Of a stretch of DNA of 64,000 nucleotides, positions 1 to 64,000 are shown piece by piece (position 1 is the stretch's first letter; the number at the start of each line of letters is the position of its first letter). The stretch is from an uncultured Thermoplasmatales archaeon. Its GTDB lineage: Archaea > Thermoplasmatota > E2 > UBA202 > DSCA01. The position numbers and the translations under genes were made by a program. The stretch lies in contig CAZESS010000004.1 of the NCBI GenBank assembly GCA_964514975.1, forward strand, positions 33,708 to 97,707, in the 5' to 3' direction. The notes beneath the pieces were generated by a model. The model was not told the origin of the DNA. It made no database searches and worked only from the letters and a program-made list of their open reading frames with translations.

Positions 1-1648
1 AATCCGCGGGAAAGTTTTTCTCGAACGCCTCGCGGTTTTCGAAGGGATAATGCCACTGCGCGAAAAACGCTGAGCCGGAGTCATACCAGGCGTCGATGAC
101 GTCGGGCTCCCTCTCCATGGCCCCGTTGCATTCCGGGCAGGAAAGCTCGAGCTCGTCGACGAACGGACGGTGGAGATTGTAGTCTCTCGGTACCTCCGCG
201 GCATGCTCGCAAAGCTCCGCAACGCTCCCGATGCATATCTCATGGTCGCATTCCTGGCATGTCCAGATGGGCAGTGGCGTCCCCCAGTAGCGCTTCCTGG
301 ACAGCGACCAATCACGCGCTTCCTCGATGAACCCGCCGAAGCGCCCGTGCTTGAGATGCTCGGGGTACCAGTCGATGTGCTCGTTGTTGTCCATGAGCTC
401 CTCGCGCAGCCTGGACATCGTGATGAACCATGATTCGATGGCGTAGTAGAGCAATGGCGAGCTGCAGCGCCAGCAAAACGGGTACTGATGGGTGACCTCG
501 TGCGACGCGAGCAGCAGCCCGCGCTCCTCCAGGTCGGCGATGATATCCGGGTCGGCGTCCTTGACAAATTGCCCGGCCCATTTTTCAACCTCGGGCGGAA
601 ACGTGCCGTCTTCATCCACCAGCTGCACCACGGGCAGGTCGTTTTCTTTGCCAGCCTCGTAGTCTTCCTCTCCGAAGGCGGGGGCGATGTGCACGACGCC
701 GGTGCCGTCGTCCATCGTTACGTAGCCGGCGGTGATGACGCGCCATGCCGGCCTGTCTGGTTCAGCGTAGCGGTACAGGGGCTCATATTCCATGCCCTCC
801 AGCTCCTCGCCCTTCCATGCATCCAGCATCCGGATTTCGTCGTCCTCGAACAGCTCGATGGCACGTTGCTCCGCCAGGATGAGCTCCTCGCCCTGGTACT
901 CGATTTTGACGTAGAGCTCGTCGGGGTGGACGGCCAGCGCCACGTTGGATATCAGCGTCCAGGGCGTCGTCGTCCACGCCAGCAGAAACGCATCGCTGTC
1001 CCTGACCCTGAACTTGATGTATATCGAGGGGTCGGTGACCTCCTTGTAGCCCTGCGCGACCTCGTGCGAGGACAGCGTCGTGCCGCAGCGCGGGCAGTAC
1101 GGGGTGACACGGTGGCCACGAGTGAGCAATCCTCGTTTCCAGGCCTGCTTGAGCGACCACCAGACCGACTCGATGTAATCATTTTTGAGTGTGACATATG
1201 GATGCTCCATGTCCAGCCAGAAGCCCACGCGCTCGGTCATCTGTTTCCAGGCCTCCTCGTAGCGGAACACGCTCTCCTGGCATTGCTCGTTGAAGCGCTC
1301 GATGCCGTAGTCCTCTATCTCCTGTTTTTCCTCGAGCCCCAGTGATTTTTCGACCTCTATCTCGACGGGCAGCCCATGGGTGTCCCAGCCGGCTTTGCGT
1401 GCAACGTAGTAGCCCTGCATGGTCCTGTAACGGAGGACCACATCCTTTATCGTCCTCGTCAGCACGTGCCCGGGGTGCGGCAGCCCGTTGGCGGTCGGCG
1501 GCCCCTCGAGGAATACGAAGGGCTCATTATCGCGGCGCTGCTCCATTGATTTCTCAAAAATGTGGTTGTTCCGCCAGAACGTGATGACGTCCTGCTCGAC
1601 GCTCGGTGGGTCATACTGCTGCGGTTCCCGGTCGCTGTCGGCGCTCAT
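1..1648 (-). CDS. ileS: Isoleucyl-tRNA synthetase, N-terminal part (runs off the window start); IleRS2-like
   Basis: Manual translation from ATG at 1648: MSADSDREPQQYDPP...FVFLEGPPTANGLPHPGHVLTRTIKD, then GWDTHGLP, WTTTPWTL and DWSLSRKRYWGTPLPIW. Absent from the ORF track because it has no stop in the window. Confidence 0.95.
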   Translation of the reverse strand, partial: MSADSDREPQQYDPPSVEQDVITFWRNNHIFEKSMEQRRDNEPFVFLEGPPTANGLPHPGHVLTRTIKDVVLRYRTMQGYYVARKAGWDTHGLPVEIEVEKSLGLEEKQEIEDYGIERFNEQCQESVFRYEEAWKQMTERVGFWLDMEHPYVTLKNDYIESVWWSLKQAWKRGLLTRGHRVTPYCPRCGTTLSSHEVAQGYKEVTDPSIYIKFRVRDSDAFLLAWTTTPWTLISNVALAVHPDELYVKIEYQGEELILAEQRAIELFEDDEIRMLDAWKGEELEGMEYEPLYRYAEPDRPAWRVITAGYVTMDDGTGVVHIAPAFGEEDYEAGKENDLPVVQLVDEDGTFPPEVEKWAGQFVKDADPDIIADLEERGLLLASHEVTHQYPFCWRCSSPLLYYAIESWFITMSRLREELMDNNEHIDWYPEHLKHGRFGGFIEEARDWSLSRKRYWGTPLPIWTCQECDHEICIGSVAELCEHAAEVPRDYNLHRPFVDELELSCPECNGAMEREPDVIDAWYDSGSAFFAQWHYPFENREAFEKNFPAD

Positions 1649-1690
1649 TGGAGGGATAAAGCACGTGCCGTTAAAACATTTTTGCTACTG

Positions 1691-2926
1691 CTACAGATTG
1701 AACACGAGCGCCCGTATCTCCTGCTCCCGGGCGTTGCCGGCGGTGTCGACGGCTCGTGCCTCGATGCTGTGGAACAACACCGCCCGCTCGTTCCATACAA
1801 CGGTGTAGGGTGCCTCACGGTCGACCGCCAGCAACTCGCCGTCTATGGAAAACGCGACATGGTCGACCGCGCTGTCGTTGTCCACGGCGCTGACCTCTAT
1901 GGTGATGCCGCCAACGATGACCGATGCGTCGAATGGCAGTGGCGCCGCCTCGTTGTCCTGCACGTAGAGCATGCCCTGCCGTGGTCGCTGAAAGGACAGC
2001 ACAGGGGGCTCCCAGTCCTCCTCGGTGAGCGTGGCGAGCTCGGTCAGGGTGCCGACCATGAGCCGGGTGACCCTGGTCGCATAGTCAAGGTCCATCTTGT
2101 CGATGGTGTCATCCGGCGAGTGGTAGTAGTCGTTGAACTCGTATTCGAAGAAAAAGGTTGCGTTGAACCCGTAGCGGATGAAGGAATGATGGTCGCTGTA
2201 GGGATGGCTGGGCTCCCTCGCCACGGTGAGGTTGAGCGCATGGTAGCGGCCGGTGACATTGATTGACATGTTGGTTATCCACTGCGATGCAGGGGTTTCC
2301 TGTACCTCGATGGTGTGCCGCCCTACGTCGCTTTTGGCGTAGCCGATCATGTCGGCGTTGAGGACGCCCACAATGTTTTCATGGCTCTCGTTGGCCTCCC
2401 TGGCGTATTCGTGGCTGCCGAGCAGGCCCTCCTCCTCGCCTGAAAACGTGACGAAGCGGACGGTGTGCTGGAACCGGTAGCTGCTGAGCGTATGCGCTGC
2501 GGCGAGCACCGCCGCCACGCCGGAGCCGTCGTCGTCGGCGCCCGGCGAGCCCGGGACGGTGTCATAGTGGGCGCAGATGACATAGACGCGGTCGCTCGTC
2601 TGGTTGACGCCGGGCAGTGTCGCCTCGACGTTGACGCCCTCGTAGCCGTTGTACTCCCACTCGTGCATCCGGACCGACAGGTCGTAGGAGGAAAAAGCAC
2701 CGGCGATGTAGTCGGCTGCCTCCTGGCACTCCGAAGTTTCGGTGACCCGGGGACCGATGTCCTGCAGGGCCTGGACGTAGCCCGTGACCATGCTCTGGCT
2801 GACGTCGTCCATGACGTCGCCGGTGTCAATCGAGGCGTGTGCAACGGCGAGGGATGCATCAAAAACAGCGAACGACGGTGCCACCAGGCAGACCGCGACC
2901 AGCATGACTCCAAGCGCTTTGTGCAT
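1691..2926 (-). CDS. Secreted M28-family zinc aminopeptidase with a C-terminal Ig-like domain
   Basis: Signal peptide; M28 motifs ICAHYDT, PGADDDGSG, FSGEEEGLLGS, NADMIG, SDH, YHSPDDT; C-terminal Ig-like segment ending ARAVDTAGN. Confidence 0.9.
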   Translation of the reverse strand: MHKALGVMLVAVCLVAPSFAVFDASLAVAHASIDTGDVMDDVSQSMVTGYVQALQDIGPRVTETSECQEAADYIAGAFSSYDLSVRMHEWEYNGYEGVNVEATLPGVNQTSDRVYVICAHYDTVPGSPGADDDGSGVAAVLAAAHTLSSYRFQHTVRFVTFSGEEEGLLGSHEYAREANESHENIVGVLNADMIGYAKSDVGRHTIEVQETPASQWITNMSINVTGRYHALNLTVAREPSHPYSDHHSFIRYGFNATFFFEYEFNDYYHSPDDTIDKMDLDYATRVTRLMVGTLTELATLTEEDWEPPVLSFQRPRQGMLYVQDNEAAPLPFDASVIVGGITIEVSAVDNDSAVDHVAFSIDGELLAVDREAPYTVVWNERAVLFHSIEARAVDTAGNAREQEIRALVFNL

Positions 2927-3014
2927 ACATAGAGCAACGGCGGCTGAATTTAAATATTATGGCCACATCTGCTCCATCATTCCATGTCGTGTGCCGTTAT
3001 TGCTCCCACATCCC

Positions 3015-3118
3015 CCGGGGACGCCGATGACACCCCCGGATGGAGCCTCGGCAATGATGCACCAGCAGGAAAAGAAAAATGCCCTGAATACCGGGGCACC
3101 GGCATGAGCAGTCCCCGG
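3015..3118. repeat. Nested imperfect inverted repeat (long stem-loop) in an intergenic region
   Basis: ccggggac (3015-3022) pairs with gtccccgg (3111-3118); inner pairs gccg/cggc, ccccgg/ccgggg and ggca/tgcc. Confidence 0.5.
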
Positions 3119-3121
3119 ACG

Positions 3122-4105
3122 CTATCCCTCGAAGACGAGCTGCGGCGACCGGTCAAGGGTTACCCGGGGCATGCGCGCGCTGTAGCCGGCACGCGTCGAG
3201 CTGTCGTAGCTGTCCATGTCGGTCTCCTCCAGCATCTCGCGGCCGCGCTCCCTGGCCTTTTCAACGCTCATGTTTATCTTCATGACCTCGCCGGGGAGCG
3301 CCCGCTTCACCAGGAAGTTCCAGCCGGCGCCCGCGCCATAGGGCAGCCCCTCAAGCACCATCATGGTGTCTTCGACGGGATAGTTCCACATGCCGGTCGG
3401 GTCGTCCCCAAACTTGGCGAGGGGGACGCCCATCGCGACCTCGTATTCCGGGGTGAACGTGGGGTCGGTGGTGACCCATTCACCGTCGATGAGCACCTCC
3501 GCCGTGCCGTGCAGCATGAACGAGCCAAAGGCGTCATACCAGTGCTGGAGCACCCGGCTGGCGCCGATCATATTGTCATACATGGATTCAACGAGCGCAA
3601 GGCTGTACAGCCGATAGCGCGCCGACAGGCCGGCGGTGCGGCACAGGGCTGCAAAAAGCGACAGCTGGTGCAGGCAGGTTCCGCTGCCCCGCCGGAGCGT
3701 TTCAACGGCGCCGTCGAGCGGCACGAAGGAAAGCCTGATATTGTTTTTGACGAAGTCGAAGACCGCCTCAGCATATGCCCGGTCGGGAAGCTCAAATGCG
3801 CCGAGCCGGTGGGCCATGGCAACGATGTCGGGGGCATGGCTGTTGCAGAAATGTGTCGGGCGGAGATATCGCCTGTTTTCGTCATAATAGCGCATGTCGT
3901 CATGGTGCTCGGGTACACTATAGGGCGGGTCGGCCTGTATCGCCTCCCGGTCGATATGTTTGGCCGCCTTGTTAGCCCTGACGACGGCGACGGGATGCAA
4001 AAGGATGCCCTTCAAAAGCGCGGGGATGGTCCGTGCGACGTTTTTGAACATCCGCCAGGGCATGATGTAGTTTTTTTCCCTGACCTCTCTGAGCCTCTGT
4101 ATCAC
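3122..4105 (-). CDS. Transglutaminase-like (Cys-His-Asp) domain protein
   Basis: GSGTCLHQLSLFAALCRTAGLSARY (catalytic Cys) and HGTAEVLIDGEWVTTDPT (His, Asp). Start overlaps the upstream stop (ATGA). Confidence 0.85.
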   Translation of the reverse strand: MIQRLREVREKNYIMPWRMFKNVARTIPALLKGILLHPVAVVRANKAAKHIDREAIQADPPYSVPEHHDDMRYYDENRRYLRPTHFCNSHAPDIVAMAHRLGAFELPDRAYAEAVFDFVKNNIRLSFVPLDGAVETLRRGSGTCLHQLSLFAALCRTAGLSARYRLYSLALVESMYDNMIGASRVLQHWYDAFGSFMLHGTAEVLIDGEWVTTDPTFTPEYEVAMGVPLAKFGDDPTGMWNYPVEDTMMVLEGLPYGAGAGWNFLVKRALPGEVMKINMSVEKARERGREMLEETDMDSYDSSTRAGYSARMPRVTLDRSPQLVFEG

Positions 4106-5511
4106 TGGCTCACCTCGTCGAGGTCGCTGAGCAGCATCTTGCGCATCTCCTCCGCGCAGCCCCGTATTTCCTCGCCGGCCATCCGGCTGACCTCGGGCTC
4201 CAGCACCGGTCCCTCGCGGCCGCAGACGGGGCAGCGCTCAAGCAGCTTCACCCGGTCGCCGGTGAAAATGAAGCCGGGGTAGCTCATTGCCAGGCCGTCG
4301 AGGAACGCGAACTTGCCGTATTCGCCGTAGCCGAGCGGCTGATTGCTCTCGTCGAGCACCATCGGCTGGATGTAGTTGTGCGGAATGTGCAGATAATGGC
4401 CCTCGGGGCACTGCATCATGAAAGCGTTGCTTTCCACCATCGCATAGAGGTCGAGGCACTGCCGGTCGGGGATCCCCAGATATTTCTCCACCTTGTCCCT
4501 GAAATCCTCGACGGGCAATCGCTTGTCCTCGTGGACCTTCCATCCACCGCCGGTGATCACGGCACCGCGCTCGCCGAAGTCGAAGCGCATGCCCTCCTGC
4601 TCCATCCGGTTCATGACCAGGTCGAGGATAAATGGGGCGCCAAAAAAGCCGATGTGCCGGCCGGTGGGCTCGAGGCGTTCAAGCCAGCTGATGATGTCGC
4701 CGACCATTTTCTGGTTGCGGCGCTTGGAGGTGAGCCGGGCGACGCCGCTCATCAGTTTTTCCTTCAACCCCTGCGGTCGTCCCATCGAGATGCGGATGAG
4801 GTCGGTGGTGATCTCGCGGTCGATGGCGACCTCGACGTTTTTCACGACGGCATTGGGGAGCACAGCGGTGACCTTGCCCACCCAGAGGTTGGTTTTGTGG
4901 GGATGCGGAAACAGCAGGTAGGCATCGGAGTCATATTCCCACCAGTCGCTCAGCATTTCCAGGCAGCATCGGGCGATGGCATATTCTGCATTGTGATAGG
5001 TCCGCCGGTCGCGGGGGATGAACGTAAACCGGCCGGTTGTGCCGCTGGAATATGCGATCGTGACACCGGAGCGCTCGAAGCTTTCGATGACGTCGTCATA
5101 GGTCGGCTCCGCCGAGTCAATCGTCACCCTGGGTATCTCCCCAGTCATGACGTTGGCGACCCACATGGCGAACTCTTTGCCCTCCGGGTAGTCCTTGAAA
5201 AACCGGTGGGAGAGCAATGGAATCCGGTGGAAGTCATCGAATCCCTTGATGTCATCGGGCGAGACGTCGTGCTCGCGGCAGAAGTCATGATAAAACGTGT
5301 TGTTTTCATAGTGATGTCTGAAGGCATGCCGGATGGCATCGAGCCGGTACCGCTCGGCCTGCTCCGCAGAGGTGCCATACATGCTCTGGGGCTCATAGAG
5401 CGCCACCTCCCCGGGATGCTGCGGGCCCTGTTCCGGCAGATAGCTGGCCAGGCGCCTGTTGACTTCTTCAAGAAACGGGGAATCGGTGTCTTTCGTTGTT
5501 GCAAATGCCAT
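4102..5511 (-). CDS. luxE: LuxE-family acyl-protein synthetase
   Basis: AFRHHYENNTFY N-terminus, YSSGTTG phosphate-binding loop, TGGGWK, DLYAMVE, YPGFIFTGD, CPVCGREG and C-terminal RGCA (acyl-acceptor Cys motif of LuxE). Confidence 0.85.
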   Translation of the reverse strand: MAFATTKDTDSPFLEEVNRRLASYLPEQGPQHPGEVALYEPQSMYGTSAEQAERYRLDAIRHAFRHHYENNTFYHDFCREHDVSPDDIKGFDDFHRIPLLSHRFFKDYPEGKEFAMWVANVMTGEIPRVTIDSAEPTYDDVIESFERSGVTIAYSSGTTGRFTFIPRDRRTYHNAEYAIARCCLEMLSDWWEYDSDAYLLFPHPHKTNLWVGKVTAVLPNAVVKNVEVAIDREITTDLIRISMGRPQGLKEKLMSGVARLTSKRRNQKMVGDIISWLERLEPTGRHIGFFGAPFILDLVMNRMEQEGMRFDFGERGAVITGGGWKVHEDKRLPVEDFRDKVEKYLGIPDRQCLDLYAMVESNAFMMQCPEGHYLHIPHNYIQPMVLDESNQPLGYGEYGKFAFLDGLAMSYPGFIFTGDRVKLLERCPVCGREGPVLEPEVSRMAGEEIRGCAEEMRKMLLSDLDEVSQ

Positions 5512-5742
5512 GGTATCTCCTGATAGGTGACGAATGATTGAGCGGTTGTTAAATAACGTTTTCTCAACGGGAATTGAACCCGGTTAAAAAAAATTTTAAC
5601 TCCTGTTGCCGGCACGCCGCATCCGACAAAAACGGCCACAATACATGTATACACGCACGGGATACACACACGTTAGATACAAATATCACAGAGCATCACC
5701 CGATGGCACACCGGCGACATTCCCTGTTCCGCCAAAAACAAC

Positions 5743-5752
5743 TTTTATATAA
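5743..5752 (+). promoter_or_regulatory. Archaeal TATA box of the rpl1 operon
   Basis: TTTTATATAA preceded by an A-rich BRE-like stretch, about 35 nt upstream of the rpl1 ATG. Confidence 0.6.
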
Positions 5753-5785
5753 CACATCGCCATTCCGATGTCTGTCGCGATTGCT

Positions 5786-6430
5786 ATGGCAGCTACAGAA
5801 ATAGTTACCGCAGTACAAAAAGCACTGGATGAAGACCACAACAAAAAACGGAACTTCACCCAGACCGTAGACCTGGCTATAAACCTCAAAGACATCGACA
5901 TGAACGAGCCCTCAAACCGCGTCGACGAAGAAATACACCTGCCGTCGGGACGAGGCGAAGACGCAAAGGTGGGCGTATTCGGCAGCGGAGAAATGGCTCT
6001 CAAGGCAAAAGAGGTTGCCGACGACGTCTTCGAACCCGACGAAATAGAGGACATCGCCGACGATGCCGCACAGGCCAAACAAATAGCGGAAACCTATGAC
6101 TTTTTCATCGCAGCGGCGCCACTCATGCCGAGCATCGGTAAACACCTCGGTCGGTTCCTGGGGCCCCGCGGCAAGATGCCGACACCGGTACCCCCGACGG
6201 TCGACATCGCCGACGAGGTCGAACGGCTCCGCCACACCGCCCGTATCCGCTCCCGAAGCGCCACCACGTTCCACTGCCGGGTGGGCACGGAAACCATGGA
6301 CCCGGAGGACATCGCCGACAACATCGACGCCATCCTCAAAATCCTCGAAGAAAAGCTGGAGCGCGGCCGCAACAACATCGACGCCATCTACGTGAAAACG
6401 ACAATGGGTAAACCCGTCGAGGTGGCCTAA
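5786..6430 (+). CDS. rpl1: 50S ribosomal protein uL1
   Basis: KRNFTQTVDLAINLKDID, LGRFLGPRGKMP, YVKTTMGKPV. Confidence 0.97.
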   Translation: MAATEIVTAVQKALDEDHNKKRNFTQTVDLAINLKDIDMNEPSNRVDEEIHLPSGRGEDAKVGVFGSGEMALKAKEVADDVFEPDEIEDIADDAAQAKQIAETYDFFIAAAPLMPSIGKHLGRFLGPRGKMPTPVPPTVDIADEVERLRHTARIRSRSATTFHCRVGTETMDPEDIADNIDAILKILEEKLERGRNNIDAIYVKTTMGKPVEVA

Positions 6431-7270
6431 ATGCCGGCACAGTGGAAGATAAAAGAAGTCCAGGAGCTCAAAGACATCATCGACAGCTCCCCCGTCGTCG
6501 GCATCGTCGACATCCACGGCATCCCGGCATCACAGATGCACGAAATGCGCCGGGAACTCCGCGGCGACGCCACCCTCAGAGTATCAAAAAACACCCTCAT
6601 CAAGCTCGCCCTCGCCGACAAAAACGGTCAGCAGGAACTGACCGACCACGTCGAGGGACAGAGCGCCATCATCGCCACCGACATGAACCCTTTCAAGCTC
6701 TACAAACGGCTGGAAGCAGCAAAGATGGACGCCCCGGCCAAGGGCGGCGAAACCGCGCCCCACGACATCGTGGTGCAGAAGGGCAAAACCCCGTTCAAGC
6801 CGGGCCCCATCGTCGGCGACCTGCAGCAGGTCGGCATCCCGGCAGCCATCCGCGAAGGTGCCATCGTCATCGAAAAAACGGTCACGGTCGCAAAAGAAGG
6901 CGAAACCATCGAACCCCGCATGGCGCAGATGCTGACCCAGCTCGAAATCTATCCGATGGAGGTCGGTCTCGACATCCGCGCCATCTACGAGGACGGCTCC
7001 CTGTTCATGCCGGACGTGCTCAGCATCGACGAGCAGGAGGTCATCGGCAACCTCAGGACAGCGATTGGCAGAGCAATGGCCCTCGCCCACGACATCGCAT
7101 TTCCTGCCGCACAGGTGCTGCCACAGCTCCTCCAGAAAGCGCATCGGGATGCGCTCGCGCTGGCGCTGGAAACCGACACCTACACCAAGGAAACCATTAC
7201 GCAGTTCATCGGTCGCGCTCATATGCAGGCGGCAACACTGGCAAAAGAGTTAAAAACCGAACCTGAATGA
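6431..7270 (+). CDS. rpl10: 50S ribosomal protein uL10 (P0)
   Basis: WKIKEVQEL, RVSKNTLI, TDMNPFKLY, APAKGGETAP, TPFKPGPIVGDLQ. Confidence 0.97.
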   Translation: MPAQWKIKEVQELKDIIDSSPVVGIVDIHGIPASQMHEMRRELRGDATLRVSKNTLIKLALADKNGQQELTDHVEGQSAIIATDMNPFKLYKRLEAAKMDAPAKGGETAPHDIVVQKGKTPFKPGPIVGDLQQVGIPAAIREGAIVIEKTVTVAKEGETIEPRMAQMLTQLEIYPMEVGLDIRAIYEDGSLFMPDVLSIDEQEVIGNLRTAIGRAMALAHDIAFPAAQVLPQLLQKAHRDALALALETDTYTKETITQFIGRAHMQAATLAKELKTEPE

Positions 7271-7291
7271 GGAAAAAAAGGTGATATAAAA

Positions 7292-7603
7292 ATGGAATAT
7301 GTATATGGAGCAATGCTTCTCCATTCCGCCGGAAAAGAGGTCAACGAGGAAAACCTGAGCAAGGTCCTGGACGCAGCGGGCATCGGTGTTGAAGATGCAC
7401 GCATCAAGGCGTTGACTGCCTCGCTCGACGGCGTCGACATCGAAGACGTCATCGCAAGCGCCGTTGCGGCACCGGCTGCAGCTGCACCGGCCGCGGCACC
7501 CGCCGAAGAGGGCGGCGCCGAGGAAGAGGAAGCGACGGAAGAGGAAGAAGAGGAAGTCAGCGAAGAAGAAGTCGAAGAAGGACTCGGCGCGCTGTTCGGC
7601 TGA
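7292..7603 (+). CDS. rpl12: 50S ribosomal stalk protein P1/L12
   Basis: [11 protein letters not shown], Ala-rich hinge, acidic tail ending GLGALFG; RBS AGGTGA upstream. Confidence 0.97.
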
Positions 7604-7624
7604 GGCCGTTTCTTCTTTTCCGTC

Positions 7625-7646
7625 ACCGCCACCCGGCGGTTTTTTT
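7625..7646 (+). terminator. Hairpin plus oligo-T terminator after rpl12
   Basis: ACCGCC-accc-GGCGGT followed by a T-run. Confidence 0.6.
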
Positions 7647-7723
7647 CCTGTCTTTTATTTTTACTCGTGAGCCATGCGGCTAAAAAGATATAACTATATA
7701 AACCGGTTGGCATTTCACTGGTG

Positions 7724-8134
7724 ATGACTGACAGGCCGTACATCGTTCTCGTTGTCGACGATGAGGACACCATGCAGGACCTCATCCGGCGTAACCTGTC
7801 GCTGCTCGACCTGCCCGTCAAGGTCCACATGGCGCTGACCGGCGAGGAGGGCGTCGACATGTACAATGACCTGATGGACAGAGGATTGACCCCCGACCTG
7901 GTCATCATGGACCTCAACCTGACCCAGTGGGGTGAGGGGGAAATCGACGGCGTTGAGGCAACCCGGCGCATCCTGGACATCGATCCGGAGGCCCGCATCT
8001 ATGGCTACACGGCCTGGTTTGCAACCCGGTGGGCGAACGAGCTCGAAAAGGCCGGCGCTGAGGAGGTCATCGAGCGGACCACGCTGCCCTCCGACTTCCG
8101 CAAAATCGTTGCGGACATCCTGACGAAAGCCTAG
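7724..8134 (+). CDS. Stand-alone CheY-like response regulator receiver
   Basis: VLVVDDE, PDLVIMD (phospho-Asp), DGVEATRRI, YTA; the conserved Lys appears replaced by Arg. Confidence 0.85.
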   Translation: MTDRPYIVLVVDDEDTMQDLIRRNLSLLDLPVKVHMALTGEEGVDMYNDLMDRGLTPDLVIMDLNLTQWGEGEIDGVEATRRILDIDPEARIYGYTAWFATRWANELEKAGAEEVIERTTLPSDFRKIVADILTKA

Positions 8135-8180
8135 CCACGGATACATTTTTAAGGTCATGCTTATTGTAGGATTTGAGGAA

Positions 8181-9053
8181 ATGGCCACGATATGTGATAT
8201 CTGCGGGGAGGAAAATCCGGATGATGCCAAACGATGCGAGGCATGCAGCGCTCCGCTTGACGGCCCGTCGATAGCCGACCGGGTCGCCTCGGCCAAGGTT
8301 CTGGTCGCTCTTTTCGTAGCGGTGCTTCTCGTCATCGCGGCTATCATCATCGCGCCCATGCTCTACAACGAAGACAACGGCGGCAGCAGTGGTCCCGACG
8401 GCGACAACGACGGCATGCCCGACGACTGGGAGGAAGCCAACGGGCTCGACCCGGATGACCCCGCGGACAGAAACGGGGACCCGGACGGCGACGGGCTGTA
8501 CAACTATGAGGAATACCAGCTCGGCACCGACCCGCAAAACCCCGATACCGACGGCGACGGCGTTGAAGACGGGCTTGATCTCATACCGCTGAAAGACGCA
8601 GGCATCCAGATATCCATCGACTCCGTCAGGATAAACGACCCTGTTGACGGAATTCTCGACCAGAACATCAACGACCCCGCCGAGGCATTTATCCGCGTCT
8701 ATGTTGATGGAGAGCTCATCGGCGAGCTTCCAAGCGGCGGCCCCGTCGAGCTTGAAATCGACGTGGACGTCCGGCTCAACTGGAGTATGCGCGTCAACGT
8801 GTCGGATGACCGTTCACATATCATTCGTTTCGAGTTATTTGACAAGGACGCCATCGGGGAGCAACAGATAGACATCAACAAAGACCCGGATGACAAACAG
8901 CTGCTGGTCGAATATCATCTCGGGAACGAAATCGGCCGCAGCTACCAGGGTTCATCCGATGGCTCCGACGACGGCAACGACACCTTCTGGCGCGACGAAA
9001 AAGACGCGAAGATAACCTACACCATCACCACCATCGACATGCGCGCTCCCTGA
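8181..9053 (+). CDS. Membrane-anchored protein: zinc ribbon, one TM helix, Ca-binding DxDxDG repeats and an acidic extracellular domain
   Basis: CDICG...CEAC, hydrophobic helix, DGDNDGMPDDWE / DPDGDGL / DTDGDGVED repeats; RBS GAGG before ATG 8181. Confidence 0.75.
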   Translation: MATICDICGEENPDDAKRCEACSAPLDGPSIADRVASAKVLVALFVAVLLVIAAIIIAPMLYNEDNGGSSGPDGDNDGMPDDWEEANGLDPDDPADRNGDPDGDGLYNYEEYQLGTDPQNPDTDGDGVEDGLDLIPLKDAGIQISIDSVRINDPVDGILDQNINDPAEAFIRVYVDGELIGELPSGGPVELEIDVDVRLNWSMRVNVSDDRSHIIRFELFDKDAIGEQQIDINKDPDDKQLLVEYHLGNEIGRSYQGSSDGSDDGNDTFWRDEKDAKITYTITTIDMRAP

Positions 9054-9098
9054 ACGATGGAAAGAGTTGTTTAAATATCATGGTGTGCTTGTGGTATC

Positions 9099-10412
9099 AT
9101 GTATGTCACCAACCGCGATGTGCTGCTCGACGTGGCGGAGCCATTCCGGTCGATGCGGCGGGACGCGCTCGACATGCTCGAGGCGGCGCTGGACAGCGTC
9201 GACCCGCAGCGAGCGACCGGTGAGGCGCTGTCGCTGGACAACGATCGGTTGACGGTGGGCGACGTCACCGTTGACCTGTCATCGGTAGAGCACATATACG
9301 TGGTCGGTTTTGGCAAGGCCAGCGTCGGGATGGCACGCGCCGTCGAACGACTGCTGCCGGTCGACGACGCCCTCGTTATCGCCACCGAGGCTGCAGACCT
9401 TGACAGTAACAGTATAGTGGTGCGGCAGGGTGACCATCCGCTGCCGAGCGAGCGGAACATCGATGCAACGGGGGAGCTGCTCGACATTGTCGACCGGGCG
9501 GAGAAAAACGACCTCGTTGTCGTGCTGGTCTCCGGCGGCGGCTCGGCGCTGCTCTGCCGGCCCGCCGTTTCGCTGGAGGCGATGCGCGACGCGACCCGTG
9601 AGCTCATGCATGCGGGCTGCACCATCCAGGAGCTCAACACGGTCCGGAAGCACCTGTCCATGGTGAAGGGGGGACGGCTGGCAGCCCGGTGCCCCGCCCG
9701 CATTATCTCCCTTGTCATTTCCGACGTCATCGGCGACCCGCTCGAGTACATTGCGAGCGGGCCGACGGCTCCCGATCCTTCTACATATTCCGATGCGCGG
9801 GATGTGCTCGAAAAATATGGGCTCTGGCGGGACGGCGAGGTCATGCGCCGCATAGAGCGGGGCTGCACGGGTGAGCTCGAGGAGACCCCGGACCGGCTGG
9901 ACAACGTCGACCATGTCATCGTGGCAAGCAACGAGCAAGCCTGCCGGCATGCATGCACCGTGGCCACAAAAACGGGGTACCATGCAGACGTGGCGAGCAC
10001 GTCGCTGTCGGGTGAGGCACGCCGGGCCGGCCGGGATGTCGCCCGGTATGCGCGGATGCTGCCCCGTGACCATGCCGTCGTGATATTCGGCGGTGAAACA
10101 ACGGTTACCGTGACCGGTGACGGCAGGGGAGGGAGAAACCAGGAACTCGTGCTTGCCACACTGCAGGAAATCGAGGGGGAGCACATGGTTGTCCTGTCGT
10201 GCGGCACAGACGGCGTCGACGGCCGCAGCCCAGCCGCGGGGGCAATCGCCGACGGCGCCTCGCTGCGACGGACGCGGCAGCGCGGCCTTGACCCGGCGGC
10301 GGCGCTCCGTGACAATGACTCCTACACGTTTTTTAAAGCTCTCGGAGACGCTATCGTGACCGGTCCGACCGGCACGAACGTGATGGACATCCAGATAGTG
10401 GTAAAAGGTTAG
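9099..10412 (+). CDS. Glycerate 2-kinase (MOFRL family)
   Basis: [68 protein letters not shown]. Confidence 0.92.
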
Positions 10413-10633
10413 ACGGCGACGACCTTTGTGACGTCCGGCACCTGTTTTTTGAGCTCCTGTTCAATTCCCATCTGCAGGGTCATCTGTGACATCGGGCAGC
10501 CCCGGCATGCCCCGGTCAGACGGACCTTGACCACGCCTTCCTCTTCGTCGACGTCGACGAGCTCGACGTCGCCCCCGTCGGCCTGCAGCGCGGGACGGAT
10601 TTCGTCGATGACTTCAGCGACTTTTTCTTTCAT
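10409..10633 (-). CDS. NifU/Nfu C-terminal domain Fe-S carrier protein
   Basis: [15 protein letters not shown]...[13 protein letters not shown]; the true start is ATG 10633 within the longer track ORF. Confidence 0.92.
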
Positions 10634-10715
10634 CGTATCTCGCTGTGATATTTGCCGGCAGGTATTTATTTTTATCGCATAACAACGTTTTAAACGACCG
10701 CCGGGATATTGAAGC

Positions 10716-11192
10716 ATGAAAGAACTCATGCAGCGCCTTGCAGACCTGCTGACCGAGCGTGATGTGATGGTTGCCACCGCGGAGTCCTGCACCGGCGGGC
10801 TCATCGGGGACACGCTGACGAGCGTTCCGGGCAGCTCCACGTATTATGAGGGCGGCGTCATCTCGTACAGCAACGCCCTGAAACAGCGATTCCTCAACGT
10901 TGCGGCGGAGACCCTCATGCGGCATGGAGCCGTCTCGGAGCAGACAGCCCGGGAGATGGCCATCGGAATACGCAATGCTGCGGACGTCGACGTCGGCCTG
11001 GCGACCACAGGCATCGCGGGTCCGGGCGGCGGCACACCCGGGAAGCCGGTCGGCCTCGTCTACATCGGCTTCGCTAGTGACAACGGGGTAACAGTGCAAA
11101 AACACGTGTTCGACGGCAGCCGGCAGGAAAACAAACAGGCGACCGTGCGGATGGCCTTGCAGATGCTGTATGACCATGTCAGCCATGATTGA
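10716..11192 (+). CDS. CinA C-terminal domain protein / NMN deamidase (PncC)
   Basis: [43 protein letters not shown]. Confidence 0.92.
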
Positions 11193-12213
11193 CGTCGACG
11201 GCTCCCATGGCGAGGGTGGCGGACAGATACTCCGGATGACGGTGGCGCTGTCCGCGCTGACCGGCAGACCAATCCATGTCTCCAACATCCGGGCCGGGCG
11301 CTCGAACCCCGGGCTGCGCCCGCAGCACATCGCGGCTATCGAGGCGGTCCGGCGGCTCTGCAACGGCCATGCCGAAAACCTGCACGAGCATGCCACCGAT
11401 ATAACGTTTCATCCCCGCGAGGTGGCGGGCGGCAGCCATTTCGTTGACATCGGCACCGCTGGCAGCATCACGCTTGCGATGCAGGCCTGTCTCCCTCCGA
11501 TGCTGCACGCCATGGAGCCGGCCGGGATGCGACTGCGGGGTGGCACCGACGTAAGATGGTCGCCGCCCTGGGATTATTTCACCCGGGTGTTCCTGCCGTT
11601 GCTCCGCCACATGGACGTGGATGCAGCGGCGACGCTGGAGAAGCGGGGCTATTACCCGAAGGGTGGCGGCATCGCATCTCTTGAAATGCAGCCCTGCACA
11701 CATCTCACGCCGCCCTCGTTCGACCGGGACGGCGACTGGCATATCGAGGGAAAAATAAACATCGCCGGATTGCCGGGGCACATCGCCCGCCGCATTCGGA
11801 AGGCAGCCCGGAAAGAATTCATCAGCCGGGGGATGGACGCCGACATCGCCATCGAAACATATGAGGCGGCGTCGCCCGGTGTGGGCATCGTGCTCTGGAC
11901 GACAGGGCCGCGGCGGCTGGGCGCCGACGTGCTCGGCGAGAAGGGAAAACCGGCGGAGGCCGTCGGCAGGGAGGCAGCGCAGATGCTGCTGGAGGAAATC
12001 GATGCCGGCGCCGACCTGGACGTCCACGCGGTCGACCACCTCGTTCCCTACATGGCGCTCGCCGATGAGCCGTCATGCTTTCGCTGCCGTGAGCTGAGCG
12101 GACACGCGGAGACAGAGCTCTGGCTCCTCCAGCGATTTATGGACATATCATGGGAAAAAAAGATGGGCGATGGATGCATCGAGGTCGGTGTCAGCCCAGG
12201 AGAAACAGGATGA
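11185..12213 (+). CDS. rtcA: RNA 3'-terminal phosphate cyclase
   Basis: DGSHGEGGGQILR, GLRPQH, GTAGSITL, GGTDV, RGYYPKGGG; catalytic His in LSGHAET. Confidence 0.95.
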   Translation: MIDVDGSHGEGGGQILRMTVALSALTGRPIHVSNIRAGRSNPGLRPQHIAAIEAVRRLCNGHAENLHEHATDITFHPREVAGGSHFVDIGTAGSITLAMQACLPPMLHAMEPAGMRLRGGTDVRWSPPWDYFTRVFLPLLRHMDVDAAATLEKRGYYPKGGGIASLEMQPCTHLTPPSFDRDGDWHIEGKINIAGLPGHIARRIRKAARKEFISRGMDADIAIETYEAASPGVGIVLWTTGPRRLGADVLGEKGKPAEAVGREAAQMLLEEIDAGADLDVHAVDHLVPYMALADEPSCFRCRELSGHAETELWLLQRFMDISWEKKMGDGCIEVGVSPGETG

Positions 12214-12382
12214 ACATGACCACGAGCACCGCCAGAGCCCCATACATGATGTACATGTAGGTTTTCCGTTTTTTGATGAATGATTCGTATTCCTCGCGGC
12301 ATTCATCCGAGCAGACGGTCTCCCCGGTAGGGATGGCCTTGCCGCATATCTGGCAGTGGTCATGTTGCGGGATTCGTTCCAT
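12191..12382 (-). CDS. DUF2116-like Zn-ribbon small membrane protein
   Basis: HDHCQICGKAIP...CSDEC followed by a C-terminal TM helix. Confidence 0.8.
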   Translation of the reverse strand: MERIPQHDHCQICGKAIPTGETVCSDECREEYESFIKKRKTYMYIMYGALAVLVVMFILFLLG

Positions 12383-12383
12383 G

Positions 12384-13049
12384 TTATACCTCTATCCGTG
12401 TGCCATTAAACTCCCGGCCGTATATAGCGTTTTCCAATGCCGCCAGGCCGGTGCCGTTGACCACCATCGTGGCGATCGATGCCTCCTCGATGACGCGGCA
12501 GGCGATGCCGTCGATGGGCGAGGAGGTGCCCGCCTGCTGCCATCTGTCGGGTATCATGCGCCGCAGCTCTGCGATGGCGATGGAATCATACCTTGCTGCA
12601 TCGGGGTCGCTCTTTGGGTCGTCGGTGTAGATGCCGTCGACGTCGGTGGCGATGACGAAGCGGTTGGCATCGACCTCGCGGGCGAGCGTCGCCCCCACCG
12701 CGTCGGTCGAATGCCCGGGGACGGTGCCGCCCATCACCACGGGCGGTGTCATGCCTGCCGCCGCCTCTATCGTGGAGGGAACGTTGATGTCGATGTCCAT
12801 GGCCCCGGCGAGAAGCATGGCGTTGAGGCGGGTGGCCGCGATGCCCATCAGGTCGAGCCGGTGCTCCGACATGCCGAGCGCTCTCCCGGCCTTGATATAG
12901 CGTCGGGCGGTGGCGCCGCCGCCGGTGACCACGTAGAGCGCCATGTCATCCGAGGCATGAGTGAGCAGGTCGCCGAGCTGCCGGAGCATCGCAACTTTGC
13001 TGGTGCCGAGCAGGGAGCCCCCGAGGGAGACGACCACGTTCATGGACAT
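12384..13049 (-). CDS. pyrH: UMP kinase (archaeal type)
   Basis: VVSLGGS, VTGGGATARRYI, LDLMGIAATRLNA, PGHSTDAV, TDVDGIYTDDP. Confidence 0.95.
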   Translation of the reverse strand: MSMNVVVSLGGSLLGTSKVAMLRQLGDLLTHASDDMALYVVTGGGATARRYIKAGRALGMSEHRLDLMGIAATRLNAMLLAGAMDIDINVPSTIEAAAGMTPPVVMGGTVPGHSTDAVGATLAREVDANRFVIATDVDGIYTDDPKSDPDAARYDSIAIAELRRMIPDRWQQAGTSSPIDGIACRVIEEASIATMVVNGTGLAALENAIYGREFNGTRIEV

Positions 13050-13280
13050 GTAAGCACGAGGCTGTTAAAGCATTTTCGCGGGCATGCCCCCTGTATATGG
13101 GAGTTCGATTGGCGGGTGGCAGCAAACAAACCGTCGTGCATGCTCGATGATTTGTAGCCGTATCGCCCGTTGTTCGAGCATAATAGCGAAACAGGGCGTG
13201 TGCAGGCATCGTGATGACGCCTTCGGCAGGGTTGGCCATAACATTAATATTCACTGGCTCTATTACCGGCTTGGATAATC

Positions 13281-14180
13281 ATGTATGAAATACGGTTTCA
13301 CGGCAGAGGAGGCCAGGGTGGCCAGATGGCCGCTCAGACCTACGCGCTCGCCGCCGTGCGGGAGGACAACTATGCTGTTTCCTTCCCGTTTTTTGGTGCG
13401 GAGCGACGTGGTGCGCCGGTCATGGCCTTCACCCGTGTCGACAAGGACCAGATACGGATAAAAACCCAGATCTATGAGCCCGACTACGTGGTCGTGCTCG
13501 ACGAAACATTGCTGGACACCGTCGACGTGCTCAAGGGGCTGAAGGACGACGGCATGGTGATCATCAACACCGACAAAGCACCGGATGAGGTCGAGCTGTC
13601 CCGGGAGGTCAACTGCGCAACCGTCGATGCAACATCGATAGCACTTGACACCCTCGGACGGGCGATTACCAACACGTCGATGCTCGGTGCGCTGGCCAAG
13701 GCGACGGGCGAGGTGTCCATCGAGTCCATCGAGGATGCGATCATGGAGAAGTTTGGCTCCAAGATGGGCGAAAAAATCGGCCGGAAGAACGCCGAGGCGG
13801 CCCGCCGTGCATACGAGGAGCTCGAAGTCGGCGTCTGCCAGGGCGGCAAGGAGTTCATGGCGCAGGAGGAATGGATGCCGACGGCGCAGGAGCTTCCACT
13901 GGGCGGCTCCGTGGGAACCCGGGAGACCGACGCCGGCCTGATTGGACCTGGCTCGTTCGTGAAGAACAAGACCGGTGACTGGCGGACGTTTATCCCCAGC
14001 ATCGACGTGGACACCTGCATCGGCTGCCGGCAGTGCTGGTTTTACTGCCCGGAGGGATGTATTTCCATGGAAGACGGCAAGGCGGTCATCAACTTCGACT
14101 ACTGCAAGGGATGCGGCATCTGCGCGGAGGAATGCCCCGTGGATGCCATCACGATGAGCCGAGAGGTAAAGGAGGTGTAA
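13281..14180 (+). CDS. 2-oxoacid (pyruvate/ketoisovalerate):ferredoxin oxidoreductase, fused gamma-delta subunit
   Basis: [11 protein letters not shown] and [10 protein letters not shown] (gamma) joined to [10 protein letters not shown] plus two CxxCxxCxxxCP motifs (delta). Confidence 0.92.
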
Positions 14181-14184
14181 TAAA

Positions 14185-15381
14185 ATGGTACAACAGATTG
14201 AAAGTAAGAGAATGGTCGTCACGGGAGACTACAGCGCAGCATATGGAGCGCTCATATGCGACGTCGACGTCGTGGCTGCCTATCCGATTACGCCGCAGAC
14301 GTTCATCGTCGAGGATTTCTCGGAGTTCGTCAACGATGGATTAACCGAGACGGAGTTCGTCATGGTGGAATCCGAGCATTCCGCAATGTCGGCCTGTATC
14401 GCCGCGGAGGCAGCAGGCGCCCGCACCTTTACGGCGACGGCGTCGCAGGGCCTGGCCCTGATGCACGAGATGCTGTTCGTCGCGGCGGCGCTGCACATGC
14501 CCATCGTGATGCCCGTGGTCAACCGGACGGTCGCATCGCCCATTGGCATCTGGTGCGAATACAATGACACGATGCCGCAGCGTGACTCGGGATGGCTGCA
14601 GGTCTACTGCGAGAACAACCAGGAGGTGCTCGACATGGTCATCCAGTCCTACAAGATCGCCGAGCACAGCGACGTGCTGCTGCCGGTGATGCCTTCTCTG
14701 GACGCATTTATTTTGTCGCATACCGTGGAGCCGGTCGATGCGCCTTCGACGGACGAGGTAGCAGACTTCCTGCCGCCCTACGAGCCCGAGGCAGTGCTGG
14801 ACACGAAGAACCCGATGACCATCGGGTCGTTCGCGCCGCCCGAATACATCCAGGAGATACGGTGGCAGAACGAGCAGACCATGCAGAACGCCCGGAAGGT
14901 TATCCGTGACGTTAACGACGAGTTCGCAAAGGAGTTCGGACGCGACTACCACGGCCTGATCGAGAAATATCGATGTGATGACGCGGATGTGGTGCTCATA
15001 ACCATGGGCACCGTGACGGGGACGGCCCGCGACGTGGTCGACGAGATGCGCCAGGAGGGCAAAAAGGTCGGCCTGGTCAAGCTTCGGTTCTTCCGTCCGT
15101 TCCCCGCCGAGGAGCTGAAAGAGGTCGCCGAGGGCGTCGAGGCCATCGGGGTCTACGACCGCTCGATTTCGTTCAGCAGCGGCGGCCCGGCGTTTATCGA
15201 AACGAGGCATACGCTGTACGGCCATGACATCCCGATTGTGAACTTCCTGGCCGGTCTGGGCGGCAGAGATGTCGTCAAGGATGACGTGCGCACGATGTTC
15301 GAGAAGACATTGAAGGCAGCGAAGGAGGGCCAGCCCGAGAAAGAGGTTGTCTGGATCGGCACACGGGGGGTGGAAGCATGA
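14185..15381 (+). CDS. porA: 2-oxoacid:ferredoxin oxidoreductase alpha subunit
   Basis: AAYPITPQT, VESEHSAMS, TATASQGLALMHE, NRT, RFFRPFP, GLGGRD. Confidence 0.93.
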   Translation: MVQQIESKRMVVTGDYSAAYGALICDVDVVAAYPITPQTFIVEDFSEFVNDGLTETEFVMVESEHSAMSACIAAEAAGARTFTATASQGLALMHEMLFVAAALHMPIVMPVVNRTVASPIGIWCEYNDTMPQRDSGWLQVYCENNQEVLDMVIQSYKIAEHSDVLLPVMPSLDAFILSHTVEPVDAPSTDEVADFLPPYEPEAVLDTKNPMTIGSFAPPEYIQEIRWQNEQTMQNARKVIRDVNDEFAKEFGRDYHGLIEKYRCDDADVVLITMGTVTGTARDVVDEMRQEGKKVGLVKLRFFRPFPAEELKEVAEGVEAIGVYDRSISFSSGGPAFIETRHTLYGHDIPIVNFLAGLGGRDVVKDDVRTMFEKTLKAAKEGQPEKEVVWIGTRGVEA

Positions 15382-16277
15382 GCCCGGGTATCAAGGACCT
15401 GCCCGAGGAAAACCTGTTCACCGAGGGACATACGGCCTGCCCCGGCTGCGGTGCCCCCATCGTGGTGCGCAACCTGATGAAGGTCCTCGGCGAGGACACC
15501 ATCATCTACGCGCCGGCGAACTGCCTGCTGGTCTTCGGCGGCACCTATCCAAAGATAGCCTGGAAGATACCCTACCTGCACGAGGCGTTCGAGAACACCG
15601 GAGCCTGCATATCCGGCGTGACCCGCGCACTGCGCAAAAAGGGCAACGACCACACCACGGTGCTGGGCGTGGCGGGCGACGGCGGCACCTACGACATCGG
15701 CATCCAGGCGTTGTCGGGTGCTGCGGAGCGAAACGAGGACGTCATCTATGTCTGCTACGACAACGAGGCCTACATGAACACGGGCATCCAGCGCTCCGGC
15801 TCGACGCCCTACGGCGCCGCGACGACCACGACCCCGGTCGGCAAAAAGATACCGGGAAAGATGCGGCACAAGAAAAACATGCCGGAAATCATGCGCGCCC
15901 ACGACATCCCGTATATGGCGACCGCGAGCATCTCGTATCCCAGGGATTTCCTCAACAAGGTAGAAAAAGCCCGCGACATGGATGGATTCCGCTACCTGCA
16001 CATCTTTTCGCCCTGTCCGACCGGCTGGCGGCATGATCCCGCCAAGACCATCGAGATGGGACGCCTGGCCGTCCAGAGCGGCATGTGGACGCTGTATGAA
16101 GCGGAGCATGGAGAGATAACGGACATCTACGAGCCCAAGAAAAAGATACCGGTGAAGGACTACATCGGCGAGCAGGGCCGCTTCCGTCATTTCAGCGAGG
16201 AGATGCTCGACACGCTGCAGCAGTGGACTGACCGCAAATGGAAGCGGATGTACGGCTCCCTCCCCGACGAAGAATAA
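15378..16277 (+). CDS. porB: 2-oxoacid:ferredoxin oxidoreductase beta subunit (TPP-binding)
   Basis: GHTACPGCG, GDGGTYDIG, YDNEAYMNTGIQRS, SPCPTGW. Confidence 0.93.
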   Translation: MSPGIKDLPEENLFTEGHTACPGCGAPIVVRNLMKVLGEDTIIYAPANCLLVFGGTYPKIAWKIPYLHEAFENTGACISGVTRALRKKGNDHTTVLGVAGDGGTYDIGIQALSGAAERNEDVIYVCYDNEAYMNTGIQRSGSTPYGAATTTTPVGKKIPGKMRHKKNMPEIMRAHDIPYMATASISYPRDFLNKVEKARDMDGFRYLHIFSPCPTGWRHDPAKTIEMGRLAVQSGMWTLYEAEHGEITDIYEPKKKIPVKDYIGEQGRFRHFSEEMLDTLQQWTDRKWKRMYGSLPDEE

Positions 16278-16280
16278 GCC

Positions 16281-16317
16281 TTTCCCCATCCCTTTTTTCC
16301 TCTCCGTTTTTTTTTTA
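16281..16317 (+). terminator. Oligo-T tract terminator after the oxidoreductase operon
   Basis: Pyrimidine-rich tract with long T runs just after the stop, between convergent genes. Confidence 0.5.
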
Positions 16318-16324
16318 TCTCCTG

Positions 16325-17086
16325 TTATACCAGCCCTGTCTCTATAGTGCCGGCTGCCATCAGCATCGCTACGAGCAGGGGCTGGTGTACCAGGTAGATT
16401 GCCAGGGAATGCTGGCCCATCCATGCGAGGAGGCCCGTCATCGGCCGCGTGGTAAAATCAGGCAGCGGGAAACGTCGCTCCCCGCCGGGATATAGCGCCC
16501 CGCCGAGAAACACGCCGAGGAGGACGACGCCAAGCCAGGGCAACAATGGAAAATAGTCAAACATGTACATGTCACCCGTCCTGACGCCAAGCCAGAGCAG
16601 CAGATTCGTGTTCGCCTCGGCGCTGCTCACCACGATGCCAGCGGCGATACATGCCAGGCCAAATGGCAGCGCCAGCCAGCGACGGCACAGCACCGGGTAT
16701 ACAAGGATGATGGACAGGCCGATGCAGTGCAGGATACCAAACAAAATGATGCCGTCGGGCAGAAACAGCCACGTCACCACCGTTATCGCCATGCCATACA
16801 AAAAAATGCGAGCGCCCCGCCGCACATATTTCAACGGCAGCTCCATCCCGTCGAGGTGACATCTGGCCCGGCTGTAGCTCAACGTTAAGGAGACGCCGAC
16901 GAGGAGGAGGAACAGCGATGCGGTCGCCTGCGCGAAGCCACGCCAAAACCCCGATGTGGCACCGATGCCCGCGCTGCCGAAATGGTCGAGGTCGTAGACC
17001 ACGTGGAACGTGACCATCATCAGGATGGCGACGCCCCGCGCTGCGTCGATCTCCCGATATCGGCGGCTGCCCGCAGCCATCGTCAC
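16325..17086 (-). CDS. DUF1624 / HGSNAT-like membrane acyltransferase-family protein
   Basis: RYREIDAARGVAILMMVTFH, FLLLVGVSL, FGILHCIG, DYFPLLPW, GQHSLAIYLVHQP. Confidence 0.85.
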   Translation of the reverse strand: MTMAAGSRRYREIDAARGVAILMMVTFHVVYDLDHFGSAGIGATSGFWRGFAQATASLFLLLVGVSLTLSYSRARCHLDGMELPLKYVRRGARIFLYGMAITVVTWLFLPDGIILFGILHCIGLSIILVYPVLCRRWLALPFGLACIAAGIVVSSAEANTNLLLWLGVRTGDMYMFDYFPLLPWLGVVLLGVFLGGALYPGGERRFPLPDFTTRPMTGLLAWMGQHSLAIYLVHQPLLVAMLMAAGTIETGLV

Positions 17087-17168
17087 CGTAGCCGAAGGCG
17101 ATATTTAACCATGTGGCCGTATGGAGCGCTGCAAAAAGATTATATAAAGCGAGGGTTTTGTCCGAATC

Positions 17169-19205
17169 GTGGCAGAAGAACAGGAAGAACTGAAGGAGCA
17201 GCTTCCACCCATAGATACATGGATGCAGGAGCAGGACGTCGAAACGTCGGATGACATCGAGATACCCGATACGTTGATGGAGCAGGTCATCGGACAGGAT
17301 CATGCCGTCGAAGTCGTCCGGCAGGCCGCCCGGCAGAAGCGCCATATCATGCTCATCGGCGACCCGGGCACCGGCAAATCGATGATAGCCCGGGCGATGA
17401 CCGAGTTCCTGCCGACCGAGGAGCTCGAGGACATCCTCACCTATCCAAACCAGGACGACCCCAACACGCCTCGGGTGCGCATCGTTCCCGCCGGCAAGGG
17501 CAAGGACATCGTCGACGCGATGAAGGCCGAGGCCCGAAAGCGCAAGCAGCAGCAGTCCCAGATGATGGCCACCATCCTCGCACTCATCGTCGGCGGTGCC
17601 ATCATCGGCGCCATCGTCACCGGTGAGCTCACCATCGCCCTGTTCGGCATCATCGCCGCGGCGATGATATATCTCATCGGGATGCGCGGCGGCATGATGC
17701 AGAATCAGGAGGAAAAGGACGTGCCCAAGCTCCTTGTGTCACATGAAGACGAGGACTCGCCGCCGTTTGTCGACGCGACGGCCGCACATTCGGGGGCGTT
17801 GCTCGGCGACGTTCGCCATGACCCGTTTCAGGCGGGCGGCCTTGAGACGCCGCCGCATCTGCGCGTTGAGGCAGGCGCCATCCACAAGTCACATCGCGGG
17901 GTCCTGTACATCGACGAGATCAACACGTTGAGCCTGCCGTCACAGCAGCACCTTTTGACGGCGATCCAGGAAGAGGAATTCCAGATCACCGGGCAGTCGG
18001 AGCGGAGCAGCGGCGCCATGGTGAAGACAGAGTCGGTGCCCTGCGATTTCATTCTGGTCTGTGCGGGCAACCTCGACGCCGTCGAGGGGATGCATCCCGC
18101 ATTGCGGAGCCGCATCCGGGGCTACGGCTACGAGATATATATCAAGAGCGACATGGAGGACAACGACGAAAACCGGACGAAGCTCATCCGATTCGTCGCG
18201 CAGGAGGTCGCCAAGGATGGCCAGATCCCGCATTTCGACCGGGCGGCCATCACCGAGATCATCCGGGAGGCACAGCGCCGGGCCGGCCGGAAGGGAAAGC
18301 TGTCGCTTCGCCTGCGTGAGCTCGGCGGGCTCGTCCGGGCGTCGGGTGACCTCGCCATCAGGGAGGAGGCGGACATCGTGACCGCCGATCATGTCGTCAG
18401 GGCGAAAGAGCTTTCCTCGTCGCTTGAGCAGCAGGTGGCTGAGCGCTACCTGCAGAAAAAGAAGACCTATCAGTCGTTCAAGACCATGGGCGCCGAGATC
18501 GGCACGGTGAACGGCCTCGCCGTTATGTCCGCCGACCCGTCTATGAGCGAGTTCGCGGGCCTGATTTTGCCGATCGTCGCCGAGGTCACCCCTGCCGGCT
18601 CCAAGTCGGAGGGCAAGATCATCGCCACGGGGCGCCTGGGAGAAATTGCCAGTGAGGCGGTGCAGAACGTCTCCGCCATCCTCAAAAAATACATGGGAAA
18701 AGACATTTCGAAGCGCGATATCCACATCCAGTTCGTCGGCACCTATGAGGGTGTGGAGGGTGACTCCGCCTCGATTTCTGTTGCAACGGCGGTCATCTCG
18801 GCGATGGAAAACGTGCCACTGTCACAGGAGGTCGGCATGACCGGGTCATTGAGCGTCCACGGCGCCGTGCTGCCCGTCGGCGGCGTCACCGCGAAGATAG
18901 AGGCAGCGGCCAAGGTCGGCCTGAAAAAGGTGCTCATCCCGCGGGCGAACATGCAGGACGTGCTCATCGAGGACAAGTACAAGGACCAGATAGAGATCGT
19001 GCCCGTTGAAACATTGAAGGACGTGCTGGACAACGTGCTGGTCGGCGGCAAAAAGGACGGGTTGATGCAGAAGCTCGAGAAGCTGCAGCCGTCGGTGGTC
19101 AGCAAGGTCGACCTGGAGTCGGAGCGGGCAACGAGCAAGGTACCCCGCACGGGAAAACAGCAGGGGCAGCCGCAGAGTGCCTCCAGCAATGATGGCGAGG
19201 GCTAG
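17169..19205 (+). CDS. lonB: Archaeal membrane-bound ATP-dependent protease LonB
   Basis: Walker A GDPGTGKS, two-TM insert, YIDEI, HPALRSR, catalytic EGDSAS and [10 protein letters not shown]. Confidence 0.96.
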
Positions 19206-20482
19206 CTCACCCAGCCGGGGCCGACCTGCGCCATAATATTTGTCCGTGTCGTCGTGAAATCGATGTCGTAGCTGTCATCGGCCGCGGGGCCATGCAGTGT
19301 GAGGGCGACCGCGCTGGATGTGTTGGTAAGGGTGTAGGACGATGCGCCAAGGTTTGCCCGGGTGAGCGTATTGTTCAGATAGCGATACCAGGCAGCGACA
19401 TGCTTGGTGGCGATGGTAATGGTGATGTTGCTGGCGATGTATTCCTGTTCCTGCATGGAGGAATAGTTGGTTTTGATGGAATAGGTGCCGTAGCCGCTCA
19501 CGCTGGTCTTACCCGCCAGGCCGGTGACGTCGACCATGCCGAGGCTGACCATATGCGTTGGGTCGCCGCCCGTGGTATCGTTTTGTATCGAAAGCGCCGG
19601 CGCTGATATGACGGCCTGACCCTGGCTCTGGGTGAGGATGACGGCACCGCCCTCGTAGACATAGGTCTGGTCGACGAAGTAGGCGTTTTCGGAGCTGTAT
19701 TCGATGGTGCCCATGCGGATGGTTCTGCCGATGGAGCCCCCGGGGTCGTAGCGGCTGCCGGTCATGACGAATGCGCCGCCGTTGGTGTTCGAGCTGTCGA
19801 ACGACATGGTGAACGGTGTCGACAGGAAGGGCAGGATACGGGTGGAAAACCGGTATCCGTCGTCGAGCAGGTTTACAATGTAGCTCGCGTTTTTGGGAAT
19901 CCATGCCACCGGCTGTTTGTAGACGGGGACCGCCGACAGGTTGGACACCCGGAGGTCGAGCTGCCAGAAGTCAGCAGAGAAGCTCGACACGGTCACGTTG
20001 ACATATGCGGTGCCCGTCGACGCGTTGAAGTAGTCACCGCTGTAGAGATTGCTTCCATGGAGCTGGAGGTCGAAGGAGCTGAGGGAGCGAACGTTGGTCA
20101 GGTTGCCACCGGTTTTTTCGACGTTGGACATGCCCGTGGAGGAGAGCCCGTCCCCTGCTATGTCCACCTGGAAGCCGCTGTTCGCCGTTGAAAGGATGCT
20201 CAGGGACCCAAAGGCGCGGGCTGACACGAAAAACGGGAGCTCTTTGCTGCCGAGGGTGATGGAGTTGATGAGAGACATGTCCCGCTGCGCCATCGTCTCG
20301 ATGTCTATCGAGGCTTTTATCTGGGAGAACTGGTTGGCAACGGTGTCCATGTGCTCTGCCTCCCGGTCCTTCATCCAGTTGGGGACATAGTATACCTGGA
20401 CGAGGACGATGACCGCGACGAACAGGCTCACCATCAGGATAGCGACGACGACGCCGACCTGTCCGCGCTCGTTTTTTTCCAT
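19202..20482 (-). CDS. Pilin-like protein with a putative class III signal peptide
   Basis: Likely start [45 protein letters not shown]; also [20 protein letters not shown]-like TTATTTAAA lies about 25 nt upstream on the minus strand. Confidence 0.75.
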
Positions 20483-20562
20483 CGGGGAAATAACCGCCCC
20501 TGGTTTAAATAAGTTTATGAAAAATTTGCTGTCTGCATCTGGCTCGCCGTGTTCCCGGTGTT

Positions 20563-23238
20563 TCATGACAGCATCCCCCGTCTGAACATGAGGTATATGG
20601 TCGCCCCAGCACCGATGATTGCGACGGCGGCGCCGATGATGAGCCAGGAGGGTCCACCGCTGTCGTCGTCTCCTCCGGGGACGGAAAACTGCATGGTTTG
20701 TTGGTTGTTGTCCTCGTTTTGCTCGTGGATGTCATCGTTCGGGTCGACATCCGCTTTGAGCGTGTGGGTTCCGGCGGTGACGTTGACGGCCTGCGTATGC
20801 TCTACCTGGCCGCCGGCTTCGATGGAGGGCAGCATGATGGAGGCTATCACTGTGTCGTCCATGATGATGTCCAGCGATGTCTGGTTTGCATTTCCGGTTC
20901 CGTTGTTGGCCACGGTGACGGTGACCTGAACCGTGTCACCGGCGTCCGGTGATGCAGGGGTCATGGCCAGGCCGGCGAGTATGAGGTCGGGCTGCAATGG
21001 CTCCGGCGCTGCCACGGATATCTCCGTGCTTGTTTCGTCGGTCATGCCGTCGTTGTCCGTCACGGACAGCGTGACCGTGTAGGTGCCGTCTTCGCTGTAG
21101 CTATGCGACGGATTCTCCTGGATGGCAGTGGCGCCGTCTCCGTAGCTCCACTGCCATGCGGTGATGCTGCCGTCGGGGTCGCTGCTCTGGTCGGTAAACG
21201 TCACGGTGCGGCCGTCCATGCTGTATGAGAAGGTAGCGGTGGGCGGCCTGGGCTCCGGAGGCGGAGGCGTGGGCTCCTGCCGGACCATGAAGCTCCATGT
21301 GTCCGATTGGGTGGCGGCGGCGCCGTCGTCGGCGACCGCATACCAGCGATATGTGGCGGCGTAGCTCAGGCCGCTCCATGTCACGCTGGCCGTATCACCG
21401 CTGGCAACGGCGGCTACAGACTCTATTTCGCTGCCGACATCCGTGTAAAACGTGACATCCATACTGTCTCCATCGGGGTCGAATACCGTGACCTGCAGGG
21501 TAACCGTCCGCGCCGTGCCGCTCGCCCCATCATTCGGCGAGGGATTGGACGGCTGCTCTGGCGGCTCGTTCACCGGCATGGTCTCGGTGGTAAACATCCA
21601 TGCCTGGGAGGTAGTGGCGTTGCGGCCGTCGTCGGCGACCGCATACCAGCGATATGTAGCGGCGTAGCTCAGGCCGCTCCATGTCACGCTGGCCATGGTG
21701 CCGCTGACCACGTCGGATATTGTATCGATGATGTCGTCGTTGCTGGCATCGTGAAAGGTGACATTCATCGAGTCGCCGTCCTGGTCCGCAACCGAAACCT
21801 GCAGTACAGCGTTCCGGGATACATTGTTCGCTCCATCATCCGGCGAGGGGTCGGATGGCTGCTCCGGCGGATTGTTGGCCGTTACCGTGACATCCCGCCG
21901 GGTTGTGTTAATCGCCCCGTCGTCATCGGTGACCGTCAGGGCGACCGTGTAGGTGTCGGCATGCTCATAGACATGCGTGGGGTGCTGCTCATGGGCGGTG
22001 GTACCGTCGCCGAAATCCCATGTCCAGTTGACGATGTCGCCGTCGTCGGTGCTCTCGTCGGTGAACGCAACCGGGTGTCCCGCACGGGGTTCCACCGGGG
22101 TATAGGAAAAATGTGCGGTGGGTGGCGGACTGGCAATTGTGAGCATCGCCGTGGTGGTGTTCGTCAGCCCGTCGTCGTCCGTCACGGACAGCGTCACCGT
22201 CTGGTTTCCCATTGCCTGATACCGATGGGTGACAACGGTGCCCGTATCGCCGGCGCCGTCTCCAAATGCCCAGGTGTAAGCGACGATGTCGCCGTCGGGG
22301 TCGCTGCTGTTCGCTGCGTCGAAGGTAACGGTCTCGTTTTTCACGGGCATCCGGGGATGCCATGCAAACGACGCCGTCGGCGCAACCGGCGAGGTAGACT
22401 CAAGGAGCACCTGTGCATTCCGGACATATACGGGTATCTCCTGTGCTGCCGTGTCGCTCAGGGTGACGTTCGAGATGTTGAGGTAACAGAGAGCGCCCTC
22501 GGTCCTGGGACTGAAGTGCAGCGTGGCGATATGGCCGCTCCCGGTTGTGTTTGTCCGGCCGACGAGGTGTACGATGCCGTCCTCCTGGCTCAGGGTGACG
22601 GATACCGGCGCGCCGTCGATTGAGCCATTGTCTGCCCCGGTGAACGACAGCAGGACGGGATCGTAGTGCAGGTCGAGGTTTACGCTGCTGAGGTTGGTGA
22701 CGTTGGAAACATTGATGGATGCATCGAAGGCTCCCTGCACGGTCTCGGGTGCCTGTACCTCGAGCAGCGTGCCGGCAACGGTAACCCGATGGCCATGCCA
22801 CGATGCCGGTATCTCCTGGCCGTCTCCATCGCTCAGGTTTCCCTCGATATCGAGGTCCGAATGGCCTGCTGCGGTGCAGGAAAACATTACCGTGGCGAGA
22901 TAGCCGGAGCCGTTGACCGGCTGCAATCCCATGTCGTTGACGATGTGCAGCACGCCGTCGTGCACGCTCGCGCTGGTCGGCACATCGGTGCCGTTGACGC
23001 TGCCGTTTTCGACCGATGCGACCGTGAGATATGAGGCGTTGTAGGAAACGGTAACGCTGGCCGCGTTGAATCCGGTCAGCTCTGACACTGATATCTGCAC
23101 CGAGATGTTCTGGCCGAGCAGCGCCATGTCCGGTCCCGCCAGGGACACCGATGGCTGCCCTTCGCCGGCGGCGGGCACGGCGGCGCCGATGGTCATGATG
23201 CAGCATGCACAGGCCAGCAGCGCAGCAACCTGTTTCAT
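20563..23238 (-). CDS. Membrane-anchored scaffoldin-like protein: 2 cohesin-like domains, 3 PKD, 2 Ig/FN3-like repeats, CARDB, C-terminal TM
   Basis: Signal peptide; cohesin-like units (VSYNASYL...NGSGYLATVMF and LHYDPVLL...GSGHIATLHF); PKD signatures (WDFGDG, VTDDDG); CARDB (PDL...VDPNDDIHEQNEDNN); TM helix followed by RR. Confidence 0.8.
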   Translation of the reverse strand: MKQVAALLACACCIMTIGAAVPAAGEGQPSVSLAGPDMALLGQNISVQISVSELTGFNAASVTVSYNASYLTVASVENGSVNGTDVPTSASVHDGVLHIVNDMGLQPVNGSGYLATVMFSCTAAGHSDLDIEGNLSDGDGQEIPASWHGHRVTVAGTLLEVQAPETVQGAFDASINVSNVTNLSSVNLDLHYDPVLLSFTGADNGSIDGAPVSVTLSQEDGIVHLVGRTNTTGSGHIATLHFSPRTEGALCYLNISNVTLSDTAAQEIPVYVRNAQVLLESTSPVAPTASFAWHPRMPVKNETVTFDAANSSDPDGDIVAYTWAFGDGAGDTGTVVTHRYQAMGNQTVTLSVTDDDGLTNTTTAMLTIASPPPTAHFSYTPVEPRAGHPVAFTDESTDDGDIVNWTWDFGDGTTAHEQHPTHVYEHADTYTVALTVTDDDGAINTTRRDVTVTANNPPEQPSDPSPDDGANNVSRNAVLQVSVADQDGDSMNVTFHDASNDDIIDTISDVVSGTMASVTWSGLSYAATYRWYAVADDGRNATTSQAWMFTTETMPVNEPPEQPSNPSPNDGASGTARTVTLQVTVFDPDGDSMDVTFYTDVGSEIESVAAVASGDTASVTWSGLSYAATYRWYAVADDGAAATQSDTWSFMVRQEPTPPPPEPRPPTATFSYSMDGRTVTFTDQSSDPDGSITAWQWSYGDGATAIQENPSHSYSEDGTYTVTLSVTDNDGMTDETSTEISVAAPEPLQPDLILAGLAMTPASPDAGDTVQVTVTVANNGTGNANQTSLDIIMDDTVIASIMLPSIEAGGQVEHTQAVNVTAGTHTLKADVDPNDDIHEQNEDNNQQTMQFSVPGGDDDSGGPSWLIIGAAVAIIGAGATIYLMFRRGMLS
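21322..21694. repeat. 70-bp near-identical direct repeat (21322-21391 and 21625-21694), period 303 nt
   Basis: One mismatch in 70 nt; encodes ASVTWSGLSYAATYRWYAVADDG in both tandem domains. Confidence 0.9.
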
Positions 23239-25736
23239 GCCAATCCCAGGATCATCTGGATAACGAGGGTCACGTCGGCGGTGGTCACCGTGCCGTCAGC
23301 GTTGGCGTCAGCCGGCGGCGGATACTCCGCGCCGGGATGAGCGGCAAGGTGCTGTACGACCAGGTCTGTCTTCGTGATGTCGAGCGCGTTGATGCGGCCG
23401 TCCATGGTGGCGTCGCCGCGTCGCCAGACCGATATCTCCCGCGATGTCACCTGACTGTTTCCGTAGCTGTCGGTCGTGCTCAGCGTCACGGTGTAGGAGC
23501 CAGGCTGGCTGTAGGTATGGGATACGTTCGGACCCGTTGCGCTTCCGCCGTCGCCAAACGTCCATGTCCATGTGGCTATGCTGCCGTCGGCGGTACCGTT
23601 GAACGACACGGTTTCGTTGACGAACGGGAATGAATGAGTGTAGTTCACCGCTGTACGCTCCACCGTCGTGAACAAACGGGTCGGGGATGTCGTGGTGGCC
23701 ATGCCGTCCGATGCCGTCACATGCCAGGTATAGGTTTGCCCGTGCTCGAGGGTGCAGGCGACGCTCATGGTGCCGTTGCCGGTCTCCGTGGTGTGCACTG
23801 CCGTTCCGTTGAGATAAAACACGGCGTCCATGGTGTCGCTGTCGGGATCGGTGACCGTGGCTCTGAGGGAAAGGTTTGCATTGGTGGTGCTTCCGTTGCC
23901 GGGGGATTCCAGCGCGATGGATGGCGGATGGTTGTCGCCGGCGGGAACCGTGACGTTGCGCTTTTCGCCATATGCGATCCGCCCGGTGTCGCCCACGGCG
24001 ATTGCCCGGTAGTAATAGGTCTTGCCTGCTGCAACGCCGGGTATGCTCGCATTGAAACCGCCCGTCCGGTTGGTGGCCACAACGTTGGTGGAGGATTTTT
24101 TGCCGTTCCAGTATTCGAACCAGAGGTAGCATGATGTGCTGTCGCCGAGCGCTGTTAGGTTGCCGTGCAGCGTGGCGTTTTCTCCGGTGATGGTGGCCTG
24201 TCCCGTGGTGACCGTTGGGGCTGCGGGCACGGATGTCATCCGGAATGACAGCATGGTGCCGTTGTATCTGCCCTGGCTGTTGTTGACGACGGCCCGGTAA
24301 TGGTAGGTGGTGTTCCCGGCGAGTCCTGTTACCACCGTGCTGACCGGGCCCTCGCCGGTGATTGTCTGCACGGGCGTGGTCATCGTGAGATTATCGTTTT
24401 GGCCGTATTCGAACCAGACCTCGCATGTCTGGTCGCCGCCCATGTCGGTGACGTTTGCCTGCAGCACGACCGCGTGCTCCACCGAGCCGGTGTCCACCTG
24501 CGCCTTGACCGCCGTGGTGGTAAACGTGCCGTCCTGCCCGTAGGTGGCGCCCGCGCTGTTTTCGGCTACCGCCCGATAATGATAGGTCGTGCCCGGCTGG
24601 AGTCCGGTCAGCGTGCCGGTGAAGGAGCCGTCGTCAAGGGACATTGCCTGGGTGGCCGAGCCGTAGGCCGTCGTTGGCCCGTATTCGAACCATACAGTGC
24701 ATTGTTCGCCGCCCCAGTCGTCAAGGGTGCCCCTGAGCGTGGCGGTGCTGCTGGTGACATTGTCGGCGCTCCCGGTTGTCACGGCGGGCCGGACGACATG
24801 GGTGGTAAACGTTTTGGTGGAGCCATCTGTCTCCCCGGCGGTGTTGCTGGCATACGCCCGGTATTGATAGGTGGTGTCGAGCGACAGGTCGGTGAGCGTG
24901 TGGGAAAAGCTCCCGGAAGAATGCATCGTGGTATTCCCGACGGCGACATGGCTGCCGTCCGTCCAGTATTCGAACCATACGGTGCAGTTGTTCGCGCCCG
25001 GGCTGCTCAGGTAGCCGTTCAGCCTGGCGCTGTCGTAGTCGACCGAGCTCGCCGCGTTGGTTGACACCGAGGGCTTCGCCGCCGATGTGTGAAACGTTTT
25101 GTCGTCTCCGTAGCTCTTTTTTTGGCTGTTCTCGGCGACGGCCCTGTAATGATAGGTGGTGTCGGGGTCGAGGCCTGACACCGAGATGGAAAACGAGCCG
25201 GTGCCCGTTTTTTCAACCTTGTCGTCGGTCGATTGGCCATAGGACTGGCTCGTGCCATACTGGAACCATACCTGACAGGTGCCCGTATCCGGGTCGTTCA
25301 GGTCGTTGAGCGTTCCATGCAGCGTTGCGCCGCCGCTGCCTACATCGCTCTCGTCGTTTGTAACAACAGCCGGGAAGCCGACGAGGGAAAAACTGATGTT
25401 CCGGGATGGCTCGCTGACGTCGAGCACGAAGCTTTTGCGGTTTTCCTGCTGGTCATGAACGCAGGACACCTGGATGGTGTCCCCGTTTTCGCAGTTTTCC
25501 AGCGCCGACAGATCCGCCTGGTAGTATCCATCGCTGTTCGTGGTGACAGTCATAAGCGTTGACTTGGACACATCTTTCACCGTCACGGTCACGCCGGACG
25601 GCAGCGTATCCCCGTCAGCGTTTTTGATGACACCGTAGACGGGAAACGACTGGTCGAGCGCGTCGCTCGAAAGCAGCATCGGTATCAGGCTGGTCAACAG
25701 CAGGATGGCTATCATGACACTTTGTATTTTTTTCAT
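23235..25736 (-). CDS. Secreted FN3-like repeat/PKD protein with a C-terminal dockerin
   Basis: Signal peptide; about five repeats of WFEYG...TTYHYRAVAEN; one PKD; C-terminal GDATMDGRINALD...ADANADGTVTTAD duplicated Ca-binding loop-helix typical of dockerins. Confidence 0.85.
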   Translation of the reverse strand: MKKIQSVMIAILLLTSLIPMLLSSDALDQSFPVYGVIKNADGDTLPSGVTVTVKDVSKSTLMTVTTNSDGYYQADLSALENCENGDTIQVSCVHDQQENRKSFVLDVSEPSRNISFSLVGFPAVVTNDESDVGSGGATLHGTLNDLNDPDTGTCQVWFQYGTSQSYGQSTDDKVEKTGTGSFSISVSGLDPDTTYHYRAVAENSQKKSYGDDKTFHTSAAKPSVSTNAASSVDYDSARLNGYLSSPGANNCTVWFEYWTDGSHVAVGNTTMHSSGSFSHTLTDLSLDTTYQYRAYASNTAGETDGSTKTFTTHVVRPAVTTGSADNVTSSTATLRGTLDDWGGEQCTVWFEYGPTTAYGSATQAMSLDDGSFTGTLTGLQPGTTYHYRAVAENSAGATYGQDGTFTTTAVKAQVDTGSVEHAVVLQANVTDMGGDQTCEVWFEYGQNDNLTMTTPVQTITGEGPVSTVVTGLAGNTTYHYRAVVNNSQGRYNGTMLSFRMTSVPAAPTVTTGQATITGENATLHGNLTALGDSTSCYLWFEYWNGKKSSTNVVATNRTGGFNASIPGVAAGKTYYYRAIAVGDTGRIAYGEKRNVTVPAGDNHPPSIALESPGNGSTTNANLSLRATVTDPDSDTMDAVFYLNGTAVHTTETGNGTMSVACTLEHGQTYTWHVTASDGMATTTSPTRLFTTVERTAVNYTHSFPFVNETVSFNGTADGSIATWTWTFGDGGSATGPNVSHTYSQPGSYTVTLSTTDSYGNSQVTSREISVWRRGDATMDGRINALDITKTDLVVQHLAAHPGAEYPPPADANADGTVTTADVTLVIQMILGLA

Positions 25737-28700
25737 GTTTTCACCTCTATGTGATACTGACCGGACTGCGCTATCCTGAGAACGGCGCAGTCTCCGGGAT
25801 GGATGACGAAGTCATATTCGGGCGGGGAGACACCGACGACATAGCTGTCAAAGCTGCCAGTGCTGGTATTCCACCGGCTCACCACGCTCCCAGGGGGCAT
25901 GATAGCGCCGCCTATCTGCGACGCGAGCGCCGACGCCTGTACGGCGGTGACGCTGCTCCACACCACGTGGTTGGCGACGTTGTCGCTGTTTTTGTGGAGC
26001 TGGACGATCCGGTCCGCCAGCCGGTAGGCCTGCTCGGTGAAGTTGCCCGCGGCTGCAACGCGGAGTACCACCGCGTCGTAGGGATGGATGACGAAGTCAT
26101 ATTCGGGCGGGGAGACACCGACGACATAGCTGTCAAAGCTGCCAGTGCTGGTATTCCACCGGCTCACCACGCTCCCAGGGGGCATGATAGCGCCGCCTAT
26201 CTGCGACGCGAGCGCCGACGCCGTTATGTTGTCGCCCAGCCAGGGGATATAGTTGACCACGTTGTTGGCGTTTTTGACGATGTGGATGGTGGTGTCAACT
26301 GGCACGGTTTTGCTCATGGTGGCGTTTGCGCTGCCGTTGGTAATGGTGAGCGTGACGTTGTAATAGTTGCCGATGTGGTAGGTATGCGAGGGATTTGTCT
26401 GGTTGCTTGTTTTGCCGTCCCCGAAAGTCCACTGCCATGTGGCGGCATACGACGAGTTATCATGGAAGGCTACGGGGCTGCCGGTGGCGGGGTCTGCCCC
26501 ATAGGTGAAATCGGCTGCCAGGTATGTGCCGACGGATATGTGCGCGGATGTGCTGGCGGTGGCGTTGTCGTCGTCGGTAACGGTGAGCGTAACGGTGTAG
26601 CCTCCATCCTGGCTATATCGATGTGTCACGTCTGTACTCGTGTTCTCGTATTTTATGGTGCCGTCGCCGAAGTTCCATGTCCAGTTGACGATGGTGCCGT
26701 CGGGGTCAGATGCGTTGGGGGAGACGCCTATCTGCATCCCGCTCTGGGCATATCCGAAATCGGCGGCCGGTGGAACGTTGTCCACGGTGACGTTCTGCTG
26801 CACCTGGCTGGATGCGCCGTCGTCGTCGGTCACGGTGAGCGTGACCATATAGGTGCCATCGTCTTGATAGCTATGGGTGGCGATGGCGCCCGTAGTCGTG
26901 GTGCCGTCGCCGAAGCTCCAGTTGTACCCGGTGATATTTCCGTCGGGGTCGGTGGAGCCTGATGCGTTGAACGTAATGGTATCGAGGTCGGTGGGCTGCC
27001 CCGGCGTGTAGGTTAAGGTCGCTGTCGGCGGCACGTTTTCAACCGTTATCTGCCTGGACAATGTGGCGGTGGCGCTGTCATTGTCGGTGACGGTCAGCGT
27101 GACCGTGTAGGTGGCGTCCTCGCTGTAGCTATGCGTGGGATGCTGAGCAGTGCTGGTGTTGCCGTCGCCAAAGGTCCAGTGCCATGCGGTTATGCTACCG
27201 TCGGGGTCATTGCTGTGATCTGTGAACGTTATGTTTTCCCGGCTGACCGGGGAGGCAGGACTGAAGGTAAAGTTTGCCGTGGGAAATATGGTTATGGAAA
27301 ACTGCCCGCTGAATGATGCAAGGTTCCCCAGTGTGTCGTTGGCGTGGATGGTGACGTTGTAGCGTCCCTGCTGGCTGTAGCTCTGTGTGAGGAAATACAG
27401 TGAGGAGGTGTTCATTGTTTTGTGTGCCATGGTGTCGCCAGCATGGGTGATGGTGATGGACACGTTCTGCATCGCGAGGTTGTCGGCAACGGTGCAGGAC
27501 ACGTTGACCGTCTCGTTTGGCTCCTGTATCCCCGGACTGATGGAGAGATTGGTCATGTGGGGCGGCATGGTGTCAACGATGGTGAACTGGTGGATGGATG
27601 AATTGGAGACGTAGTCGTTCACGTCGGTTGCCCATATCCTGTAGCTGTAGTTGCCGAGCGATGGGTATGTTTGGTTGTGGAAATATATGCCGTTGCAGTC
27701 GTCGTCTATACCGGCAGGGTCCATGCTCGTGTTGATGCTGCTGCCGTCCGGAAAGGTGACGTTTATGGTGACGGATGACAGGGCGACGTTGTCGCTGGCG
27801 TTGCATGATATGTTAACGGGGTAACCATACTGTTTTTCCTGAGGAACGTCCTGCACGTCGTGTATTTCCGGGGGCATCGCCGGGTGGAAAATCTGGAATG
27901 TATAGGGGTTGCTCGTGTTGCTGTTGCCGCTCGGGTCATCTGCCCATATTTTCACGGAATAGTTGCCGGCGGTGTTGTATGGTGCCTCGTGCCACCATGT
28001 CGTGCCATCGTTGCTGTGCATGCTCATGTTGTCGGAGGTGGGACCGGTGATGTTTATCCATACCTGGTCGACTGCTACGTCGTCGGTGACCCGGCAGGTC
28101 ACGTTGACTCTGCCCTTTATTTCCTGGGGGTTTGGATACGCGGAAACATTCTCTATCCGGGGCGGCTCGACATCCCTGACGGTTATCTCCCCTGTCATGG
28201 TATCGTTGCCGTCATCCCCGTCGGTGACGGTCAGCGTGACAGTGAAATTGCCGTTGGAGGCATATGCGTGGGTGGGATTGTCGTTGTTGCTCGTTGCGCC
28301 GTCGCCAAAGCTCCATTCGTGTTCGTAGACATCACCGTCGGGGTCATATGACAGGTCGGTGAAGGAGACGGGTTCTCCCACGGTTGCATTGTCCGGCGTG
28401 AACGAGAAATCGGCGACGGGCAGAATGTTGCGGATGGTAACCTCTTGCTGTGCGGTGTCCCATGCTCCATGGTTGTCGGTGACGGTCAGGGTAACGGTGT
28501 AGGTCCGGTTTTTGCTGTACTGATATCCGACCGTTTCCCCGGTCATCGTTGTGCCATCTCCAAGATTCCATGTGTAGTTTATGATGCTGCCGTCGGGGTC
28601 AGACGAGCTGGTTGCATTGAAGGTGACGGTATCCAGCCTGGTTGGGCTGGCTGGTGTGTATGTGAAGCTGGCCGTCGGCTTGTTGGCTATAACAAATTTT

Positions 28701-29695
28701 TTTTCGGCGGACCGGACCGTGTTGTTGTTGGTGTCGTTGGCCCACACGGTATAGCGGTAGGTGCCCTTGGCAGTGTAATTTCGGGTATAATGGTAGTTGG
28801 TGGTGTTGCCCGTCCGATTCATGCTGGTGTTGTGGCATGTGCCGTTTGGAAGCGTGATGTTGATGTAGTTCATGCTCACGTTGGCGGAGCTGGTTATCCG
28901 GCATGAGATGTTGACCTGTCCACCGGGCGACTGTATCTGGGGGGTTGCCTGCAGATGGAAAATGTTTATCCCGGCGTACGGCCGCATCAGGGGATAGCGA
29001 TCGAAAGTTGAACCTGTGGCTGGCTGGATGGGATACGGGGTGTCACCGATGCCGTCGTTGTTGGTGTCGTTTCCGTCATAGCTATCCCAGTAGTTGCCCT
29101 CTTCGAGCGTGGCATTGTACCAGAAGTTGTCATGTCCGGCATCGTAGGCGCTGTTGTTGAGAAATGAGTTGTGAAACATGGTGTTGCCTGTGCAAAATTT
29201 CTCGACATACAGCCCGTGGTTGGCGGAATTTTCTATCCGGTTTTCCTGTACCACATTGTTGTCGGCAAGCCGGAGCCGTATCCCGTCATAGTTGTCGGTG
29301 ACGGTACACTGTGAAATCGTTACACGCTCTGTGCCGTCGAGGAGCATGCCGCCTTTTCCGGAGCCGCCGTTCCTGATGGTGCAGCCCGTTATGGATGCCC
29401 CGCTGGCCTTCACGGTCACCACGTATCCCTGTCCCTCCCCGTCGATGATAACGGCATCCCGACCGGAGCCCACCAGGCTGACCTGTTTGCTGATGGATAC
29501 GCGTTCATTGTATGTCCCCGCGTATACGAAAACGGTGTCTCCAGAGCCGGCGTCGTTGATCGCCTGCTGGATTGAGGTGTAATCCTCGCCCCCGTTGACA
29601 TCCACCGTGATTGTCTCCCCCTCCGTAACATATCCCCTGAAGGAAAAGAGCAGGAGGCAGACAGCTAGGAGAGCGAGCGGGAAGCTTTTTTTCAT
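25733..29695 (-). CDS. Large secreted protein: NosD-like beta-helix, multiple PKD and Ig-like domains, tandem C-terminal module
   Basis: YTSIQQAINDAGSGDTVFVYAGTYNE, GNYWDSY...DGIGDTPY, about six PKD motifs, Ig-like units ending WAxDxxGN, duplicated ~95-aa C-terminal module, many N-x-S/T sequons. Confidence 0.85.
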   Translation of the reverse strand: MKKSFPLALLAVCLLLFSFRGYVTEGETITVDVNGGEDYTSIQQAINDAGSGDTVFVYAGTYNERVSISKQVSLVGSGRDAVIIDGEGQGYVVTVKASGASITGCTIRNGGSGKGGMLLDGTERVTISQCTVTDNYDGIRLRLADNNVVQENRIENSANHGLYVEKFCTGNTMFHNSFLNNSAYDAGHDNFWYNATLEEGNYWDSYDGNDTNNDGIGDTPYPIQPATGSTFDRYPLMRPYAGINIFHLQATPQIQSPGGQVNISCRITSSANVSMNYINITLPNGTCHNTSMNRTGNTTNYHYTRNYTAKGTYRYTVWANDTNNNTVRSAEKKFVIANKPTASFTYTPASPTRLDTVTFNATSSSDPDGSIINYTWNLGDGTTMTGETVGYQYSKNRTYTVTLTVTDNHGAWDTAQQEVTIRNILPVADFSFTPDNATVGEPVSFTDLSYDPDGDVYEHEWSFGDGATSNNDNPTHAYASNGNFTVTLTVTDGDDGNDTMTGEITVRDVEPPRIENVSAYPNPQEIKGRVNVTCRVTDDVAVDQVWINITGPTSDNMSMHSNDGTTWWHEAPYNTAGNYSVKIWADDPSGNSNTSNPYTFQIFHPAMPPEIHDVQDVPQEKQYGYPVNISCNASDNVALSSVTINVTFPDGSSINTSMDPAGIDDDCNGIYFHNQTYPSLGNYSYRIWATDVNDYVSNSSIHQFTIVDTMPPHMTNLSISPGIQEPNETVNVSCTVADNLAMQNVSITITHAGDTMAHKTMNTSSLYFLTQSYSQQGRYNVTIHANDTLGNLASFSGQFSITIFPTANFTFSPASPVSRENITFTDHSNDPDGSITAWHWTFGDGNTSTAQHPTHSYSEDATYTVTLTVTDNDSATATLSRQITVENVPPTATLTYTPGQPTDLDTITFNASGSTDPDGNITGYNWSFGDGTTTTGAIATHSYQDDGTYMVTLTVTDDDGASSQVQQNVTVDNVPPAADFGYAQSGMQIGVSPNASDPDGTIVNWTWNFGDGTIKYENTSTDVTHRYSQDGGYTVTLTVTDDDNATASTSAHISVGTYLAADFTYGADPATGSPVAFHDNSSYAATWQWTFGDGKTSNQTNPSHTYHIGNYYNVTLTITNGSANATMSKTVPVDTTIHIVKNANNVVNYIPWLGDNITASALASQIGGAIMPPGSVVSRWNTSTGSFDSYVVGVSPPEYDFVIHPYDAVVLRVAAAGNFTEQAYRLADRIVQLHKNSDNVANHVVWSSVTAVQASALASQIGGAIMPPGSVVSRWNTSTGSFDSYVVGVSPPEYDFVIHPGDCAVLRIAQSGQYHIEVKT
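25796..26222. repeat. 142-bp perfect direct repeat (25796-25937 and 26081-26222), period 285 nt
   Basis: Base-by-base comparison shows no mismatch; encodes ASALASQIGGAIMPPGSVVSRWNTSTGSFDSYVVGVSPPEYDFVIHP twice. Confidence 0.92.
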
Positions 29696-29704
29696 CGTGA
29701 CCTC

Positions 29705-32700
29705 TTATTCGACACGGCTGATGAGCGGACGGATGTCCTCTTCGCTGCTGGGGCCAGCAATGTCGTAATAAACGCTCCAGTACCAGGCGGTGCCGCTCTC
29801 GGGCTGCTGCGTTGCATTGGGATACCGCTGCTCGTAGTTCTTCCAGTAGTTGCCCTCTTTTTCCTCGGAGTCCGGATTGTACCAGCTGTTGCCGCCGCCT
29901 TCGTCGTAGCACAGGCTGGAACTCCTGAAGCTGGTGTTTTCGAAGTTGTTCGAGTATATCTTGTTGTTTTTGGAATTGTTTCCAAGGATGTAGACGCCGT
30001 AGCTGGCGGACAGGTCGATGGTGAACGTGTTTTCTTTGAGGACATTGTTACTCGTGGAAGAGGTCAGGTAGATTCCTCTACCATTGTATTCAAGTATGTT
30101 ATCCTGGATTGTGCCATCCGTGGCGGCTTCCATATATATGCCTTGCGTGCTGCCCGAGATGGTGTTGCCGGTGATGGTACAGTAGGTGGAGGATTGCACG
30201 TAGATGCTCTCGTTTGTGTTCGATGACATGGTGTTGCCGCTGATGGTGCAGGACCCCGAGTTCACGATGTATATTCCCCGTTCATTGTAGGATATGGTGT
30301 TTCCGTTTTCGACATGGGTGCCGTTGGAGCTCCTGATCTCTATGCCGATGCTGTTGTTGCAGATAGTGTTGCTCTGTATGGGGCGCGACGAACCAAGCGT
30401 CGATGAAAGCACTTTAACGGCGGCCGAGGTGTTATGCCAGTACAGGTGGTTGTTTTTAACGTCGGCGGTGTCGGAGTTGTTGATGACGATGCCCGGCGCG
30501 TTCTGCCACAGCGTGTTGTTGTTGACGACGTTGTTATCGGAGGAGGAGGCAAGGTAGATACCCGAGCCAGCGTGGCCATAGACCCGGTTTCCTCCCTCCG
30601 CGTTGTTGCCGACGCTGTTGCTGTTTGAAGCGGAGAGATAGATGCCGTCCGTGTTGCCATACACGGTGTTGTCAAAGATGCTGTTGCCGTTCGAGGACGA
30701 CAGATAGACGCCCCGCTGGTTGCCATACACCGTGTTATCCTCGATGGAGTTGCCCTTCGAGGTGGCCAGGATGATGCCATTGCCGCCATTGTCATGCACC
30801 GTGTTGTTACGTATTTCGTTGTTGCCCGCGGTCGCCGGCTTGGAGTTCTCCAGGTAGATGCCGTGGGACGTGCTCGAATGGACGACGTTGTCCACGATGA
30901 TGTTTCCGTTTCCTCCAGACGAGGAGAGATGAATACCGATGTCGTTGTGCTCGACGGTGTTGGACAGCACGTCGTTGTTGTTCCCCGAGGTGAGCAGCAG
31001 GCCCGTCTGCGTGTTGTTGTGGAGATAGTTGCCGGCTATCCGGTTGTTGGAGGAACTCGTTGACAGGATGCCGAAGCCCTGGTTCCATCGGATGACGTTG
31101 CCGGTGATGTTGTTCGTGGACGAGGACTGCACCTTCATGCCGTTGCCAGTGTACTCGACGAGGTTGTCAACAATGGTGTTTTCCTGAGCGTAGTTGTTGA
31201 GATAGATGCCGCTGATGCTGCTGTTGTTGATGGCGTTGCCGGTCACGTTGTTGTAGCTGCTCCCCTCGACATAGATACCATAAACGTTCTCCCAGAGCGT
31301 GTTGTTGTAGATGGCGTTGGTGTTCGAAAACGAGTACAGACGGATGCCGCTTTGCCCGTTGCCATATATATCGTTCTGTGTTATCTCGTTTTCATTTGAC
31401 GACTGCATGTAGATACCATGTCTGCCGTTTCCAGTGATAACGTTGTAGATAACGACGTTTCCGCCGGGGAGATTGTAGAGAGCCCGGTTGAAATGTATGC
31501 CGTCGCCGGTGCTGTTGGAAATTGTGCAATGCTCAATGGTGTTGTTCTTTGAATCATAGATGTATATGCCCCGCGAGTTGTTGTGAACCGTGTTGTTGTA
31601 GATGGTGTTGAAGTTGGAGGAGGAAGACAGAGATATCCCGGTTTCCGTGTGATTCATAATCTGGTTTGCCTGTATCACGTTGTTGCTCGAGCTGCTCCCC
31701 AGGATACCGTACTGGTTGCTTTCTATCTGGTTGTGCACGATGTCGTTGTTGCTTGAATCCTGTAGCTCCAAACCGTTCAGATTTGACTGCAGGGTGTTAT
31801 CTTCGATGGTGTTTGAATGGGAATAGTCGCTTATCAGGAAAGCGCTCCCGGAGTGGTCGGTTATCACGTTGTCGGTAACGATGTTGCTGTTCGATATGTT
31901 GAGATAGATGCCTCGCGTGTTGTTTTGTATCGTGTTGTATCTGAGGGTGTTCAGGTCGGTGGCGGACACGAGTTCTATTGCGGTGCCGGTGTTGTCTTTG
32001 ATGGTGTTGTATGAGACGGTGCATGACTCGAGGTTTTCCAGGTAGACAGCATTGTCCGTAAGGCGAATTGTGTTGTTGGTGATGGATGCAAGGCTGGAGC
32101 GGTACAAAGAGATACCCATCTGGCCTGTTGACTGGATGCTGTTCTCCCTGATTTTGGTGCCCAGGCTGTATCTGCCATGGATGCCATAGCTGGCGTTTTT
32201 GAGCGTGCATCCGCGGATGGTATTGTTGTGGGCGTTGTCGAGCGATATGCATTTGTCGGCTATGTTGGTAGCCAGGGTACAGTTAATGATGGAGCAGCGG
32301 GCAGCCCCATCGAGTAAAATACCATTTTGAGCTGAATTGCCCTTGATAATGACGTCTTTCACGGTCGTCCAGTCTGCCCGAAGGGTGAGAATGTTGCCAC
32401 CGCTGGCCCGTATCGTGGGCGTGTCGATACCGATGATGTTTACCGATTTATCGACGGAAAGCTGTTCATCGTATATCTGTCCGCTTGACCCTATAACGTT
32501 GACGGTGCCTCCGGGCGGAACGGCAGCGATGCCGGCCTGTATGGTTTCCAGATGGGTTTCGTCGTCGAGCCATCCTGCCGGCGGGTCGTTGTTCACCCAG
32601 ACCTCGGTGTTGTAGCCGGCTCCTTCGGCCATCCATGCCAGTACATTGCGAAGATAGTTCGTTCGGCTTTCCTCTGTTATCTCGTCCGCGTTGAGGTCGA

Positions 32701-35290
32701 AGCCCAGGATGATGCTCCGGTTTTGGTCACGGGTTGCATCGATGGCGAAGTTGCCGGTGATGCTGCTGGCGGTGGTGCCGACGACCTCTATATCGTCAAT
32801 ATAGTACCCGTAGTCACGGCCTGAACTGCTTGTGTCGAGCGTCCAACGTAACTGTATGTTTCCTCCCGTATAGCTTGAGAGATCATATGTCTGGGTGGTC
32901 CATGTACCGGGTTCGTTTGCCCGATCGAATGTATCGAGTTCATGCCAGCTTCCATCATATACCTCTAACGTGACTTGGTCATATGAGTCAGCAAATCTGT
33001 ACCGGTGCTTGAATTCGAGTGTTGCACCATAATATGTGGAGAGGTCTATTCCGGGGGATTTCAGCCAGCAGTCTGCATCATTGTTATAATAATGCGAATA
33101 ACCTGACACGTCAGTTCCGTACACATAGCTACTCCTGTACGGGAAATAAGGCGACCCATACCCTTGTCCCCCCCAACCGCTCTCCCATTCATCCTCATCC
33201 CCTCCATGGTCCCATCCGTTGAGGTTATCACAATCATAATATTCAATACGGCTTTCTTCACTGGGGCCATAGAGGCTGTTCGCTTGTATAGAATAGTTGA
33301 ACAGCGGGTCTGACTGCTTGTTGAGGCCGTAGAGCTCGATGGGGGAAGAGAAGTTGAGGTAGGCTCCATTGGATGACGTTCCGGGCATGCCGACCAGCGA
33401 GCCGGATGCAGTGTAGGGCTTTCCCCGGAAATAGTCATCCGATATACGGTCGGAATAGGATACCCAGTCTGAATCATATACGATGCCGCCCTGGTCATTA
33501 CCGTCGTAGTACAGGCCGAGCGTGGTGCCCAGGTCCACCTCGCTCTGGGTGACACCGTTGCCGGGATAGTTGACGAGGTCGCGGACCGCGTAGCTCCCGG
33601 ACATCATGAACACGCCGGCTGTATGGTTGCCCTCCATGTGCTGCTCTATTTCACGCATGTGGTCGGAGACGTCGTCGCCGCCCTCCGTCATGGGGGTGCT
33701 CCAGTAATTTGGGTAGGTGGTATAGGGATAGTTGTTGGCTCCGCCGCCGTCGCCGGGGAAGTTGCCGGTGCTCCAGATGACGATGTCGAACTGGTTGAGC
33801 ACCGTCCCTGAAATATTTGCCCCGCGGAGGTCCGGAGAGGTATCCGCATCGTCGGTAAACACCCACTGGTCGAGCGCCTTTCCGTATGAGTAGTCGGAGT
33901 CGGGCATGATGTTCTGGCAGGCGGCCTTGAGATTGTCAATGCCGCTCTCCCATCCCGTGGGGGTGTTATCAACGAACAGGAACCGGGGTGAGGATGCGGT
34001 CGCTGGCGAGCTCACCGTGATGTTTTTCTGTTCGACGGCCCAGCCCCCACTGTCGTCCGTGACGTTGAGCGTCACCGTGTAGTTGCCCGGCGTGTTATAC
34101 TGGTGGCTGACGGTCGAGCCGTAGGCAGTGTCGCCGTCACCGAAATCCCATGACCAGTTGACGATGTTGCCGTCCTTGTCGTAGCTATACGGGGAGCCGC
34201 CGTCGAAGGTCACGCTTGAAGCGGTGGTGATGTTCGCCGAGCTCGTCGAAAACCCTGCCTGGGGACTGATGTTCGGCACGTCCACGTTTATCTCCTTGGT
34301 GCTGGTATCGCCGTTGTCATCGGTGACAATCAGTGTCACCGTATAGGTGCCGCTCTGGTCATAGGTATGGCTGGGGTTTTGGCTGGTCGAGCTGGTGCCG
34401 TCGCCGAAGTTCCATTCATATGAAACGATTTCGCCGTCGGGATCGCTCACGTTTGAGGTGAAATCGATGGTGCCGTTGACATTCGGGTTGACGCTCCAGG
34501 AGAAATTGCTGTCTGGCGGTACGTTGCCGGACACCGGTATCGGCGGTGGCACGTGGACGCCGTGGGAATGAGCGGTGCTCGTCGTGTTTGTCTCACCTTC
34601 GTCGTCGACGACAGTCAGCGTGACATTATAGGTGCCTTCGGATGCATAGGTGTGCACGGGTGTCGGCCCGTAGGCATCTATGACCCCATCGCTCGTCCAG
34701 TCCCATCGGTATTCCTGGATGCTGCCGCCGTCGGGGTCATAGCTCTCCGTTGCATTGAAATATAGCGTTTCCTCTGTCTTTGGGTCATATGGGGTGTAGG
34801 TGAACTGGGCGACCGGCGGCATGGTGTGCAGGATGCCCTGCTGAAGGACGCCGCTCATGATGATGGAGTTGCTCGGTTTGTCGATGATGGCGACCGATAT
34901 CTGCCAGCGGGCGACCTCGCCGAACATGCTCGTGCAGTCAAGCTCGATGTAATCGCCGACGTCCCAGCGGCCATTGTCATTTGAGTCATGAAAGACGGCT
35001 GAGAGAGCGCTCCCTTCCAGCGTGTGTGACTGGTTGTCTCCTTTTTTGATCACGACCCTGAGTTCCTCTAGTGGTATGGAGTCTCCTCCACGGTTTTCGA
35101 CGGTGGCCATCGTGTTATCGTCCATCGATCCGACCATGTGGACGCTCGGTGCGGACGGCGAGCTGTCCATTGAGAGCACGTAGACGATCAGCGATGAAAA
35201 TATGATGACGGCGATGGCGAGCAGGAGCACAGTGCCGATGATTTCTGAGACACCTTCTCTTCCTTTTATTCTTCCAATTTTTTCCATCAT
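29705..35290 (-). CDS. Giant (1861 aa) type IV pilin-headed adhesin: Pilin_N, 3 PKD, alpha/beta domain with an inserted jelly-roll, ~900 aa parallel beta-helix
   Basis: KGREG/VSEIIGTVLLLAIAVII (archaeal Pilin_N-type class III signal), VENRGGDSIP, PKD motifs, dozens of GIYLxxSxxNxIxxN repeats, terminal GNYW; RBS GGGGAGG. Confidence 0.85.
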   Translation of the reverse strand: MMEKIGRIKGREGVSEIIGTVLLLAIAVIIFSSLIVYVLSMDSSPSAPSVHMVGSMDDNTMATVENRGGDSIPLEELRVVIKKGDNQSHTLEGSALSAVFHDSNDNGRWDVGDYIELDCTSMFGEVARWQISVAIIDKPSNSIIMSGVLQQGILHTMPPVAQFTYTPYDPKTEETLYFNATESYDPDGGSIQEYRWDWTSDGVIDAYGPTPVHTYASEGTYNVTLTVVDDEGETNTTSTAHSHGVHVPPPIPVSGNVPPDSNFSWSVNPNVNGTIDFTSNVSDPDGEIVSYEWNFGDGTSSTSQNPSHTYDQSGTYTVTLIVTDDNGDTSTKEINVDVPNISPQAGFSTSSANITTASSVTFDGGSPYSYDKDGNIVNWSWDFGDGDTAYGSTVSHQYNTPGNYTVTLNVTDDSGGWAVEQKNITVSSPATASSPRFLFVDNTPTGWESGIDNLKAACQNIMPDSDYSYGKALDQWVFTDDADTSPDLRGANISGTVLNQFDIVIWSTGNFPGDGGGANNYPYTTYPNYWSTPMTEGGDDVSDHMREIEQHMEGNHTAGVFMMSGSYAVRDLVNYPGNGVTQSEVDLGTTLGLYYDGNDQGGIVYDSDWVSYSDRISDDYFRGKPYTASGSLVGMPGTSSNGAYLNFSSPIELYGLNKQSDPLFNYSIQANSLYGPSEESRIEYYDCDNLNGWDHGGDEDEWESGWGGQGYGSPYFPYRSSYVYGTDVSGYSHYYNNDADCWLKSPGIDLSTYYGATLEFKHRYRFADSYDQVTLEVYDGSWHELDTFDRANEPGTWTTQTYDLSSYTGGNIQLRWTLDTSSSGRDYGYYIDDIEVVGTTASSITGNFAIDATRDQNRSIILGFDLNADEITEESRTNYLRNVLAWMAEGAGYNTEVWVNNDPPAGWLDDETHLETIQAGIAAVPPGGTVNVIGSSGQIYDEQLSVDKSVNIIGIDTPTIRASGGNILTLRADWTTVKDVIIKGNSAQNGILLDGAARCSIINCTLATNIADKCISLDNAHNNTIRGCTLKNASYGIHGRYSLGTKIRENSIQSTGQMGISLYRSSLASITNNTIRLTDNAVYLENLESCTVSYNTIKDNTGTAIELVSATDLNTLRYNTIQNNTRGIYLNISNSNIVTDNVITDHSGSAFLISDYSHSNTIEDNTLQSNLNGLELQDSSNNDIVHNQIESNQYGILGSSSSNNVIQANQIMNHTETGISLSSSSNFNTIYNNTVHNNSRGIYIYDSKNNTIEHCTISNSTGDGIHFNRALYNLPGGNVVIYNVITGNGRHGIYMQSSNENEITQNDIYGNGQSGIRLYSFSNTNAIYNNTLWENVYGIYVEGSSYNNVTGNAINNSSISGIYLNNYAQENTIVDNLVEYTGNGMKVQSSSTNNITGNVIRWNQGFGILSTSSSNNRIAGNYLHNNTQTGLLLTSGNNNDVLSNTVEHNDIGIHLSSSGGNGNIIVDNVVHSSTSHGIYLENSKPATAGNNEIRNNTVHDNGGNGIILATSKGNSIEDNTVYGNQRGVYLSSSNGNSIFDNTVYGNTDGIYLSASNSNSVGNNAEGGNRVYGHAGSGIYLASSSDNNVVNNNTLWQNAPGIVINNSDTADVKNNHLYWHNTSAAVKVLSSTLGSSRPIQSNTICNNSIGIEIRSSNGTHVENGNTISYNERGIYIVNSGSCTISGNTMSSNTNESIYVQSSTYCTITGNTISGSTQGIYMEAATDGTIQDNILEYNGRGIYLTSSTSNNVLKENTFTIDLSASYGVYILGNNSKNNKIYSNNFENTSFRSSSLCYDEGGGNSWYNPDSEEKEGNYWKNYEQRYPNATQQPESGTAWYWSVYYDIAGPSSEEDIRPLISRVE

Positions 35291-35430
35291 TGTTATTCAT
35301 TCCTCCCCAGCTTATATATTTTCTTATATATTTCTTTCCTATATCGCTAACTTTTTGCTATCATTATCGTGCTACACTATTACAACGTGTTCCTGGTATA
35401 TAAAGATTATCGTACGATTCGCAAAATATG

Positions 35431-35946
35431 CTAGCCCTGCATCCGCTGCCGGAGCTGCTCCCGAATTTTGTCTCTGTCCGTGGTTTCCAGCCCAAAATAT
35501 TCATAAAAATATTCGGTTGCCTCCAGCATCTTCGTCCGGCCATGCGGCCGCGTCCGGACAAACCCGAGCTCCTCGAGCTCCGGCACATGGTCGTAGACCT
35601 TGCTTCCGACCATGTCCCTGACATCCGACTGCTTTACCGGCTGGTAATAGGCGATGAGCGACACCGTCTTCAGCAGCTTCTGCGGCACCTCACGGGGCGA
35701 CAATTGCTGCCCATATGAGGCGTATTTCGAGCGGAGCTGCATCACGTACTTGTCGCCGGCACGAACCACCTCCAGCGCCGTCGCATCCTTTTCCGCAGCA
35801 GCCATATACTCCTGCTGCAAATGCTCGATGGCCTGCACAACCGTCCGCTCGCCCAGGTCGAGCGCCTCACACAGATTCTCCACTGACAGTGGGCGGCCCG
35901 CAGAAAAAAGCGCTGCCTCAACCTGTCGAACGCTACGTTTGTTCAT
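35431..35946 (-). CDS. scpB: SMC-Scp complex subunit ScpB
   Basis: VEAALFSAGRPLS, LKTVSLIAYYQPV, TEYFYEYFGL; directly downstream of scpA. Confidence 0.93.
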   Translation of the reverse strand: MNKRSVRQVEAALFSAGRPLSVENLCEALDLGERTVVQAIEHLQQEYMAAAEKDATALEVVRAGDKYVMQLRSKYASYGQQLSPREVPQKLLKTVSLIAYYQPVKQSDVRDMVGSKVYDHVPELEELGFVRTRPHGRTKMLEATEYFYEYFGLETTDRDKIREQLRQRMQG

Positions 35947-36772
35947 AATGAGTGTTTTTTATGTAAATCGTGCCGTATGGAAAATCTTCCTGCCAGAGCT
36001 GTACCCGGTTCTCCCGGGCCAGGAACAGCAGCGATGACATCGTCATGACCAGGTCCTGCCTGTCGTTCGTGTCGCAGAGCTCGCCGATGGCGATGGCCCG
36101 GCCGTTCAGCTGGCTGAGCCGGCTGAGCACGATGCTTATCTCCTGCTCGATGTCCTCCTGATGCGCGTTGTCTCCCACATCATGTTCGTCCTGCTCGGCC
36201 TGCCGCTGCCGCTGCTCCGCCCGCTTTTCCTGGCGCTGCTGTCGCTCCACGACCTCGTCGCGGGCTTCCTCGAACGCGTTGATGAGCTCGACCAGGGTGA
36301 CCTTGCGCTTGCCGTCCCGGCGGACTTTTTCCTCGATGGGTGCCTCGTTTTCGATGACCGCCCGGGTGTAGGTGTAGCCGTCGTCCTCCATGTACCAGTC
36401 GGGGATGTCATCCCATTCCTCGGGCTCCTCCTCCTGCTCGGTTTCCTCCAGGCGCTGGACCATGTAGTCGGACTGGAGCTTCAACACCTTCCAGGCCATC
36501 AGGATGATGCGTCCGGCTGTCATCAGGTCGATGCTCTGGGCCTCCCTGACCTTTCTGAGGTAGAGCCGTGAAAACGAGACGAGGTCGATCTCCCAGGGGT
36601 CGAACTGCTCGTCGATGACCAGCTCGAACGTGGCGGCGATGGCCTTGTCGAAAGGATTGTCGACATACATCGTCGCTCTGCCGTCGGCCATCTCTATATA
36701 TTTTTGCAGGCTCTCCTTTTTGGCGACGTCCTCCCGCTGCAGCAGCAGATGGTCGACCACGTCGTCCTTCAT
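35933..36772 (-). CDS. scpA: Kleisin ScpA
   Basis: FDPWEIDLV, KRKVTLVELINAF, LLFLARENRVQLWQEDFPYGTIYI; overlaps the smc stop. Confidence 0.92.
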   Translation of the reverse strand: MKDDVVDHLLLQREDVAKKESLQKYIEMADGRATMYVDNPFDKAIAATFELVIDEQFDPWEIDLVSFSRLYLRKVREAQSIDLMTAGRIILMAWKVLKLQSDYMVQRLEETEQEEEPEEWDDIPDWYMEDDGYTYTRAVIENEAPIEEKVRRDGKRKVTLVELINAFEEARDEVVERQQRQEKRAEQRQRQAEQDEHDVGDNAHQEDIEQEISIVLSRLSQLNGRAIAIGELCDTNDRQDLVMTMSSLLFLARENRVQLWQEDFPYGTIYIKNTHYEQT

Positions 36773-39700
36773 TTTACCTCCACGAGCTGCTCGACCTCTT
36801 CCATGTCGACGTTGCCGATGAGCGTCGACACGCCGTTGTCGTGCATCGTCACACCGTAGATGTGGTTGGCCTTGTTGAGCGTGATGCGCCGCAAAGATAT
36901 CGCGATGAACTGGGTGCTCCGCGCCCGCTGCTGGATCATGGTGGCGACACGCTCCGCGTTTTTGCCGTCCAGGAACATGTCGACCTCGTCCAGGATGTAG
37001 AACGGCGACGGGTCATAGGCCTGCAACGCAAAAATGAACGCCAGCGAGGCCATGCTTTTCTCGCCGCCGGACAGCGCGTTGAGGCGAAGCGACCGCTTTC
37101 CCTTGGGACGCGCCCGGATGATGAGGCCGCCGTCGAAGGGCTGCTCCGAGTTTTCCAGCTCCAGCTTCGCATCCCCCGACGTCAGCTCGGCGTAGATCTC
37201 GGCAAAGTGCTCCTTCACCGCGTCGTACACCTCGAAAAAGGCATCCTTCTTTTTCTTTTTGATCTCCTCGACCAGGTTTACAAGGTTTTTCCGCTGCTCC
37301 CGGAGCCGGTCGATGTCCTGCTCAAACGACTGCCGGCGTTCCTCCTGCCGCTCGTATTCCTCGAGCGCGCGCATGTTCACCGGCTGGAGCTGCTCCATCT
37401 TGCGCTCCAGCTCCTTTATCCGGCTTTTGAGCTCGTCGAGCCCCGACAGCTCGTCCTCGCTGAACTCGTAGTCCTGCGTCTCCATGAGCAGCTCGCCGAG
37501 GGTTTCCTCCAGCGTCGGCAGCCGGGCCTTGGCCCTGGAAATCAGGTCGAGATTTGTTTCCATCTTGGTGGAGATGCTGTCTATCTTGTTTTCGATGTCC
37601 ACGGTTTCCCGGTACAGCGCATCCCTGCCCTCCGTCAATCCCTTGCGCTTCCCGAGCATCTTGTCCTCCACCTCCATCAGCGCCTCCATGTTGTCCTGGT
37701 TTTCCTGATGTATCTTTTTGAGCTGTGCTATCTCCGCCTGGTATTCCTCGCGCTGGCTGTCGATGGCCTGGAGCCGGTCGTCGAGCTCCTGCCGTCGTTC
37801 CTCCATGACCTCGAGCTCCTTGGAACGGGTGCGGATGTCGGAGGTCAGCGAGCGCTGTCGGTCGCGCTGCTCCTCGAGCGTTTCCTTCAACGCATCGATT
37901 TTTTTGGTGGTTTCCTTGGTGCTGATGTGCTTGAGCTCCTGCTCGGTCTGCTCGCGCTGTTGCTCGAGCTCCTCGATGTGCGTTTCTTTTTCCGTGATGT
38001 TATCCTGCACCTCGTCGATTTTGCGCTGGAGCTCGTCATGTTCCTGCTGCCGGGATTCCAGCCGCTCGGTGATAACCTTGAGCTTGCCGTCGAACTCTTT
38101 TTTGCGGGCGTCCAGCCGCTCGAGCTGGTCCTCCTCTTCGATGGTGCAGTCGCGGAGCTGCTGCTGCACCGTGGATATCTCCTCGCGGACCTCCATCAGC
38201 CGCTCCGACATCGCCTCCTGTTGATGGGTGACCTCCCGGAGTTTTTTGCTGATGTCGCCGACCTTGCGCTGGTCTCCCTTGCCAAATGATGCCTTGCGAG
38301 GGGTGCTGCCCCCGATCATGGCCCCGCTCGACCCGACGATTTCGCCGTCGAGCGTCACCAATCGTACGCCACCCATGACCTTGCGCGCCGATGTGAGGTC
38401 TTCCATGACGATGGTGTCCCGGAAGACGTACCAGAACGCGGCCTTGTACTCGAGGTCGAAGCTCACCAGGTCGATGGCGAAACCATGCGACCCGTCCTCC
38501 TTGACGGTCATCAGCGCTTTGCCGCGCGGCTTCCCCGCAGACATCTTGCTCAGGGGCAAAAACGTGGTGCGTCCATAGTCATGTTTTTTGAGATAGTTGA
38601 TACATTTCGAGGCGACCTCGTCGTCGTCGACCACGATCGCCTCTGCACGGCGACCCGCGGCGACACCGAGCGCCCGCTGGTATTCGTCGTCGACGTTGCC
38701 GAGCTCGGATATGCTGCCGTGGATGCCCCGGATGGCGCCCTCGTTGCGGGCCTTGAGGATTTCCCGTGCAGCGCGGGTGTAGCTGCTGGCCTCCTGCCGC
38801 GCCTTGAGCTTGGCGAGCTCCCGCTGGTAGCGCATGACCTGCTGGTCGAGCTCCTGCAATGTTTCCGATATCTCTGATTCCTCCTTTTTCCGGTCGAAGA
38901 GCTCCTGTTCAAGGCGCTCTTTTTCCTTGAGCTGTTCCTTCTGGCTTTTCTTGATTTCTTTTATCTGCCAGTTGACGTCCTTGAGCTCGAACTCGTAGGT
39001 CTGCCGGTTTTCCTCGAGCTCCGAGATGGAGACGTCGAGGCTTTCCATCTGCTGCTCCAGCCGGTCTTTTTCGAGCTCGAGCTCGTGCAATGCCTGCCGC
39101 TCCTGCTCATATTGTTTTTTTATCTTCGCCAGGCTGCGGGTGATATCCATCGCTCGCTCGTCCGAATTGCTCATCCGCTGCTTGATGGTCTCGAGCTCGT
39201 CGCCGGTGTTCTCGATGGCCCGGGTAACCTGCTCGTGCTCCTTTTCCAGCTTTTCGACGGTTTTCTGGTAGGAACGGATTTCTTTCTGCAGCTTTTCATG
39301 CGTGGCCTCGAGCTCCTTGCGCTCCTGCTTGCCCTCCGAGATTTCCTTGGTGTAGTAGTTGATTTTTTCCTTGGCCTTGATGGCTTCCTCGCGCGCCTCG
39401 TTTATCTGCTCCTTGAGCTCCTCGATTTCCTCGCCGCCGAGCTCCGCGATCCGGTCCTCGACTTCCTGCAGCTCGAGCTGCTTGTCGCGGTAGCGCTCCT
39501 GGAGCTCCTTCCGCTGCTCCTTGAGGCGCTCGCGCTCGTCCTTGTATGACTGTATCTGTTTTTCGATTTCCTGGATGTCCTTTTCGACCTCGAGGCGTTT
39601 TTTATAGGAGCGCATCGCCTTCGTCCGGCTGAGCGCCTCCTGCATCTCCTTGTATTGCACGGCGTCGTCGCGCTCCCGCTTGAGCTTGCGGAGCTGGCTT

Positions 39701-40284
39701 TTTATCTCCTTGAGGATGATGCCCAGGTGCTCGAGGTTTTGCTCGACCTCCTGCTTCTCTTTCTCAGATTTTTCGATGTCCCGGTCGAACTCGGAAACGC
39801 CGGCGATGTCGTCGATGACCCGTCGGCGGGGGACGTCGCCCATCTCGACGATGGCGGTCACGTCGCCCTGCTGCACGATGCAGTTGTCGGAAATGTTCGC
39901 CGACGACAGCAGCTGCACGAACTCTGTCAGCGAGGACGAGTTGCCGTTGATGTAAAAATAGCTGTAGTAGTTGTCGGGGTCGTCGGGCAGCGGCGAGCGC
40001 TTTACCTTCCGGGTCAGCCGGATGGTCTCGTCGCCGTCCTCCAGCACCAGCGACACCGTACAGTGTTTGACGTTTTTTTTGCCGTTGTAGATGAGGTCGG
40101 TGAGCCGGCCGGCGCGGATGGTCTTCGGGCTGCGCGGCCCCAGGATAAACAGGATCGCATCGGAAATGTTTGACTTGCCCGACCCGTTGGGGCCGGTGAT
40201 GGCGGTGAAGCCGGGGAGAAACGGGACCGTAATCTTTTTCCCAAAGGATTTAAAATTTTCCAACTGTACTTCTTTGAGGCGCAT
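36769..40284 (-). CDS. smc: Chromosome segregation protein SMC
   Basis: LENFKSFG, GPNGSGKSN, VQQGD, hinge (GRTTFLPL, RLVTLDGE), PVNMRALEEY, LSGGEKS, ILDEVD; start taken as ATG 40284. Confidence 0.97.
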   Translation of the reverse strand: MRLKEVQLENFKSFGKKITVPFLPGFTAITGPNGSGKSNISDAILFILGPRSPKTIRAGRLTDLIYNGKKNVKHCTVSLVLEDGDETIRLTRKVKRSPLPDDPDNYYSYFYINGNSSSLTEFVQLLSSANISDNCIVQQGDVTAIVEMGDVPRRRVIDDIAGVSEFDRDIEKSEKEKQEVEQNLEHLGIILKEIKSQLRKLKRERDDAVQYKEMQEALSRTKAMRSYKKRLEVEKDIQEIEKQIQSYKDERERLKEQRKELQERYRDKQLELQEVEDRIAELGGEEIEELKEQINEAREEAIKAKEKINYYTKEISEGKQERKELEATHEKLQKEIRSYQKTVEKLEKEHEQVTRAIENTGDELETIKQRMSNSDERAMDITRSLAKIKKQYEQERQALHELELEKDRLEQQMESLDVSISELEENRQTYEFELKDVNWQIKEIKKSQKEQLKEKERLEQELFDRKKEESEISETLQELDQQVMRYQRELAKLKARQEASSYTRAAREILKARNEGAIRGIHGSISELGNVDDEYQRALGVAAGRRAEAIVVDDDEVASKCINYLKKHDYGRTTFLPLSKMSAGKPRGKALMTVKEDGSHGFAIDLVSFDLEYKAAFWYVFRDTIVMEDLTSARKVMGGVRLVTLDGEIVGSSGAMIGGSTPRKASFGKGDQRKVGDISKKLREVTHQQEAMSERLMEVREEISTVQQQLRDCTIEEEDQLERLDARKKEFDGKLKVITERLESRQQEHDELQRKIDEVQDNITEKETHIEELEQQREQTEQELKHISTKETTKKIDALKETLEEQRDRQRSLTSDIRTRSKELEVMEERRQELDDRLQAIDSQREEYQAEIAQLKKIHQENQDNMEALMEVEDKMLGKRKGLTEGRDALYRETVDIENKIDSISTKMETNLDLISRAKARLPTLEETLGELLMETQDYEFSEDELSGLDELKSRIKELERKMEQLQPVNMRALEEYERQEERRQSFEQDIDRLREQRKNLVNLVEEIKKKKKDAFFEVYDAVKEHFAEIYAELTSGDAKLELENSEQPFDGGLIIRARPKGKRSLRLNALSGGEKSMASLAFIFALQAYDPSPFYILDEVDMFLDGKNAERVATMIQQRARSTQFIAISLRRITLNKANHIYGVTMHDNGVSTLIGNVDMEEVEQLVEVK

Positions 40285-40357
40285 GCTTCCCATCCCGACA
40301 CACAAAGAATATATACGTTATATATAAACGTGTTGCTTTCGCCTTCCTGAAGCGGTG

Positions 40358-41107
40358 TCATTGGCTGCCAGACATTTGCGTCAGCATCTTGTGGGCGAAC
40401 ACGCCGGCGCCGTAGCCGTTGTCGATGTTCACCACCGCGATGCCCGGCGAGCAACTGTTCAGCATGGTGAGCAATGCCGCATATCCATCCATGCCGGTGC
40501 CATAGCCAACGCTCGTCGGGAGCGCCACGACCGGTGCCGTGAACAGGCTCGCGACGACCGCGGGCAGCACGCCGTCCATGCCGGCCGCGACGATGATAAC
40601 CTGCGCTCCGGCCAGCGTGTAGCGGGAGGCAAGCAGCCGGTGGAGGCCGGCCACACCGACGTCATGCACCCGCTCGACGGGATGGCCGAGCGCGTCGACG
40701 ACCACGGCCGCCTCCTCCGCCACCGGCACATCCGACGTTCCGGCGCTGACAACCGCAACCCTGCCGCCGTCCCTGTCAGTGACGGTTCCTATCACGATGA
40801 GCCGCGCCCGCTCATGATACGCTGCATCCGCTCTTTTGCTGACCGCCTCGTAGACCTCCCGGCCTGCACGGGTGATAAACAATGGCCGCGCCCCGGCGGC
40901 CTCGACGAGCCGGATGATATCCTCGATGGTCTTGCCCGGGGCATAGATGGCCTCGGGGACGCCGGTACGCATCTCGCGGTGCACGTCGAACCTGGCCTCG
41001 CCCAGATCCAGGAAGGGTGCAAAACGGAGCTCGTGGAGTGCTTCCGCGATGTCAATGTCGCCCGCCGACAGCCGCTGCAGGATGTCGCGGACATCGTCTT
41101 CGTTCAT
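40358..41107 (-). CDS. larB: Nickel-pincer cofactor biosynthesis protein LarB (PurE-like)
   Basis: DVHREMRTGVPEAIYAPGK, SAGTSDVPVAEEA, DVGVAGLHRL, AGMDGVLP, PTSVGYG, VVNIDNGYGA. Confidence 0.92.
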   Translation of the reverse strand: MNEDDVRDILQRLSAGDIDIAEALHELRFAPFLDLGEARFDVHREMRTGVPEAIYAPGKTIEDIIRLVEAAGARPLFITRAGREVYEAVSKRADAAYHERARLIVIGTVTDRDGGRVAVVSAGTSDVPVAEEAAVVVDALGHPVERVHDVGVAGLHRLLASRYTLAGAQVIIVAAGMDGVLPAVVASLFTAPVVALPTSVGYGTGMDGYAALLTMLNSCSPGIAVVNIDNGYGAGVFAHKMLTQMSGSQ

Positions 41108-41169
41108 TGGATGGCACAAACACTGAAGGGCTTAAATCATTTGTTCTCCGGCGGCCGCATCGGATGTCG

Positions 41170-41689
41170 TCACCATGCATCTTTTTTCCGCTTCACGCAG
41201 AGGCATATCAGCCCCGTGACAGCGAGAGCGATGGAGGCGAGCAGCGCGATGTTTTTGAGGGGTGTGAAGCCGTTTGCCACCCGGGCGATGCCATCAACGC
41301 GGACGGGGAACCTGTACAGTATCGTCGCCAGACAGATGTTCTCTCCGATGTCGGCGCCGCCGGCAAGCAGCGGCAGAAACAGGGGAGTGTACAGCACGCT
41401 GTCCAGCGGAAACATGCGCTGCAGCAGGTATCCGATAACGAGCACGAGCAACGCCATATAGGCAAGCGGGTAGTAGAGACCGGCTAGACCCACATATAGG
41501 TATACATTCCTTCCCGGTTCCCCCATGCCGGAAAGCGTGTCGTATACCTCGCCCGGCGTATCGTTGCTTTTAAGGTCGATGACCTGTTCGCCGGTCGTCG
41601 TGTAGATATACAGTGTCACCGTACTCTATCGAGAAAACATCGAACACAGCCAGCGCGATATACACCTGCCTTTGGCGAATCAGACACAT
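41170..41689 (-). pseudogene. Probable frameshifted multi-pass membrane protein gene
   Basis: ATG at 41689 with a GGGAG RBS gives MCLIRQRQVYIALAVFDVFSI (hydrophobic) and stops early. The membrane-protein body (DLK..TPGEVY..L..MGEPGR..Y, YPLAY, DIGEN) continues in another frame to 41170. The 520-nt span is not a multiple of 3. Confidence 0.5.
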
Positions 41690-41917
41690 ATCTCTCCCTG
41701 TAGACAGTAACAGGAGCACCTACTTGTGTATATCGATTTCCGCCTCCAGAAAACAGGGCATATCTCGATAGACAAAGAAAAACAGCTAAAAATACGGGAC
41801 GAAGACCATGTCGTGCCGCCCGGCCGAAAAAAATAGATAATTTTTTAATTGATGGCCGTTTTGTGCTGTGGATACGGGGACCGGCGTTTTGCCACGCCTC
41901 CCTCCCCCTCGTATCCG

Positions 41918-42355
41918 CTATGTTTTTTGCAGTGCCCTGTCCATGTCGTCCATGAGCTGCGAGGCGCTCCGGTAGCCGACGGTGCGATGTATCTCGCTGC
42001 CGTTTTCTTTCAGGTAGACGATGGTGGGAACCGAGCGGATACCATACTGGGTGGCGAGGTCCTGCCGCTGGTCGACGTTGACCTTCACGGCGGTGAACGA
42101 ATCCGCTATCTGCTGGATGACCTGCCTGTTCTTGTAGGTGGTTTCGTCCATCTGCTGGCAGGGCCCGCACCAGTCGGCGTAAAAGTCCACCATGACAGGT
42201 GTCCCCGTGGTTTCGGCCTGTTCGAGCGCCGTGCTGTAGGAAACCCACTGAACCGAGGTCGGCGTGCCATTGTCCCCGTTTTCTTCCAGGCAGCCGGCGG
42301 TCAGCATGGAGACGGTTATCGCTGTCAGGGCGAGCGCCAGGAACAGCCGTTTCAT
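41918..42355 (-). CDS. Thioredoxin-fold lipoprotein
   Basis: MKRLFLALALTAITVSMLTAGC lipobox, VDFYADWCGPC, YGIRSVPT; start at ATG 42355 overlapping the trxA stop. Confidence 0.88.
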   Translation of the reverse strand: MKRLFLALALTAITVSMLTAGCLEENGDNGTPTSVQWVSYSTALEQAETTGTPVMVDFYADWCGPCQQMDETTYKNRQVIQQIADSFTAVKVNVDQRQDLATQYGIRSVPTIVYLKENGSEIHRTVGYRSASQLMDDMDRALQKT

Positions 42356-42750
42356 GTGTATCGCTCTATCCAGGAGCGGAGCATGTTTTTGGGCATGGCG
42401 CCCATCTGCTGGTCGACGAGTTCGCCGTTTTTGAAGAGCAGCAGCGTTGGAATGCTCATGATGCCGTATTGCTTTGCCGTCTGCTGGTTTTCGTCTGTAT
42501 TGAGCTTGGCGAACACGACGTCGCCCTGCATGGCCTTGGCCAGTTCCTCGATGACGGGGGACAGCATGCGGCAGGGGCCGCACCATGGCGCCCAGCAGTC
42601 GACGACGACGAGCGGGTGCTGTTGCACCACGTCCTGCACGTCGCCGTCGGTGACTTTGAGTGGTTTACCGGGCATCTTGTCGCCGCCTTTGATTCGCTGC
42701 ATGAGTTCTTCCATCTTTTTTTTCTTGATGTTTTCTGTTTCTTCGCTCAT
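42352..42750 (-). CDS. trxA: Thioredoxin
   Basis: VDCWAPWCGPCRML, YGIMSIPTLLLFKNG; N-terminal helix EETENIKKKKMEEL typical of archaeal Trx. Confidence 0.93.
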   Translation of the reverse strand: MSEETENIKKKKMEELMQRIKGGDKMPGKPLKVTDGDVQDVVQQHPLVVVDCWAPWCGPCRMLSPVIEELAKAMQGDVVFAKLNTDENQQTAKQYGIMSIPTLLLFKNGELVDQQMGAMPKNMLRSWIERYT

Positions 42751-42835
42751 GGTAGCCGCAATAGGCAGGAGATATATAACGTTTTTGCGTAATTTTTGCA
42801 CAAACGTTAAGTATACCCCGGCATATACCAGACCG

Positions 42836-43213
42836 ATGACAGCCGACGGCATACAGTGCGGCGACATGCTCTGCCTGCTTTTCGACCTCAACGAGCTCGA
42901 CCTGCACATCTACCGGCAGCTCCTGAAGGGAGAACAACGAGCCGAAGACCTCGCCGCCGTCGTGGACAAAGACCGGAGCACCGTCCACCGCTCGCTCACC
43001 CGCCTCGTCGACGGAGGCCTGTGCACCCGGGAACGACGGCTCGTCAACAGCGGCGGCCGCTACTACATATATCGCGCGACACCCCCAGCAGAGGTAAAAC
43101 AGCACATCCATGCATGCATCGAGCGGTGGCACCATCGCATGCACGCCTCCCTTGACCGCTTCGTCGAAGAATTCATCACCCATGACGACGCAGAAAAATT
43201 TCGACATCCTTAA
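42836..43213 (+). CDS. Winged-helix (TrmB-like) transcriptional regulator
   Basis: CLLFDLNELD, DLAAVVDKDRSTVHRSLTRL, GGRYYIY; start ATG 42836. Confidence 0.85.
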   Translation: MTADGIQCGDMLCLLFDLNELDLHIYRQLLKGEQRAEDLAAVVDKDRSTVHRSLTRLVDGGLCTRERRLVNSGGRYYIYRATPPAEVKQHIHACIERWHHRMHASLDRFVEEFITHDDAEKFRHP

Positions 43214-43240
43214 ATGACACCGCAGCCATAACAAAGGGGC

Positions 43241-43292
43241 GGGAATCGAGGCGGGGTAGAGAGCAATGAAAACACCTCATGCCTCGATTCCC
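43241..43292. repeat. Perfect 12-bp inverted repeat downstream of the HTH gene
   Basis: GGGAATCGAGGC (43241-43252) and GCCTCGATTCCC (43281-43292). Confidence 0.75.
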
Positions 43293-43444
43293 ATCGCGTT
43301 CACAATCACGCTCAACCATACAATCCAACGTGCCATAATAAACTTTTCAGTGGAAACGGACCTCGGCCAGCACCGCCGGTATTTATAGAGTATAAACAAG
43401 CTTATAAAGTATGAGGCCATTAGCACATGAGACCCGGTGTTGCC

Positions 43445-43999
43445 ATGCCAGACCTTGACGACAAAGACAGAAAAATAATCGGGCTGCTACAGAGCAATCC
43501 CCACGCATCCCAGAGCGACATCGCAACCACAACCGACCTCTCCCAGCCAGCGGTCAGCCTCCGCATCAAAAAACTCATGCAACAGGGATACCTCTCCCGT
43601 TCCATCGGCATCGACCTCAAACAGCTCAACCTGCCCCTCGCAAAACTGGAAATAGCCCTCAACGGCGAACAAAACGCCCTCGACGTCTTCTACCAGTGCC
43701 CCTACATCGTCAACGTGCTCCACATGACAGACTCCACCAGGCTCTCCCTTTTCATGGTCGGCGAAACAGCATCCACCATCCACTCGGTTACCTCCAGGCT
43801 GAAGCAACACGACGGGCTGGAGCTCATCCACCAGGACACCATCGCCGGCGCCCAAAACACGGTCATCCACCCACTCCAGCTCCCCGCAACGACAGAGAGT
43901 GCATGCCCGCACTGCGCCTGCACCACCTGCAGCCACCACAAGGAAAACCGATGCATGGGATGCCCGCTCACCTCCCAGTACCGCGGAGAGCTCTGGTAA
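43445..43999 (+). CDS. Lrp/AsnC-family regulator with a Cys-rich C-terminal tail
   Basis: LDDKDRKIIGLL...SQSDIA...LSQPAVSLRIKKL HTH; tail CPHCACTTC...CMGCP. Confidence 0.85.
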   Translation: MPDLDDKDRKIIGLLQSNPHASQSDIATTTDLSQPAVSLRIKKLMQQGYLSRSIGIDLKQLNLPLAKLEIALNGEQNALDVFYQCPYIVNVLHMTDSTRLSLFMVGETASTIHSVTSRLKQHDGLELIHQDTIAGAQNTVIHPLQLPATTESACPHCACTTCSHHKENRCMGCPLTSQYRGELW

Positions 44000-44001
44000 C
44001 C

Positions 44002-44454
44002 TCACCCGAAACGTTCGATGAAGCCACACATGTTGTCCCAGTGGGTACCCTTCCAGTACACGCGGCCGCACGACGGGCACCGCCAGAACCGCTCATGCAT
44101 CTCATACGCATGCTCCGGGACATCACCGCACACCTCTGCTTTGTCCACCGCGACGACGGGCACGTTGCAGACGGTGCACCTGTTCAACATGGCATCAACG
44201 GAAACCTCGACATCGCAGGCGTCAAACACGCACCGCAGCTGCCGCTCGAGCGAGGTGCTCTCAATCAAAACCGCCCCATCGGCCCTGTAAGCCAGCTCCT
44301 TATCACGGGTGAGCAGCACCCGCTCCTCGTCGGCTGCACGCTCCAGCAGCCGGTCATCATCACCCTCGCCCTCACGTGCATAGGCCGCATCATGGCCAAG
44401 GATGCGCAGCCATTTCGCCAGCGAGCCCAGCATCTGGTCACACAAAAACCGCAT
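44002..44454 (-). CDS. Mut7-C (DUF82) PIN-like RNase domain protein
   Basis: MRFLCDQMLGSLAKWLRILGHD, LLTRDKEL, RCTVCN, CPSCGRVYWKGTHW. Confidence 0.92.
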   Translation of the reverse strand: MRFLCDQMLGSLAKWLRILGHDAAYAREGEGDDDRLLERAADEERVLLTRDKELAYRADGAVLIESTSLERQLRCVFDACDVEVSVDAMLNRCTVCNVPVVAVDKAEVCGDVPEHAYEMHERFWRCPSCGRVYWKGTHWDNMCGFIERFG

Positions 44455-44457
44455 ACG

Positions 44458-44880
44458 CTACAAAACCTTCAGCCGGACGACGTTATGATGACGCCGGGCT
44501 ATCTCACGGAGAATGTTAATGTTCCGGCCGTTCGCCCCGATCGCCTTTCCCTTATCCTCAGGAGAAATCGTCACGTCGACACGGACTCCGTTCTCCTGCT
44601 CCGAAACATCGATCTCCTCCACCTCGAACGGCTTAAAAAGGTTCCTGACAAAACGCTCCACGTTCTCGTCGTTCTCCACGAACTTGATTTCCTTGTTCAG
44701 CATCTTCTCAAGACGCTTCAGATTCTTCGCGTTCTTGCCGATGGCCTTGCCCAGCTTGCCGTGCTCAACGATAAAGGTCACCCGGTCGTCCATCTCGATG
44801 CAGTCTTTCACCGGCGCGTTCGTCACGTTCTCGGCGAGCGCGATGTACTGCATCTCCTCGTTCGACAGCCGGATTTCCAT
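44458..44880 (-). CDS. nusA: Archaeal NusA (two KH domains)
   Basis: GKAIGKNAKN and KGKAIGANGRNI; canonical position after rpl30e. Confidence 0.93.
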   Translation of the reverse strand: MEIRLSNEEMQYIALAENVTNAPVKDCIEMDDRVTFIVEHGKLGKAIGKNAKNLKRLEKMLNKEIKFVENDENVERFVRNLFKPFEVEEIDVSEQENGVRVDVTISPEDKGKAIGANGRNINILREIARRHHNVVRLKVL

Positions 44881-45159
44881 CTATCTACTCAGCTCCATTA
44901 TATTAGAGGTGCCCTCGTCCACCACGCTGATCACCGACACGCTAAACGGCTTCCGGCACAGCATGCCGAGCTGCATGGCGCTGCCCTGATACACGAACAG
45001 CGGGGTGTCCTCTGCCGCCTCGAGCACCGCCTGCTTCTCCGGGCAGTTGCTCGCCATGATGAAAAGCTTCGCCTCGTCGTTGTGCTTCAGCGCCTCCCTG
45101 GCGCCCATGTACACCTGTCCCGTGGTAAGGAGCCTGTTCAGTTCTTTTTGCATATCCAT
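44881..45159 (-). CDS. rpl30e: 50S ribosomal protein eL30
   Basis: TGQVYMG, ASNCP, LGMLCRKPFSVS, DEGTSNI. Confidence 0.92.
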   Translation of the reverse strand: MDMQKELNRLLTTGQVYMGAREALKHNDEAKLFIMASNCPEKQAVLEAAEDTPLFVYQGSAMQLGMLCRKPFSVSVISVVDEGTSNIMELSR

Positions 45160-45161
45160 CT

Positions 45162-46985
45162 TTATTCACCTTTCCTGACTTTTCCTACGTCAACAGAGAG
45201 CTCAACGGAGCCCGTGCCCAGTTTGATGGGCTGTCCGACAATGATGTTTTCCGCCACGCCGCGCAGCTCGTCCACCTCGCCCTCCTTGGCCGCACGCAAC
45301 AAATGGTTGACCGTGATCTCGAAGGCTGCCCTAGCGATAACGGAGCTTTTCTCCCCGCTGACACCCTGCCGGCCAATCGGGCGGACAGTGCCATCGGAGG
45401 TCATGGTATCCGCGACGAGCATGATATGGCGGATGTCAACGTTCAAACCCTGCTCCTGTAGGGTGTTGTGCGCCTCCTTGATGATGGCGTTGCGGGCGGC
45501 CTCGACACCCAGCACGTTGTAGATGGCGTAGATGTCATTGGTCGTCGTCCGCGTCTTATCGACGCCCTCGATGGTGAGAATCTTCTTGAAGTTGCTGCCC
45601 TCGGTGTAGATGACATATTCGCCCTTCTCCTTCCTGATGACCGCGCGCTTGATGCCCTTGATGCCCTTGATCTTGAGGTCTTTGACCTCCTCGTTGATGC
45701 GCAATAGCTCCCGGTAGGTCGGCTCGGTGGGGCGCACCTCGAACACGTCGCCGTTTTCCTCCACCTCGACGCGCCTGATGGTCTTCAAACGCTTCATGAT
45801 GTCCTTGACCGTGATATCCTTCCGGTCGATGGCCTTCCCATGCGGCGCGATGATGATCATCATGTTGCCCAGGTCGGTGGTGACCTCGGCGATGTTGATG
45901 AGACGGGTGATCTCAATCTTGTTCGCAATCTTGGTGGCCATCTCCCGCGTTACCTTGTACTCTCCCTCCAGGTAGACGGTCATCATCGGCGTCGACGGCT
46001 GCTTCCGCGCGTCCACGATCTCGATGAGGCGGGGCAGACCGAGCGTCACGTTTATCTCGGCAACACCGGCATAATGGAACGTCCGCATCGTCATCTGGGT
46101 GCCGGGCTCGCCTATCGACTGCGCGCCGACGATACCGCAGGCCTCCAGCGGATCCATCAGCGACCTGTTGTATTCCTCTATCACACGCTCGACGAGCGCC
46201 TTCATGTCTTTTTTGGACAGGTTGCGGCTGATGGCCTCCTCGATGATGTCGTCCTCGATGGCGGGCGGCAAAAACTCGTCATGGTCGTCGACGATGCCAC
46301 GGATCTGCTGGCGGAGCGCCGCATGCTGCTCGGGCTCCTCATAGGACGGCTCGGGGATGTAATCGACCCGCTGCAGTATCTCACGGGCGTCAACATGACC
46401 GATGGCCTCCTTGATGTTCGCGGCGGCGTTGCCCACGACTTCCTCCAGCTCGTATTCGGGTGCCACCCTGAGGTCGAGCTCGTTGTGGTAGCCGGCCTCC
46501 CAGAGCGCCTCCGCCTTCGCCGGGCCGATGCCCTTTATCTCGGAGAACAGCTCAAGAGCCTCCTCCCGGGGAGGGGTGAGATGTTGCTTGATGGTGCTGG
46601 CATATTTTTTGCCGATACCCCTGACCTCGGCGATGGTCTCAATGGGCTGCAGCTGCAGCTCGTCCATGCTCCGGAACCCGGACTCGTAGAGCGCCTCGCC
46701 CTTCGCCGGGCCGATGCCCTTGACCTCAGAAAACTGGTCGATGATGCGCTGCTTCTCCGAAACCGCTTCCTCCTTTTCCTCCTCGGCGGACTTTTTCGCC
46801 TGTTTTTTCCGGCCGACCGCATCGAGGATGTCCTGCGCCTCCTCCTCGTCGAAGCCCATGTCGACGAGGTCGTTAACGTCGGTCTGTTTCAGCGCTGACA
46901 GGGTAAACTCCTCGGCGAGCTTCGACGATGTCTCCTCGTCCAGGCCGCGGCGCTGCAGCGCCATCATGGTGTCCTTCTTCGCCAT
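45162..46985 (-). CDS. rpoA2: RNA polymerase subunit A'' (Rpo1C) with an N-terminal HhH extension
   Basis: [59 protein letters not shown]; first ~200 aa carry GIGPAK/GIGKK HhH motifs. Confidence 0.96.
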
Positions 46986-49628
46986 CTAGACCACCTCCTG
47001 CGCAACGCTTTCAACGTTCACGGCCTTGCCCCGCACGCTTTTGGTCGGGTCGACGCCGTCCTCGCCGTACTGGAACTGGACGATGTCGCCATAGGTGGTG
47101 CGGACGGTACCGTCGTCCTCCATCTTGAGGTTTTCGAGCGCGTTGATGAGACGGCGCTGCATGTAGCCCGAGCGGGACGTTCGCACCGCGGTATCGACGA
47201 GACCCTCGCGGCCGCCCATTGAATGGAAAAAGTATTCGGTTGGATTGAGCCCTTTTTTGTAGTTGCTGGACACGAATCCCTTCGCGTCGGCGCCCAGGTC
47301 GCCTTTTTCGAAATGCGGGAGCGTCCGTTCCTTGTAGCCACGGTGGATGCGCTCGCCACGGACAGCCTGCTGGCCGACGCAGCCTGCCATCTGGGACAGG
47401 TTGAGCATCGAGCCCCGGGCGCCGGAGCGGGCCATGATAACCGCGGCGTTGCCCAGACCAAGATGGTGGCTGGCGATTTCGCCCATCTGGTCCCTGGCCT
47501 TGCCGGTCACGCGCATGATCTCCATCTCCAGCGTCTCCTCGAGGCTGCGACCGGGTATCTCCTCGAGCTCGCCCTGCTTGTATGCCCGTATCAGGCTGTC
47601 TATCTTGTTCTTGGCCTTGGCCAGCCGCTCGTCTATCTGCATGTTGGCCTCGCCGGGCATATCCTCGTCGTCGATGCCCGTGGTGAAGCCGATGTGGTTG
47701 ATGGCGGATATGCCAAGCTTGGTGACCCTGTCGATGAACTTGCGGGCCTCCGTCAATCCTTTCTGCCGGGCGATGTGGTTGAGGATGACACCCTTGAACG
47801 CGCCGACGCTTTTCTCGTCGATGACGCCGGTCTCGAGCTGGCCGTCACGGATGGTCACATATGCGTCGTATTCGCAGTTCTCCTTTTTGCATTCGTCGCA
47901 GTTGATGCAGGACTGTGCCTGGTATGCAAGATTGAGGTCGTCGGGCAGGATGACGCTGAATATCTCCTTGCCCGTCATGTCCTCAGTCACGTCCTCGGTG
48001 TGGCCTGCAGCGGACAGCATACGGACCGCGGCCGACTTGTCAAACATCCGGTCCTTGTAGGTCAACAGGAAACAGCCGCTGATATGGTCATGGATGGCAC
48101 CGATGATAACGCCGCCGAAACGCGGCGACAGAATGTTCTCCTGCACCTTCATCAGAACCTCGGCCTCGCCCTTCGCCTCCTCCGACTGCAGGACATGGAG
48201 GTTCATTTCGTCGCCGTCAAAATCGGCGTTGTAGGGCGGGCAGACCGCCAGGTTGAGCCGGAACGTCTTGTACGGCAGCACCCGCACCGTGTGTGCCATC
48301 ATGGACATGCGGTGCAGCGACGGCTGCCGGTTGAACAGCACAATGTCGCCGTCCTCGAGCTGCTTCTCGACGACGTAGCCGACCTCTATGCGCTCCGCCA
48401 CGTTCTCGGCGTTTTCCTCCGTGACCTTTATCCGTCGGCCATCGCCCCGGATAACGTAGTTGACGCCGGGCAGATACACCATGCCCTTCGGTGCATCCGG
48501 GCTGGGGCCGCGCTCCACGAGCTCCCGTATCCCGTCAATGTTGTGCGGATGCACGCGAACGCGGACGGTGAGCTCCCGGGCCATCCTGATGGGCACGCCG
48601 ACCTCGTTGATGCTGATGTTGGGATCCGGTGATATAACCGTTCGGGCCGAGAAATCGACGCGTTTGCCGGACAGGTTGGACCGGAAGCGTCCCTCCTTGC
48701 CCTTGAGGCGCTGCGCCAACGTCTTGAGCGACCGGCCGCTGCGATGCCGCGCGGGCGGAATCCCTGCCGTTTGATTGTCAAAATAGGTGGTAATGTGGTA
48801 CTGGATGAGCTCCCAGAGGTCCTCGACGATGAGCTGCGGGGCACCGGCATCCCGGTTTTCCTGCAGCCGCTGGTTGATCCTTATGGTATCGACGAGCTTG
48901 TGGGTCAGGTCGTCCTCGCTGCGCTCGCCGGTCTCCAGCGTAATCGATGGCCGGGTGGTCACGGGCGGAACGGGCAGCACGGTGAGCACCATCCATTCCG
49001 GGCGGGCCACATCGGGGTTGATGCCGAACAGGTAGAGATCCTTGCCCTCGGCGTCGCTCACCTTTTCCAACCATTCGCGGACCTCGGACGGCGTCAGCTT
49101 GTGCCCCTCCTCCCGGAACGTCGTCGGCTTATCGAGCTCGATGGGCAGGTTTTCACGACCGCAGTAGGGGCATTCCTTCGCCTTCCGGGCCAGCGCGATG
49201 ACCTCCTTGGTGAAACGGTGGATGTCCTGTTTTCCCTCCAGGATCTCCTTGTAGCGTTTTTTGAGCTCCCGTTTTTGCCGCTCGTCGACCTGCAGATGGC
49301 CGCAGCTCCGGCAGGTCGCACGCAAAATGCCGAGGATGGTCTTGACGTAGCCGACATGGATGACCGGCATCGCGAGCTCTATGTGACCAAAATGGCCGGG
49401 GCATCCATCCTTGCCGACGCGCTGCTGGCAGGTCTTGCAGCGCAACCCTGGCTCGATGACGCCAAGCCGGGGGTCCATAAGCCCCATCTCTATGGGGAAC
49501 CCATCCTCATCGTAGGTGTCCGGCGTGATGATGCGCGTGGCGGACATCTTCCGTATATTTTCCGGGGAAAGCAGTCCAAACTGAATCGTATCTATCTTTT
49601 TTGGGGCATTCGTCCTCATTTTTGTCAC
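46986..49628 (-). CDS. rpoA1: RNA polymerase subunit A' (Rpo1N)
   Basis: CPGHFGHI, GKEGRFRSNLSGKRVDFSAR, NRQPSLH, catalytic YNADFDGDEMN, TSRSGYMQRRL. Confidence 0.98.
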   Translation of the reverse strand: MTKMRTNAPKKIDTIQFGLLSPENIRKMSATRIITPDTYDEDGFPIEMGLMDPRLGVIEPGLRCKTCQQRVGKDGCPGHFGHIELAMPVIHVGYVKTILGILRATCRSCGHLQVDERQKRELKKRYKEILEGKQDIHRFTKEVIALARKAKECPYCGRENLPIELDKPTTFREEGHKLTPSEVREWLEKVSDAEGKDLYLFGINPDVARPEWMVLTVLPVPPVTTRPSITLETGERSEDDLTHKLVDTIRINQRLQENRDAGAPQLIVEDLWELIQYHITTYFDNQTAGIPPARHRSGRSLKTLAQRLKGKEGRFRSNLSGKRVDFSARTVISPDPNISINEVGVPIRMARELTVRVRVHPHNIDGIRELVERGPSPDAPKGMVYLPGVNYVIRGDGRRIKVTEENAENVAERIEVGYVVEKQLEDGDIVLFNRQPSLHRMSMMAHTVRVLPYKTFRLNLAVCPPYNADFDGDEMNLHVLQSEEAKGEAEVLMKVQENILSPRFGGVIIGAIHDHISGCFLLTYKDRMFDKSAAVRMLSAAGHTEDVTEDMTGKEIFSVILPDDLNLAYQAQSCINCDECKKENCEYDAYVTIRDGQLETGVIDEKSVGAFKGVILNHIARQKGLTEARKFIDRVTKLGISAINHIGFTTGIDDEDMPGEANMQIDERLAKAKNKIDSLIRAYKQGELEEIPGRSLEETLEMEIMRVTGKARDQMGEIASHHLGLGNAAVIMARSGARGSMLNLSQMAGCVGQQAVRGERIHRGYKERTLPHFEKGDLGADAKGFVSSNYKKGLNPTEYFFHSMGGREGLVDTAVRTSRSGYMQRRLINALENLKMEDDGTVRTTYGDIVQFQYGEDGVDPTKSVRGKAVNVESVAQEVV

Positions 49629-49629
49629 C

Positions 49630-52600
49630 TCACACTATCCCCGTCAGCCGGAGCTTCGGCTCAATCGCCAGCGATTTCAGCTCCTCGAGCAGCAGCTTGA
49701 ACGCATAGCTCATCTCAACGGGATGAATGGATGCATCGTCGCCGCAGATGGGGCATTTCAGGAATCCCTTCCGCGTTTTGACGGCGATGTGGCCGCAGTT
49801 CTCGCAGACATACTGCACCGTCAGGTCGGATTCCTCGAGCAGGCGGTCCTTGATAGTCATCGAGGCGCCATGGCCGACGAGGCAGTCACGCTCCATCTCG
49901 CCGAAGCGGAGGCCGCCATCCCTCGCCCGGCCCTCGGTCGGCTGCCGGGTGAGAATCTGCACCGGCCCCCTCGAGCGAGCGTGCATCTTGCCTGACACCA
50001 TATGATGCAATTTTTGATAGTAAATGCAGCCGACGAAAATATCGGCGGATATCATCTCGCCGGTTTCGCCGTCATACATGATCTCCTTGCCGCTGTGCTT
50101 GAACCCGTTGTCGACGAGCGCCTGCCGCAGTTGCTTTTCCGTTTCGCCGGAAAACGCGGTGCCGTCGACCGTGCGGCCCTCCAGGGCGCCGACCTTGCCG
50201 CCTATCATCTCCAAAACGTGGCCGACGGTCATCCGGCTCGGAATCGCATGGGGATTGATAACCAGGTCCGGTGTCACGCCTTCAGCCGTGAAGGGCATGT
50301 CCTCCTGCGGCAAAATCAGGCCGAGGACACCTTTCTGTCCATGCTTGGACGCGAACTTGTCGCCCAGTTCGGGCGTCCGCTGGTCGCGCACCTTGAGCTT
50401 CACCAGCCGCGAGCCGTTCACCGACTCCGACAAAACGACGGTGTCGACGACACCTGTTTCCCCGTGGCGTACCGTAACGCTGGTCTCCCTGCGCTTCTGC
50501 GGAATCAGGATGTCCGTTGGCTCCTCCAGAAACCGGGGCGGCGACGTCTTGCCCACAAGGACATCATCGCTTCCCACCCGGCTCTCTGGGGAAATGATGC
50601 CGTCCTCCGACAGGTTGGCATATGCCTCCTCGGAGCGCACGCCACGACACTCGGGATCGGGTATCTCAAAATGGTCCTCCTGGCCGCCAGGATAGCGCTG
50701 CTCCTCCGCAGAATAGGCACGGAAAAACGTGCTCCGGCCGAGACCGCGCTGGATGGACGCCTTGTTCATAATGAGCGCGTCCTCCATGTTGTATCCCTTG
50801 TAGGAGAGAATGGCGACGACGAAGTTCATCCCCGCCGGCCGCTCCGAAAAGTTGATGTACTGCGATGAATGCGTCTCCACCATGGGCCGCTCCGGGTAAT
50901 GGAGCAGATGGCCGCGGGTGTCCGGCCGCTTCCGGTAGTTGGCGCTGCCGAAGCCCAGCGACTGCTTGCCCATGCTTGCACCCATCGTGATACGGGGCGA
51001 CGAGTTGTGCTCGGCATAGGGAACCAGCGAGGCGCCGATGCCAAGGATGCACATCGGGTCGAGCTCCATGTGGGAGTGCTCCTCGGCGAGATTAGCCTCG
51101 TTGAGCGCGATGTAGGCGTTTTCTTCCTCCTCGGTGTCGACGTATTCCACGACGCCGAGGTCGATGAGGTCCACCCAGCTGAGCTCGCCGTTTTCAAGCT
51201 GCTCACGCTGCTCGCCGTTCATGGCCAGTTCGCCGTTGTCAGCAACGAACAACGGGCGGCGCACCCGGCCGGGGTCACAGTTGATAAAGACGTCGTTGCT
51301 GTCGGGGTAATATGCCACGTTGATTTCGATGTCGAGTTGGCCGTTGCGGCGCTTCGCCCGGACCTTGTCCGCCAGTTCCTGACCGTCGGGGTACATGCCG
51401 ACGAGCTCGCCGTTGAGATACACCCGGGCATGCCGGGATTCCTTACGTACCTCCTGGAGACCCATCTCGAGGAGCTCCTCCTTGACCCCCTGCTCAGGAT
51501 AGCCCTCGGAGACCTCGACGGTCATCGCCAGGTTTTTCACCAACCCACAGTTGGGGCCCTCGGGCGTCTCGTTGGGACAGAGTCGGCCCCAGTGCGTGGA
51601 ATGCAGGTCGCGCGCCTCGAAATGCGGCTGCGTCCTGGTCAGCGGAGACGTGATGCGCCGGAGATGGCTGATGGTCGCCAGGTTGGACGTCCGGTCGAGC
51701 AGCTGCGACACGCCCGTGCGGCCGCCGACCCAGTTGCCCGTCGCCAGCGCATGATGGATGCGCTGGGTGAACACGTCGGTGCGGACGCAGGGCTTGATGC
51801 TCAGGTCGTCCAGGCTCTTGCCGCGGGCGTGCAATCGCTCGAGCTGGTATTTCATGTCCTTGCAGAGCGCGATGAACGCAACGCGGAACAGGTCTTCCAT
51901 TAGATCGCCGGCGAGCTTCAGGCGCTTGTTGGCATAGTGGTCCTTGTCGTCCTCCTCGCGGTGGTCGAGCGCCAGCTCCAGGACGGCCTGTCCCATCCTG
52001 GCCAAAAACACGGCTTTTTTGATGCGGTCCTCGGGCTGGTTGCCGAGATGCGGCAGCAGGTTGCGGTCCATCAATGAGAGAGCGCGCTCCCGGCGGTATT
52101 CCTTCGCCTGGCCGCCGGCGACCTTCCGGCCGAAGTACTCCAAAGCCTCCTCCTGTTCGGTGACCTCGTATTCATCCTGCGACTCTTCGATGTTGGAGAG
52201 CACGAAGACCTCCGTCTCGGGGTAGGAGACGATGTTGTCCATGATGTCCTGGGATTCCATACCCAGCGCGCGCAGCAAAATGATGAGCGGGACCTGGCCT
52301 GCCACGGTGGGCAGCGTGGTCATGAGCATCCCGTCTTTTTTCTTTTCGACGACGATGATGGATCGGTAGCCCTCCTTCTGGGAGAACACCTTTGCCGTCT
52401 CGACGGTGTAGCCGTAGCGGGTGTTCTTTTCGATGAGCACCCTATTTGGAGCAAGGTCTTCCAGGGTGATGAGCACGCGCTCGGTGCCGTTGCTGATAAA
52501 ATGGGCGCCCGGGTCGAGCGGGTCCTCGCGTGCCTCCCGCAGCTTGTCGTGGTATTCTTCGTCGGAGAGCTCACGTTCGGCGTCCTCTTCGAGCATCTCA

Positions 52601-52998
52601 CGGGATATGTTGCACCGCTGGGACTTGGTCATGATGGGCAGCGAGCCGATGCGGACCTCCTCGGGCTCGTAGGGCACGCCGTGTATCTCGGGGATGAACT
52701 CCACGAAGACCGGCGCCTCGTAGGTCAGGTCGCGGAGGCGGGCCTCCATCGGGGTGACATGGTGCTCGTCGCCCGTTGCCTCCTTGACGACGGGGCGGCC
52801 GACGCGGACCTTGCCGACCTTGATGCGGTAGCCCTCGATCTCTGTGTGGATGTATCCCCGCTCGAGGTTTTCTCCCTCGCCGATGCGGGTGCTGTCCATG
52901 ATCTCCTGCATCCGGCGATTCAGGAAATCATTGTAGGATGCGATGTGATGATTCGCTATGGTGCGCTCTCCATAAAAGGCGTCGACGACCTCCCTCAT
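49630..52998 (-). CDS. rpoB: RNA polymerase subunit B (Rpo2), unsplit
   Basis: [53 protein letters not shown] in one ORF. Confidence 0.98.
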
Positions 52999-52999
52999 T

Positions 53000-53275
53000 T
53001 TATCTCCTCAGTGAACGTAAATTGCGGATGTTGCCCATTCCCTGCCCGACGACGTGCCGGTATGCGATGCTCTGGCCCGCGGTGCGGCTTTTCCGCATGA
53101 TTTTCACGACGTCGCCCTCCCGCGCGCCGATGGCCTGCGCAACCGGGTCGGTCACCACCATTTTCGGCAGTTCTCCCTTGTCTATGTCGTAGGCCTCGGT
53201 GAGCTGCTGTTCCTCCTCCCGGGACAAAATCCTGAAGTAAGGTACCATATCGTGCTTTAATATGTTGAAATGCAT
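53000..53275 (-). CDS. rpoH: RNA polymerase subunit H (Rpo5)
   Basis: [38 protein letters not shown]. Confidence 0.95.
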
Positions 53276-53329
53276 TTCTAACTACCCTCCATTGTTATAG
53301 GCGTCGATATTTAAGGTTTTTGGTGGAGA

Positions 53330-53436
53330 CGGGCCTGAGGGGATTTTCGACCGGCAGCACGGTGACGCTGCCAACGTTCGAACCCCTGGCCACCTGGTTA
53401 AAAGCCAGATGCTCTACCTAGCTGAGCTACAGGCCC
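53330..53436 (-). tRNA. tRNA-Lys(UUU) with a 33-nt intron at position 59/60 (intron 53344-53376)
   Basis: Reverse complement GGGCCTG-TA-GCTCAGCTAGGTAGAGC-A-TCTGG-CTTTTAA-CCAGG-TGGCC-AGGGG-TTCGAA[intron]T-CCCCT-CAGGCCC-G; removing the intron gives a 74-nt cloverleaf. Confidence 0.92.
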
Positions 53437-53580
53437 TCTCTGACCCTCATACCATTGTGCCTAATAAATGTTTTGAATATCCGCAAGCGACGCCGGCATC
53501 GACGAAAATCCTCTGCTCATGGGGATAACGCGACGGCAAAAAGAAAACCTATAAAAGGAAGGGCGAGCATTAATGGGGTG

Positions 53581-53958
53581 ATGGAAGATGGACAGCGGTG
53601 GCTGGCGGAGCTGCTGGAAACGGCCGCTGGGGACGACGACGTCATGGCCGTCATCCTCTACGGCAGCAGCGCCCGGGGAGAACGGGCACGGGACGTTGAC
53701 ATATGTCTCGTGTTGTACCCTGGAAAAACGGCGGATGCCTTTGAAAAAAGGGTGGAGTATTCGAGGCATGAAAAACTGGACGTACAGGTATTCCAGCAGT
53801 TACCCCTGTACATCCGGCGGCGGGTGCTGAAGGAAGGCCAGGTGCTCCTGTGCAAGGACGAAGACCTGCTCTATGATATCGCTTTCGACGTCATCAGGGC
53901 GTTCGAATACTACAGGCCCCGATACGAGGAATACCTGGAGGGTGTCCTCCATGGATAA
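53581..53958 (+). CDS. Minimal nucleotidyltransferase (MNT/MntA-like antitoxin)
   Basis: ILYGSSARG...DVDICLV, VFQQLPLYIRRRVLKEG; overlaps the downstream HEPN gene. Confidence 0.88.
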   Translation: MEDGQRWLAELLETAAGDDDVMAVILYGSSARGERARDVDICLVLYPGKTADAFEKRVEYSRHEKLDVQVFQQLPLYIRRRVLKEGQVLLCKDEDLLYDIAFDVIRAFEYYRPRYEEYLEGVLHG

Positions 53959-54370
53959 AAACAGGATACTGGTGAAACTGGACGAGATAGACGGCTACCT
54001 CCGCGAGCTCGACGACGTTGTTCCAGCATCCGTGGAGGAATACAGGGAGAGCGCGGTCAAACGGAGAGCCTCAGAGCGGCTGCTCCATCTCGCTATCGAG
54101 GGAACCATCGACATCTGCGCGATGCTCGTGAAGGAACTCCGGCTCGGCGTGCCCGGGAAAGAGGAGGATCTGTTCGACAAGCTCTCCGGGCGTGTGCTCT
54201 CCGCAGAGATGGCCGACATGCTCCGTGAGATGAAGCGGTTCAGGAACGTGCTGGTGCACAGATATGGAACCATCGACGACGAAAAGGTGTACAACATCCT
54301 CAGCAAACGACTCGTGGACTTTGAAGATTTCAAAAAACAGGTCACCGGTTTTCTGAAAAAGGCGGGCTGA
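53951..54370 (+). CDS. HEPN (DUF86/HepT-like) RNase toxin
   Basis: ERLLHLAIEGTIDI and FRNVLVHRY (R-x4-H-x-Y motif); start ATG 53951. Confidence 0.9.
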   Translation: MDKNRILVKLDEIDGYLRELDDVVPASVEEYRESAVKRRASERLLHLAIEGTIDICAMLVKELRLGVPGKEEDLFDKLSGRVLSAEMADMLREMKRFRNVLVHRYGTIDDEKVYNILSKRLVDFEDFKKQVTGFLKKAG

Positions 54371-54544
54371 CAGCGATGGCAGCGCATTCCCGGGAATAGA
54401 CTAAAGGCGGGTTTGACCAGGGCGCCATGGCTATTGTAAACCGCCCAATAACGTTTACATCTATTTGCTGCCCGCCCTGCACATGCTTCTCTCCGCCCAG
54501 AGTGGCATCCGCAAATCTTTAAAGCCCGGCGTGATGCACATGGC

Positions 54545-56305
54545 GTGATATATCTCGGCAAGCTCAAGCTGCGCTGGTGCCATGAGTGCAACGTGCCCGT
54601 GCTCGGCGAACGCTGCGGCACCTGCAACGGGGAGACCGAGCAGGTGCGGCTTACGCCGCCGGGCGACGTCAGGCCGGCCTTCGAGCACGACCGGCGGCTG
54701 CTCCGGGAGGTCATCATGCGGCAGTTCGGCATCGCGCTTGTCCCCGACGTCGTGATTCTCAACGACGCGCCGGCGGTCGACCGAATGGACGAGGTCATCT
54801 TTGACGGCGGGGTCGCCGGGACGCTGCGCTATGACATCGAGGAGCGACGCTACCGTTTTTTGCCGCGCATCTGGTATGCCAGGCTGCTGGAGCCCGAGCG
54901 GGGCTACGTCGTGGCTGACAAGGGGGCGGTGAAGCCCATTCTTGACAGCGAGAACCTGATGGCGCCCGGGGTGGTCGAGGTGTGCGATGACGTTGCAGAT
55001 GGAGACGAGGTCGTCGTTTGTAATCCCGATGGAGAGGTCATCGCCGCCGGGACCGCCCGCATGGACGCCGGGGAAATGCGTCGCAGCAACCGGGGCATGG
55101 CGGTGAAGGTCCGCCGGAAGGGAACTCCCGAGATGGTGCCGCGTGAGCGTCCATCCTGGGATGACGTGCTGGATGCGAACGCCGACGTCCTGGACGGCAT
55201 CGTGGGCGAGGCTATATCATTTATCAGGAGCACAGCCGCATCGCATGACATGCCCCTGGCCGTGTCGTTCAGCGGGGGAAAGGACAGCCTTGCCACGCTG
55301 CTGCTCGTCCGCGAGGCGGGCTATGCACCCCCGCTTTTGTTCGTGGACACCGGCCTGGAGTTCGAGGAGACCGTCGAGCACGTGCATGGCATAGCAGAGA
55401 GGTTCGACCTGCCACTGCACGAGGAGCATGCCGGCGACATCTTCTGGGAAACCCTGCCCTTTTTTGGGCCGCCCGCCCGCGACCGCCGGTGGTGCTGCAA
55501 GACCTGCAAGCTTGGGCCAACAACGAGGCTCATCGACCGATATTTTCCCGACGGTGTGCTCTCGTTCATCGGGCAGCGCCGCTACGAGTCGATGCAGCGC
55601 TCCCAGAAGGGACGGGTCTGGCACAACCCCTGGGTGGAGCAGCAGATAGGAGCGTCGCCCATCCAGCACTGGACGGCGCTGCACGTCTGGCTCTACCTGT
55701 TCCGGAAGCAGCGCGACGAGGGTGTCGACTGGAACCCGCTCTATGAGCAAGGCTTCGCCCGTATCGGCTGCTGGTGCTGCCCGGCGAGCGACCTGTCAGA
55801 GTTCGAGCTGCTTGACAGCCGGAGATGGGAGCGCTTTGCCGGATATCTGGAGCGATATGCCCGGCGGCATGGCTGCAGCGATGCATGGCTCGAGCAGGGA
55901 TTGTGGCGGTGGCGTGAGCCGCCGGACTGGACGGATGACCCCGGGGAGCAGACCCGGGAGCGTGAGCTTGTTGTTGAGCCGGGCGATGAGCGGGTGGTGA
56001 ACATGCTGACCTGTCTCGGCCCGGCCGAGGCAACCATTGACGGCTACCATGTCGGTGATATATCCATCGATGTCGGGGAAAACGGTATAGAGGTGTCGCC
56101 GTCCGAGCGTGCAGCCGAGGTCAGGGAGACCGTTGACCGGGCGCTCCACTGCACGGGCTGCGGCGTGTGCGTCGGCCAGTGCGAGGTCGATGCTATCTCC
56201 CTGACGGATGGACGTGCCTGGATCGATGACACGGTCTGTCTGCACTGCGGTGTCTGCAGCGAGCTCTGCCCGGTCGTGGTGTTCGGCCGCCGCGGCTACC
56301 GCTAG
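54545..56305 (+). CDS. PAPS-reductase-family PP-loop protein with Zn ribbon, PUA domain and a C-terminal 2x[4Fe-4S] domain
   Basis: WCHECNVP...CGTC; PUA (VVADKGAV...LMAPGVV); SFSGGKDS; RWCCKTCK; RIGCWCCP; two CxxCxxCxxxC motifs. Confidence 0.88.
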   Translation: MIYLGKLKLRWCHECNVPVLGERCGTCNGETEQVRLTPPGDVRPAFEHDRRLLREVIMRQFGIALVPDVVILNDAPAVDRMDEVIFDGGVAGTLRYDIEERRYRFLPRIWYARLLEPERGYVVADKGAVKPILDSENLMAPGVVEVCDDVADGDEVVVCNPDGEVIAAGTARMDAGEMRRSNRGMAVKVRRKGTPEMVPRERPSWDDVLDANADVLDGIVGEAISFIRSTAASHDMPLAVSFSGGKDSLATLLLVREAGYAPPLLFVDTGLEFEETVEHVHGIAERFDLPLHEEHAGDIFWETLPFFGPPARDRRWCCKTCKLGPTTRLIDRYFPDGVLSFIGQRRYESMQRSQKGRVWHNPWVEQQIGASPIQHWTALHVWLYLFRKQRDEGVDWNPLYEQGFARIGCWCCPASDLSEFELLDSRRWERFAGYLERYARRHGCSDAWLEQGLWRWREPPDWTDDPGEQTRERELVVEPGDERVVNMLTCLGPAEATIDGYHVGDISIDVGENGIEVSPSERAAEVRETVDRALHCTGCGVCVGQCEVDAISLTDGRAWIDDTVCLHCGVCSELCPVVVFGRRGYR

Positions 56306-57724
56306 CTAGAGCAATGCCTCCTCTATGTGCCGCCGGTTCAGGTGGGAGATAACGATGGGTGGCGAGACATGTCCCTCCGGGGTTTCGACCTCGTCGACTT
56401 CTTCGACGGTGAGCTGTACCGCGCTGCCGAGCATGTCCTTCTGGTATTCCTTCCGGATGGCGTCAATGAGCGCGGTTGCCTCGGCGTCGTCGCATCCCCC
56501 GGGGAGTATGACCCGTATGTGGATGTCGTCGAGGTCGTGCTGGACGACCTGGAAGCGCTGTATCGTGATGTCGAACCGCTCGGCGGTGGTGGCGAGGGGC
56601 ATCGGAAACGTGGCAGGCGGGTAGATGCTGCCGTCCGGCAGGATGATGGCGTCTTTTTTTCGTCCCTCCAGCTGTTCAAGGAGCGGGGTCTGCATGCCGC
56701 AGGTGCCGTGCTGCTCGGCGAGGGCGGCGATGTCGTTGAGGCCGGTATAACGGATGATGGGGGTGCCGCCCGGGTAGAGGCGGGTTATCACCATGCTGCC
56801 GAATGCGCCCGCCGTCGCCGGAGCGCCGTCTTTGTCGAGGATTTCGACGTGGACGAAGTCGCTGTTGAGGTGGAATTCCTGGCTGAGGCATTCGAAGGCG
56901 ATGGAGCCGCCCTCCGTCGTGGCGTAGAGGTCAACGACCGGCGCCTCGAAGGCCTCCTGGATGTACCGCCTCGAATAATCATCGAGGACCTCGCCGCTTG
57001 ATATGACGACGCGGGGGGTGACATTGCTGCCGTGGCCGTTTCGTTTGAGCGTGGCGAGGCCGGTGAGCACGCTGGTATAACCGATGATGAGCTCCGGCTC
57101 GAAGCTGTTCATCTGCTCCATGAGAATCCGTGTCTCGTTGCCGGTGTAGAGGTTCTGGTAGTTGTCCAGCGAGAAAAAAGTGGACAGGTTGCCCAGCAGT
57201 CCTTTTTTCAAGGATTCCTCGTCGCTGGTGCCGGGCACCGAGAAGTCCCCAATATTGGTTACCCGTGTCTTCCGCCAGTTCATGTCGTAGGCCCGGAGCT
57301 GCCGGACGCCTGCGAGCGCTTCGACGGTGATGTATTCCATGTCCTTGTACATCTGCATGGGTTGGCCGGAGGAGCCCGAGGTGCCAACCAGGAAGGCGGC
57401 ATCGGTGTCGTAGCCGGGTGGAACGATATCGTTGGGGAATGCCTCGATGAGGTCCTGTTTGGTGGTCAACGGGAGCTTCGGCAGGTCATCGACCGTCGTC
57501 ATGTCGCCGGGTGCAATGCCGGCCGTTCGCCATTTTTTTCGGTATAGGGGAACCTTCCAGGCGTAGCGCATGGTGCGCCGGAGTGCTCTGTTCTGGTATC
57601 GCCTGAGCTTCTCGGGGGTGACGCGCCATGCCCGGCCGGGGTCCCGGAGATAGCGGATGAGCATGCGAAGGGCAAATGCGGGGTTCAGGAAGGGGTTCAT
57701 CGCCCGTTGAATATCCGGGTTCAT
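56306..57724 (-). CDS. Phenylacetate-CoA ligase (PaaK/CapK)-like adenylate-forming enzyme
   Basis: VPLYRKKW, LPKLPLTTK, TSGSSGQP, YATTEGG, PIIRY, EGRKKD, RFQVVQ; start is 57724 or the leaderless ATG at 57700. Confidence 0.85.
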   Translation of the reverse strand: MNPDIQRAMNPFLNPAFALRMLIRYLRDPGRAWRVTPEKLRRYQNRALRRTMRYAWKVPLYRKKWRTAGIAPGDMTTVDDLPKLPLTTKQDLIEAFPNDIVPPGYDTDAAFLVGTSGSSGQPMQMYKDMEYITVEALAGVRQLRAYDMNWRKTRVTNIGDFSVPGTSDEESLKKGLLGNLSTFFSLDNYQNLYTGNETRILMEQMNSFEPELIIGYTSVLTGLATLKRNGHGSNVTPRVVISSGEVLDDYSRRYIQEAFEAPVVDLYATTEGGSIAFECLSQEFHLNSDFVHVEILDKDGAPATAGAFGSMVITRLYPGGTPIIRYTGLNDIAALAEQHGTCGMQTPLLEQLEGRKKDAIILPDGSIYPPATFPMPLATTAERFDITIQRFQVVQHDLDDIHIRVILPGGCDDAEATALIDAIRKEYQKDMLGSAVQLTVEEVDEVETPEGHVSPPIVISHLNRRHIEEALL

Positions 57725-57923
57725 ATTAATGTTGCGTCCATGCCGGGGAAAGCACCTGGATGGGCAGGGGAGGCATAAAAAATGATGCAGCGGACGCATT
57801 TTTTCCTGCCCATCCGGGTATGGATTTCACTGGCGCCCGCTCATCCGTTTTTCACATCTACAACGCACAACGCATATATATAATTTTCCCTTTTTGCTAA
57901 CGTTTTGTAAGCAAATAGTGTCG

Positions 57924-58358
57924 TTATGGAAGGTCGTACAGCCCCGCCAAACGGGCATTTTCCTTCACCGACAGGCCGGCATCACCGACCACGAGCAGCG
58001 CCACGATATCCCCGCCTGCCTCCACCGTCCGGGCCGGAACACAGGCGCCAGCGTCAAGGAGCCGGGGCAACGACCGGAGCAGCGCACGTCCCACGGTCAG
58101 CCGCTCGTTGAACACCACGCGGTACACGCCCCCGTCGAGCGTCCACCAGCCATAGTCATCGCCGGGCCGGCGTTTCTCTGGCATTATTTCCTCAGCCGGG
58201 GCAGCACGGTACTCGCCGCCGCCAAAGTCAAGATGGCCTTGTCCCGTCAGCTGCCATATCTCCGCCGCGGTCAGGTCAACCCGGCGGTCATGCACCTGCG
58301 TCTTCCCATGGATGGTGCCCTTCAGAGCCTCAAACAGGTCCGAACCATCGCGAGTCAT
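57924..58358 (-). CDS. Short dCTP deaminase/dUTPase-fold protein
   Basis: IHGKTQV...VDLTAAEI, LDFGGGE, YGWWTLDGGVYRVVFNE, ENARLA. Confidence 0.7.
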   Translation of the reverse strand: MTRDGSDLFEALKGTIHGKTQVHDRRVDLTAAEIWQLTGQGHLDFGGGEYRAAPAEEIMPEKRRPGDDYGWWTLDGGVYRVVFNERLTVGRALLRSLPRLLDAGACVPARTVEAGGDIVALLVVGDAGLSVKENARLAGLYDLP

Positions 58359-58437
58359 GGTATCATTTCATATCAAGGCGGAGACATAAAAATGTTTCAC
58401 ACCAAACCACATAAACCCCCGGCAGCGTTTCCATCAC

Positions 58438-58929
58438 ATGAACATCTTCGTCACCGGCGCACCCGGCTGCGGCAAATCCACCCTGATACAGCAGCTCAAA
58501 CAGCAGATGGAAAACCGTAGCATCGCCGGCATCGTCACTCCGGAACTCAGAAAAAACGGCACACGACACGGATTCAAGCTCGTAGACATCGCCACCGGCG
58601 AAGAAGCGGTGCTGGCCTCCAGGGACATATCCCCGGCGGTCATCGGCAGATACGGCGTCAACCTGGCGAGCATCGACCACATCGTCAACCTGTTTCTGCG
58701 CTCCGCCGAGCAGGCAGATGTCATCCTCCTCGACGAAATCGGCCCCATGGAGCTCCGGTCCCTTCGCTTCAAAGAAGCAGTCCGACAGGTGCTGGAGATG
58801 GAGCAGCCCGTGGTGGCCACGCTTCACCGCCGCCTGACAGACCGATATGGAGAGCACGGCAGGGTGCTCAGGCTCACCCGCGACAGCTTCGACGAGGTGA
58901 AACAAAACATCCTCCACAGGCTCGGGTGA
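58438..58929 (+). CDS. NTPase_1 (THEP1/HCR-NTPase) family nucleoside triphosphatase
   Basis: IFVTGAPGCGKST, GIVTPELR...GFKLVD, IGRYGV, LLDEIGPMEL. Confidence 0.92.
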   Translation: MNIFVTGAPGCGKSTLIQQLKQQMENRSIAGIVTPELRKNGTRHGFKLVDIATGEEAVLASRDISPAVIGRYGVNLASIDHIVNLFLRSAEQADVILLDEIGPMELRSLRFKEAVRQVLEMEQPVVATLHRRLTDRYGEHGRVLRLTRDSFDEVKQNILHRLG

Positions 58930-58944
58930 TGAGCCACCTGGCGG

Positions 58945-59490
58945 TTACAGCGACCCGCGGTAGCGCTCCCATTCGCTAAACAGGCAGCCGCAGTATTTTT
59001 GCCGGTACAGGCCATACTGCATGGCGATGGCCTTCCCCTGGTCCCAGCCCTCCCGGAAATCCTGGTAATGAAACGGCACCCCGTAGCGCCCGGCGAGCTC
59101 CTCACCGATATCCCTGACGGCGTCATGTTGCTGATGATGGGACACGAGCAGGGTAGAGGTGAACGCGTCAAAACCGTTGTCGGCGGCATGCTCCGCCGTG
59201 GCATCGAGACGGATGCGGTAGCATCGCTGGCATCGCTCACGTCGTCCCCCCTCGCGCATCGCCGACAGCGCCTCCTCGAGATATGGCAGGGGGTCGTAGT
59301 CACCATAATGAACCTCGACGTCCTCGAGGGAGGCATATTTTTTGACCGCGTCCTCCCGTGCATGGTATTCCATGTAGGGATGGACGTTGGGATTGTACCA
59401 GAAGCCGACGACCTCGTGGCCGTCCTCCCGGAGCTTCTTGTGGGGAAAGGCGAAGCAGGGGGCACAGCAGATGTGGACCAGGACTGCCAT
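58945..59490 (-). CDS. queH: Epoxyqueuosine reductase QueH (DUF208) family protein
   Basis: LVHICCAPC, FWYNPNVHPYMEY, RCQRCYRIRL, FTSTLLVS, LYRQKYCGCLFS. Confidence 0.88.
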   Translation of the reverse strand: MAVLVHICCAPCFAFPHKKLREDGHEVVGFWYNPNVHPYMEYHAREDAVKKYASLEDVEVHYGDYDPLPYLEEALSAMREGGRRERCQRCYRIRLDATAEHAADNGFDAFTSTLLVSHHQQHDAVRDIGEELAGRYGVPFHYQDFREGWDQGKAIAMQYGLYRQKYCGCLFSEWERYRGSL

Positions 59491-59528
59491 GGGCTGTCAA
59501 CGCCACGTCGGTTAAAAAATCTTTCCGC

Positions 59529-61019
59529 CTACTTGAACCGGGAGAGCAGCCGCCGCATCGCCCCTTTTTCCTCCTCGCCGTTGACGACGGTGGCCGCCCG
59601 GCCGCCGTGGCTTGACCTGCGCACCCTGACCTCGACGAACAACGGCGCGTTGATGGGCAGCCCTGATATAATGGCCATGCCGATGGGCAGGCGCTGTATC
59701 TCGTCGGCGGCGCCGCGAGTGAGCCCCTCGACCGAGGCGACGATGGCCTTGAGGTCGTTGGGGTTGGTGGTCTTCAGCACGATCTGGGTGTTGCACTGGG
59801 ACACCACGTTTTTTTCCACGCGGGCCGGGCGCTGGCTGACGATGGTGAGCCCCATGCCGAACTTGCGTCCCTCGGAGGCGATGGTCCGGATGATGTCCGA
59901 GGAGACCGCGTTGCCCATCCCCCGCTCGGGGCAGTAGCGATGTGACTCCTCGATGACGACCATGAACGGCGGGATGTCGCCCTGCTTGCGGCGCTCGAAC
60001 AGCTGGGTGAGGATGTGCGAGACCACGGCATCCTGGATGTGCTGGGGGACGCCCCGGAGGTTGAGGATGGAGCATGTTCCCTGCTGCACGAGCGATTCCA
60101 TCGGTGTCGCATCAGCCGAAAACAGGTTCATCTTGTCGAGCTCCTCGAGCTGCGGGATGACGTTCCATTTCGCGCTGCTTTTGACCTCTTTCAGGGCCTC
60201 GATGATGTCCGGCAGCAGGTAGACGCGCTTGGTTTCCTGCATGTCCTTGATGGCCTTGTAGAGGATGCCCTTCTGGACGCCGGTGAGCTTCGAGGGCAGC
60301 ACGTCGAGGAGGTCGTTCATACCGAGATTGATTTCGTCGATGTGCAATGGGATGGCATCGCTTTCCGGGTCGCCACCGGGCGCGTACAGTTCGACCTGTT
60401 CGCCGTATCCCCGGGGCTTGACGCCGAAGCGTTTCATCAGCCCGAGCTCCTCGTCGTCCAGGTTCGGCCGGATGAGCGACGCATATTCTCCATGGGGGTC
60501 GACGATGACCACCGGCACGTCATGCTCCATGAGCTCCTCGGTGATGACGCCGACGGTGTAGCTCTTGCCACTGCCGCTCTTGGCGAGCACCGCGATGTGT
60601 TTTTGCAGGAGAGCGTTGATGTCCAGGTAGACGGGGATGTCCATGTCCTTGAGCCGGCCGAGGTAGGCACCCTGCTCGGGCAGGCCGAGCACCTCACGGA
60701 CCACCGTCTCGGTTGCCGCATAGACGGGGCTGCCCTGCCGGAACGGCGAGCGGGGCACGCTGAGCCCACGCGCCGCACGATACCCGATGACGTCGGCCGT
60801 CGCAGAGATTTTTTGTTCCTCCTGCTGCGCGTTGCCTGACAGCACGCGCTCGAAGGAGACATCGGAGACCCGTTTGACCTTGCTTATCTGCGCCAGCACC
60901 CGCTGTCCCTCATGCTCGACGTAGACGTAGTCAAGGCGTTTTATCTGCTGGCCGGATGCAAAGGTAAACGACGTCGACGACGTGTCGCCGTAAATGGTCC
61001 CAATCCGCTCCTGCATCAC
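59529..61019 (-). CDS. HerA/FtsK-family (DUF87) ATPase with an N-terminal HAS-barrel
   Basis: HIAVLAKSGSGKSY, IVDPHGEY, VIEESHRYCP, IASEGRKFG, SQRPA, SQCNTQI. Confidence 0.9.
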   Translation of the reverse strand: MMQERIGTIYGDTSSTSFTFASGQQIKRLDYVYVEHEGQRVLAQISKVKRVSDVSFERVLSGNAQQEEQKISATADVIGYRAARGLSVPRSPFRQGSPVYAATETVVREVLGLPEQGAYLGRLKDMDIPVYLDINALLQKHIAVLAKSGSGKSYTVGVITEELMEHDVPVVIVDPHGEYASLIRPNLDDEELGLMKRFGVKPRGYGEQVELYAPGGDPESDAIPLHIDEINLGMNDLLDVLPSKLTGVQKGILYKAIKDMQETKRVYLLPDIIEALKEVKSSAKWNVIPQLEELDKMNLFSADATPMESLVQQGTCSILNLRGVPQHIQDAVVSHILTQLFERRKQGDIPPFMVVIEESHRYCPERGMGNAVSSDIIRTIASEGRKFGMGLTIVSQRPARVEKNVVSQCNTQIVLKTTNPNDLKAIVASVEGLTRGAADEIQRLPIGMAIISGLPINAPLFVEVRVRRSSHGGRAATVVNGEEEKGAMRRLLSRFK

Positions 61020-61069
61020 CCGTTAAATGCAAAGCCCGCTGTTATAGTTTGCGATATGCCGCTGTGCCG

Positions 61070-61498
61070 TCACTCGTAATAGACGGGTATGGCGTCCTGC
61101 TCGACCATGAGGCGGCTGCCCCTGGTCGCCATGAGCGAAAGATAACGCTTTTCCTGGAACGGCCGGGTAGGAGATGGGAAGGGAAGACTGACCGTGGCGA
61201 TTCCATCGGCGTTCGTGGTGCCCTCACCGGCCGAATGGAGGTCATAGATGGTGACGCTGGCTCCCGTAACTGGTTGCCAGTCGTTCCATGTACCCTCCAC
61301 CTCGATTGTCAGGTGCGATGGATGACTCATGCTGTACTGGAAAAAACTGTCCGTGCTGACATTGTTTATCCGCACGACGCGCGCCGTCAGCTCTCGTGGA
61401 AGATCCGGCCTAAAGGTTACAGAGGGAGCAACCCGGGCGACAGCAATCGCGATGAACGCCACGGCGATGACAAGAGCGAGCCACCGTTTCCACCGCAT
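61070..61498 (-). CDS. Hypothetical exported or membrane-anchored protein
   Basis: N-terminal basic plus hydrophobic segment; PVTGASVTI...GTTNADGIATV beta-rich motif. Confidence 0.6.
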   Translation of the reverse strand: MRWKRWLALVIAVAFIAIAVARVAPSVTFRPDLPRELTARVVRINNVSTDSFFQYSMSHPSHLTIEVEGTWNDWQPVTGASVTIYDLHSAGEGTTNADGIATVSLPFPSPTRPFQEKRYLSLMATRGSRLMVEQDAIPVYYE

Positions 61499-61574
61499 CG
61501 ACAGATAAGCAAGGCGGGATTAATAAAGCTATCTCCCAGCGGTATCCGTCGTTGACGTCATGCAAATCTCCCGT

Positions 61575-62057
61575 TCAAAGACCCGTCAGCAGCGATGCCA
61601 GCTCGCCGGGGCTGGAGACCATACAAAAATCCTCCTGCATGGCAGATGCAACGGCATCGGCCAGACGTTCCCGGACGACGACAACAGCGTGCGGCGCATG
61701 CCGGAGTGCAAAACGAGCTGGAGGCATCAATCCGTCGTGGCGGAGCTCGAGCGGGCCGAGCTCGTCGACGATGGTAAGCTGCCTTGTCATTGAACCACGA
61801 TAAATCGCCTGCCGGGCATGCCTGATGCCGGACCGGCGGAGCCGGTAGCGTCCCACCGGGATGCCATCTCCATGCATCCTGGCCAATGGTACCGTCACGC
61901 CGGTGGCAACATCGAGTGCGTCCATCCCTATCTTGTCGCCATTCCGAAAGAAGGGCAGCGTGATGACGCCGCCGCAGGCAATGTCGAGCGATGGCACGAG
62001 ACCATGCAAAAACGTGCTCTTTCCGCTGCTCCGTCGTCCCGCATAGAGGATGTTCAT
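61575..62057 (-). CDS. Divergent NTPase_1/DUF2478-like P-loop NTPase
   Basis: MNILYAGRRSSGKST, GGVIT, VGRY, IVDELGPLEL; start overlaps the upstream stop. Confidence 0.8.
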   Translation of the reverse strand: MNILYAGRRSSGKSTFLHGLVPSLDIACGGVITLPFFRNGDKIGMDALDVATGVTVPLARMHGDGIPVGRYRLRRSGIRHARQAIYRGSMTRQLTIVDELGPLELRHDGLMPPARFALRHAPHAVVVVRERLADAVASAMQEDFCMVSSPGELASLLTGL

Positions 62058-62698
62058 AACAGCAGGATGCCGATCCAGCACAGGACGGAGACAGCCGAGG
62101 CCATCGGATAATAGACCTCCTTTCTCACCGAGGCGATACGCTCCGAGAGATTCGCTGGCAGCGCCAGCAGCGCGGGCAGCGTCGCACCGGCAAGCAGGCC
62201 GGCCAATGTGGCATGGGAGAGCGCCCGGGGCAGCAGCGCCGCGGCGTCGGCCAGGATGAGCGGACCACCGGCCACGACGGGAGTGAGCATCTGCGTCGCC
62301 ATGTAGCCGACGGCGTACATCGTGTAGCCGGAGATAACGCCCATGCCGATGCGCATCGACGGGCTGTCAAGGCGGTCGATGCGGAGGCGCGGGCTACGCC
62401 AGATAATCTCGAAGATGGCACCCTCGACGGCGATGGCGATCGCCGAGCAGAGCATGCAGCCACCGACGGGATGCATGTATTTCAGGGCGCCAGCGAGCGC
62501 GCCCATGCCGAGCTGCATGCCCGGCTGCCGGTACATGACCCGGGTTGCGGCCATCAGACCGAAGCCCACCAGACCGGTCATGATTGAGCCGGCGGGTAGC
62601 GACGTGCTGTACAGTGCGTCGCCGAGTGCGCATTCGAGCAGTCCCCAGATGGAGCCAAACAGGACGATGCCCGTTATCAGATGTAGGTTTTGTTTCAT
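62054..62698 (-). CDS. Uncharacterised multi-pass (~6 TM) membrane protein
   Basis: MKQNLHLITGIVLFGSIWGLLECALG, CSAIAIAVEGAIFE; hydrophobic throughout. Confidence 0.75.
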   Translation of the reverse strand: MKQNLHLITGIVLFGSIWGLLECALGDALYSTSLPAGSIMTGLVGFGLMAATRVMYRQPGMQLGMGALAGALKYMHPVGGCMLCSAIAIAVEGAIFEIIWRSPRLRIDRLDSPSMRIGMGVISGYTMYAVGYMATQMLTPVVAGGPLILADAAALLPRALSHATLAGLLAGATLPALLALPANLSERIASVRKEVYYPMASAVSVLCWIGILLL

Positions 62699-62700
62699 GG

Positions 62701-63126
62701 TTATCCCACCGGTATTTCTATGAGGTTGGCCACCCAGAACTGTTTGGGCAGCTCGCTGAATATGATGCGTTTGCCGTCCATGTCGGAGAGCACGCTGTCC
62801 TGGACGTGTTTCCATTCCACCTGCTTGGAGTAGCCGTCGGCGCCGGCGAACGTGTAGTCGTGCGCTGCCGGTTCCGTGACGCCGGCGTGTGTGAGGACGT
62901 CGGCCATGGCGATGCCCGTGTAGCGTTCGTCATCGTATCCGGTGATTGTCTGCTCGGGGTAGATATCGGTGAGCTCCGCATAGGTGATATCCATGCCATT
63001 GACGGTGATTCTGTCGGTGGTTTCCTGCTGCTGGAACGACTGGACGTATATCGTGGCTGCGGTGCCGAGGAGGAGCAGGCCTGCCGCTATGAGCGGGATG
63101 ATGCGCCGCGTCGCGGCGTGCTTCAT
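62701..63126 (-). CDS. Membrane-anchored small protein resembling the molybdopterin-dependent oxidoreductase (sulfite oxidase-like) fold
   Basis: N-terminal TM; YTGIAMADVL...FAGADGYS...WVANLIEI pattern. Confidence 0.6.
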   Translation of the reverse strand: MKHAATRRIIPLIAAGLLLLGTAATIYVQSFQQQETTDRITVNGMDITYAELTDIYPEQTITGYDDERYTGIAMADVLTHAGVTEPAAHDYTFAGADGYSKQVEWKHVQDSVLSDMDGKRIIFSELPKQFWVANLIEIPVG

Positions 63127-63338
63127 CTCTTGTCCTCCGTGTCGGGCATGGTCGCGATGAGCCATCCTGCGACGCCGAAGCAGACGAGCACGATGGTCAC
63201 GGAGTAGATGCCGATGTCCACCCAGGCGCCATAGGTGATGTTCCAGGCAAGGTAGAATATGATGCCTGCGATGGCTGTCAGGAGTGACACGATTGCCTTG
63301 GGATTCCGAACGGTTTCCTGTATCATGTTTTCTATCAT
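63123..63338 (-). CDS. Small two-TM membrane protein
   Basis: 71 aa, two hydrophobic helices, WVDIGIYSVT; stop overlaps the next start. Confidence 0.7.
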   Translation of the reverse strand: MIENMIQETVRNPKAIVSLLTAIAGIIFYLAWNITYGAWVDIGIYSVTIVLVCFGVAGWLIATMPDTEDKR

Positions 63339-63361
63339 ACTATCGCTCCATGTGAGGGGGA

Positions 63362-63503
63362 TGGGAGCACTGGGATTTGAACCCAGATCGGCGGGTCTCT
63401 TCTATGGGTCATCGCTCCAGTTAATCGTCACCTTTCGGATGACCCTCTTGTATTCATTCCCATAACTGGAGCCCGCAATGATCCCTGGTTACACCATGCT
63501 CCC
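63362..63503 (-). tRNA. tRNA-Trp(CCA) with a 69-nt canonical 37/38 intron (63397-63465)
   Basis: Reverse complement GGGAGCA...GCGGG-CTCCAG[intron]A-CCCGC-CGAT-CTGGG-TTCAAAT-CCCAG-TGCTCCC-A; 73 nt after splicing. Confidence 0.93.
63397..63465 (-). ncRNA. Intron-encoded box C/D guide RNA targeting C34 and C39 of its own pre-tRNA-Trp
   Basis: C-like ATGAAT, D' CCGA, C' GTGACGA, D-like ATGA; guide AACTGGAGC places D+5 on C34 and guide GGGTC places D'+5 on C39. Confidence 0.85.
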
Positions 63504-63726
63504 GAGAGGGCAATAGTGTATTACCTCCTCTTATTTAAACTTTAAATTCCGGCTGGGGTGACATCGTGGCGGGCGGCACCGTTTTCAGGAGGAACATGGC
63601 CGGCTGGCGGCGGCTGCCGCGCTGGCGAAAATATCGGGGATGCGGCATGTCACGTCCGCCGGTGGTGGAAACATAACGCAAAACAGCCGAAATCTTTTTA
63701 TAGAACCACTGCCATAGTATACCGAG

Positions 63727-64000
63727 ATGTTGGGAGAAAAAAACACCACAGCCAAAAAAATAGACGAAATTACCGAATGCCCTGAATGCGAATCGAAACG
63801 CATTGTCCAGGATTACCACCGGGGAGAACTTGTCTGTCAGAACTGCGGGCTCGTCGTCGACGAGTCATTCATCGACCAGGGACCGGAATGGCGCGCATTC
63901 GACGCAGAGGAACGAGCCGCCAAAGCCCGAACCGGCCCGCCGACGGACTACCGCAGCGGAAAAAATAGCATAAGCACCATCATCCGGGGGACCAGAGACA
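63727..64000 (+). CDS. tfb: Transcription initiation factor IIB (TFB), N-terminal part (runs off the window end)
   Basis: Manual translation MLGEKNTTAKKIDEITECPECESKRIVQDYHRGELVCQNCGLVVDESFIDQGPEWRAFD: Zn ribbon and B-reader. TATA-like TTTTTATA upstream. Confidence 0.92.
   Translation, partial: MLGEKNTTAKKIDEITECPECESKRIVQDYHRGELVCQNCGLVVDESFIDQGPEWRAFDAEERAAKARTGPPTDYRSGKNSISTIIRGTRD

Follow-up and report, generated by a model that had tools for sequence, protein, structure and literature searches.

Downstream of a gene for a LuxE-family acyl-activating enzyme, in the 64,000-nucleotide window of an uncultured Thermoplasmatales archaeon analyzed here (the window being the whole stretch of DNA), lies a gene for a transglutaminase-fold cysteine enzyme. 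The locus raises the question of whether these two genes belong together, and if so what the second enzyme does with the product of the first. Our best reading is that they constitute one functional unit, in a pairing that is undescribed.

Layout and conservation of the gene pair

Both genes are transcribed leftwards, and the elements of the locus are as follows (coordinates are those of the window).

5548..5557, minus strand: putative AT-rich TATA-like element, 37–46 nt before the P0001 ATG (suggested by sequence reading)
5517–5520, minus strand: GGAG before the P0001 ATG (assigned tentatively by sequence reading)
4102..5511, minus strand: LuxE-family acyl-activating enzyme P0001, 469 aa with an ATG start (open reading frame and PF04443 match)
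4102..4105, minus strand: GTGA overlap of 4 bases, containing the P0001 stop codon and the P0002 GTG start (coding-strand reading)
3122..4105, minus strand: transglutaminase-fold cysteine enzyme P0002, 327 aa (open reading frame and PF01841 match)
3070..3118, minus strand: putative terminator-like site after the pair (suggested by sequence reading)

A preliminary description had proposed a two-gene unit with an ATGA overlap. The two genes are real, both minus-strand reading frames being confirmed, and 94 of the 122 relatives from the phylum have the same gene order. The four-base overlap is at the proposed position but its sequence is not as given, the coding strand reading GTGA; the P0002 start is therefore GTG, and this choice is supported by the invariance of the next residues, L5 and E7, among four paralogues. 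The terminator-like site consists of a CCGGGG/CCCCGG inverted repeat (3113–3118 and 3091–3096) and a T-run (3070–3079), and the next gene after the pair, coding for an M28 peptidase (1691–2926), appears to have an AT-rich element of its own.

The genome (1.96 Mb, Thermoplasmatota) has four paralogous pairs of LuxE-like and transglutaminase-fold genes, with identities among the four of 35–58% and 27–39%, and one lone transglutaminase-fold gene; all four of its LuxE-like genes directly precede a transglutaminase-fold gene. A survey of 301 genomes from the phylum gave 122 LuxE-like matches, of which 94 are followed on the same strand by a partner no more than 100 bp away; the count rises to 98 when distances up to 1,231 bp are allowed. 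The 94 paired loci span at least five families, with profile-match end distances of −4 to +80 bases. Within the class, the pair occurs in 9 of 9 genomes of group f1, 11 of 11 of f2, 27 of 35 of f3 and 0 of 10 of f5. Among 80 public loci, the partner is adjacent in 54, within 1.5 kb in three, and cut at the locus end in seven. The gene-neighborhood survey called for in the preliminary description thus finds the pairing conserved, in the genome's own four pairs as well as in the phylum and public loci. In FastTree trees four orthologous groups of the LuxE-like family match four of the partner family. Genomes of this archaeal group, 1.1–2.7 Mb in size, hold between one and four such pairs. One genome (G042) has three LuxE-like genes and no partner above threshold; for two of these a fragment of a partner gene lies immediately upstream, at a contig edge, and the third stops 200 bases short of the contig end. 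Relatives in Bathyarchaeia have the same tail cysteine (see below) with neither a transglutaminase-fold gene nor LuxC adjacent, and the tail cysteine can thus serve other acceptors. On contigs labelled bacterial, the flanking open reading frames are not closely matched by any in this genome, a result that speaks neither for nor against mis-binning. A fused LuxE-transglutaminase protein was not found in a search for longer partner relatives (weak evidence, according to the tool), and of 4,908 profile matches the 150 best include no full-length match in a long protein. A literature search, in which 'luxe' probably also matched longer words, found no description of a LuxE-transglutaminase pairing, some of the papers being judged by title and abstract.

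All-against-all clustering of open reading frames from the 80 public loci and five of our own gave no third conserved gene to point to an acceptor or substrate, and the recurrent minus-strand clusters are shadow reading frames within the two genes. Most neighbors of the pair are housekeeping genes, and they vary from one paralogue group to another, with the aminoacyl-tRNA synthetase (aaRS), eRF1, RtcB, PFK and ribosomal-protein neighbors each limited to one orthologous group. We considered the M28 peptidase as a member of the unit and rejected it, as it is present at only four loci of the same genus and the terminator-like site lies between. Two of the paralogues have mevalonate-pathway neighbors (HMG-CoA reductase, thiolase and HMG-CoA synthase), which we treat as coincidence because they are absent from the clusters common to five or more loci. 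A role in anti-phage defense was also rejected: PADLOC gave no family for either protein at E values up to 0.01, and the presence of four copies among housekeeping genes disfavors it.

The two proteins and their predicted complex

P0001 matches the Pfam LuxE family PF04443 (E 7.8e-24; 84.7 bits, above the cut-off of 24.9), and a profile of the four paralogues matches LuxE of known structure (PDB 7xc6_E) with an E value of 1.4e-33. With 94.5 bits, it falls far short of the cut-off of the NCBIfam LuxE equivalog NF052244, which is 550 bits. The AlphaFold2 model (pLDDT 89.8) has PaaK1 (2y27) as its best fold match (E 3.9e-16, TM 0.56–0.61), with a Foldseek alignment to full-length PaaK1 of 416 columns, and residues 269–452 align with LuxE 186–368. 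The LuxE alignment suggests a LuxE-like C-terminal build, with no C-terminal subdomain of the ANL type, whereas the alignment to full-length PaaK1 is less easily squared with this. The maximum Kyte-Doolittle mean over 19 residues, a crude measure, is 0.94. The residues of interest are listed here.

5032..5049, minus strand: SSGTTG phosphate-binding loop, residues 155–160 (re-read from the DNA)
4537..4539, minus strand: K325 in TGGGWK, counterpart of LuxE Lys238 (alignment to 7xc6_E)
4222..4410, minus strand: C368, H375, C427 and C430, four residues invariant in 55 sequences (alignment)
4183..4185, minus strand: R443, counterpart of LuxE Arg355 (alignment to 7xc6_E)
4156..4158, minus strand: C452 of the [RK]GC motif in the tail, corresponding to Cys364, the residue of LuxE that accepts the acyl group (alignment and DNA re-read)

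Lys238, Arg355 and the acylated Cys364 have been shown to be important in Photobacterium LuxE, which is inactivated by the K238A change and has the tail motif 358-TRxxKGCxLS-367 (PMC9157457). The phosphate-binding loop and the C-terminal RGC cysteine noted previously are both present in P0001, and S156, G157, T158 and G160 of the loop are invariant in 55 relatives. In the alignment to 7xc6_E the GGGWK of P0001 falls on LuxE 234–238, and K325 is invariant in the same number of sequences, as is R443; the arginine is nine residues N-terminal to the tail cysteine in both proteins. The RGC of P0001 is aligned with the KGC of LuxE and places C452 17 residues from the C-terminal end, and G451 and C452 are invariant in the 55 sequences regardless of the gene's partner. 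Judged by alignment, P0001 retains every residue on which adenylation and self-acylation depend in LuxE, and it is likely to use ATP to attach an acid to the cysteine of its own tail. In the alignment, Photobacterium LuxE lacks cysteines at the positions of C368, C427 and C430; with H375 these three may form a structural metal site.

P0002 matches Transglut_core (PF01841; E 5.8e-12, 46.3 bits, above the cut-off of 23), the only match in a Pfam profile search in which no NAT family was found. Its key residues are as follows.

3845..3847, minus strand: C87 in a YLRPTxxC motif (alignment; aligned to FLFPSRYC of 3isr)
3464..3676, minus strand: catalytic triad C144 (3674–3676), H199 (3509–3511) and D214 (3464–3466) (DNA re-read)
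3497–3499, minus strand: invariant E203 (alignment of relatives)

An intact Cys-His-Asp triad and the lack of a signal peptide had both been noted for the partner, and both observations hold: the triad is as listed, and there is no hydrophobic N-terminus (maximum Kyte-Doolittle mean over 19 residues of 1.38, a crude measure). C144 is present in all 53 P0002 relatives, in 41 of them as part of a C-H-D triad and in 12 as part of a C-E-H triad; the latter form a clade with glutamate at the histidine position and histidine at the aspartate position, such that a cysteine, a histidine and an acid are retained. This is a single change on the tree, and we therefore count it as one event and not as repeated covariation. 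C87 is present in 52 of the 53, and its motif is common to 3isr-type bacterial transglutaminase-like proteins. In one relative (L019) a papain-family peptidase is fused to the transglutaminase domain. ESM Atlas matches to P0002 are only to Thermoplasmatota transglutaminase-core clusters.

The transglutaminase fold of P0002 is confidently predicted (AlphaFold2 pLDDT 90.3). The best structural match is 3isr (Foldseek E 3.3e-6, VIA Z 10.8), and others include TglA (Z 9.2) and animal transglutaminases (Z 8.2–8.5); arylamine N-acetyltransferases match with Z 7.3–7.8 over 168–183 residues and GdmF with 6.7, values that are middling by the tool's own note. Many of the fold neighbors are hydrolases (PeiW/PeiP, LapG, PNGase and protein glutaminase), and 3isr, the closest solved relative, was deposited as a putative cysteine protease. 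From its residues and model P0002 looks active, and its predicted fold fits hydrolysis as well as transfer.

Prediction of a P0001-P0002 complex gave an ipSAE of 0.56 (0.55–0.57 between runs), the best of three controls scoring 0.00, with contact agreement between runs of at least 70% and partner pLDDT of at least 79. The ipSAE mark used is passed by 116 of 157 solved complexes and by two of 215 mismatches, and scores of 0.60 or lower include only 18 of the solved complexes that pass, yet both of the passing mismatches. The prediction thus gives weak support for a complex.

Exchange with LuxC and the proposed acyl relay

The window had been described as containing no LuxC, LuxD or luciferase, and this extends to the whole genome (98.91% complete, 2.92% contamination), in which a profile search gave no matches to LuxC (PF05893), LuxD (PF02273) or Bac_luciferase (PF00296); the luxC gene that the preliminary description suggested searching for is thus not there. 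In six of the 80 public loci the partner is replaced by a gene of ~500 aa, belonging to one homology cluster and located about 0.4–1.5 kb downstream. The two members of this cluster that were scanned are LuxC (PF05893, E 7.4e-64 and 1.2e-59). In the phylum sample, LuxC is downstream of eight of ten divergent LuxE-like genes that have no partner. All of the LuxC-linked LuxE-like genes encode the tail cysteine, and these sister genes sit between two SCP2 lipid-carrier genes; SCP2 has no match in the genome studied here. Within the same LuxE-like clade, a sister subfamily thus has LuxC, about 0.4–0.6 kb downstream, in the position held here by P0002, and the earlier wording, that the partner stands 'instead of LuxC', is supported directly. 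We note that in the lux system LuxC receives the acyl group from the LuxE tail cysteine (PMC9157457).

We propose that P0001 and P0002 would pass on an acyl group in an ATP-driven relay, with no need for coenzyme A or for a phosphopantetheine carrier. A carboxylic acid would be adenylated by P0001, as the kept P-loop, K325 and R443 suggest, and the acyl group would then move to C452 on the enzyme's own flexible C-terminal tail, by homology to LuxE Cys364. Gene order and the exchange of partners point to delivery of the tail thioester to C144 of P0002, and by analogy with AdmF, CtaJ and the arylamine N-acetyltransferases (NATs) an amine could resolve the resulting acyl-cysteine to give an N-acyl amide. 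P0002 probably takes the acid over from P0001. We are fairly confident that the two proteins work together and that P0001 is self-acylating; the whole relay, from activation through to transfer to an amine, we hold to be evenly balanced. The coenzyme A-independent relay of the preliminary description is supported in part, by the conserved pairing, the activation residues and the LuxC exchange. For the acid, our guess is a hydrophobic or lipid acid, in view of the two SCP2 genes that flank the LuxC-linked sister genes. Archaea of this kind are thought not to have fatty-acyl lipids. Candidate acceptors are small molecules, lipid head groups and proteins. A search of the genome for carriers gave one weak PP-binding match, seven AMP-binding matches and no SCP2, a result that favors none of the readings considered here.

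The most serious alternative, although an unlikely one, is that P0002 is a hydrolase and not a transferase, either freeing the acid from an amide, peptide or ester for P0001 or unloading or proofreading the acyl-cysteine tail. LuxD supplies the acid upstream of LuxE in the lux system. The acyl acceptor would then be encoded elsewhere, or a small nucleophile would attack the tail thioester directly. Several features are consistent with this: the annotation of 3isr as a putative cysteine protease, the isopeptidases, proteases and glutaminases among the fold neighbors, the papain-family fusion in L019, the M28 peptidase gene after the pair in this genus, and the Bathyarchaeial relatives that keep the tail cysteine with no transglutaminase-fold partner. 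However, the sister subfamily has an acyl acceptor, LuxC, in the slot occupied by P0002, ATP use would be futile if P0002 were purely an unloading thioesterase, the M28 neighbor is restricted to four loci in the same genus, and there is no conserved downstream gene that could encode an acceptor.

A second alternative, which we consider improbable, is that P0001 is itself an amide or ester ligase, with P0002 acting as an amidase or remodeller and the tail cysteine being structural or regulatory. PaaK-like ligases of benzoxazole pathways and GH3 enzymes act in this manner, straight from the acyl-adenylate, and the fold neighbors of P0001 include ClxA (9s45) and AjiA1 (6wuq), which we take to be PaaK-like ligases joining acids without coenzyme A. 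A small-molecule product would fit the transporters encoded downstream of the partner gene in subsets of loci (MFS at eight loci, a weakly Nramp-like membrane protein at seven, and EamA at the C11 pair of this genome). Against this, all 55 sequences, from three different gene contexts, have the tail cysteine motif and the arginine nine positions N-terminal to the cysteine, an invariance that is hard to explain for a non-catalytic cysteine, and the sister subfamily pairs with LuxC, the lux acceptor of the tail-cysteine acyl group. That the two genes are mere neighbors with separate functions fits the weakness of the complex prediction but is very improbable, given that 94 of 122 loci, from at least five families, share the order, the strand and a near-zero gap (−4 to +80) and that the pairing persists in four diverged paralogues of this genome while all other neighbors change.

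Acyl groups are normally carried by coenzyme A or by phosphopantetheinyl carrier proteins. The lux system uses an enzyme's own cysteine tail as acyl carrier, for the single purpose of an aldehyde-forming reduction. If, as in the relay we prefer, the tail feeds a transglutaminase-fold transferase, then the tail-cysteine relay would be a general and modular route for building amides, a third acyl route. The presence of four diverged pairs per genome suggests four specificities. Rather tentatively, we suggest a family of carrier-free amide synthases, with the tail cysteine as carrier and condensation on the transglutaminase fold, which would include the C-E-H clade, have four or more specificities per genome, be found in Thermoplasmatota and a few other lineages, and make N-acylated metabolites, lipids or proteins. 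It would point to new acylated molecules in uncultured archaea and, for biocatalysis, would provide a compact amide-forming system of two proteins that runs on ATP only. The relay is directly testable in vitro because both proteins appear soluble, are small and have confidently predicted folds.

Comparison with known systems

The LuxE-LuxC reductase (PDB 7XC6; PMC9157457) has a first enzyme of the same family, PF04443, with the same catalytic lysine and arginine and the tail cysteine in a [KR]GC motif as in P0001, and its mobile tail hands the thioester to the cysteine of a partner encoded next to it, the same logic as is proposed here. LuxC is still present in the sister subfamily of the same archaeal phylum. 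There are differences of several types. LuxC is a reductase of aldehyde dehydrogenase type that depends on NADPH, whereas the partner here is a transglutaminase-fold Cys-His-Asp enzyme, and lux yields an aldehyde by reduction whereas acyl transfer would be expected here by analogy. P0001 also exceeds LuxE by ~95 residues, most of them in the N-terminal half, and carries four additional invariant Cys/His residues, and the pair has neither LuxD nor a luciferase with it. The PaaK phenylacetate-CoA ligases have an N-terminal motif in common with P0001 and include its best fold match, 2y27; however, P0001 scores far under the PaaK equivalog cut-offs and its C-terminus is a LuxE-type cysteine tail.

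Three further systems resemble the partner. The 3isr-type operons of Iyer et al. 2009 encode a transglutaminase-like protein with an ATP-grasp ligase and Alpha-E (as cited in PMC5666114), and thus likewise couple it to an ATP-dependent carboxylate-activating ligase; P0002 and 3isr have an LRPxxxC motif in common, although the activator here is of the adenylate-forming LuxE/PaaK type and not ATP-grasp. No ATP-grasp, Alpha-E or Anbu gene was found among the scanned neighbors in the window, the three other loci of this genome and representative public loci. The arylamine N-acetyltransferases and the NAT-type amide synthase GdmF have a related fold and a mechanism that proceeds from thioester to acyl-cysteine to amine, and they use acyl-CoA or polyketide thioesters. 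The transglutaminase homologues AdmF (andrimid) and CtaJ (closthioamide) form amides from protein-bound thioesters with a Cys-His-Asp triad (PMC7898593), moving an acyl group from a protein-bound thioester or thioamide to an amine, a likeness that we draw by description. Their donor, in the same account, is a phosphopantetheinyl carrier protein within a bacterial antibiotic cluster, whereas the donor proposed here would be the activating enzyme's own cysteine, in a bare two-gene unit among archaeal housekeeping genes.

The gene pair and its two proteins

The pair lies among archaeal housekeeping genes, in a genome of 1.96 Mb (66 contigs, 98.91% complete); the nearest public records are metagenome-assembled Thermoplasmatota archaea. 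The features are as follows.

4102-5511 (-): LuxE-like gene, ORF of 469 aa, ATG start
3122-4105 (-): transglutaminase-fold gene (the partner), ORF of 327 aa, GTG start
Upstream of the pair, divergent: L1 and L10/P0 ribosomal protein genes
Downstream of the pair: M28 peptidase gene and class I tRNA synthetase gene

The LuxE-like stop and the partner start have four bases in common, which read GTGA and not ATGA as reported in the preliminary description. Sequence inspection shows a GGAG and a TATA-like, AT-rich stretch before the LuxE-like gene, and an inverted repeat with a T-run after the partner gene, so the pair looks like a bicistronic unit. Elsewhere in the window, a 298-aa ORF (8157-9053, +) with a zinc ribbon and a bacterial TSP3 repeat adjoins a DUF4147/MOFRL (glycerate-kinase-like) gene at 9099-10412.

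The first protein passes the Pfam LuxE model (84.7 bits, cut-off 24.9) and scores far below both the NCBI LuxE and PaaK equivalog cut-offs. When the four paralogues of this genome are combined into a profile, it finds Photobacterium LuxE (7xc6_E) at E 1.4e-33; in this alignment Lys238 lies opposite the last residue of GGGWK (K325 in the window protein), Arg355 opposite R443, and Cys364 opposite C452, the cysteine of RGC. PMC9157457 describes LuxE K238A as dead and R355A as nearly so, and assigns the delivery of the acyl group to LuxC Cys296 to Cys364, which is part of a flexible motif (358-TRxxKGCxLS-367). K325, R443, G451 and C452 are invariant among 55 aligned relatives, the last being the C-terminal RGC cysteine noted in the preliminary description, and judging by these residues this LuxE-family protein has all the parts needed for self-acylation. 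It is modelled with confidence (pLDDT 89.8), and PaaK-type ligases are the structures it resembles most. It differs from Photobacterium LuxE in being ~95 residues longer, mostly in the N-terminal half, and in having four further residues that are invariant among the 55 relatives (C368, H375, C427 and C430; window 4222-4410, -), the three cysteines being without counterpart there. These four may form a metal site, perhaps for a structural zinc.

The second protein passes Pfam Transglut_core and has no match in NCBIfam. The model is confident (pLDDT 90.3). Among solved structures it comes closest to 3isr (Foldseek E 3.3e-6; VIA Z 10.8), a putative cysteine protease of bacterial, transglutaminase-like type, followed by TglA, animal transglutaminases (Z 8.2-8.5), arylamine N-acetyltransferases (Z 7.3-7.8) and the amide synthase GdmF (6.7); the structure-comparison tool's own note rates Z of about 7-8 as middling. 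The nucleophile C144 is invariant in 53 relatives, as are R156, R163, E203 and W210, and the Cys-His-Asp triad (C144, H199, D214) described earlier is present in 41 of them. The remaining 12 have Glu at the His position and His at the Asp position, and they group on the tree as a single clade (support 99, one change; all trees here are FastTree trees). This C-E-H arrangement is a single event since kept, not repeated covariation. Searching 1.84 billion representatives with a profile of the partner gave 75 clusters at E≤1e-30, 535 at 1e-10 and 4,908 at 0.001; its close relatives are a small, distinct family. In a same-genus relative (L019:2642-6085) the ORF after a LuxE-like gene of the type on contig C1 reads through to 1,147 aa, with a transglutaminase core in the first ~227 residues followed by papain-family peptidase C1 and lectin-like domains, and there is a similar case in G292:C64; the L019 ORF may be genuinely fused or may result from an assembly or frame error.

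Conservation of the pairing

The two genes occur together far more often than chance would allow. The genome has four LuxE-like genes (contigs C4, which holds the window pair, C18, C11 and C1), all four with a transglutaminase-fold gene directly next on the same strand; identities are 35-58% among the LuxE-like proteins and 27-39% among the partners. The four orthologous groups of the LuxE-like protein match four of the partner, and the unit therefore seems to have been duplicated as a whole. A fifth transglutaminase-fold gene (G000:C35:7430-8401, L099), encoding a C-H-D protein 55% identical to the C1 copy, is alone near a contig end with no LuxE-like neighbor. It may share the activator of the C1 copy, since three other loci (L047, L050 and L051) have one LuxE-like gene with two partner genes. 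Upstream of it are genes for a secreted-looking 212-aa protein, a geranylgeranyl-reductase-like flavoprotein and a tyrosine recombinase.

LuxE-like matches are present in 68 of 301 phylum genomes (E≤1e-20) and partner matches in 54 (E≤1e-15). There are 136 LuxE-like rows, of which 14 (C-terminal half only, E 1.7e-28 to 3e-21, in other families of the phylum) were set aside. In this sample of genomes related to one another, and with contig ends limiting the pair counts, 94 of the 122 kept have a same-strand partner no more than 100 bases downstream (match-end distances -4 to +80) and 98 have one within 1,231 bases. Among the 24 without a partner, eight have LuxC downstream instead, one has LuxC on another contig, one has no LuxC found, and one has a divergent partner upstream. 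Three are in a single genome (G042), two of them with a partner fragment just upstream at the contig edge and the third ending 200 bases before the contig end; judged by coordinates, the rest are fragments or at contig starts. On public contigs the partner is adjacent in 54 of 80, and in three it is separated by an inserted gene but still within 1.5 kb (the one insert scanned, in L046, lies on the opposite strand and belongs to the NAD-dependent epimerase/dehydrogenase family); seven are cut at the locus end, and 16 are without a downstream partner. Six adjacent pairs (L020, L055, L058, L061, L062 and L066) are on assemblies labelled Coprothermobacterota, Acidobacteria, Clostridia or 'bacterium' and nest inside archaeal sequences on the tree, which could reflect gene transfer or mis-binning.

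LuxC in the position of the partner

In six of the 16 partner-less public loci (L072, L073, L075, L076, L077 and L084) a gene of ~500 aa follows at 0.4-1.5 kb downstream. These genes all fall in one homology cluster, of which two members were scanned and proved to be LuxC (PF05893, E 7.4e-64 and 1.2e-59). The gene order at L073:263-5952 is a FAD_binding_4/ferredoxin (4Fe-4S) protein of ~650 aa, SCP2, LuxE-like, SCP2 and LuxC, by its domains an archaeal gene set of fatty-acid-reductase type that includes lipid-carrier domains; candidate products are an aldehyde, an alcohol or an ether-lipid-like molecule. LuxC-type operons are also seen at the other five loci, at G232:C1:2681-5835 and in seven other genomes of family f3, a family whose genomes hold both the LuxC-linked and the transglutaminase-paired kinds. 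The LuxC-linked LuxE-like genes are 37-39% identical to the window protein and are sister to the C11/C18-type transglutaminase-paired genes on a midpoint-rooted tree, where the join is flagged as long branches meeting. Thus the transglutaminase-fold protein stands where LuxC stands in the sister subfamily, which supports the earlier wording 'instead of LuxC'.

Nine further public loci, mostly Bathyarchaeia, have neither LuxC nor a transglutaminase partner; in the two Bathyarchaeia loci scanned (L029 and L032) the LuxE-like gene is between 2-hydroxyacid dehydrogenase and radical SAM/SPASM genes. Some Bathyarchaeia LuxE-like genes (L029:5944-7395, L033 and L059) encode a C-terminal extension of ~25 residues with another cysteine after RGC. 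The LuxE-like proteins of all three contexts retain the tail cysteine.

A predicted acyl relay and its relation to known systems

We propose a relay in which the LuxE-like enzyme, given its conserved residues, would convert ATP and an acid to acyl-AMP, and the acyl group would move to C452 on the tail, as in LuxE. It would then pass to C144 of the partner, a step suggested by gene order, the LuxC swap and a complex prediction. That prediction scored 0.56 (runs 0.55-0.57; contact agreement at least 70%, partner pLDDT at least 79) and the best of three controls 0.00. In the tool's benchmark, whose counts apply only roughly here because our own alignments were used for the prediction, 116 of 157 solved complexes and two of 215 mismatched pairs reached the mark, and scores of 0.60 or below include only 18 of the passing solved complexes together with both passing mismatches; the prediction is weak support for contact. 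The main rival is that the partner is a hydrolase supplying the acid or unloading the tail, and the fold cannot tell a hydrolase from a transferase; the swap with LuxC is the strongest argument that the partner accepts the tail-bound acyl group. Direct ligation from the adenylate by the LuxE-like enzyme fits poorly with the invariant tail cysteine.

No third gene is conserved around the pair loci. An MFS transporter gene is downstream of the partner gene in eight loci and a weakly Nramp-like membrane protein gene in seven, and an EamA transporter gene follows the C11 pair; in those groups the transporters somewhat favor a small molecule as product or substrate. For the acid, the SCP2 genes in the sister operon are a hint that it is hydrophobic. 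A response-regulator receiver/HTH fusion gene, 52-72 bases upstream of the C18-type pair in five loci (L096:193-1269, which is G000:C18, and L056, L067, L069 and L081), may regulate that paralogue. Predicted surface proteins of 1,796 and 1,626 aa (L097:90-5480, G000:C11; L098:13786-18666, G000:C1), containing beta-helix/NosD repeats and subtilase, PKD and carboxypeptidase-regulatory domains, are encoded near two of the paralogous pairs.

We found no description of the LuxE-like/transglutaminase pairing in the literature searched (open-access texts and bioRxiv). The last step of the proposed relay, transfer from C144 to an amine, would be analogous to the reactions of N-acetyltransferases and of CtaJ and AdmF, transglutaminase homologues that convert carrier-bound thioesters to amides by a Cys-His-Asp triad (PMC7898593). 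Coupling of a transglutaminase-like protein with an ATP-dependent ligase has already been proposed for the ATP-grasp/Alpha-E operons (Iyer et al. 2009, as cited in PMC5666114).

Follow-up and report, generated by a model that had tools for sequence, protein, structure and literature searches.

Cohesin-dockerin pairs that do not build cellulosomes have been described in Archaeoglobus fulgidus and in ANME archaea, and solute-binding proteins are a common dockerin cargo in the latter (PMC9012536, citing Peer et al. 2009 and Bayer et al. 1999). Type IV pilin components likewise serve purposes other than a classical pilus: in the Sulfolobus bindosome, class III signal peptides are carried by sugar-binding proteins and a PilB/TadC pair performs the assembly (PMC4858521), while PilB of Streptococcus sanguinis is a modular pilin with a vWA module (bioRxiv 10.1101/2021.01.27.428410). 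Here we analyse a cluster of five genes in a 64,000-nucleotide stretch of DNA (the window) from an uncultured Thermoplasmatales archaeon, which recombines known archaeal themes: non-cellulosomal cohesin-dockerin modules, modular type IV pilins and NosD-like surface proteins. A literature search found no published description of the five-gene cluster, and the main texts of two papers on Thermoprofundales (MBG-D), a possible affiliation suggested by the peptidase set of the genome, mention neither pili, pilin, cohesin, dockerin nor S-layer. The initial annotation had singled out the cluster as the best candidate in the window for an undescribed system; this holds for the combination, for which the literature offered no description, although each component belongs to a known archaeal theme.

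Five minus-strand ORFs, designated P1 to P5, span positions 35290 to 19202 in the ORF list of the window (Table 1). A 9-nt spacer containing GAGGT lies between P1 and P2, and the coordinates give 4-nt overlaps at P2/P3 and at P3/P4, in agreement with the earlier description of five co-oriented genes with tight coupling of P1 to P4. The domain architectures proposed for all five proteins were likewise recovered by Pfam. The length of the fifth protein, originally given as 427 aa, needs correction to 426 aa, counted from a Met that is conserved among orthologues (ATG at 20482). Its longer, 454-aa frame would give an ATGA overlap with P4, but the extra 28 codons span a conserved AT-rich, promoter-like motif. 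The neighbourhood of the cluster is of a housekeeping kind, with smc-scpA-scpB on one side and lonB on the other, and the stop codon of P5 overlaps that of the convergent lonB. No PilB/TadC or peptidase gene was found in or beside the cluster within the window around it. Against a genome of ~60% GC, GC content dips to 0.52-0.55 across P1/P2, which fits the Asn/Ser/Thr-rich composition of these proteins. The dip had also suggested a horizontal-transfer island, an idea rejected in view of the order-wide synteny of the cluster.

Table 1. Features of the P1-P5 cluster (positions refer to the window; residues to the encoded protein).
Feature	Residues	Position	Strand	Length	Basis or description
P1		29705-35290	-	1861 aa	ORF + Pfam
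P1 head	1-165	34796-35290	-		class III-type leader, hydrophobic helix, Pilin_N (residues 12-83)
P1 PKD x3	~170-430 (approximate)	34001-34783	-		PKD_4 179.7 bits, 3 stretches
P1 middle region	431-900	32591-34000	-		sub-threshold MAM-like stretch
P1 beta-helix	901-1861	29708-32590	-		long right-handed parallel beta-helix, NosD-like repeats
P2		25733-29695	-	1320 aa	ORF + Pfam
P2 tandem module	1136-1320	25736-26290	-		2 x ~90 aa, unannotated family
P3		23235-25736	-	833 aa	ORF + Pfam
P3 dockerin	774-830	23247-23417	-		type I, two calcium-loop repeats
P4		20563-23238	-	891 aa	ORF + Pfam
P4 tandem cohesins	26-285	22384-23163	-		Cohesin (PF00963) 76.5 bits, 2 stretches, cut-off 24.1
P4 TM anchor	863-886	20581-20652	-		hydropathy maximum 2.21
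P5, long frame		19202-20566	-	454 aa	ORF
P5, from conserved Met		19202-20482	-	426 aa	DUF7289 pilin-like
scpB-P1 intergenic		35291-35430	-		AT-rich, TATA-like boxes, GGAGG 10 nt before ATG
P4-P5 spacer		20483-20562	-		conserved AT-rich TATA-like motif ~26 nt before P5 ATG

A synteny comparison, a check that the initial annotation had advised, showed the gene set to be conserved in one order of uncultured Thermoplasmatota. P5 was found in 54 of 61 genomes, and the double cohesin in 10/12 genomes of one main family and 23/25 of the other, compared with 1/23 outside them. Among 30 relatives with a strong cohesin match, 29 carried Dockerin_1 directly upstream of the double cohesin. P4 followed P3 in all 13 loci, P2 preceded P3 in 12 (the 13th ended at a contig edge), and P1 preceded P2 in all 7 loci with visible upstream DNA. 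P1 to P4 were contiguous in every locus visible, in two families whose orthologues are only 31-62% identical. Genus g9 has unrelated genes after P1-P4, and its P5 stays beside LonB. One and the same order-restricted distribution was seen for the tandem module of P2 (see below), for the double cohesin of the P4 type and for P5 in its long form. Members of the order are uncultured Thermoplasmatota with small genomes.

The intergenic region between scpB and P1, in which the TATA-like boxes TTTATATA and two copies of AATATATAAG can be read, may hold the promoter and the leader from which P1-P4 are transcribed. Within the P4-P5 spacer, the TATA-like motif is identical in a relative of the same genus, and its flanks have diverged; P5 probably has a separate promoter of its own, with a candidate leaderless transcript. 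Since P5 is separable in genus g9 and appears to have its own promoter, the five genes may not form one unit. Scans for sigma-70 promoters and intrinsic terminators, using models unsuited to archaea, gave counts at or below the shuffled expectation, and a search of sequencing runs for positions 20400-30399 listed no RNA run.

P1 is a modular pilin-like giant. Pfam assigned it Pilin_N (53.2 bits, cut-off 25.2), three PKD domains, Beta_helix (412 bits) and NosD (359 bits), and the same architecture was present in 22 orthologue clusters. Its leader, ending in K-G-R-E-G, is followed by V-S-E-I-I-G-T-V-L-L-L, a motif kept in 6/6 orthologues, and cleavage is predicted after the Gly of R-E-G and before V-S-E-I-I-G; the NCBIfam model arch_flag_Nterm scored 18.4, under its cut-off of 20. 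The PDB matches of the PKD region were collagenase PKD domains. The C-terminal half comprised 8 stretches of Beta_helix and 17 para_beta_helix repeats and matched NosD 7o0y at 33.5 bits. Between these regions, residues 431-900 matched only InhA-like_MAM (23.7 bits, below the 26.9 cut-off), with ~315 aa free of any family match, and an ESM Atlas look-up of residues 425-900 returned scores of at most 0.85.

P5, the second pilin-like protein, matched DUF7289 (34.9 bits, cut-off 27) and gave no match to Pilin_N (PF07790). It begins M-E-K-N-E-R-G followed by Q-V-G-V-V-V-A-I-L, and a leader of the form M-x(3-6)-[KRN][GA] followed by Q-V-G was present in 15/15 orthologues. Both P1 and P5 show the class III pattern of a short charged leader with Gly or Ala at -1 ahead of ~20 hydrophobic residues. 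An AF2 model of P5 (pLDDT 85.5, pTM 0.73) consists of a helix at residues 5-65 and an all-beta head; a fold search of the PDB with this model yielded nothing at E<=0.001 (TM no higher than 0.18), and the family profile gave no match among PDB sequences. The earlier pilin calls were thus sustained, by HMM for P1 and by the DUF7289 HMM together with structure prediction for P5. A home-made genome-wide scan for class III signals was discarded as too crude: most of its 19 matches were signal peptides of the ordinary kind, and neither P1 nor the small pilin was among them.

The initial annotation advised a search for prepilin peptidase and PilB/PilC elsewhere in the genome, and peptidase and PilB/TadC-type genes were indeed found. 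Contig C1 encodes a PilB3-like ATPase, two TadC-like proteins and KaiC-like ATPases, and the genome also has a second ATPase, two Peptidase_A24 genes and one small PilA-like pilin; matches above cut-off were Peptidase_A24 (two), T2SSE (three) and T2SSF (two). In sister families, 6 of 8 loci have the order PilB - TadC - small Pilin_N - DUF7289 - large Pilin_N protein, a type IV pilus (T4P) locus type for which we found no publication. Homologues of the P1 head in these loci are pilins of 150-200 aa. Pfam confirmed two of the loci, in which the large pilins bear DUF11 and VWA or five InlB-type repeats, and one sister-family locus adds a protein with NosD and PKD. The P1-head/DUF7289 pair occurs in these loci without P3/P4. 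With relatives of both the P1 head and P5 placed together beside PilB/TadC in sister families, the link to a pilus is stronger than could be known from the window.

P3 and P4 constitute a dockerin-cohesin pair. P3 is composed of a Sec signal, a CarboxypepD_reg-like domain, 5-6 fn3-like repeats, an Ig-like and a PKD domain, and a C-terminal dockerin; the fn3-like matches come via the Pur_ac_phosph_N and PhoD_N models, which are non-catalytic N-terminal domains of phosphatases. Its dockerin matched Dockerin_1 (PF00404) with 28.8 bits (cut-off 22.9). The two D-x-[ND]-x-D-G loops, reading G-D-A-x-x-D-G-x-I-N-A-x-D and A-D-x-x-x-[DSN]-[GN], were conserved in 8/8 orthologues, and the best PDB matches of a profile built from 8 orthologues were type I dockerins (4fl4, 8.7e-8). 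P4 comprises a Sec signal, two cohesins, a PKD/Ig array with 3 PKD domains, CARDB at residues 749-848, a transmembrane (TM) helix and a basic tail, the last two of which end the protein in 8/8 orthologues read. In one genus, a dockerin replaces the terminal helix, giving an adaptor form. Both halves of the cohesin profile (8 rows) matched solved cohesins, namely 2xdh (3.2e-5), which we take to be the A. fulgidus cohesin, 4ums (4.6e-5) and 1g1k (2.1e-4). A complex predicted from the double cohesin of P4, the dockerin of P3 and 2 calcium ions scored 0.36, below the 0.46 of one unrelated control, and so weighs on neither side of the question of binding. The cohesin and dockerin calls thus withstood both the HMM and the profile-versus-PDB tests.

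P2 has a Sec signal, a NosD/beta-helix head (residues ~26-240), an Ig/PKD array (~241-1135) and a C-terminal tandem module; its Pfam matches were NosD, Beta_helix and 6-7 PKD domains. NosD-like helices also occur in the same genome in proteins with C11 or S8 peptidase domains. The three copies of the tandem module that were scanned matched no Pfam family at cut-off. An AF2 model of the P2 module was confident (pLDDT 89.9, pTM 0.82) and gave no match in a PDB fold search at E<=0.001 (TM at most 0.28), and ESM Atlas scores were all <0.9. As neither this module nor the P5 head matches a solved fold, the roles ascribed to them are guesses. The module was retained in 7/8 P2 orthologues. It is also found in ~20-26 exoproteins of the genome (26 six-frame matches), and 8 of 14 scanned module proteins bear peptidase-family domains. 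At E<=0.001, it was present in at least 2038 representative proteins, and it was C-terminal in 135 of the best 150. We regard it as a candidate surface-retention module. In relatives with few copies the top match was the P2 orthologue, so P2 looks like a core member of the cluster rather than a passenger. In relative G009, a 2030-aa frame that seems to fuse P2 to P4 was rejected as Rosetta-stone evidence, since a stretch of unknown residues lies within its PKD repeats (assembly N or withheld bases).

Genome-wide, Pfam identified 7 Dockerin_1-bearing proteins, and at four further places a dockerin gene lies directly upstream of a cohesin gene, without pilins; other dockerin sequence types are encoded on contigs C5/C14 and C7/C16. 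The cohesin proteins of the genome end in a TM helix or in the tandem module. Whole-protein Pfam scans found Cohesin in 2 of 5 other candidates, compared with 4 of 5 above cut-off in a six-frame search, and the weak dockerin of a 3616-aa protein (22.2 bits, six-frame) was not listed in the whole-protein scan. Owing to these uneven calls, a genome-wide dockerin-cohesin network is less firm than the P3-P4 pair. The six-frame search revealed no protein with more than two cohesin matches, and Pfam found no carbohydrate-binding module (CBM) in P4 and no enzyme family in any of the 7 dockerin proteins. The recognisable exoenzymes of the genome carry the tandem module, not dockerins. Neither Pfam nor NCBIfam returned a catalytic family at threshold in P1-P5, consistent with the earlier observation that no hydrolase domain could be recognised. 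Parallel beta-helices include polysaccharide lyases and hydrolases. Given this property of the fold and the ~315 unmatched residues of P1, the term non-catalytic denotes an absence of evidence.

All five proteins look exported, as had been proposed, each having a hydrophobic N-terminal segment (P1 11-44, P2 1-25, P3 3-27, P4 1-26 and P5 5-37, with a second segment in P4 at 863-886). None matched the archaeosortase-type C-terminal sorting models of NCBIfam (PGF-CTERM and kin). The claim that all five are rich in N-x-S/T sequons requires qualification. Sequon density was high throughout, 2.4-4.6 per 100 aa vs 0-0.6 in 7 cytoplasmic neighbours, and counts exceeded those of the shuffled composition in P2 (60 vs 23.0+-4.0), P4 (25 vs 8.7+-2.7), P3 (22 vs 10.9+-3.0) and P5 (10 vs 5.1+-1.9), but the count in P1 was no higher than its own shuffled composition (45 vs 39.9+-5.5). 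The surface assembly is probably N-glycosylated, judging by these sequons.

With the cohesin, dockerin and pilin calls sustained and the genes syntenic elsewhere, the initial annotation was not refuted. We favor, at about even confidence, the view that the cluster encodes a membrane-tethered, apparently non-enzymatic surface assembly derived from a T4P pilin set, which most likely serves adhesion or display. Domains, synteny, the pilus link and the lack of an enzyme family agree with the modular, non-catalytic adhesion or surface-lattice apparatus originally proposed; the five proteins may form one physical apparatus. In such an assembly, P1 and P5 would be cut by the prepilin peptidases of the genome and then inserted or polymerised by the PilB/TadC machine, whose genes lie on another contig, either route projecting the beta-helix from the cell. 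P4 is held in the membrane by its C-terminal transmembrane helix. P3 is secreted, and P4 would receive its C-terminal dockerin in one of the two cohesins at the P4 N-terminus, while P2, also secreted, would be retained via its C-terminal tandem module. Glycosylation and an adhesive function are likewise inferred.

Several observations would also be explained if the locus housed independent modules that share a position, and perhaps a promoter, but no single apparatus: P1 and P5 as accessory pilins, P3-P4 as a self-contained tether and P2 as one of many module-bearing exoproteins. The separation of P5 from P1-P4 in genus g9 and its own promoter-like motif, the sister-family T4P loci that have the P1-head/DUF7289 pair without P3/P4, the dockerin-cohesin pairs at four other places without pilins, and the presence of the P2-type module on ~20-26 unrelated exoproteins all point in this direction. 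Yet P1-P4 are contiguous wherever visible, in two families, with the 9-nt gap and 4-nt overlaps seen here, and P2 is the top module match where relatives hold few copies; we therefore consider this explanation rather unlikely. The genes are conserved throughout the order in single copy, amid housekeeping genes (smc-scpA-scpB and lonB), and a structural part in the envelope would account for this no less than adhesion would. P4 and the pilin-type helices could be the membrane stalks, and the PKD/fn3/beta-helix arrays the canopy, of an S-layer-like or stalk-and-canopy coat in a lineage with no known wall. High sequon density and the C-terminal TM anchor of P4 agree with such a coat, as do weak matches to archaeal S-layer entries, of a non-specific kind (1l0q at 9e-7 in the PKD region; 8c8l at E 5.9e-3 and TM 0.11). 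However, Pfam and NCBIfam matched no known S-layer family, the proteins related to P1 and P5 belong to pilus loci, the large ones among them bearing VWA and InlB-type adhesion modules, and a dockerin in place of the P4 anchor in one genus would be odd for a lattice stalk. We judge a structural coat to be unlikely.

The parallel beta-helix is common to pectate lyases and tailspike depolymerases, as stated in PMC13452462, and this shared fold raises the prospect of a cellulosome-like catalytic complex in which the P1 and P2 helices would act as polysaccharide lyases or hydrolases on cohesin-dockerin and pilin anchors. The ~315 P1 residues without a family match and the NosD-like helices found beside C11 or S8 peptidase domains in the same genome leave some room for it. 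The helices nevertheless match NosD-type repeats, not lyase families; no catalytic family reached threshold in P1-P5, 0/7 dockerin proteins bear an enzyme family, and the recognisable exoenzymes use the tandem module instead of dockerins. A catalytic complex is accordingly very improbable. We also entertain, as a speculative and quite doubtful extension, that the cluster is the conserved hub of a lineage-specific three-connector display, with pilin anchoring by P1 and P5, plugs formed by P3-P4, and the tandem module with its founding copy on P2, the last of which would dock secreted peptidases (S8, M14, M28, C11, C13, C25) and other exoproteins on a receptor encoded by the cluster. The spare P4 cohesin and the order-specific P5 insert are candidate receptors. 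What makes a hub conceivable is the shared order-restricted distribution of module, double cohesin and long P5, the termination of cohesin proteins in a TM helix or the module, and the P2 orthologue as top module match where copies are few. If true, the hub would amount to a cellulosome-like system of archaea directed at the degradation of protein.

Under the favored interpretation of a tethered adhesion or display assembly, the cluster is a concrete, order-wide candidate for surface protein display and particle attachment in archaea that are wall-less or poorly known in this respect. It would illustrate the conversion of the pilin set of a pilus into a display device, with giant passengers grafted on and a cohesin-dockerin tether inserted. 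The many secreted peptidases encoded in the genome fit a life spent degrading particle-bound protein. The tandem module marks much of the exoproteome and can help to predict which enzymes of sediment archaea are retained at the surface.

The T4P loci of the sister families share with the cluster a homologous P1 head and P5, class III-type leaders and large pilins with grafted surface modules. In contrast to those loci, the pair is here detached from PilB/TadC and brackets P2-P4, P1 carries PKD domains and a 900-residue beta-helix instead of DUF11 and VWA or InlB-type modules, and P5 is ~130 residues longer than the ~300-aa paralogues. Bacterial modular pilins similarly have a functional module grafted on a pilin domain and shown by a filament or membrane stub for adhesion, but the P1 head is an archaeal Pilin_N, its passenger measures ~1700 residues and entry of P1 into a filament is hypothetical. 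The Sulfolobus bindosome also uses the type IV pilin route to hold a large functional surface protein and not a classical pilus; here the cargo is of the beta-helix/PKD type, the lineage is another and the assembly genes are not adjacent. The cellulosome of the Clostridium thermocellum type resembles the P3-P4 pair in its cohesin-dockerin plug and socket and in its multi-cohesin anchor, and the form seen in one genus recalls an adaptor, whereas the present system has 0/7 dockerin-borne enzymes, no CBM, no SLH anchor and two cohesins in P4. The modules of A. fulgidus and ANME archaea also place cohesins and type I dockerins on non-cellulolytic archaeal surface proteins, presumably for adhesion or tethering. 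Unlike those, and unlike the solute-binding cargo of ANME, the dockerin cargo here consists of fn3/PKD/Ig arrays, and the dockerin-cohesin gene pair is fixed and conserved across an order, has a C-terminal TM helix as its anchor and lies between pilin-like genes.

The five cluster genes, P1 to P5, proved to be co-oriented minus-strand reading frames with exactly the boundaries of the initial annotation. The P1/P2 gap spans 9 nt and contains GAGGT, and ORF coordinates place a 4-nt overlap at both the P2/P3 and P3/P4 junctions. Upstream neighbours on the same strand are smc, scpA and scpB; downstream lies lonB, convergent with P5, and the overlap of the two stop codons (CTAG, 19202-19205) leaves no room for a terminator. 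The assembly holding the window is 1.96 Mb in 66 contigs and 98.9% complete. Archaeal-type RNA polymerase genes occupy 45162-52998; the A'' subunit among them (45162-46985, -; 607 aa) seemed long for such a subunit and has helix-hairpin-helix motifs (two HHH_5 stretches) preceding its Rpb1 domain 5 region. Nearby, Pfam found a family for neither of two plus-strand ORFs (40355-41461, 368 aa; 43696-45522, 608 aa), and a C-terminal TrmB-type HTH was its only assignment in a 454-aa ORF at 41849-43213.

Coordinates of the cluster genes and of the C-terminal module of P2
Feature	Position	Strand	Description
P1	29705-35290	-	1861 aa ORF
P2	25733-29695	-	1320 aa ORF
P3	23235-25736	-	833 aa ORF
P4	20563-23238	-	891 aa ORF
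P5	19202-20566	-	454-aa frame
P2 tandem module	25736-26290	-	final 185 residues of P2, two ~90-residue copies

Pfam bore out all five architectures proposed initially. P1 contained Pilin_N (53.2 bits, cut-off 25.2), three PKD domains, Beta_helix (412 bits) and NosD (359 bits), with its residues 431-900 returning a sub-threshold MAM-like match only; P2 contained NosD/Beta_helix followed by six to seven PKD domains; P3 a CarboxypepD_reg-like domain, fn3-like repeats, PKD and Dockerin_1 (28.8 bits, cut-off 22.9); P4 two Cohesin stretches (76.5 bits), three PKD domains and CARDB; and P5 DUF7289 (34.9 bits, cut-off 27). Using profiles each built from eight orthologues, both halves of the P4 cohesin region matched solved cohesins (2xdh, 3.2e-5), and the P3 dockerin matched solved type I dockerins (4fl4, 8.7e-8), with both calcium loops conserved in 8/8 orthologues. 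Hydropathy identified N-terminal signals in all five proteins, in agreement with their proposed export, and a single C-terminal TM helix in P4. The density of N-x-S/T sequons, which would serve as glycosylation sites, was 2.4-4.6 per 100 residues in P1-P5 versus 0-0.6 in seven cytoplasmic neighbours, and P2-P5 exceeded their own shuffled composition, but P1 did not.

P1 opens with a class III-type leader followed by ~20 hydrophobic residues, a feature kept in 6/6 orthologues, and the P5 orthologues (15/15) open with M-x(3-6)-[KRN][GA], then Q-V-G-[VI]-[VI]-V-A-I-L. Together with Pilin_N on P1 and DUF7289 on P5, these conserved leaders uphold the earlier description of both proteins as pilin-like; leader cleavage and polymerisation would follow if P1 and P5 take the pilin route. 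Orthologue alignments begin at residue 22-32 of the long P5 frame, so translation most likely starts from the ATG at 20482 and yields 426 aa. About 26 nt before this ATG, within the 80-nt spacer between P4 and P5, lies an AT-rich, TATA-like motif, identical in a same-genus relative between diverged flanks, which we read as a candidate separate P5 promoter. An AlphaFold2 model of P5 (pLDDT 85.5, pTM 0.73; 36-row alignment) combined a helix over residues 5-65 with an all-beta head, a predicted shape corresponding to the pilin 'lollipop'; the head matched no solved fold, and P5 no PDB sequence. Assembly machinery, of which the initial annotation proposed to seek prepilin peptidase and PilB/PilC, is encoded elsewhere in this genome: contig C1 carries a PilB3-like ATPase, KaiC-like ATPases and two TadC-like proteins, and the genome also has a second ATPase, two Peptidase_A24 (prepilin peptidase) genes and one 141-aa PilA-like pilin. 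Paralogues of the P1 head or of P5 were absent from the rest of the genome.

Other families within the class do have paralogues of P5 (DUF7289, ~300 aa). Eight such loci were fetched, and head homology was assessed in a BLAST search of a small database, the alignments spanning the whole head. Six of the eight showed the order PilB, TadC, small P1-head homologue, DUF7289 and a larger protein with a P1-like head, and a KaiC-like gene was often present in these loci. Pfam confirmation covered two loci, one with T2SSE, T2SSF, Pilin_N (151 aa), DUF7289 (309 aa) and Pilin_N+DUF11+VWA (526 aa), the other with Pilin_N plus five InlB-type repeats (1031 aa), DUF7289, Pilin_N+DUF11+VWA (676 aa) and a NosD+PKD protein. 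These loci indicate that pairing of a modular adhesive pilin with DUF7289 is the norm in the class, and P1 and P5 are its local version.

Conservation extended to the whole cluster. P5 was present in 54/61 genomes, including 12/12 and 22/25 in the two main families of the order (f1 and f2). Double cohesins of the P4 type occurred in 10/12 f1 and 23/25 f2 genomes and in 1/23 genomes of other families; Dockerin_1 was present in 10/12, 23/25, 1/1 (f3), 5/9 (f4) and 0/13 of the remainder. Comparing match coordinates, a same-strand dockerin lay directly upstream of the cohesin in 29/30 relatives with a strong cohesin match, the thirtieth being at a contig start. In the fetched loci P3 preceded P4 in 13/13, P2 preceded P3 in 12/13 (the other lies at a contig edge), and P1 preceded P2 in all seven with upstream DNA visible. 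The synteny search suggested initially found gene order kept across the order, with loci showing the full P1-P5-lonB arrangement in both main families.

There were exceptions. In genus g9, unrelated genes follow P1-P4 and P5 remains beside lonB; the P5-lonB tail-to-tail arrangement is kept even where P1-P4 have moved off. The P4 orthologue of genome G036 (genus g8; L075, C135 3439-4662, +) is 407 aa without a membrane anchor; its two cohesins and PKD domain are joined by a C-terminal dockerin in place of the TM helix, and it looks like an adaptor form, adaptor-scaffoldin-like; P4 of G029, judged by coordinates only, resembles it. In G024 (L018, C2 2427-6314, -) P4 and P5 share a single 1296-aa open frame with no stop past the P4 anchor and the P5 Met and leader still inside. 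A 2030-aa frame in G009 (L014, C5 3816-9905, -), in which a P2-like protein continues into the CARDB+TM end of a P4-like one without P3 or cohesins, has a run of unknown residues inside its PKD repeats and probably reflects an artefact of assembly or masking.

The genome-wide dockerin count recommended initially gave seven Dockerin_1 matches, alongside eight Cohesin matches. Besides P3-P4, four further places have a dockerin gene immediately upstream of a cohesin gene: the C5 pair was confirmed by whole-protein Pfam, two pairs had one partner each supported by six-frame search, and the C16 pair was weak on both sides. The cohesin proteins end in a TM helix or, in a 1862-aa protein on C14, in a P2-type module. 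Compared by eye, the dockerin C-termini on C5, C14, C7 and C16 (L041, L043-L045) fall into about three sequence types; with the dockerin genes mostly directly upstream of a cohesin gene, this suggests orthogonal cognate pairs. A cohesin-PKD-CARDB protein on C26 (L046, 93-3122, -) has a Cys-rich end with a sub-threshold Prok-RING_1 match (22.3 vs 29.1 bits) and may be a surface cohesin fused to a cytoplasmic zinc finger.

By tblastn the tandem module of P2 recurred in 21 frames (~20 genes) of this genome, at their very C-terminal end, and a profile search gave 26 matches, with carriers on, for example, C3, C5, C7, C9, C11, C13, C14, C15, C19 and C23 (L055-L065). Three copies searched at E up to 10 brought no Pfam model to its cut-off; the structure was predicted with confidence (pLDDT 89.9, pTM 0.82) and matched no PDB fold at E<=0.001. 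Peptidase-family domains occurred on 8/14 scanned carriers (S8 twice, M14, M28, C11, C13, C25, and one C25 propeptide only), the other six having NosD/PKD, FG-GAP, CarboxypepD_reg or no assignment. Among representative proteins, matches to the profile numbered 2038 at E<=0.001 and fell to 843 at 1e-10 and 185 at 1e-30; in 135 of the best 150 the module ended <=5 residues from the C-terminus. In the three families of the order, 10/12, 23/25 and 1/1 genomes carried it, against 3/22 outside, with 1-57 copies each; in genomes with few copies, the P2 orthologue was the best match. The module ends 7/8 P2 orthologues, the eighth being an unreliable frame with unknown residues. We infer a surface-retention or sorting role for this module, which marks much of the organism's exoproteome, the above peptidases included.

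With domain identities, export signals, conservation and locus context established, the best-supported reading is a type IV pilus (T4P)-derived, non-enzymatic adhesion or display assembly, in which P1 and P5 would be pilin-type components, a dockerin-cohesin link would tether P3 to membrane-anchored P4, and the tandem module would retain P2. Of the main rivals, a catalytic beta-helix complex could draw on the beta-helix domains of P1 and P2; neither Pfam nor NCBIfam matched a catalytic family in the five proteins, as the initial annotation had held for hydrolases, and Pfam placed an enzyme family on 0/7 dockerin proteins of the genome. Independent modules merely sharing one locus would accommodate the g9 arrangement, set beside the order kept in both main families, and a structural envelope layer is the third rival. 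For the earlier proposal of a combined pilus- and cohesin-type surface apparatus, the observation stands and the interpretation appears largely right.

We found no paper on DUF7289, and in the literature retrieved on Thermoplasmatota dockerins, Marine Group II/Poseidoniales and archaeal pilin plus cohesin, and in two papers on Thermoprofundales, the operon and module were undescribed. Most useful among the new points are the T4P origin of the two flanking genes, P1 and P5, and the C-terminal module, which had no annotation. PMC9012536 and PMC13452462 describe archaeal non-cellulosomal cohesin-dockerin modules (A. fulgidus, ANME), thought to be adhesive or tethering, and PMC4858521 describes archaeal T4P loci that hold putative adhesins of large size as well as S-layer-like proteins anchored through their C-terminus. 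The cluster is a variation on these known archaeal themes; in contrast to the T4P loci of other families, P1 and P5 are detached from the ATPase and have three genes between them.
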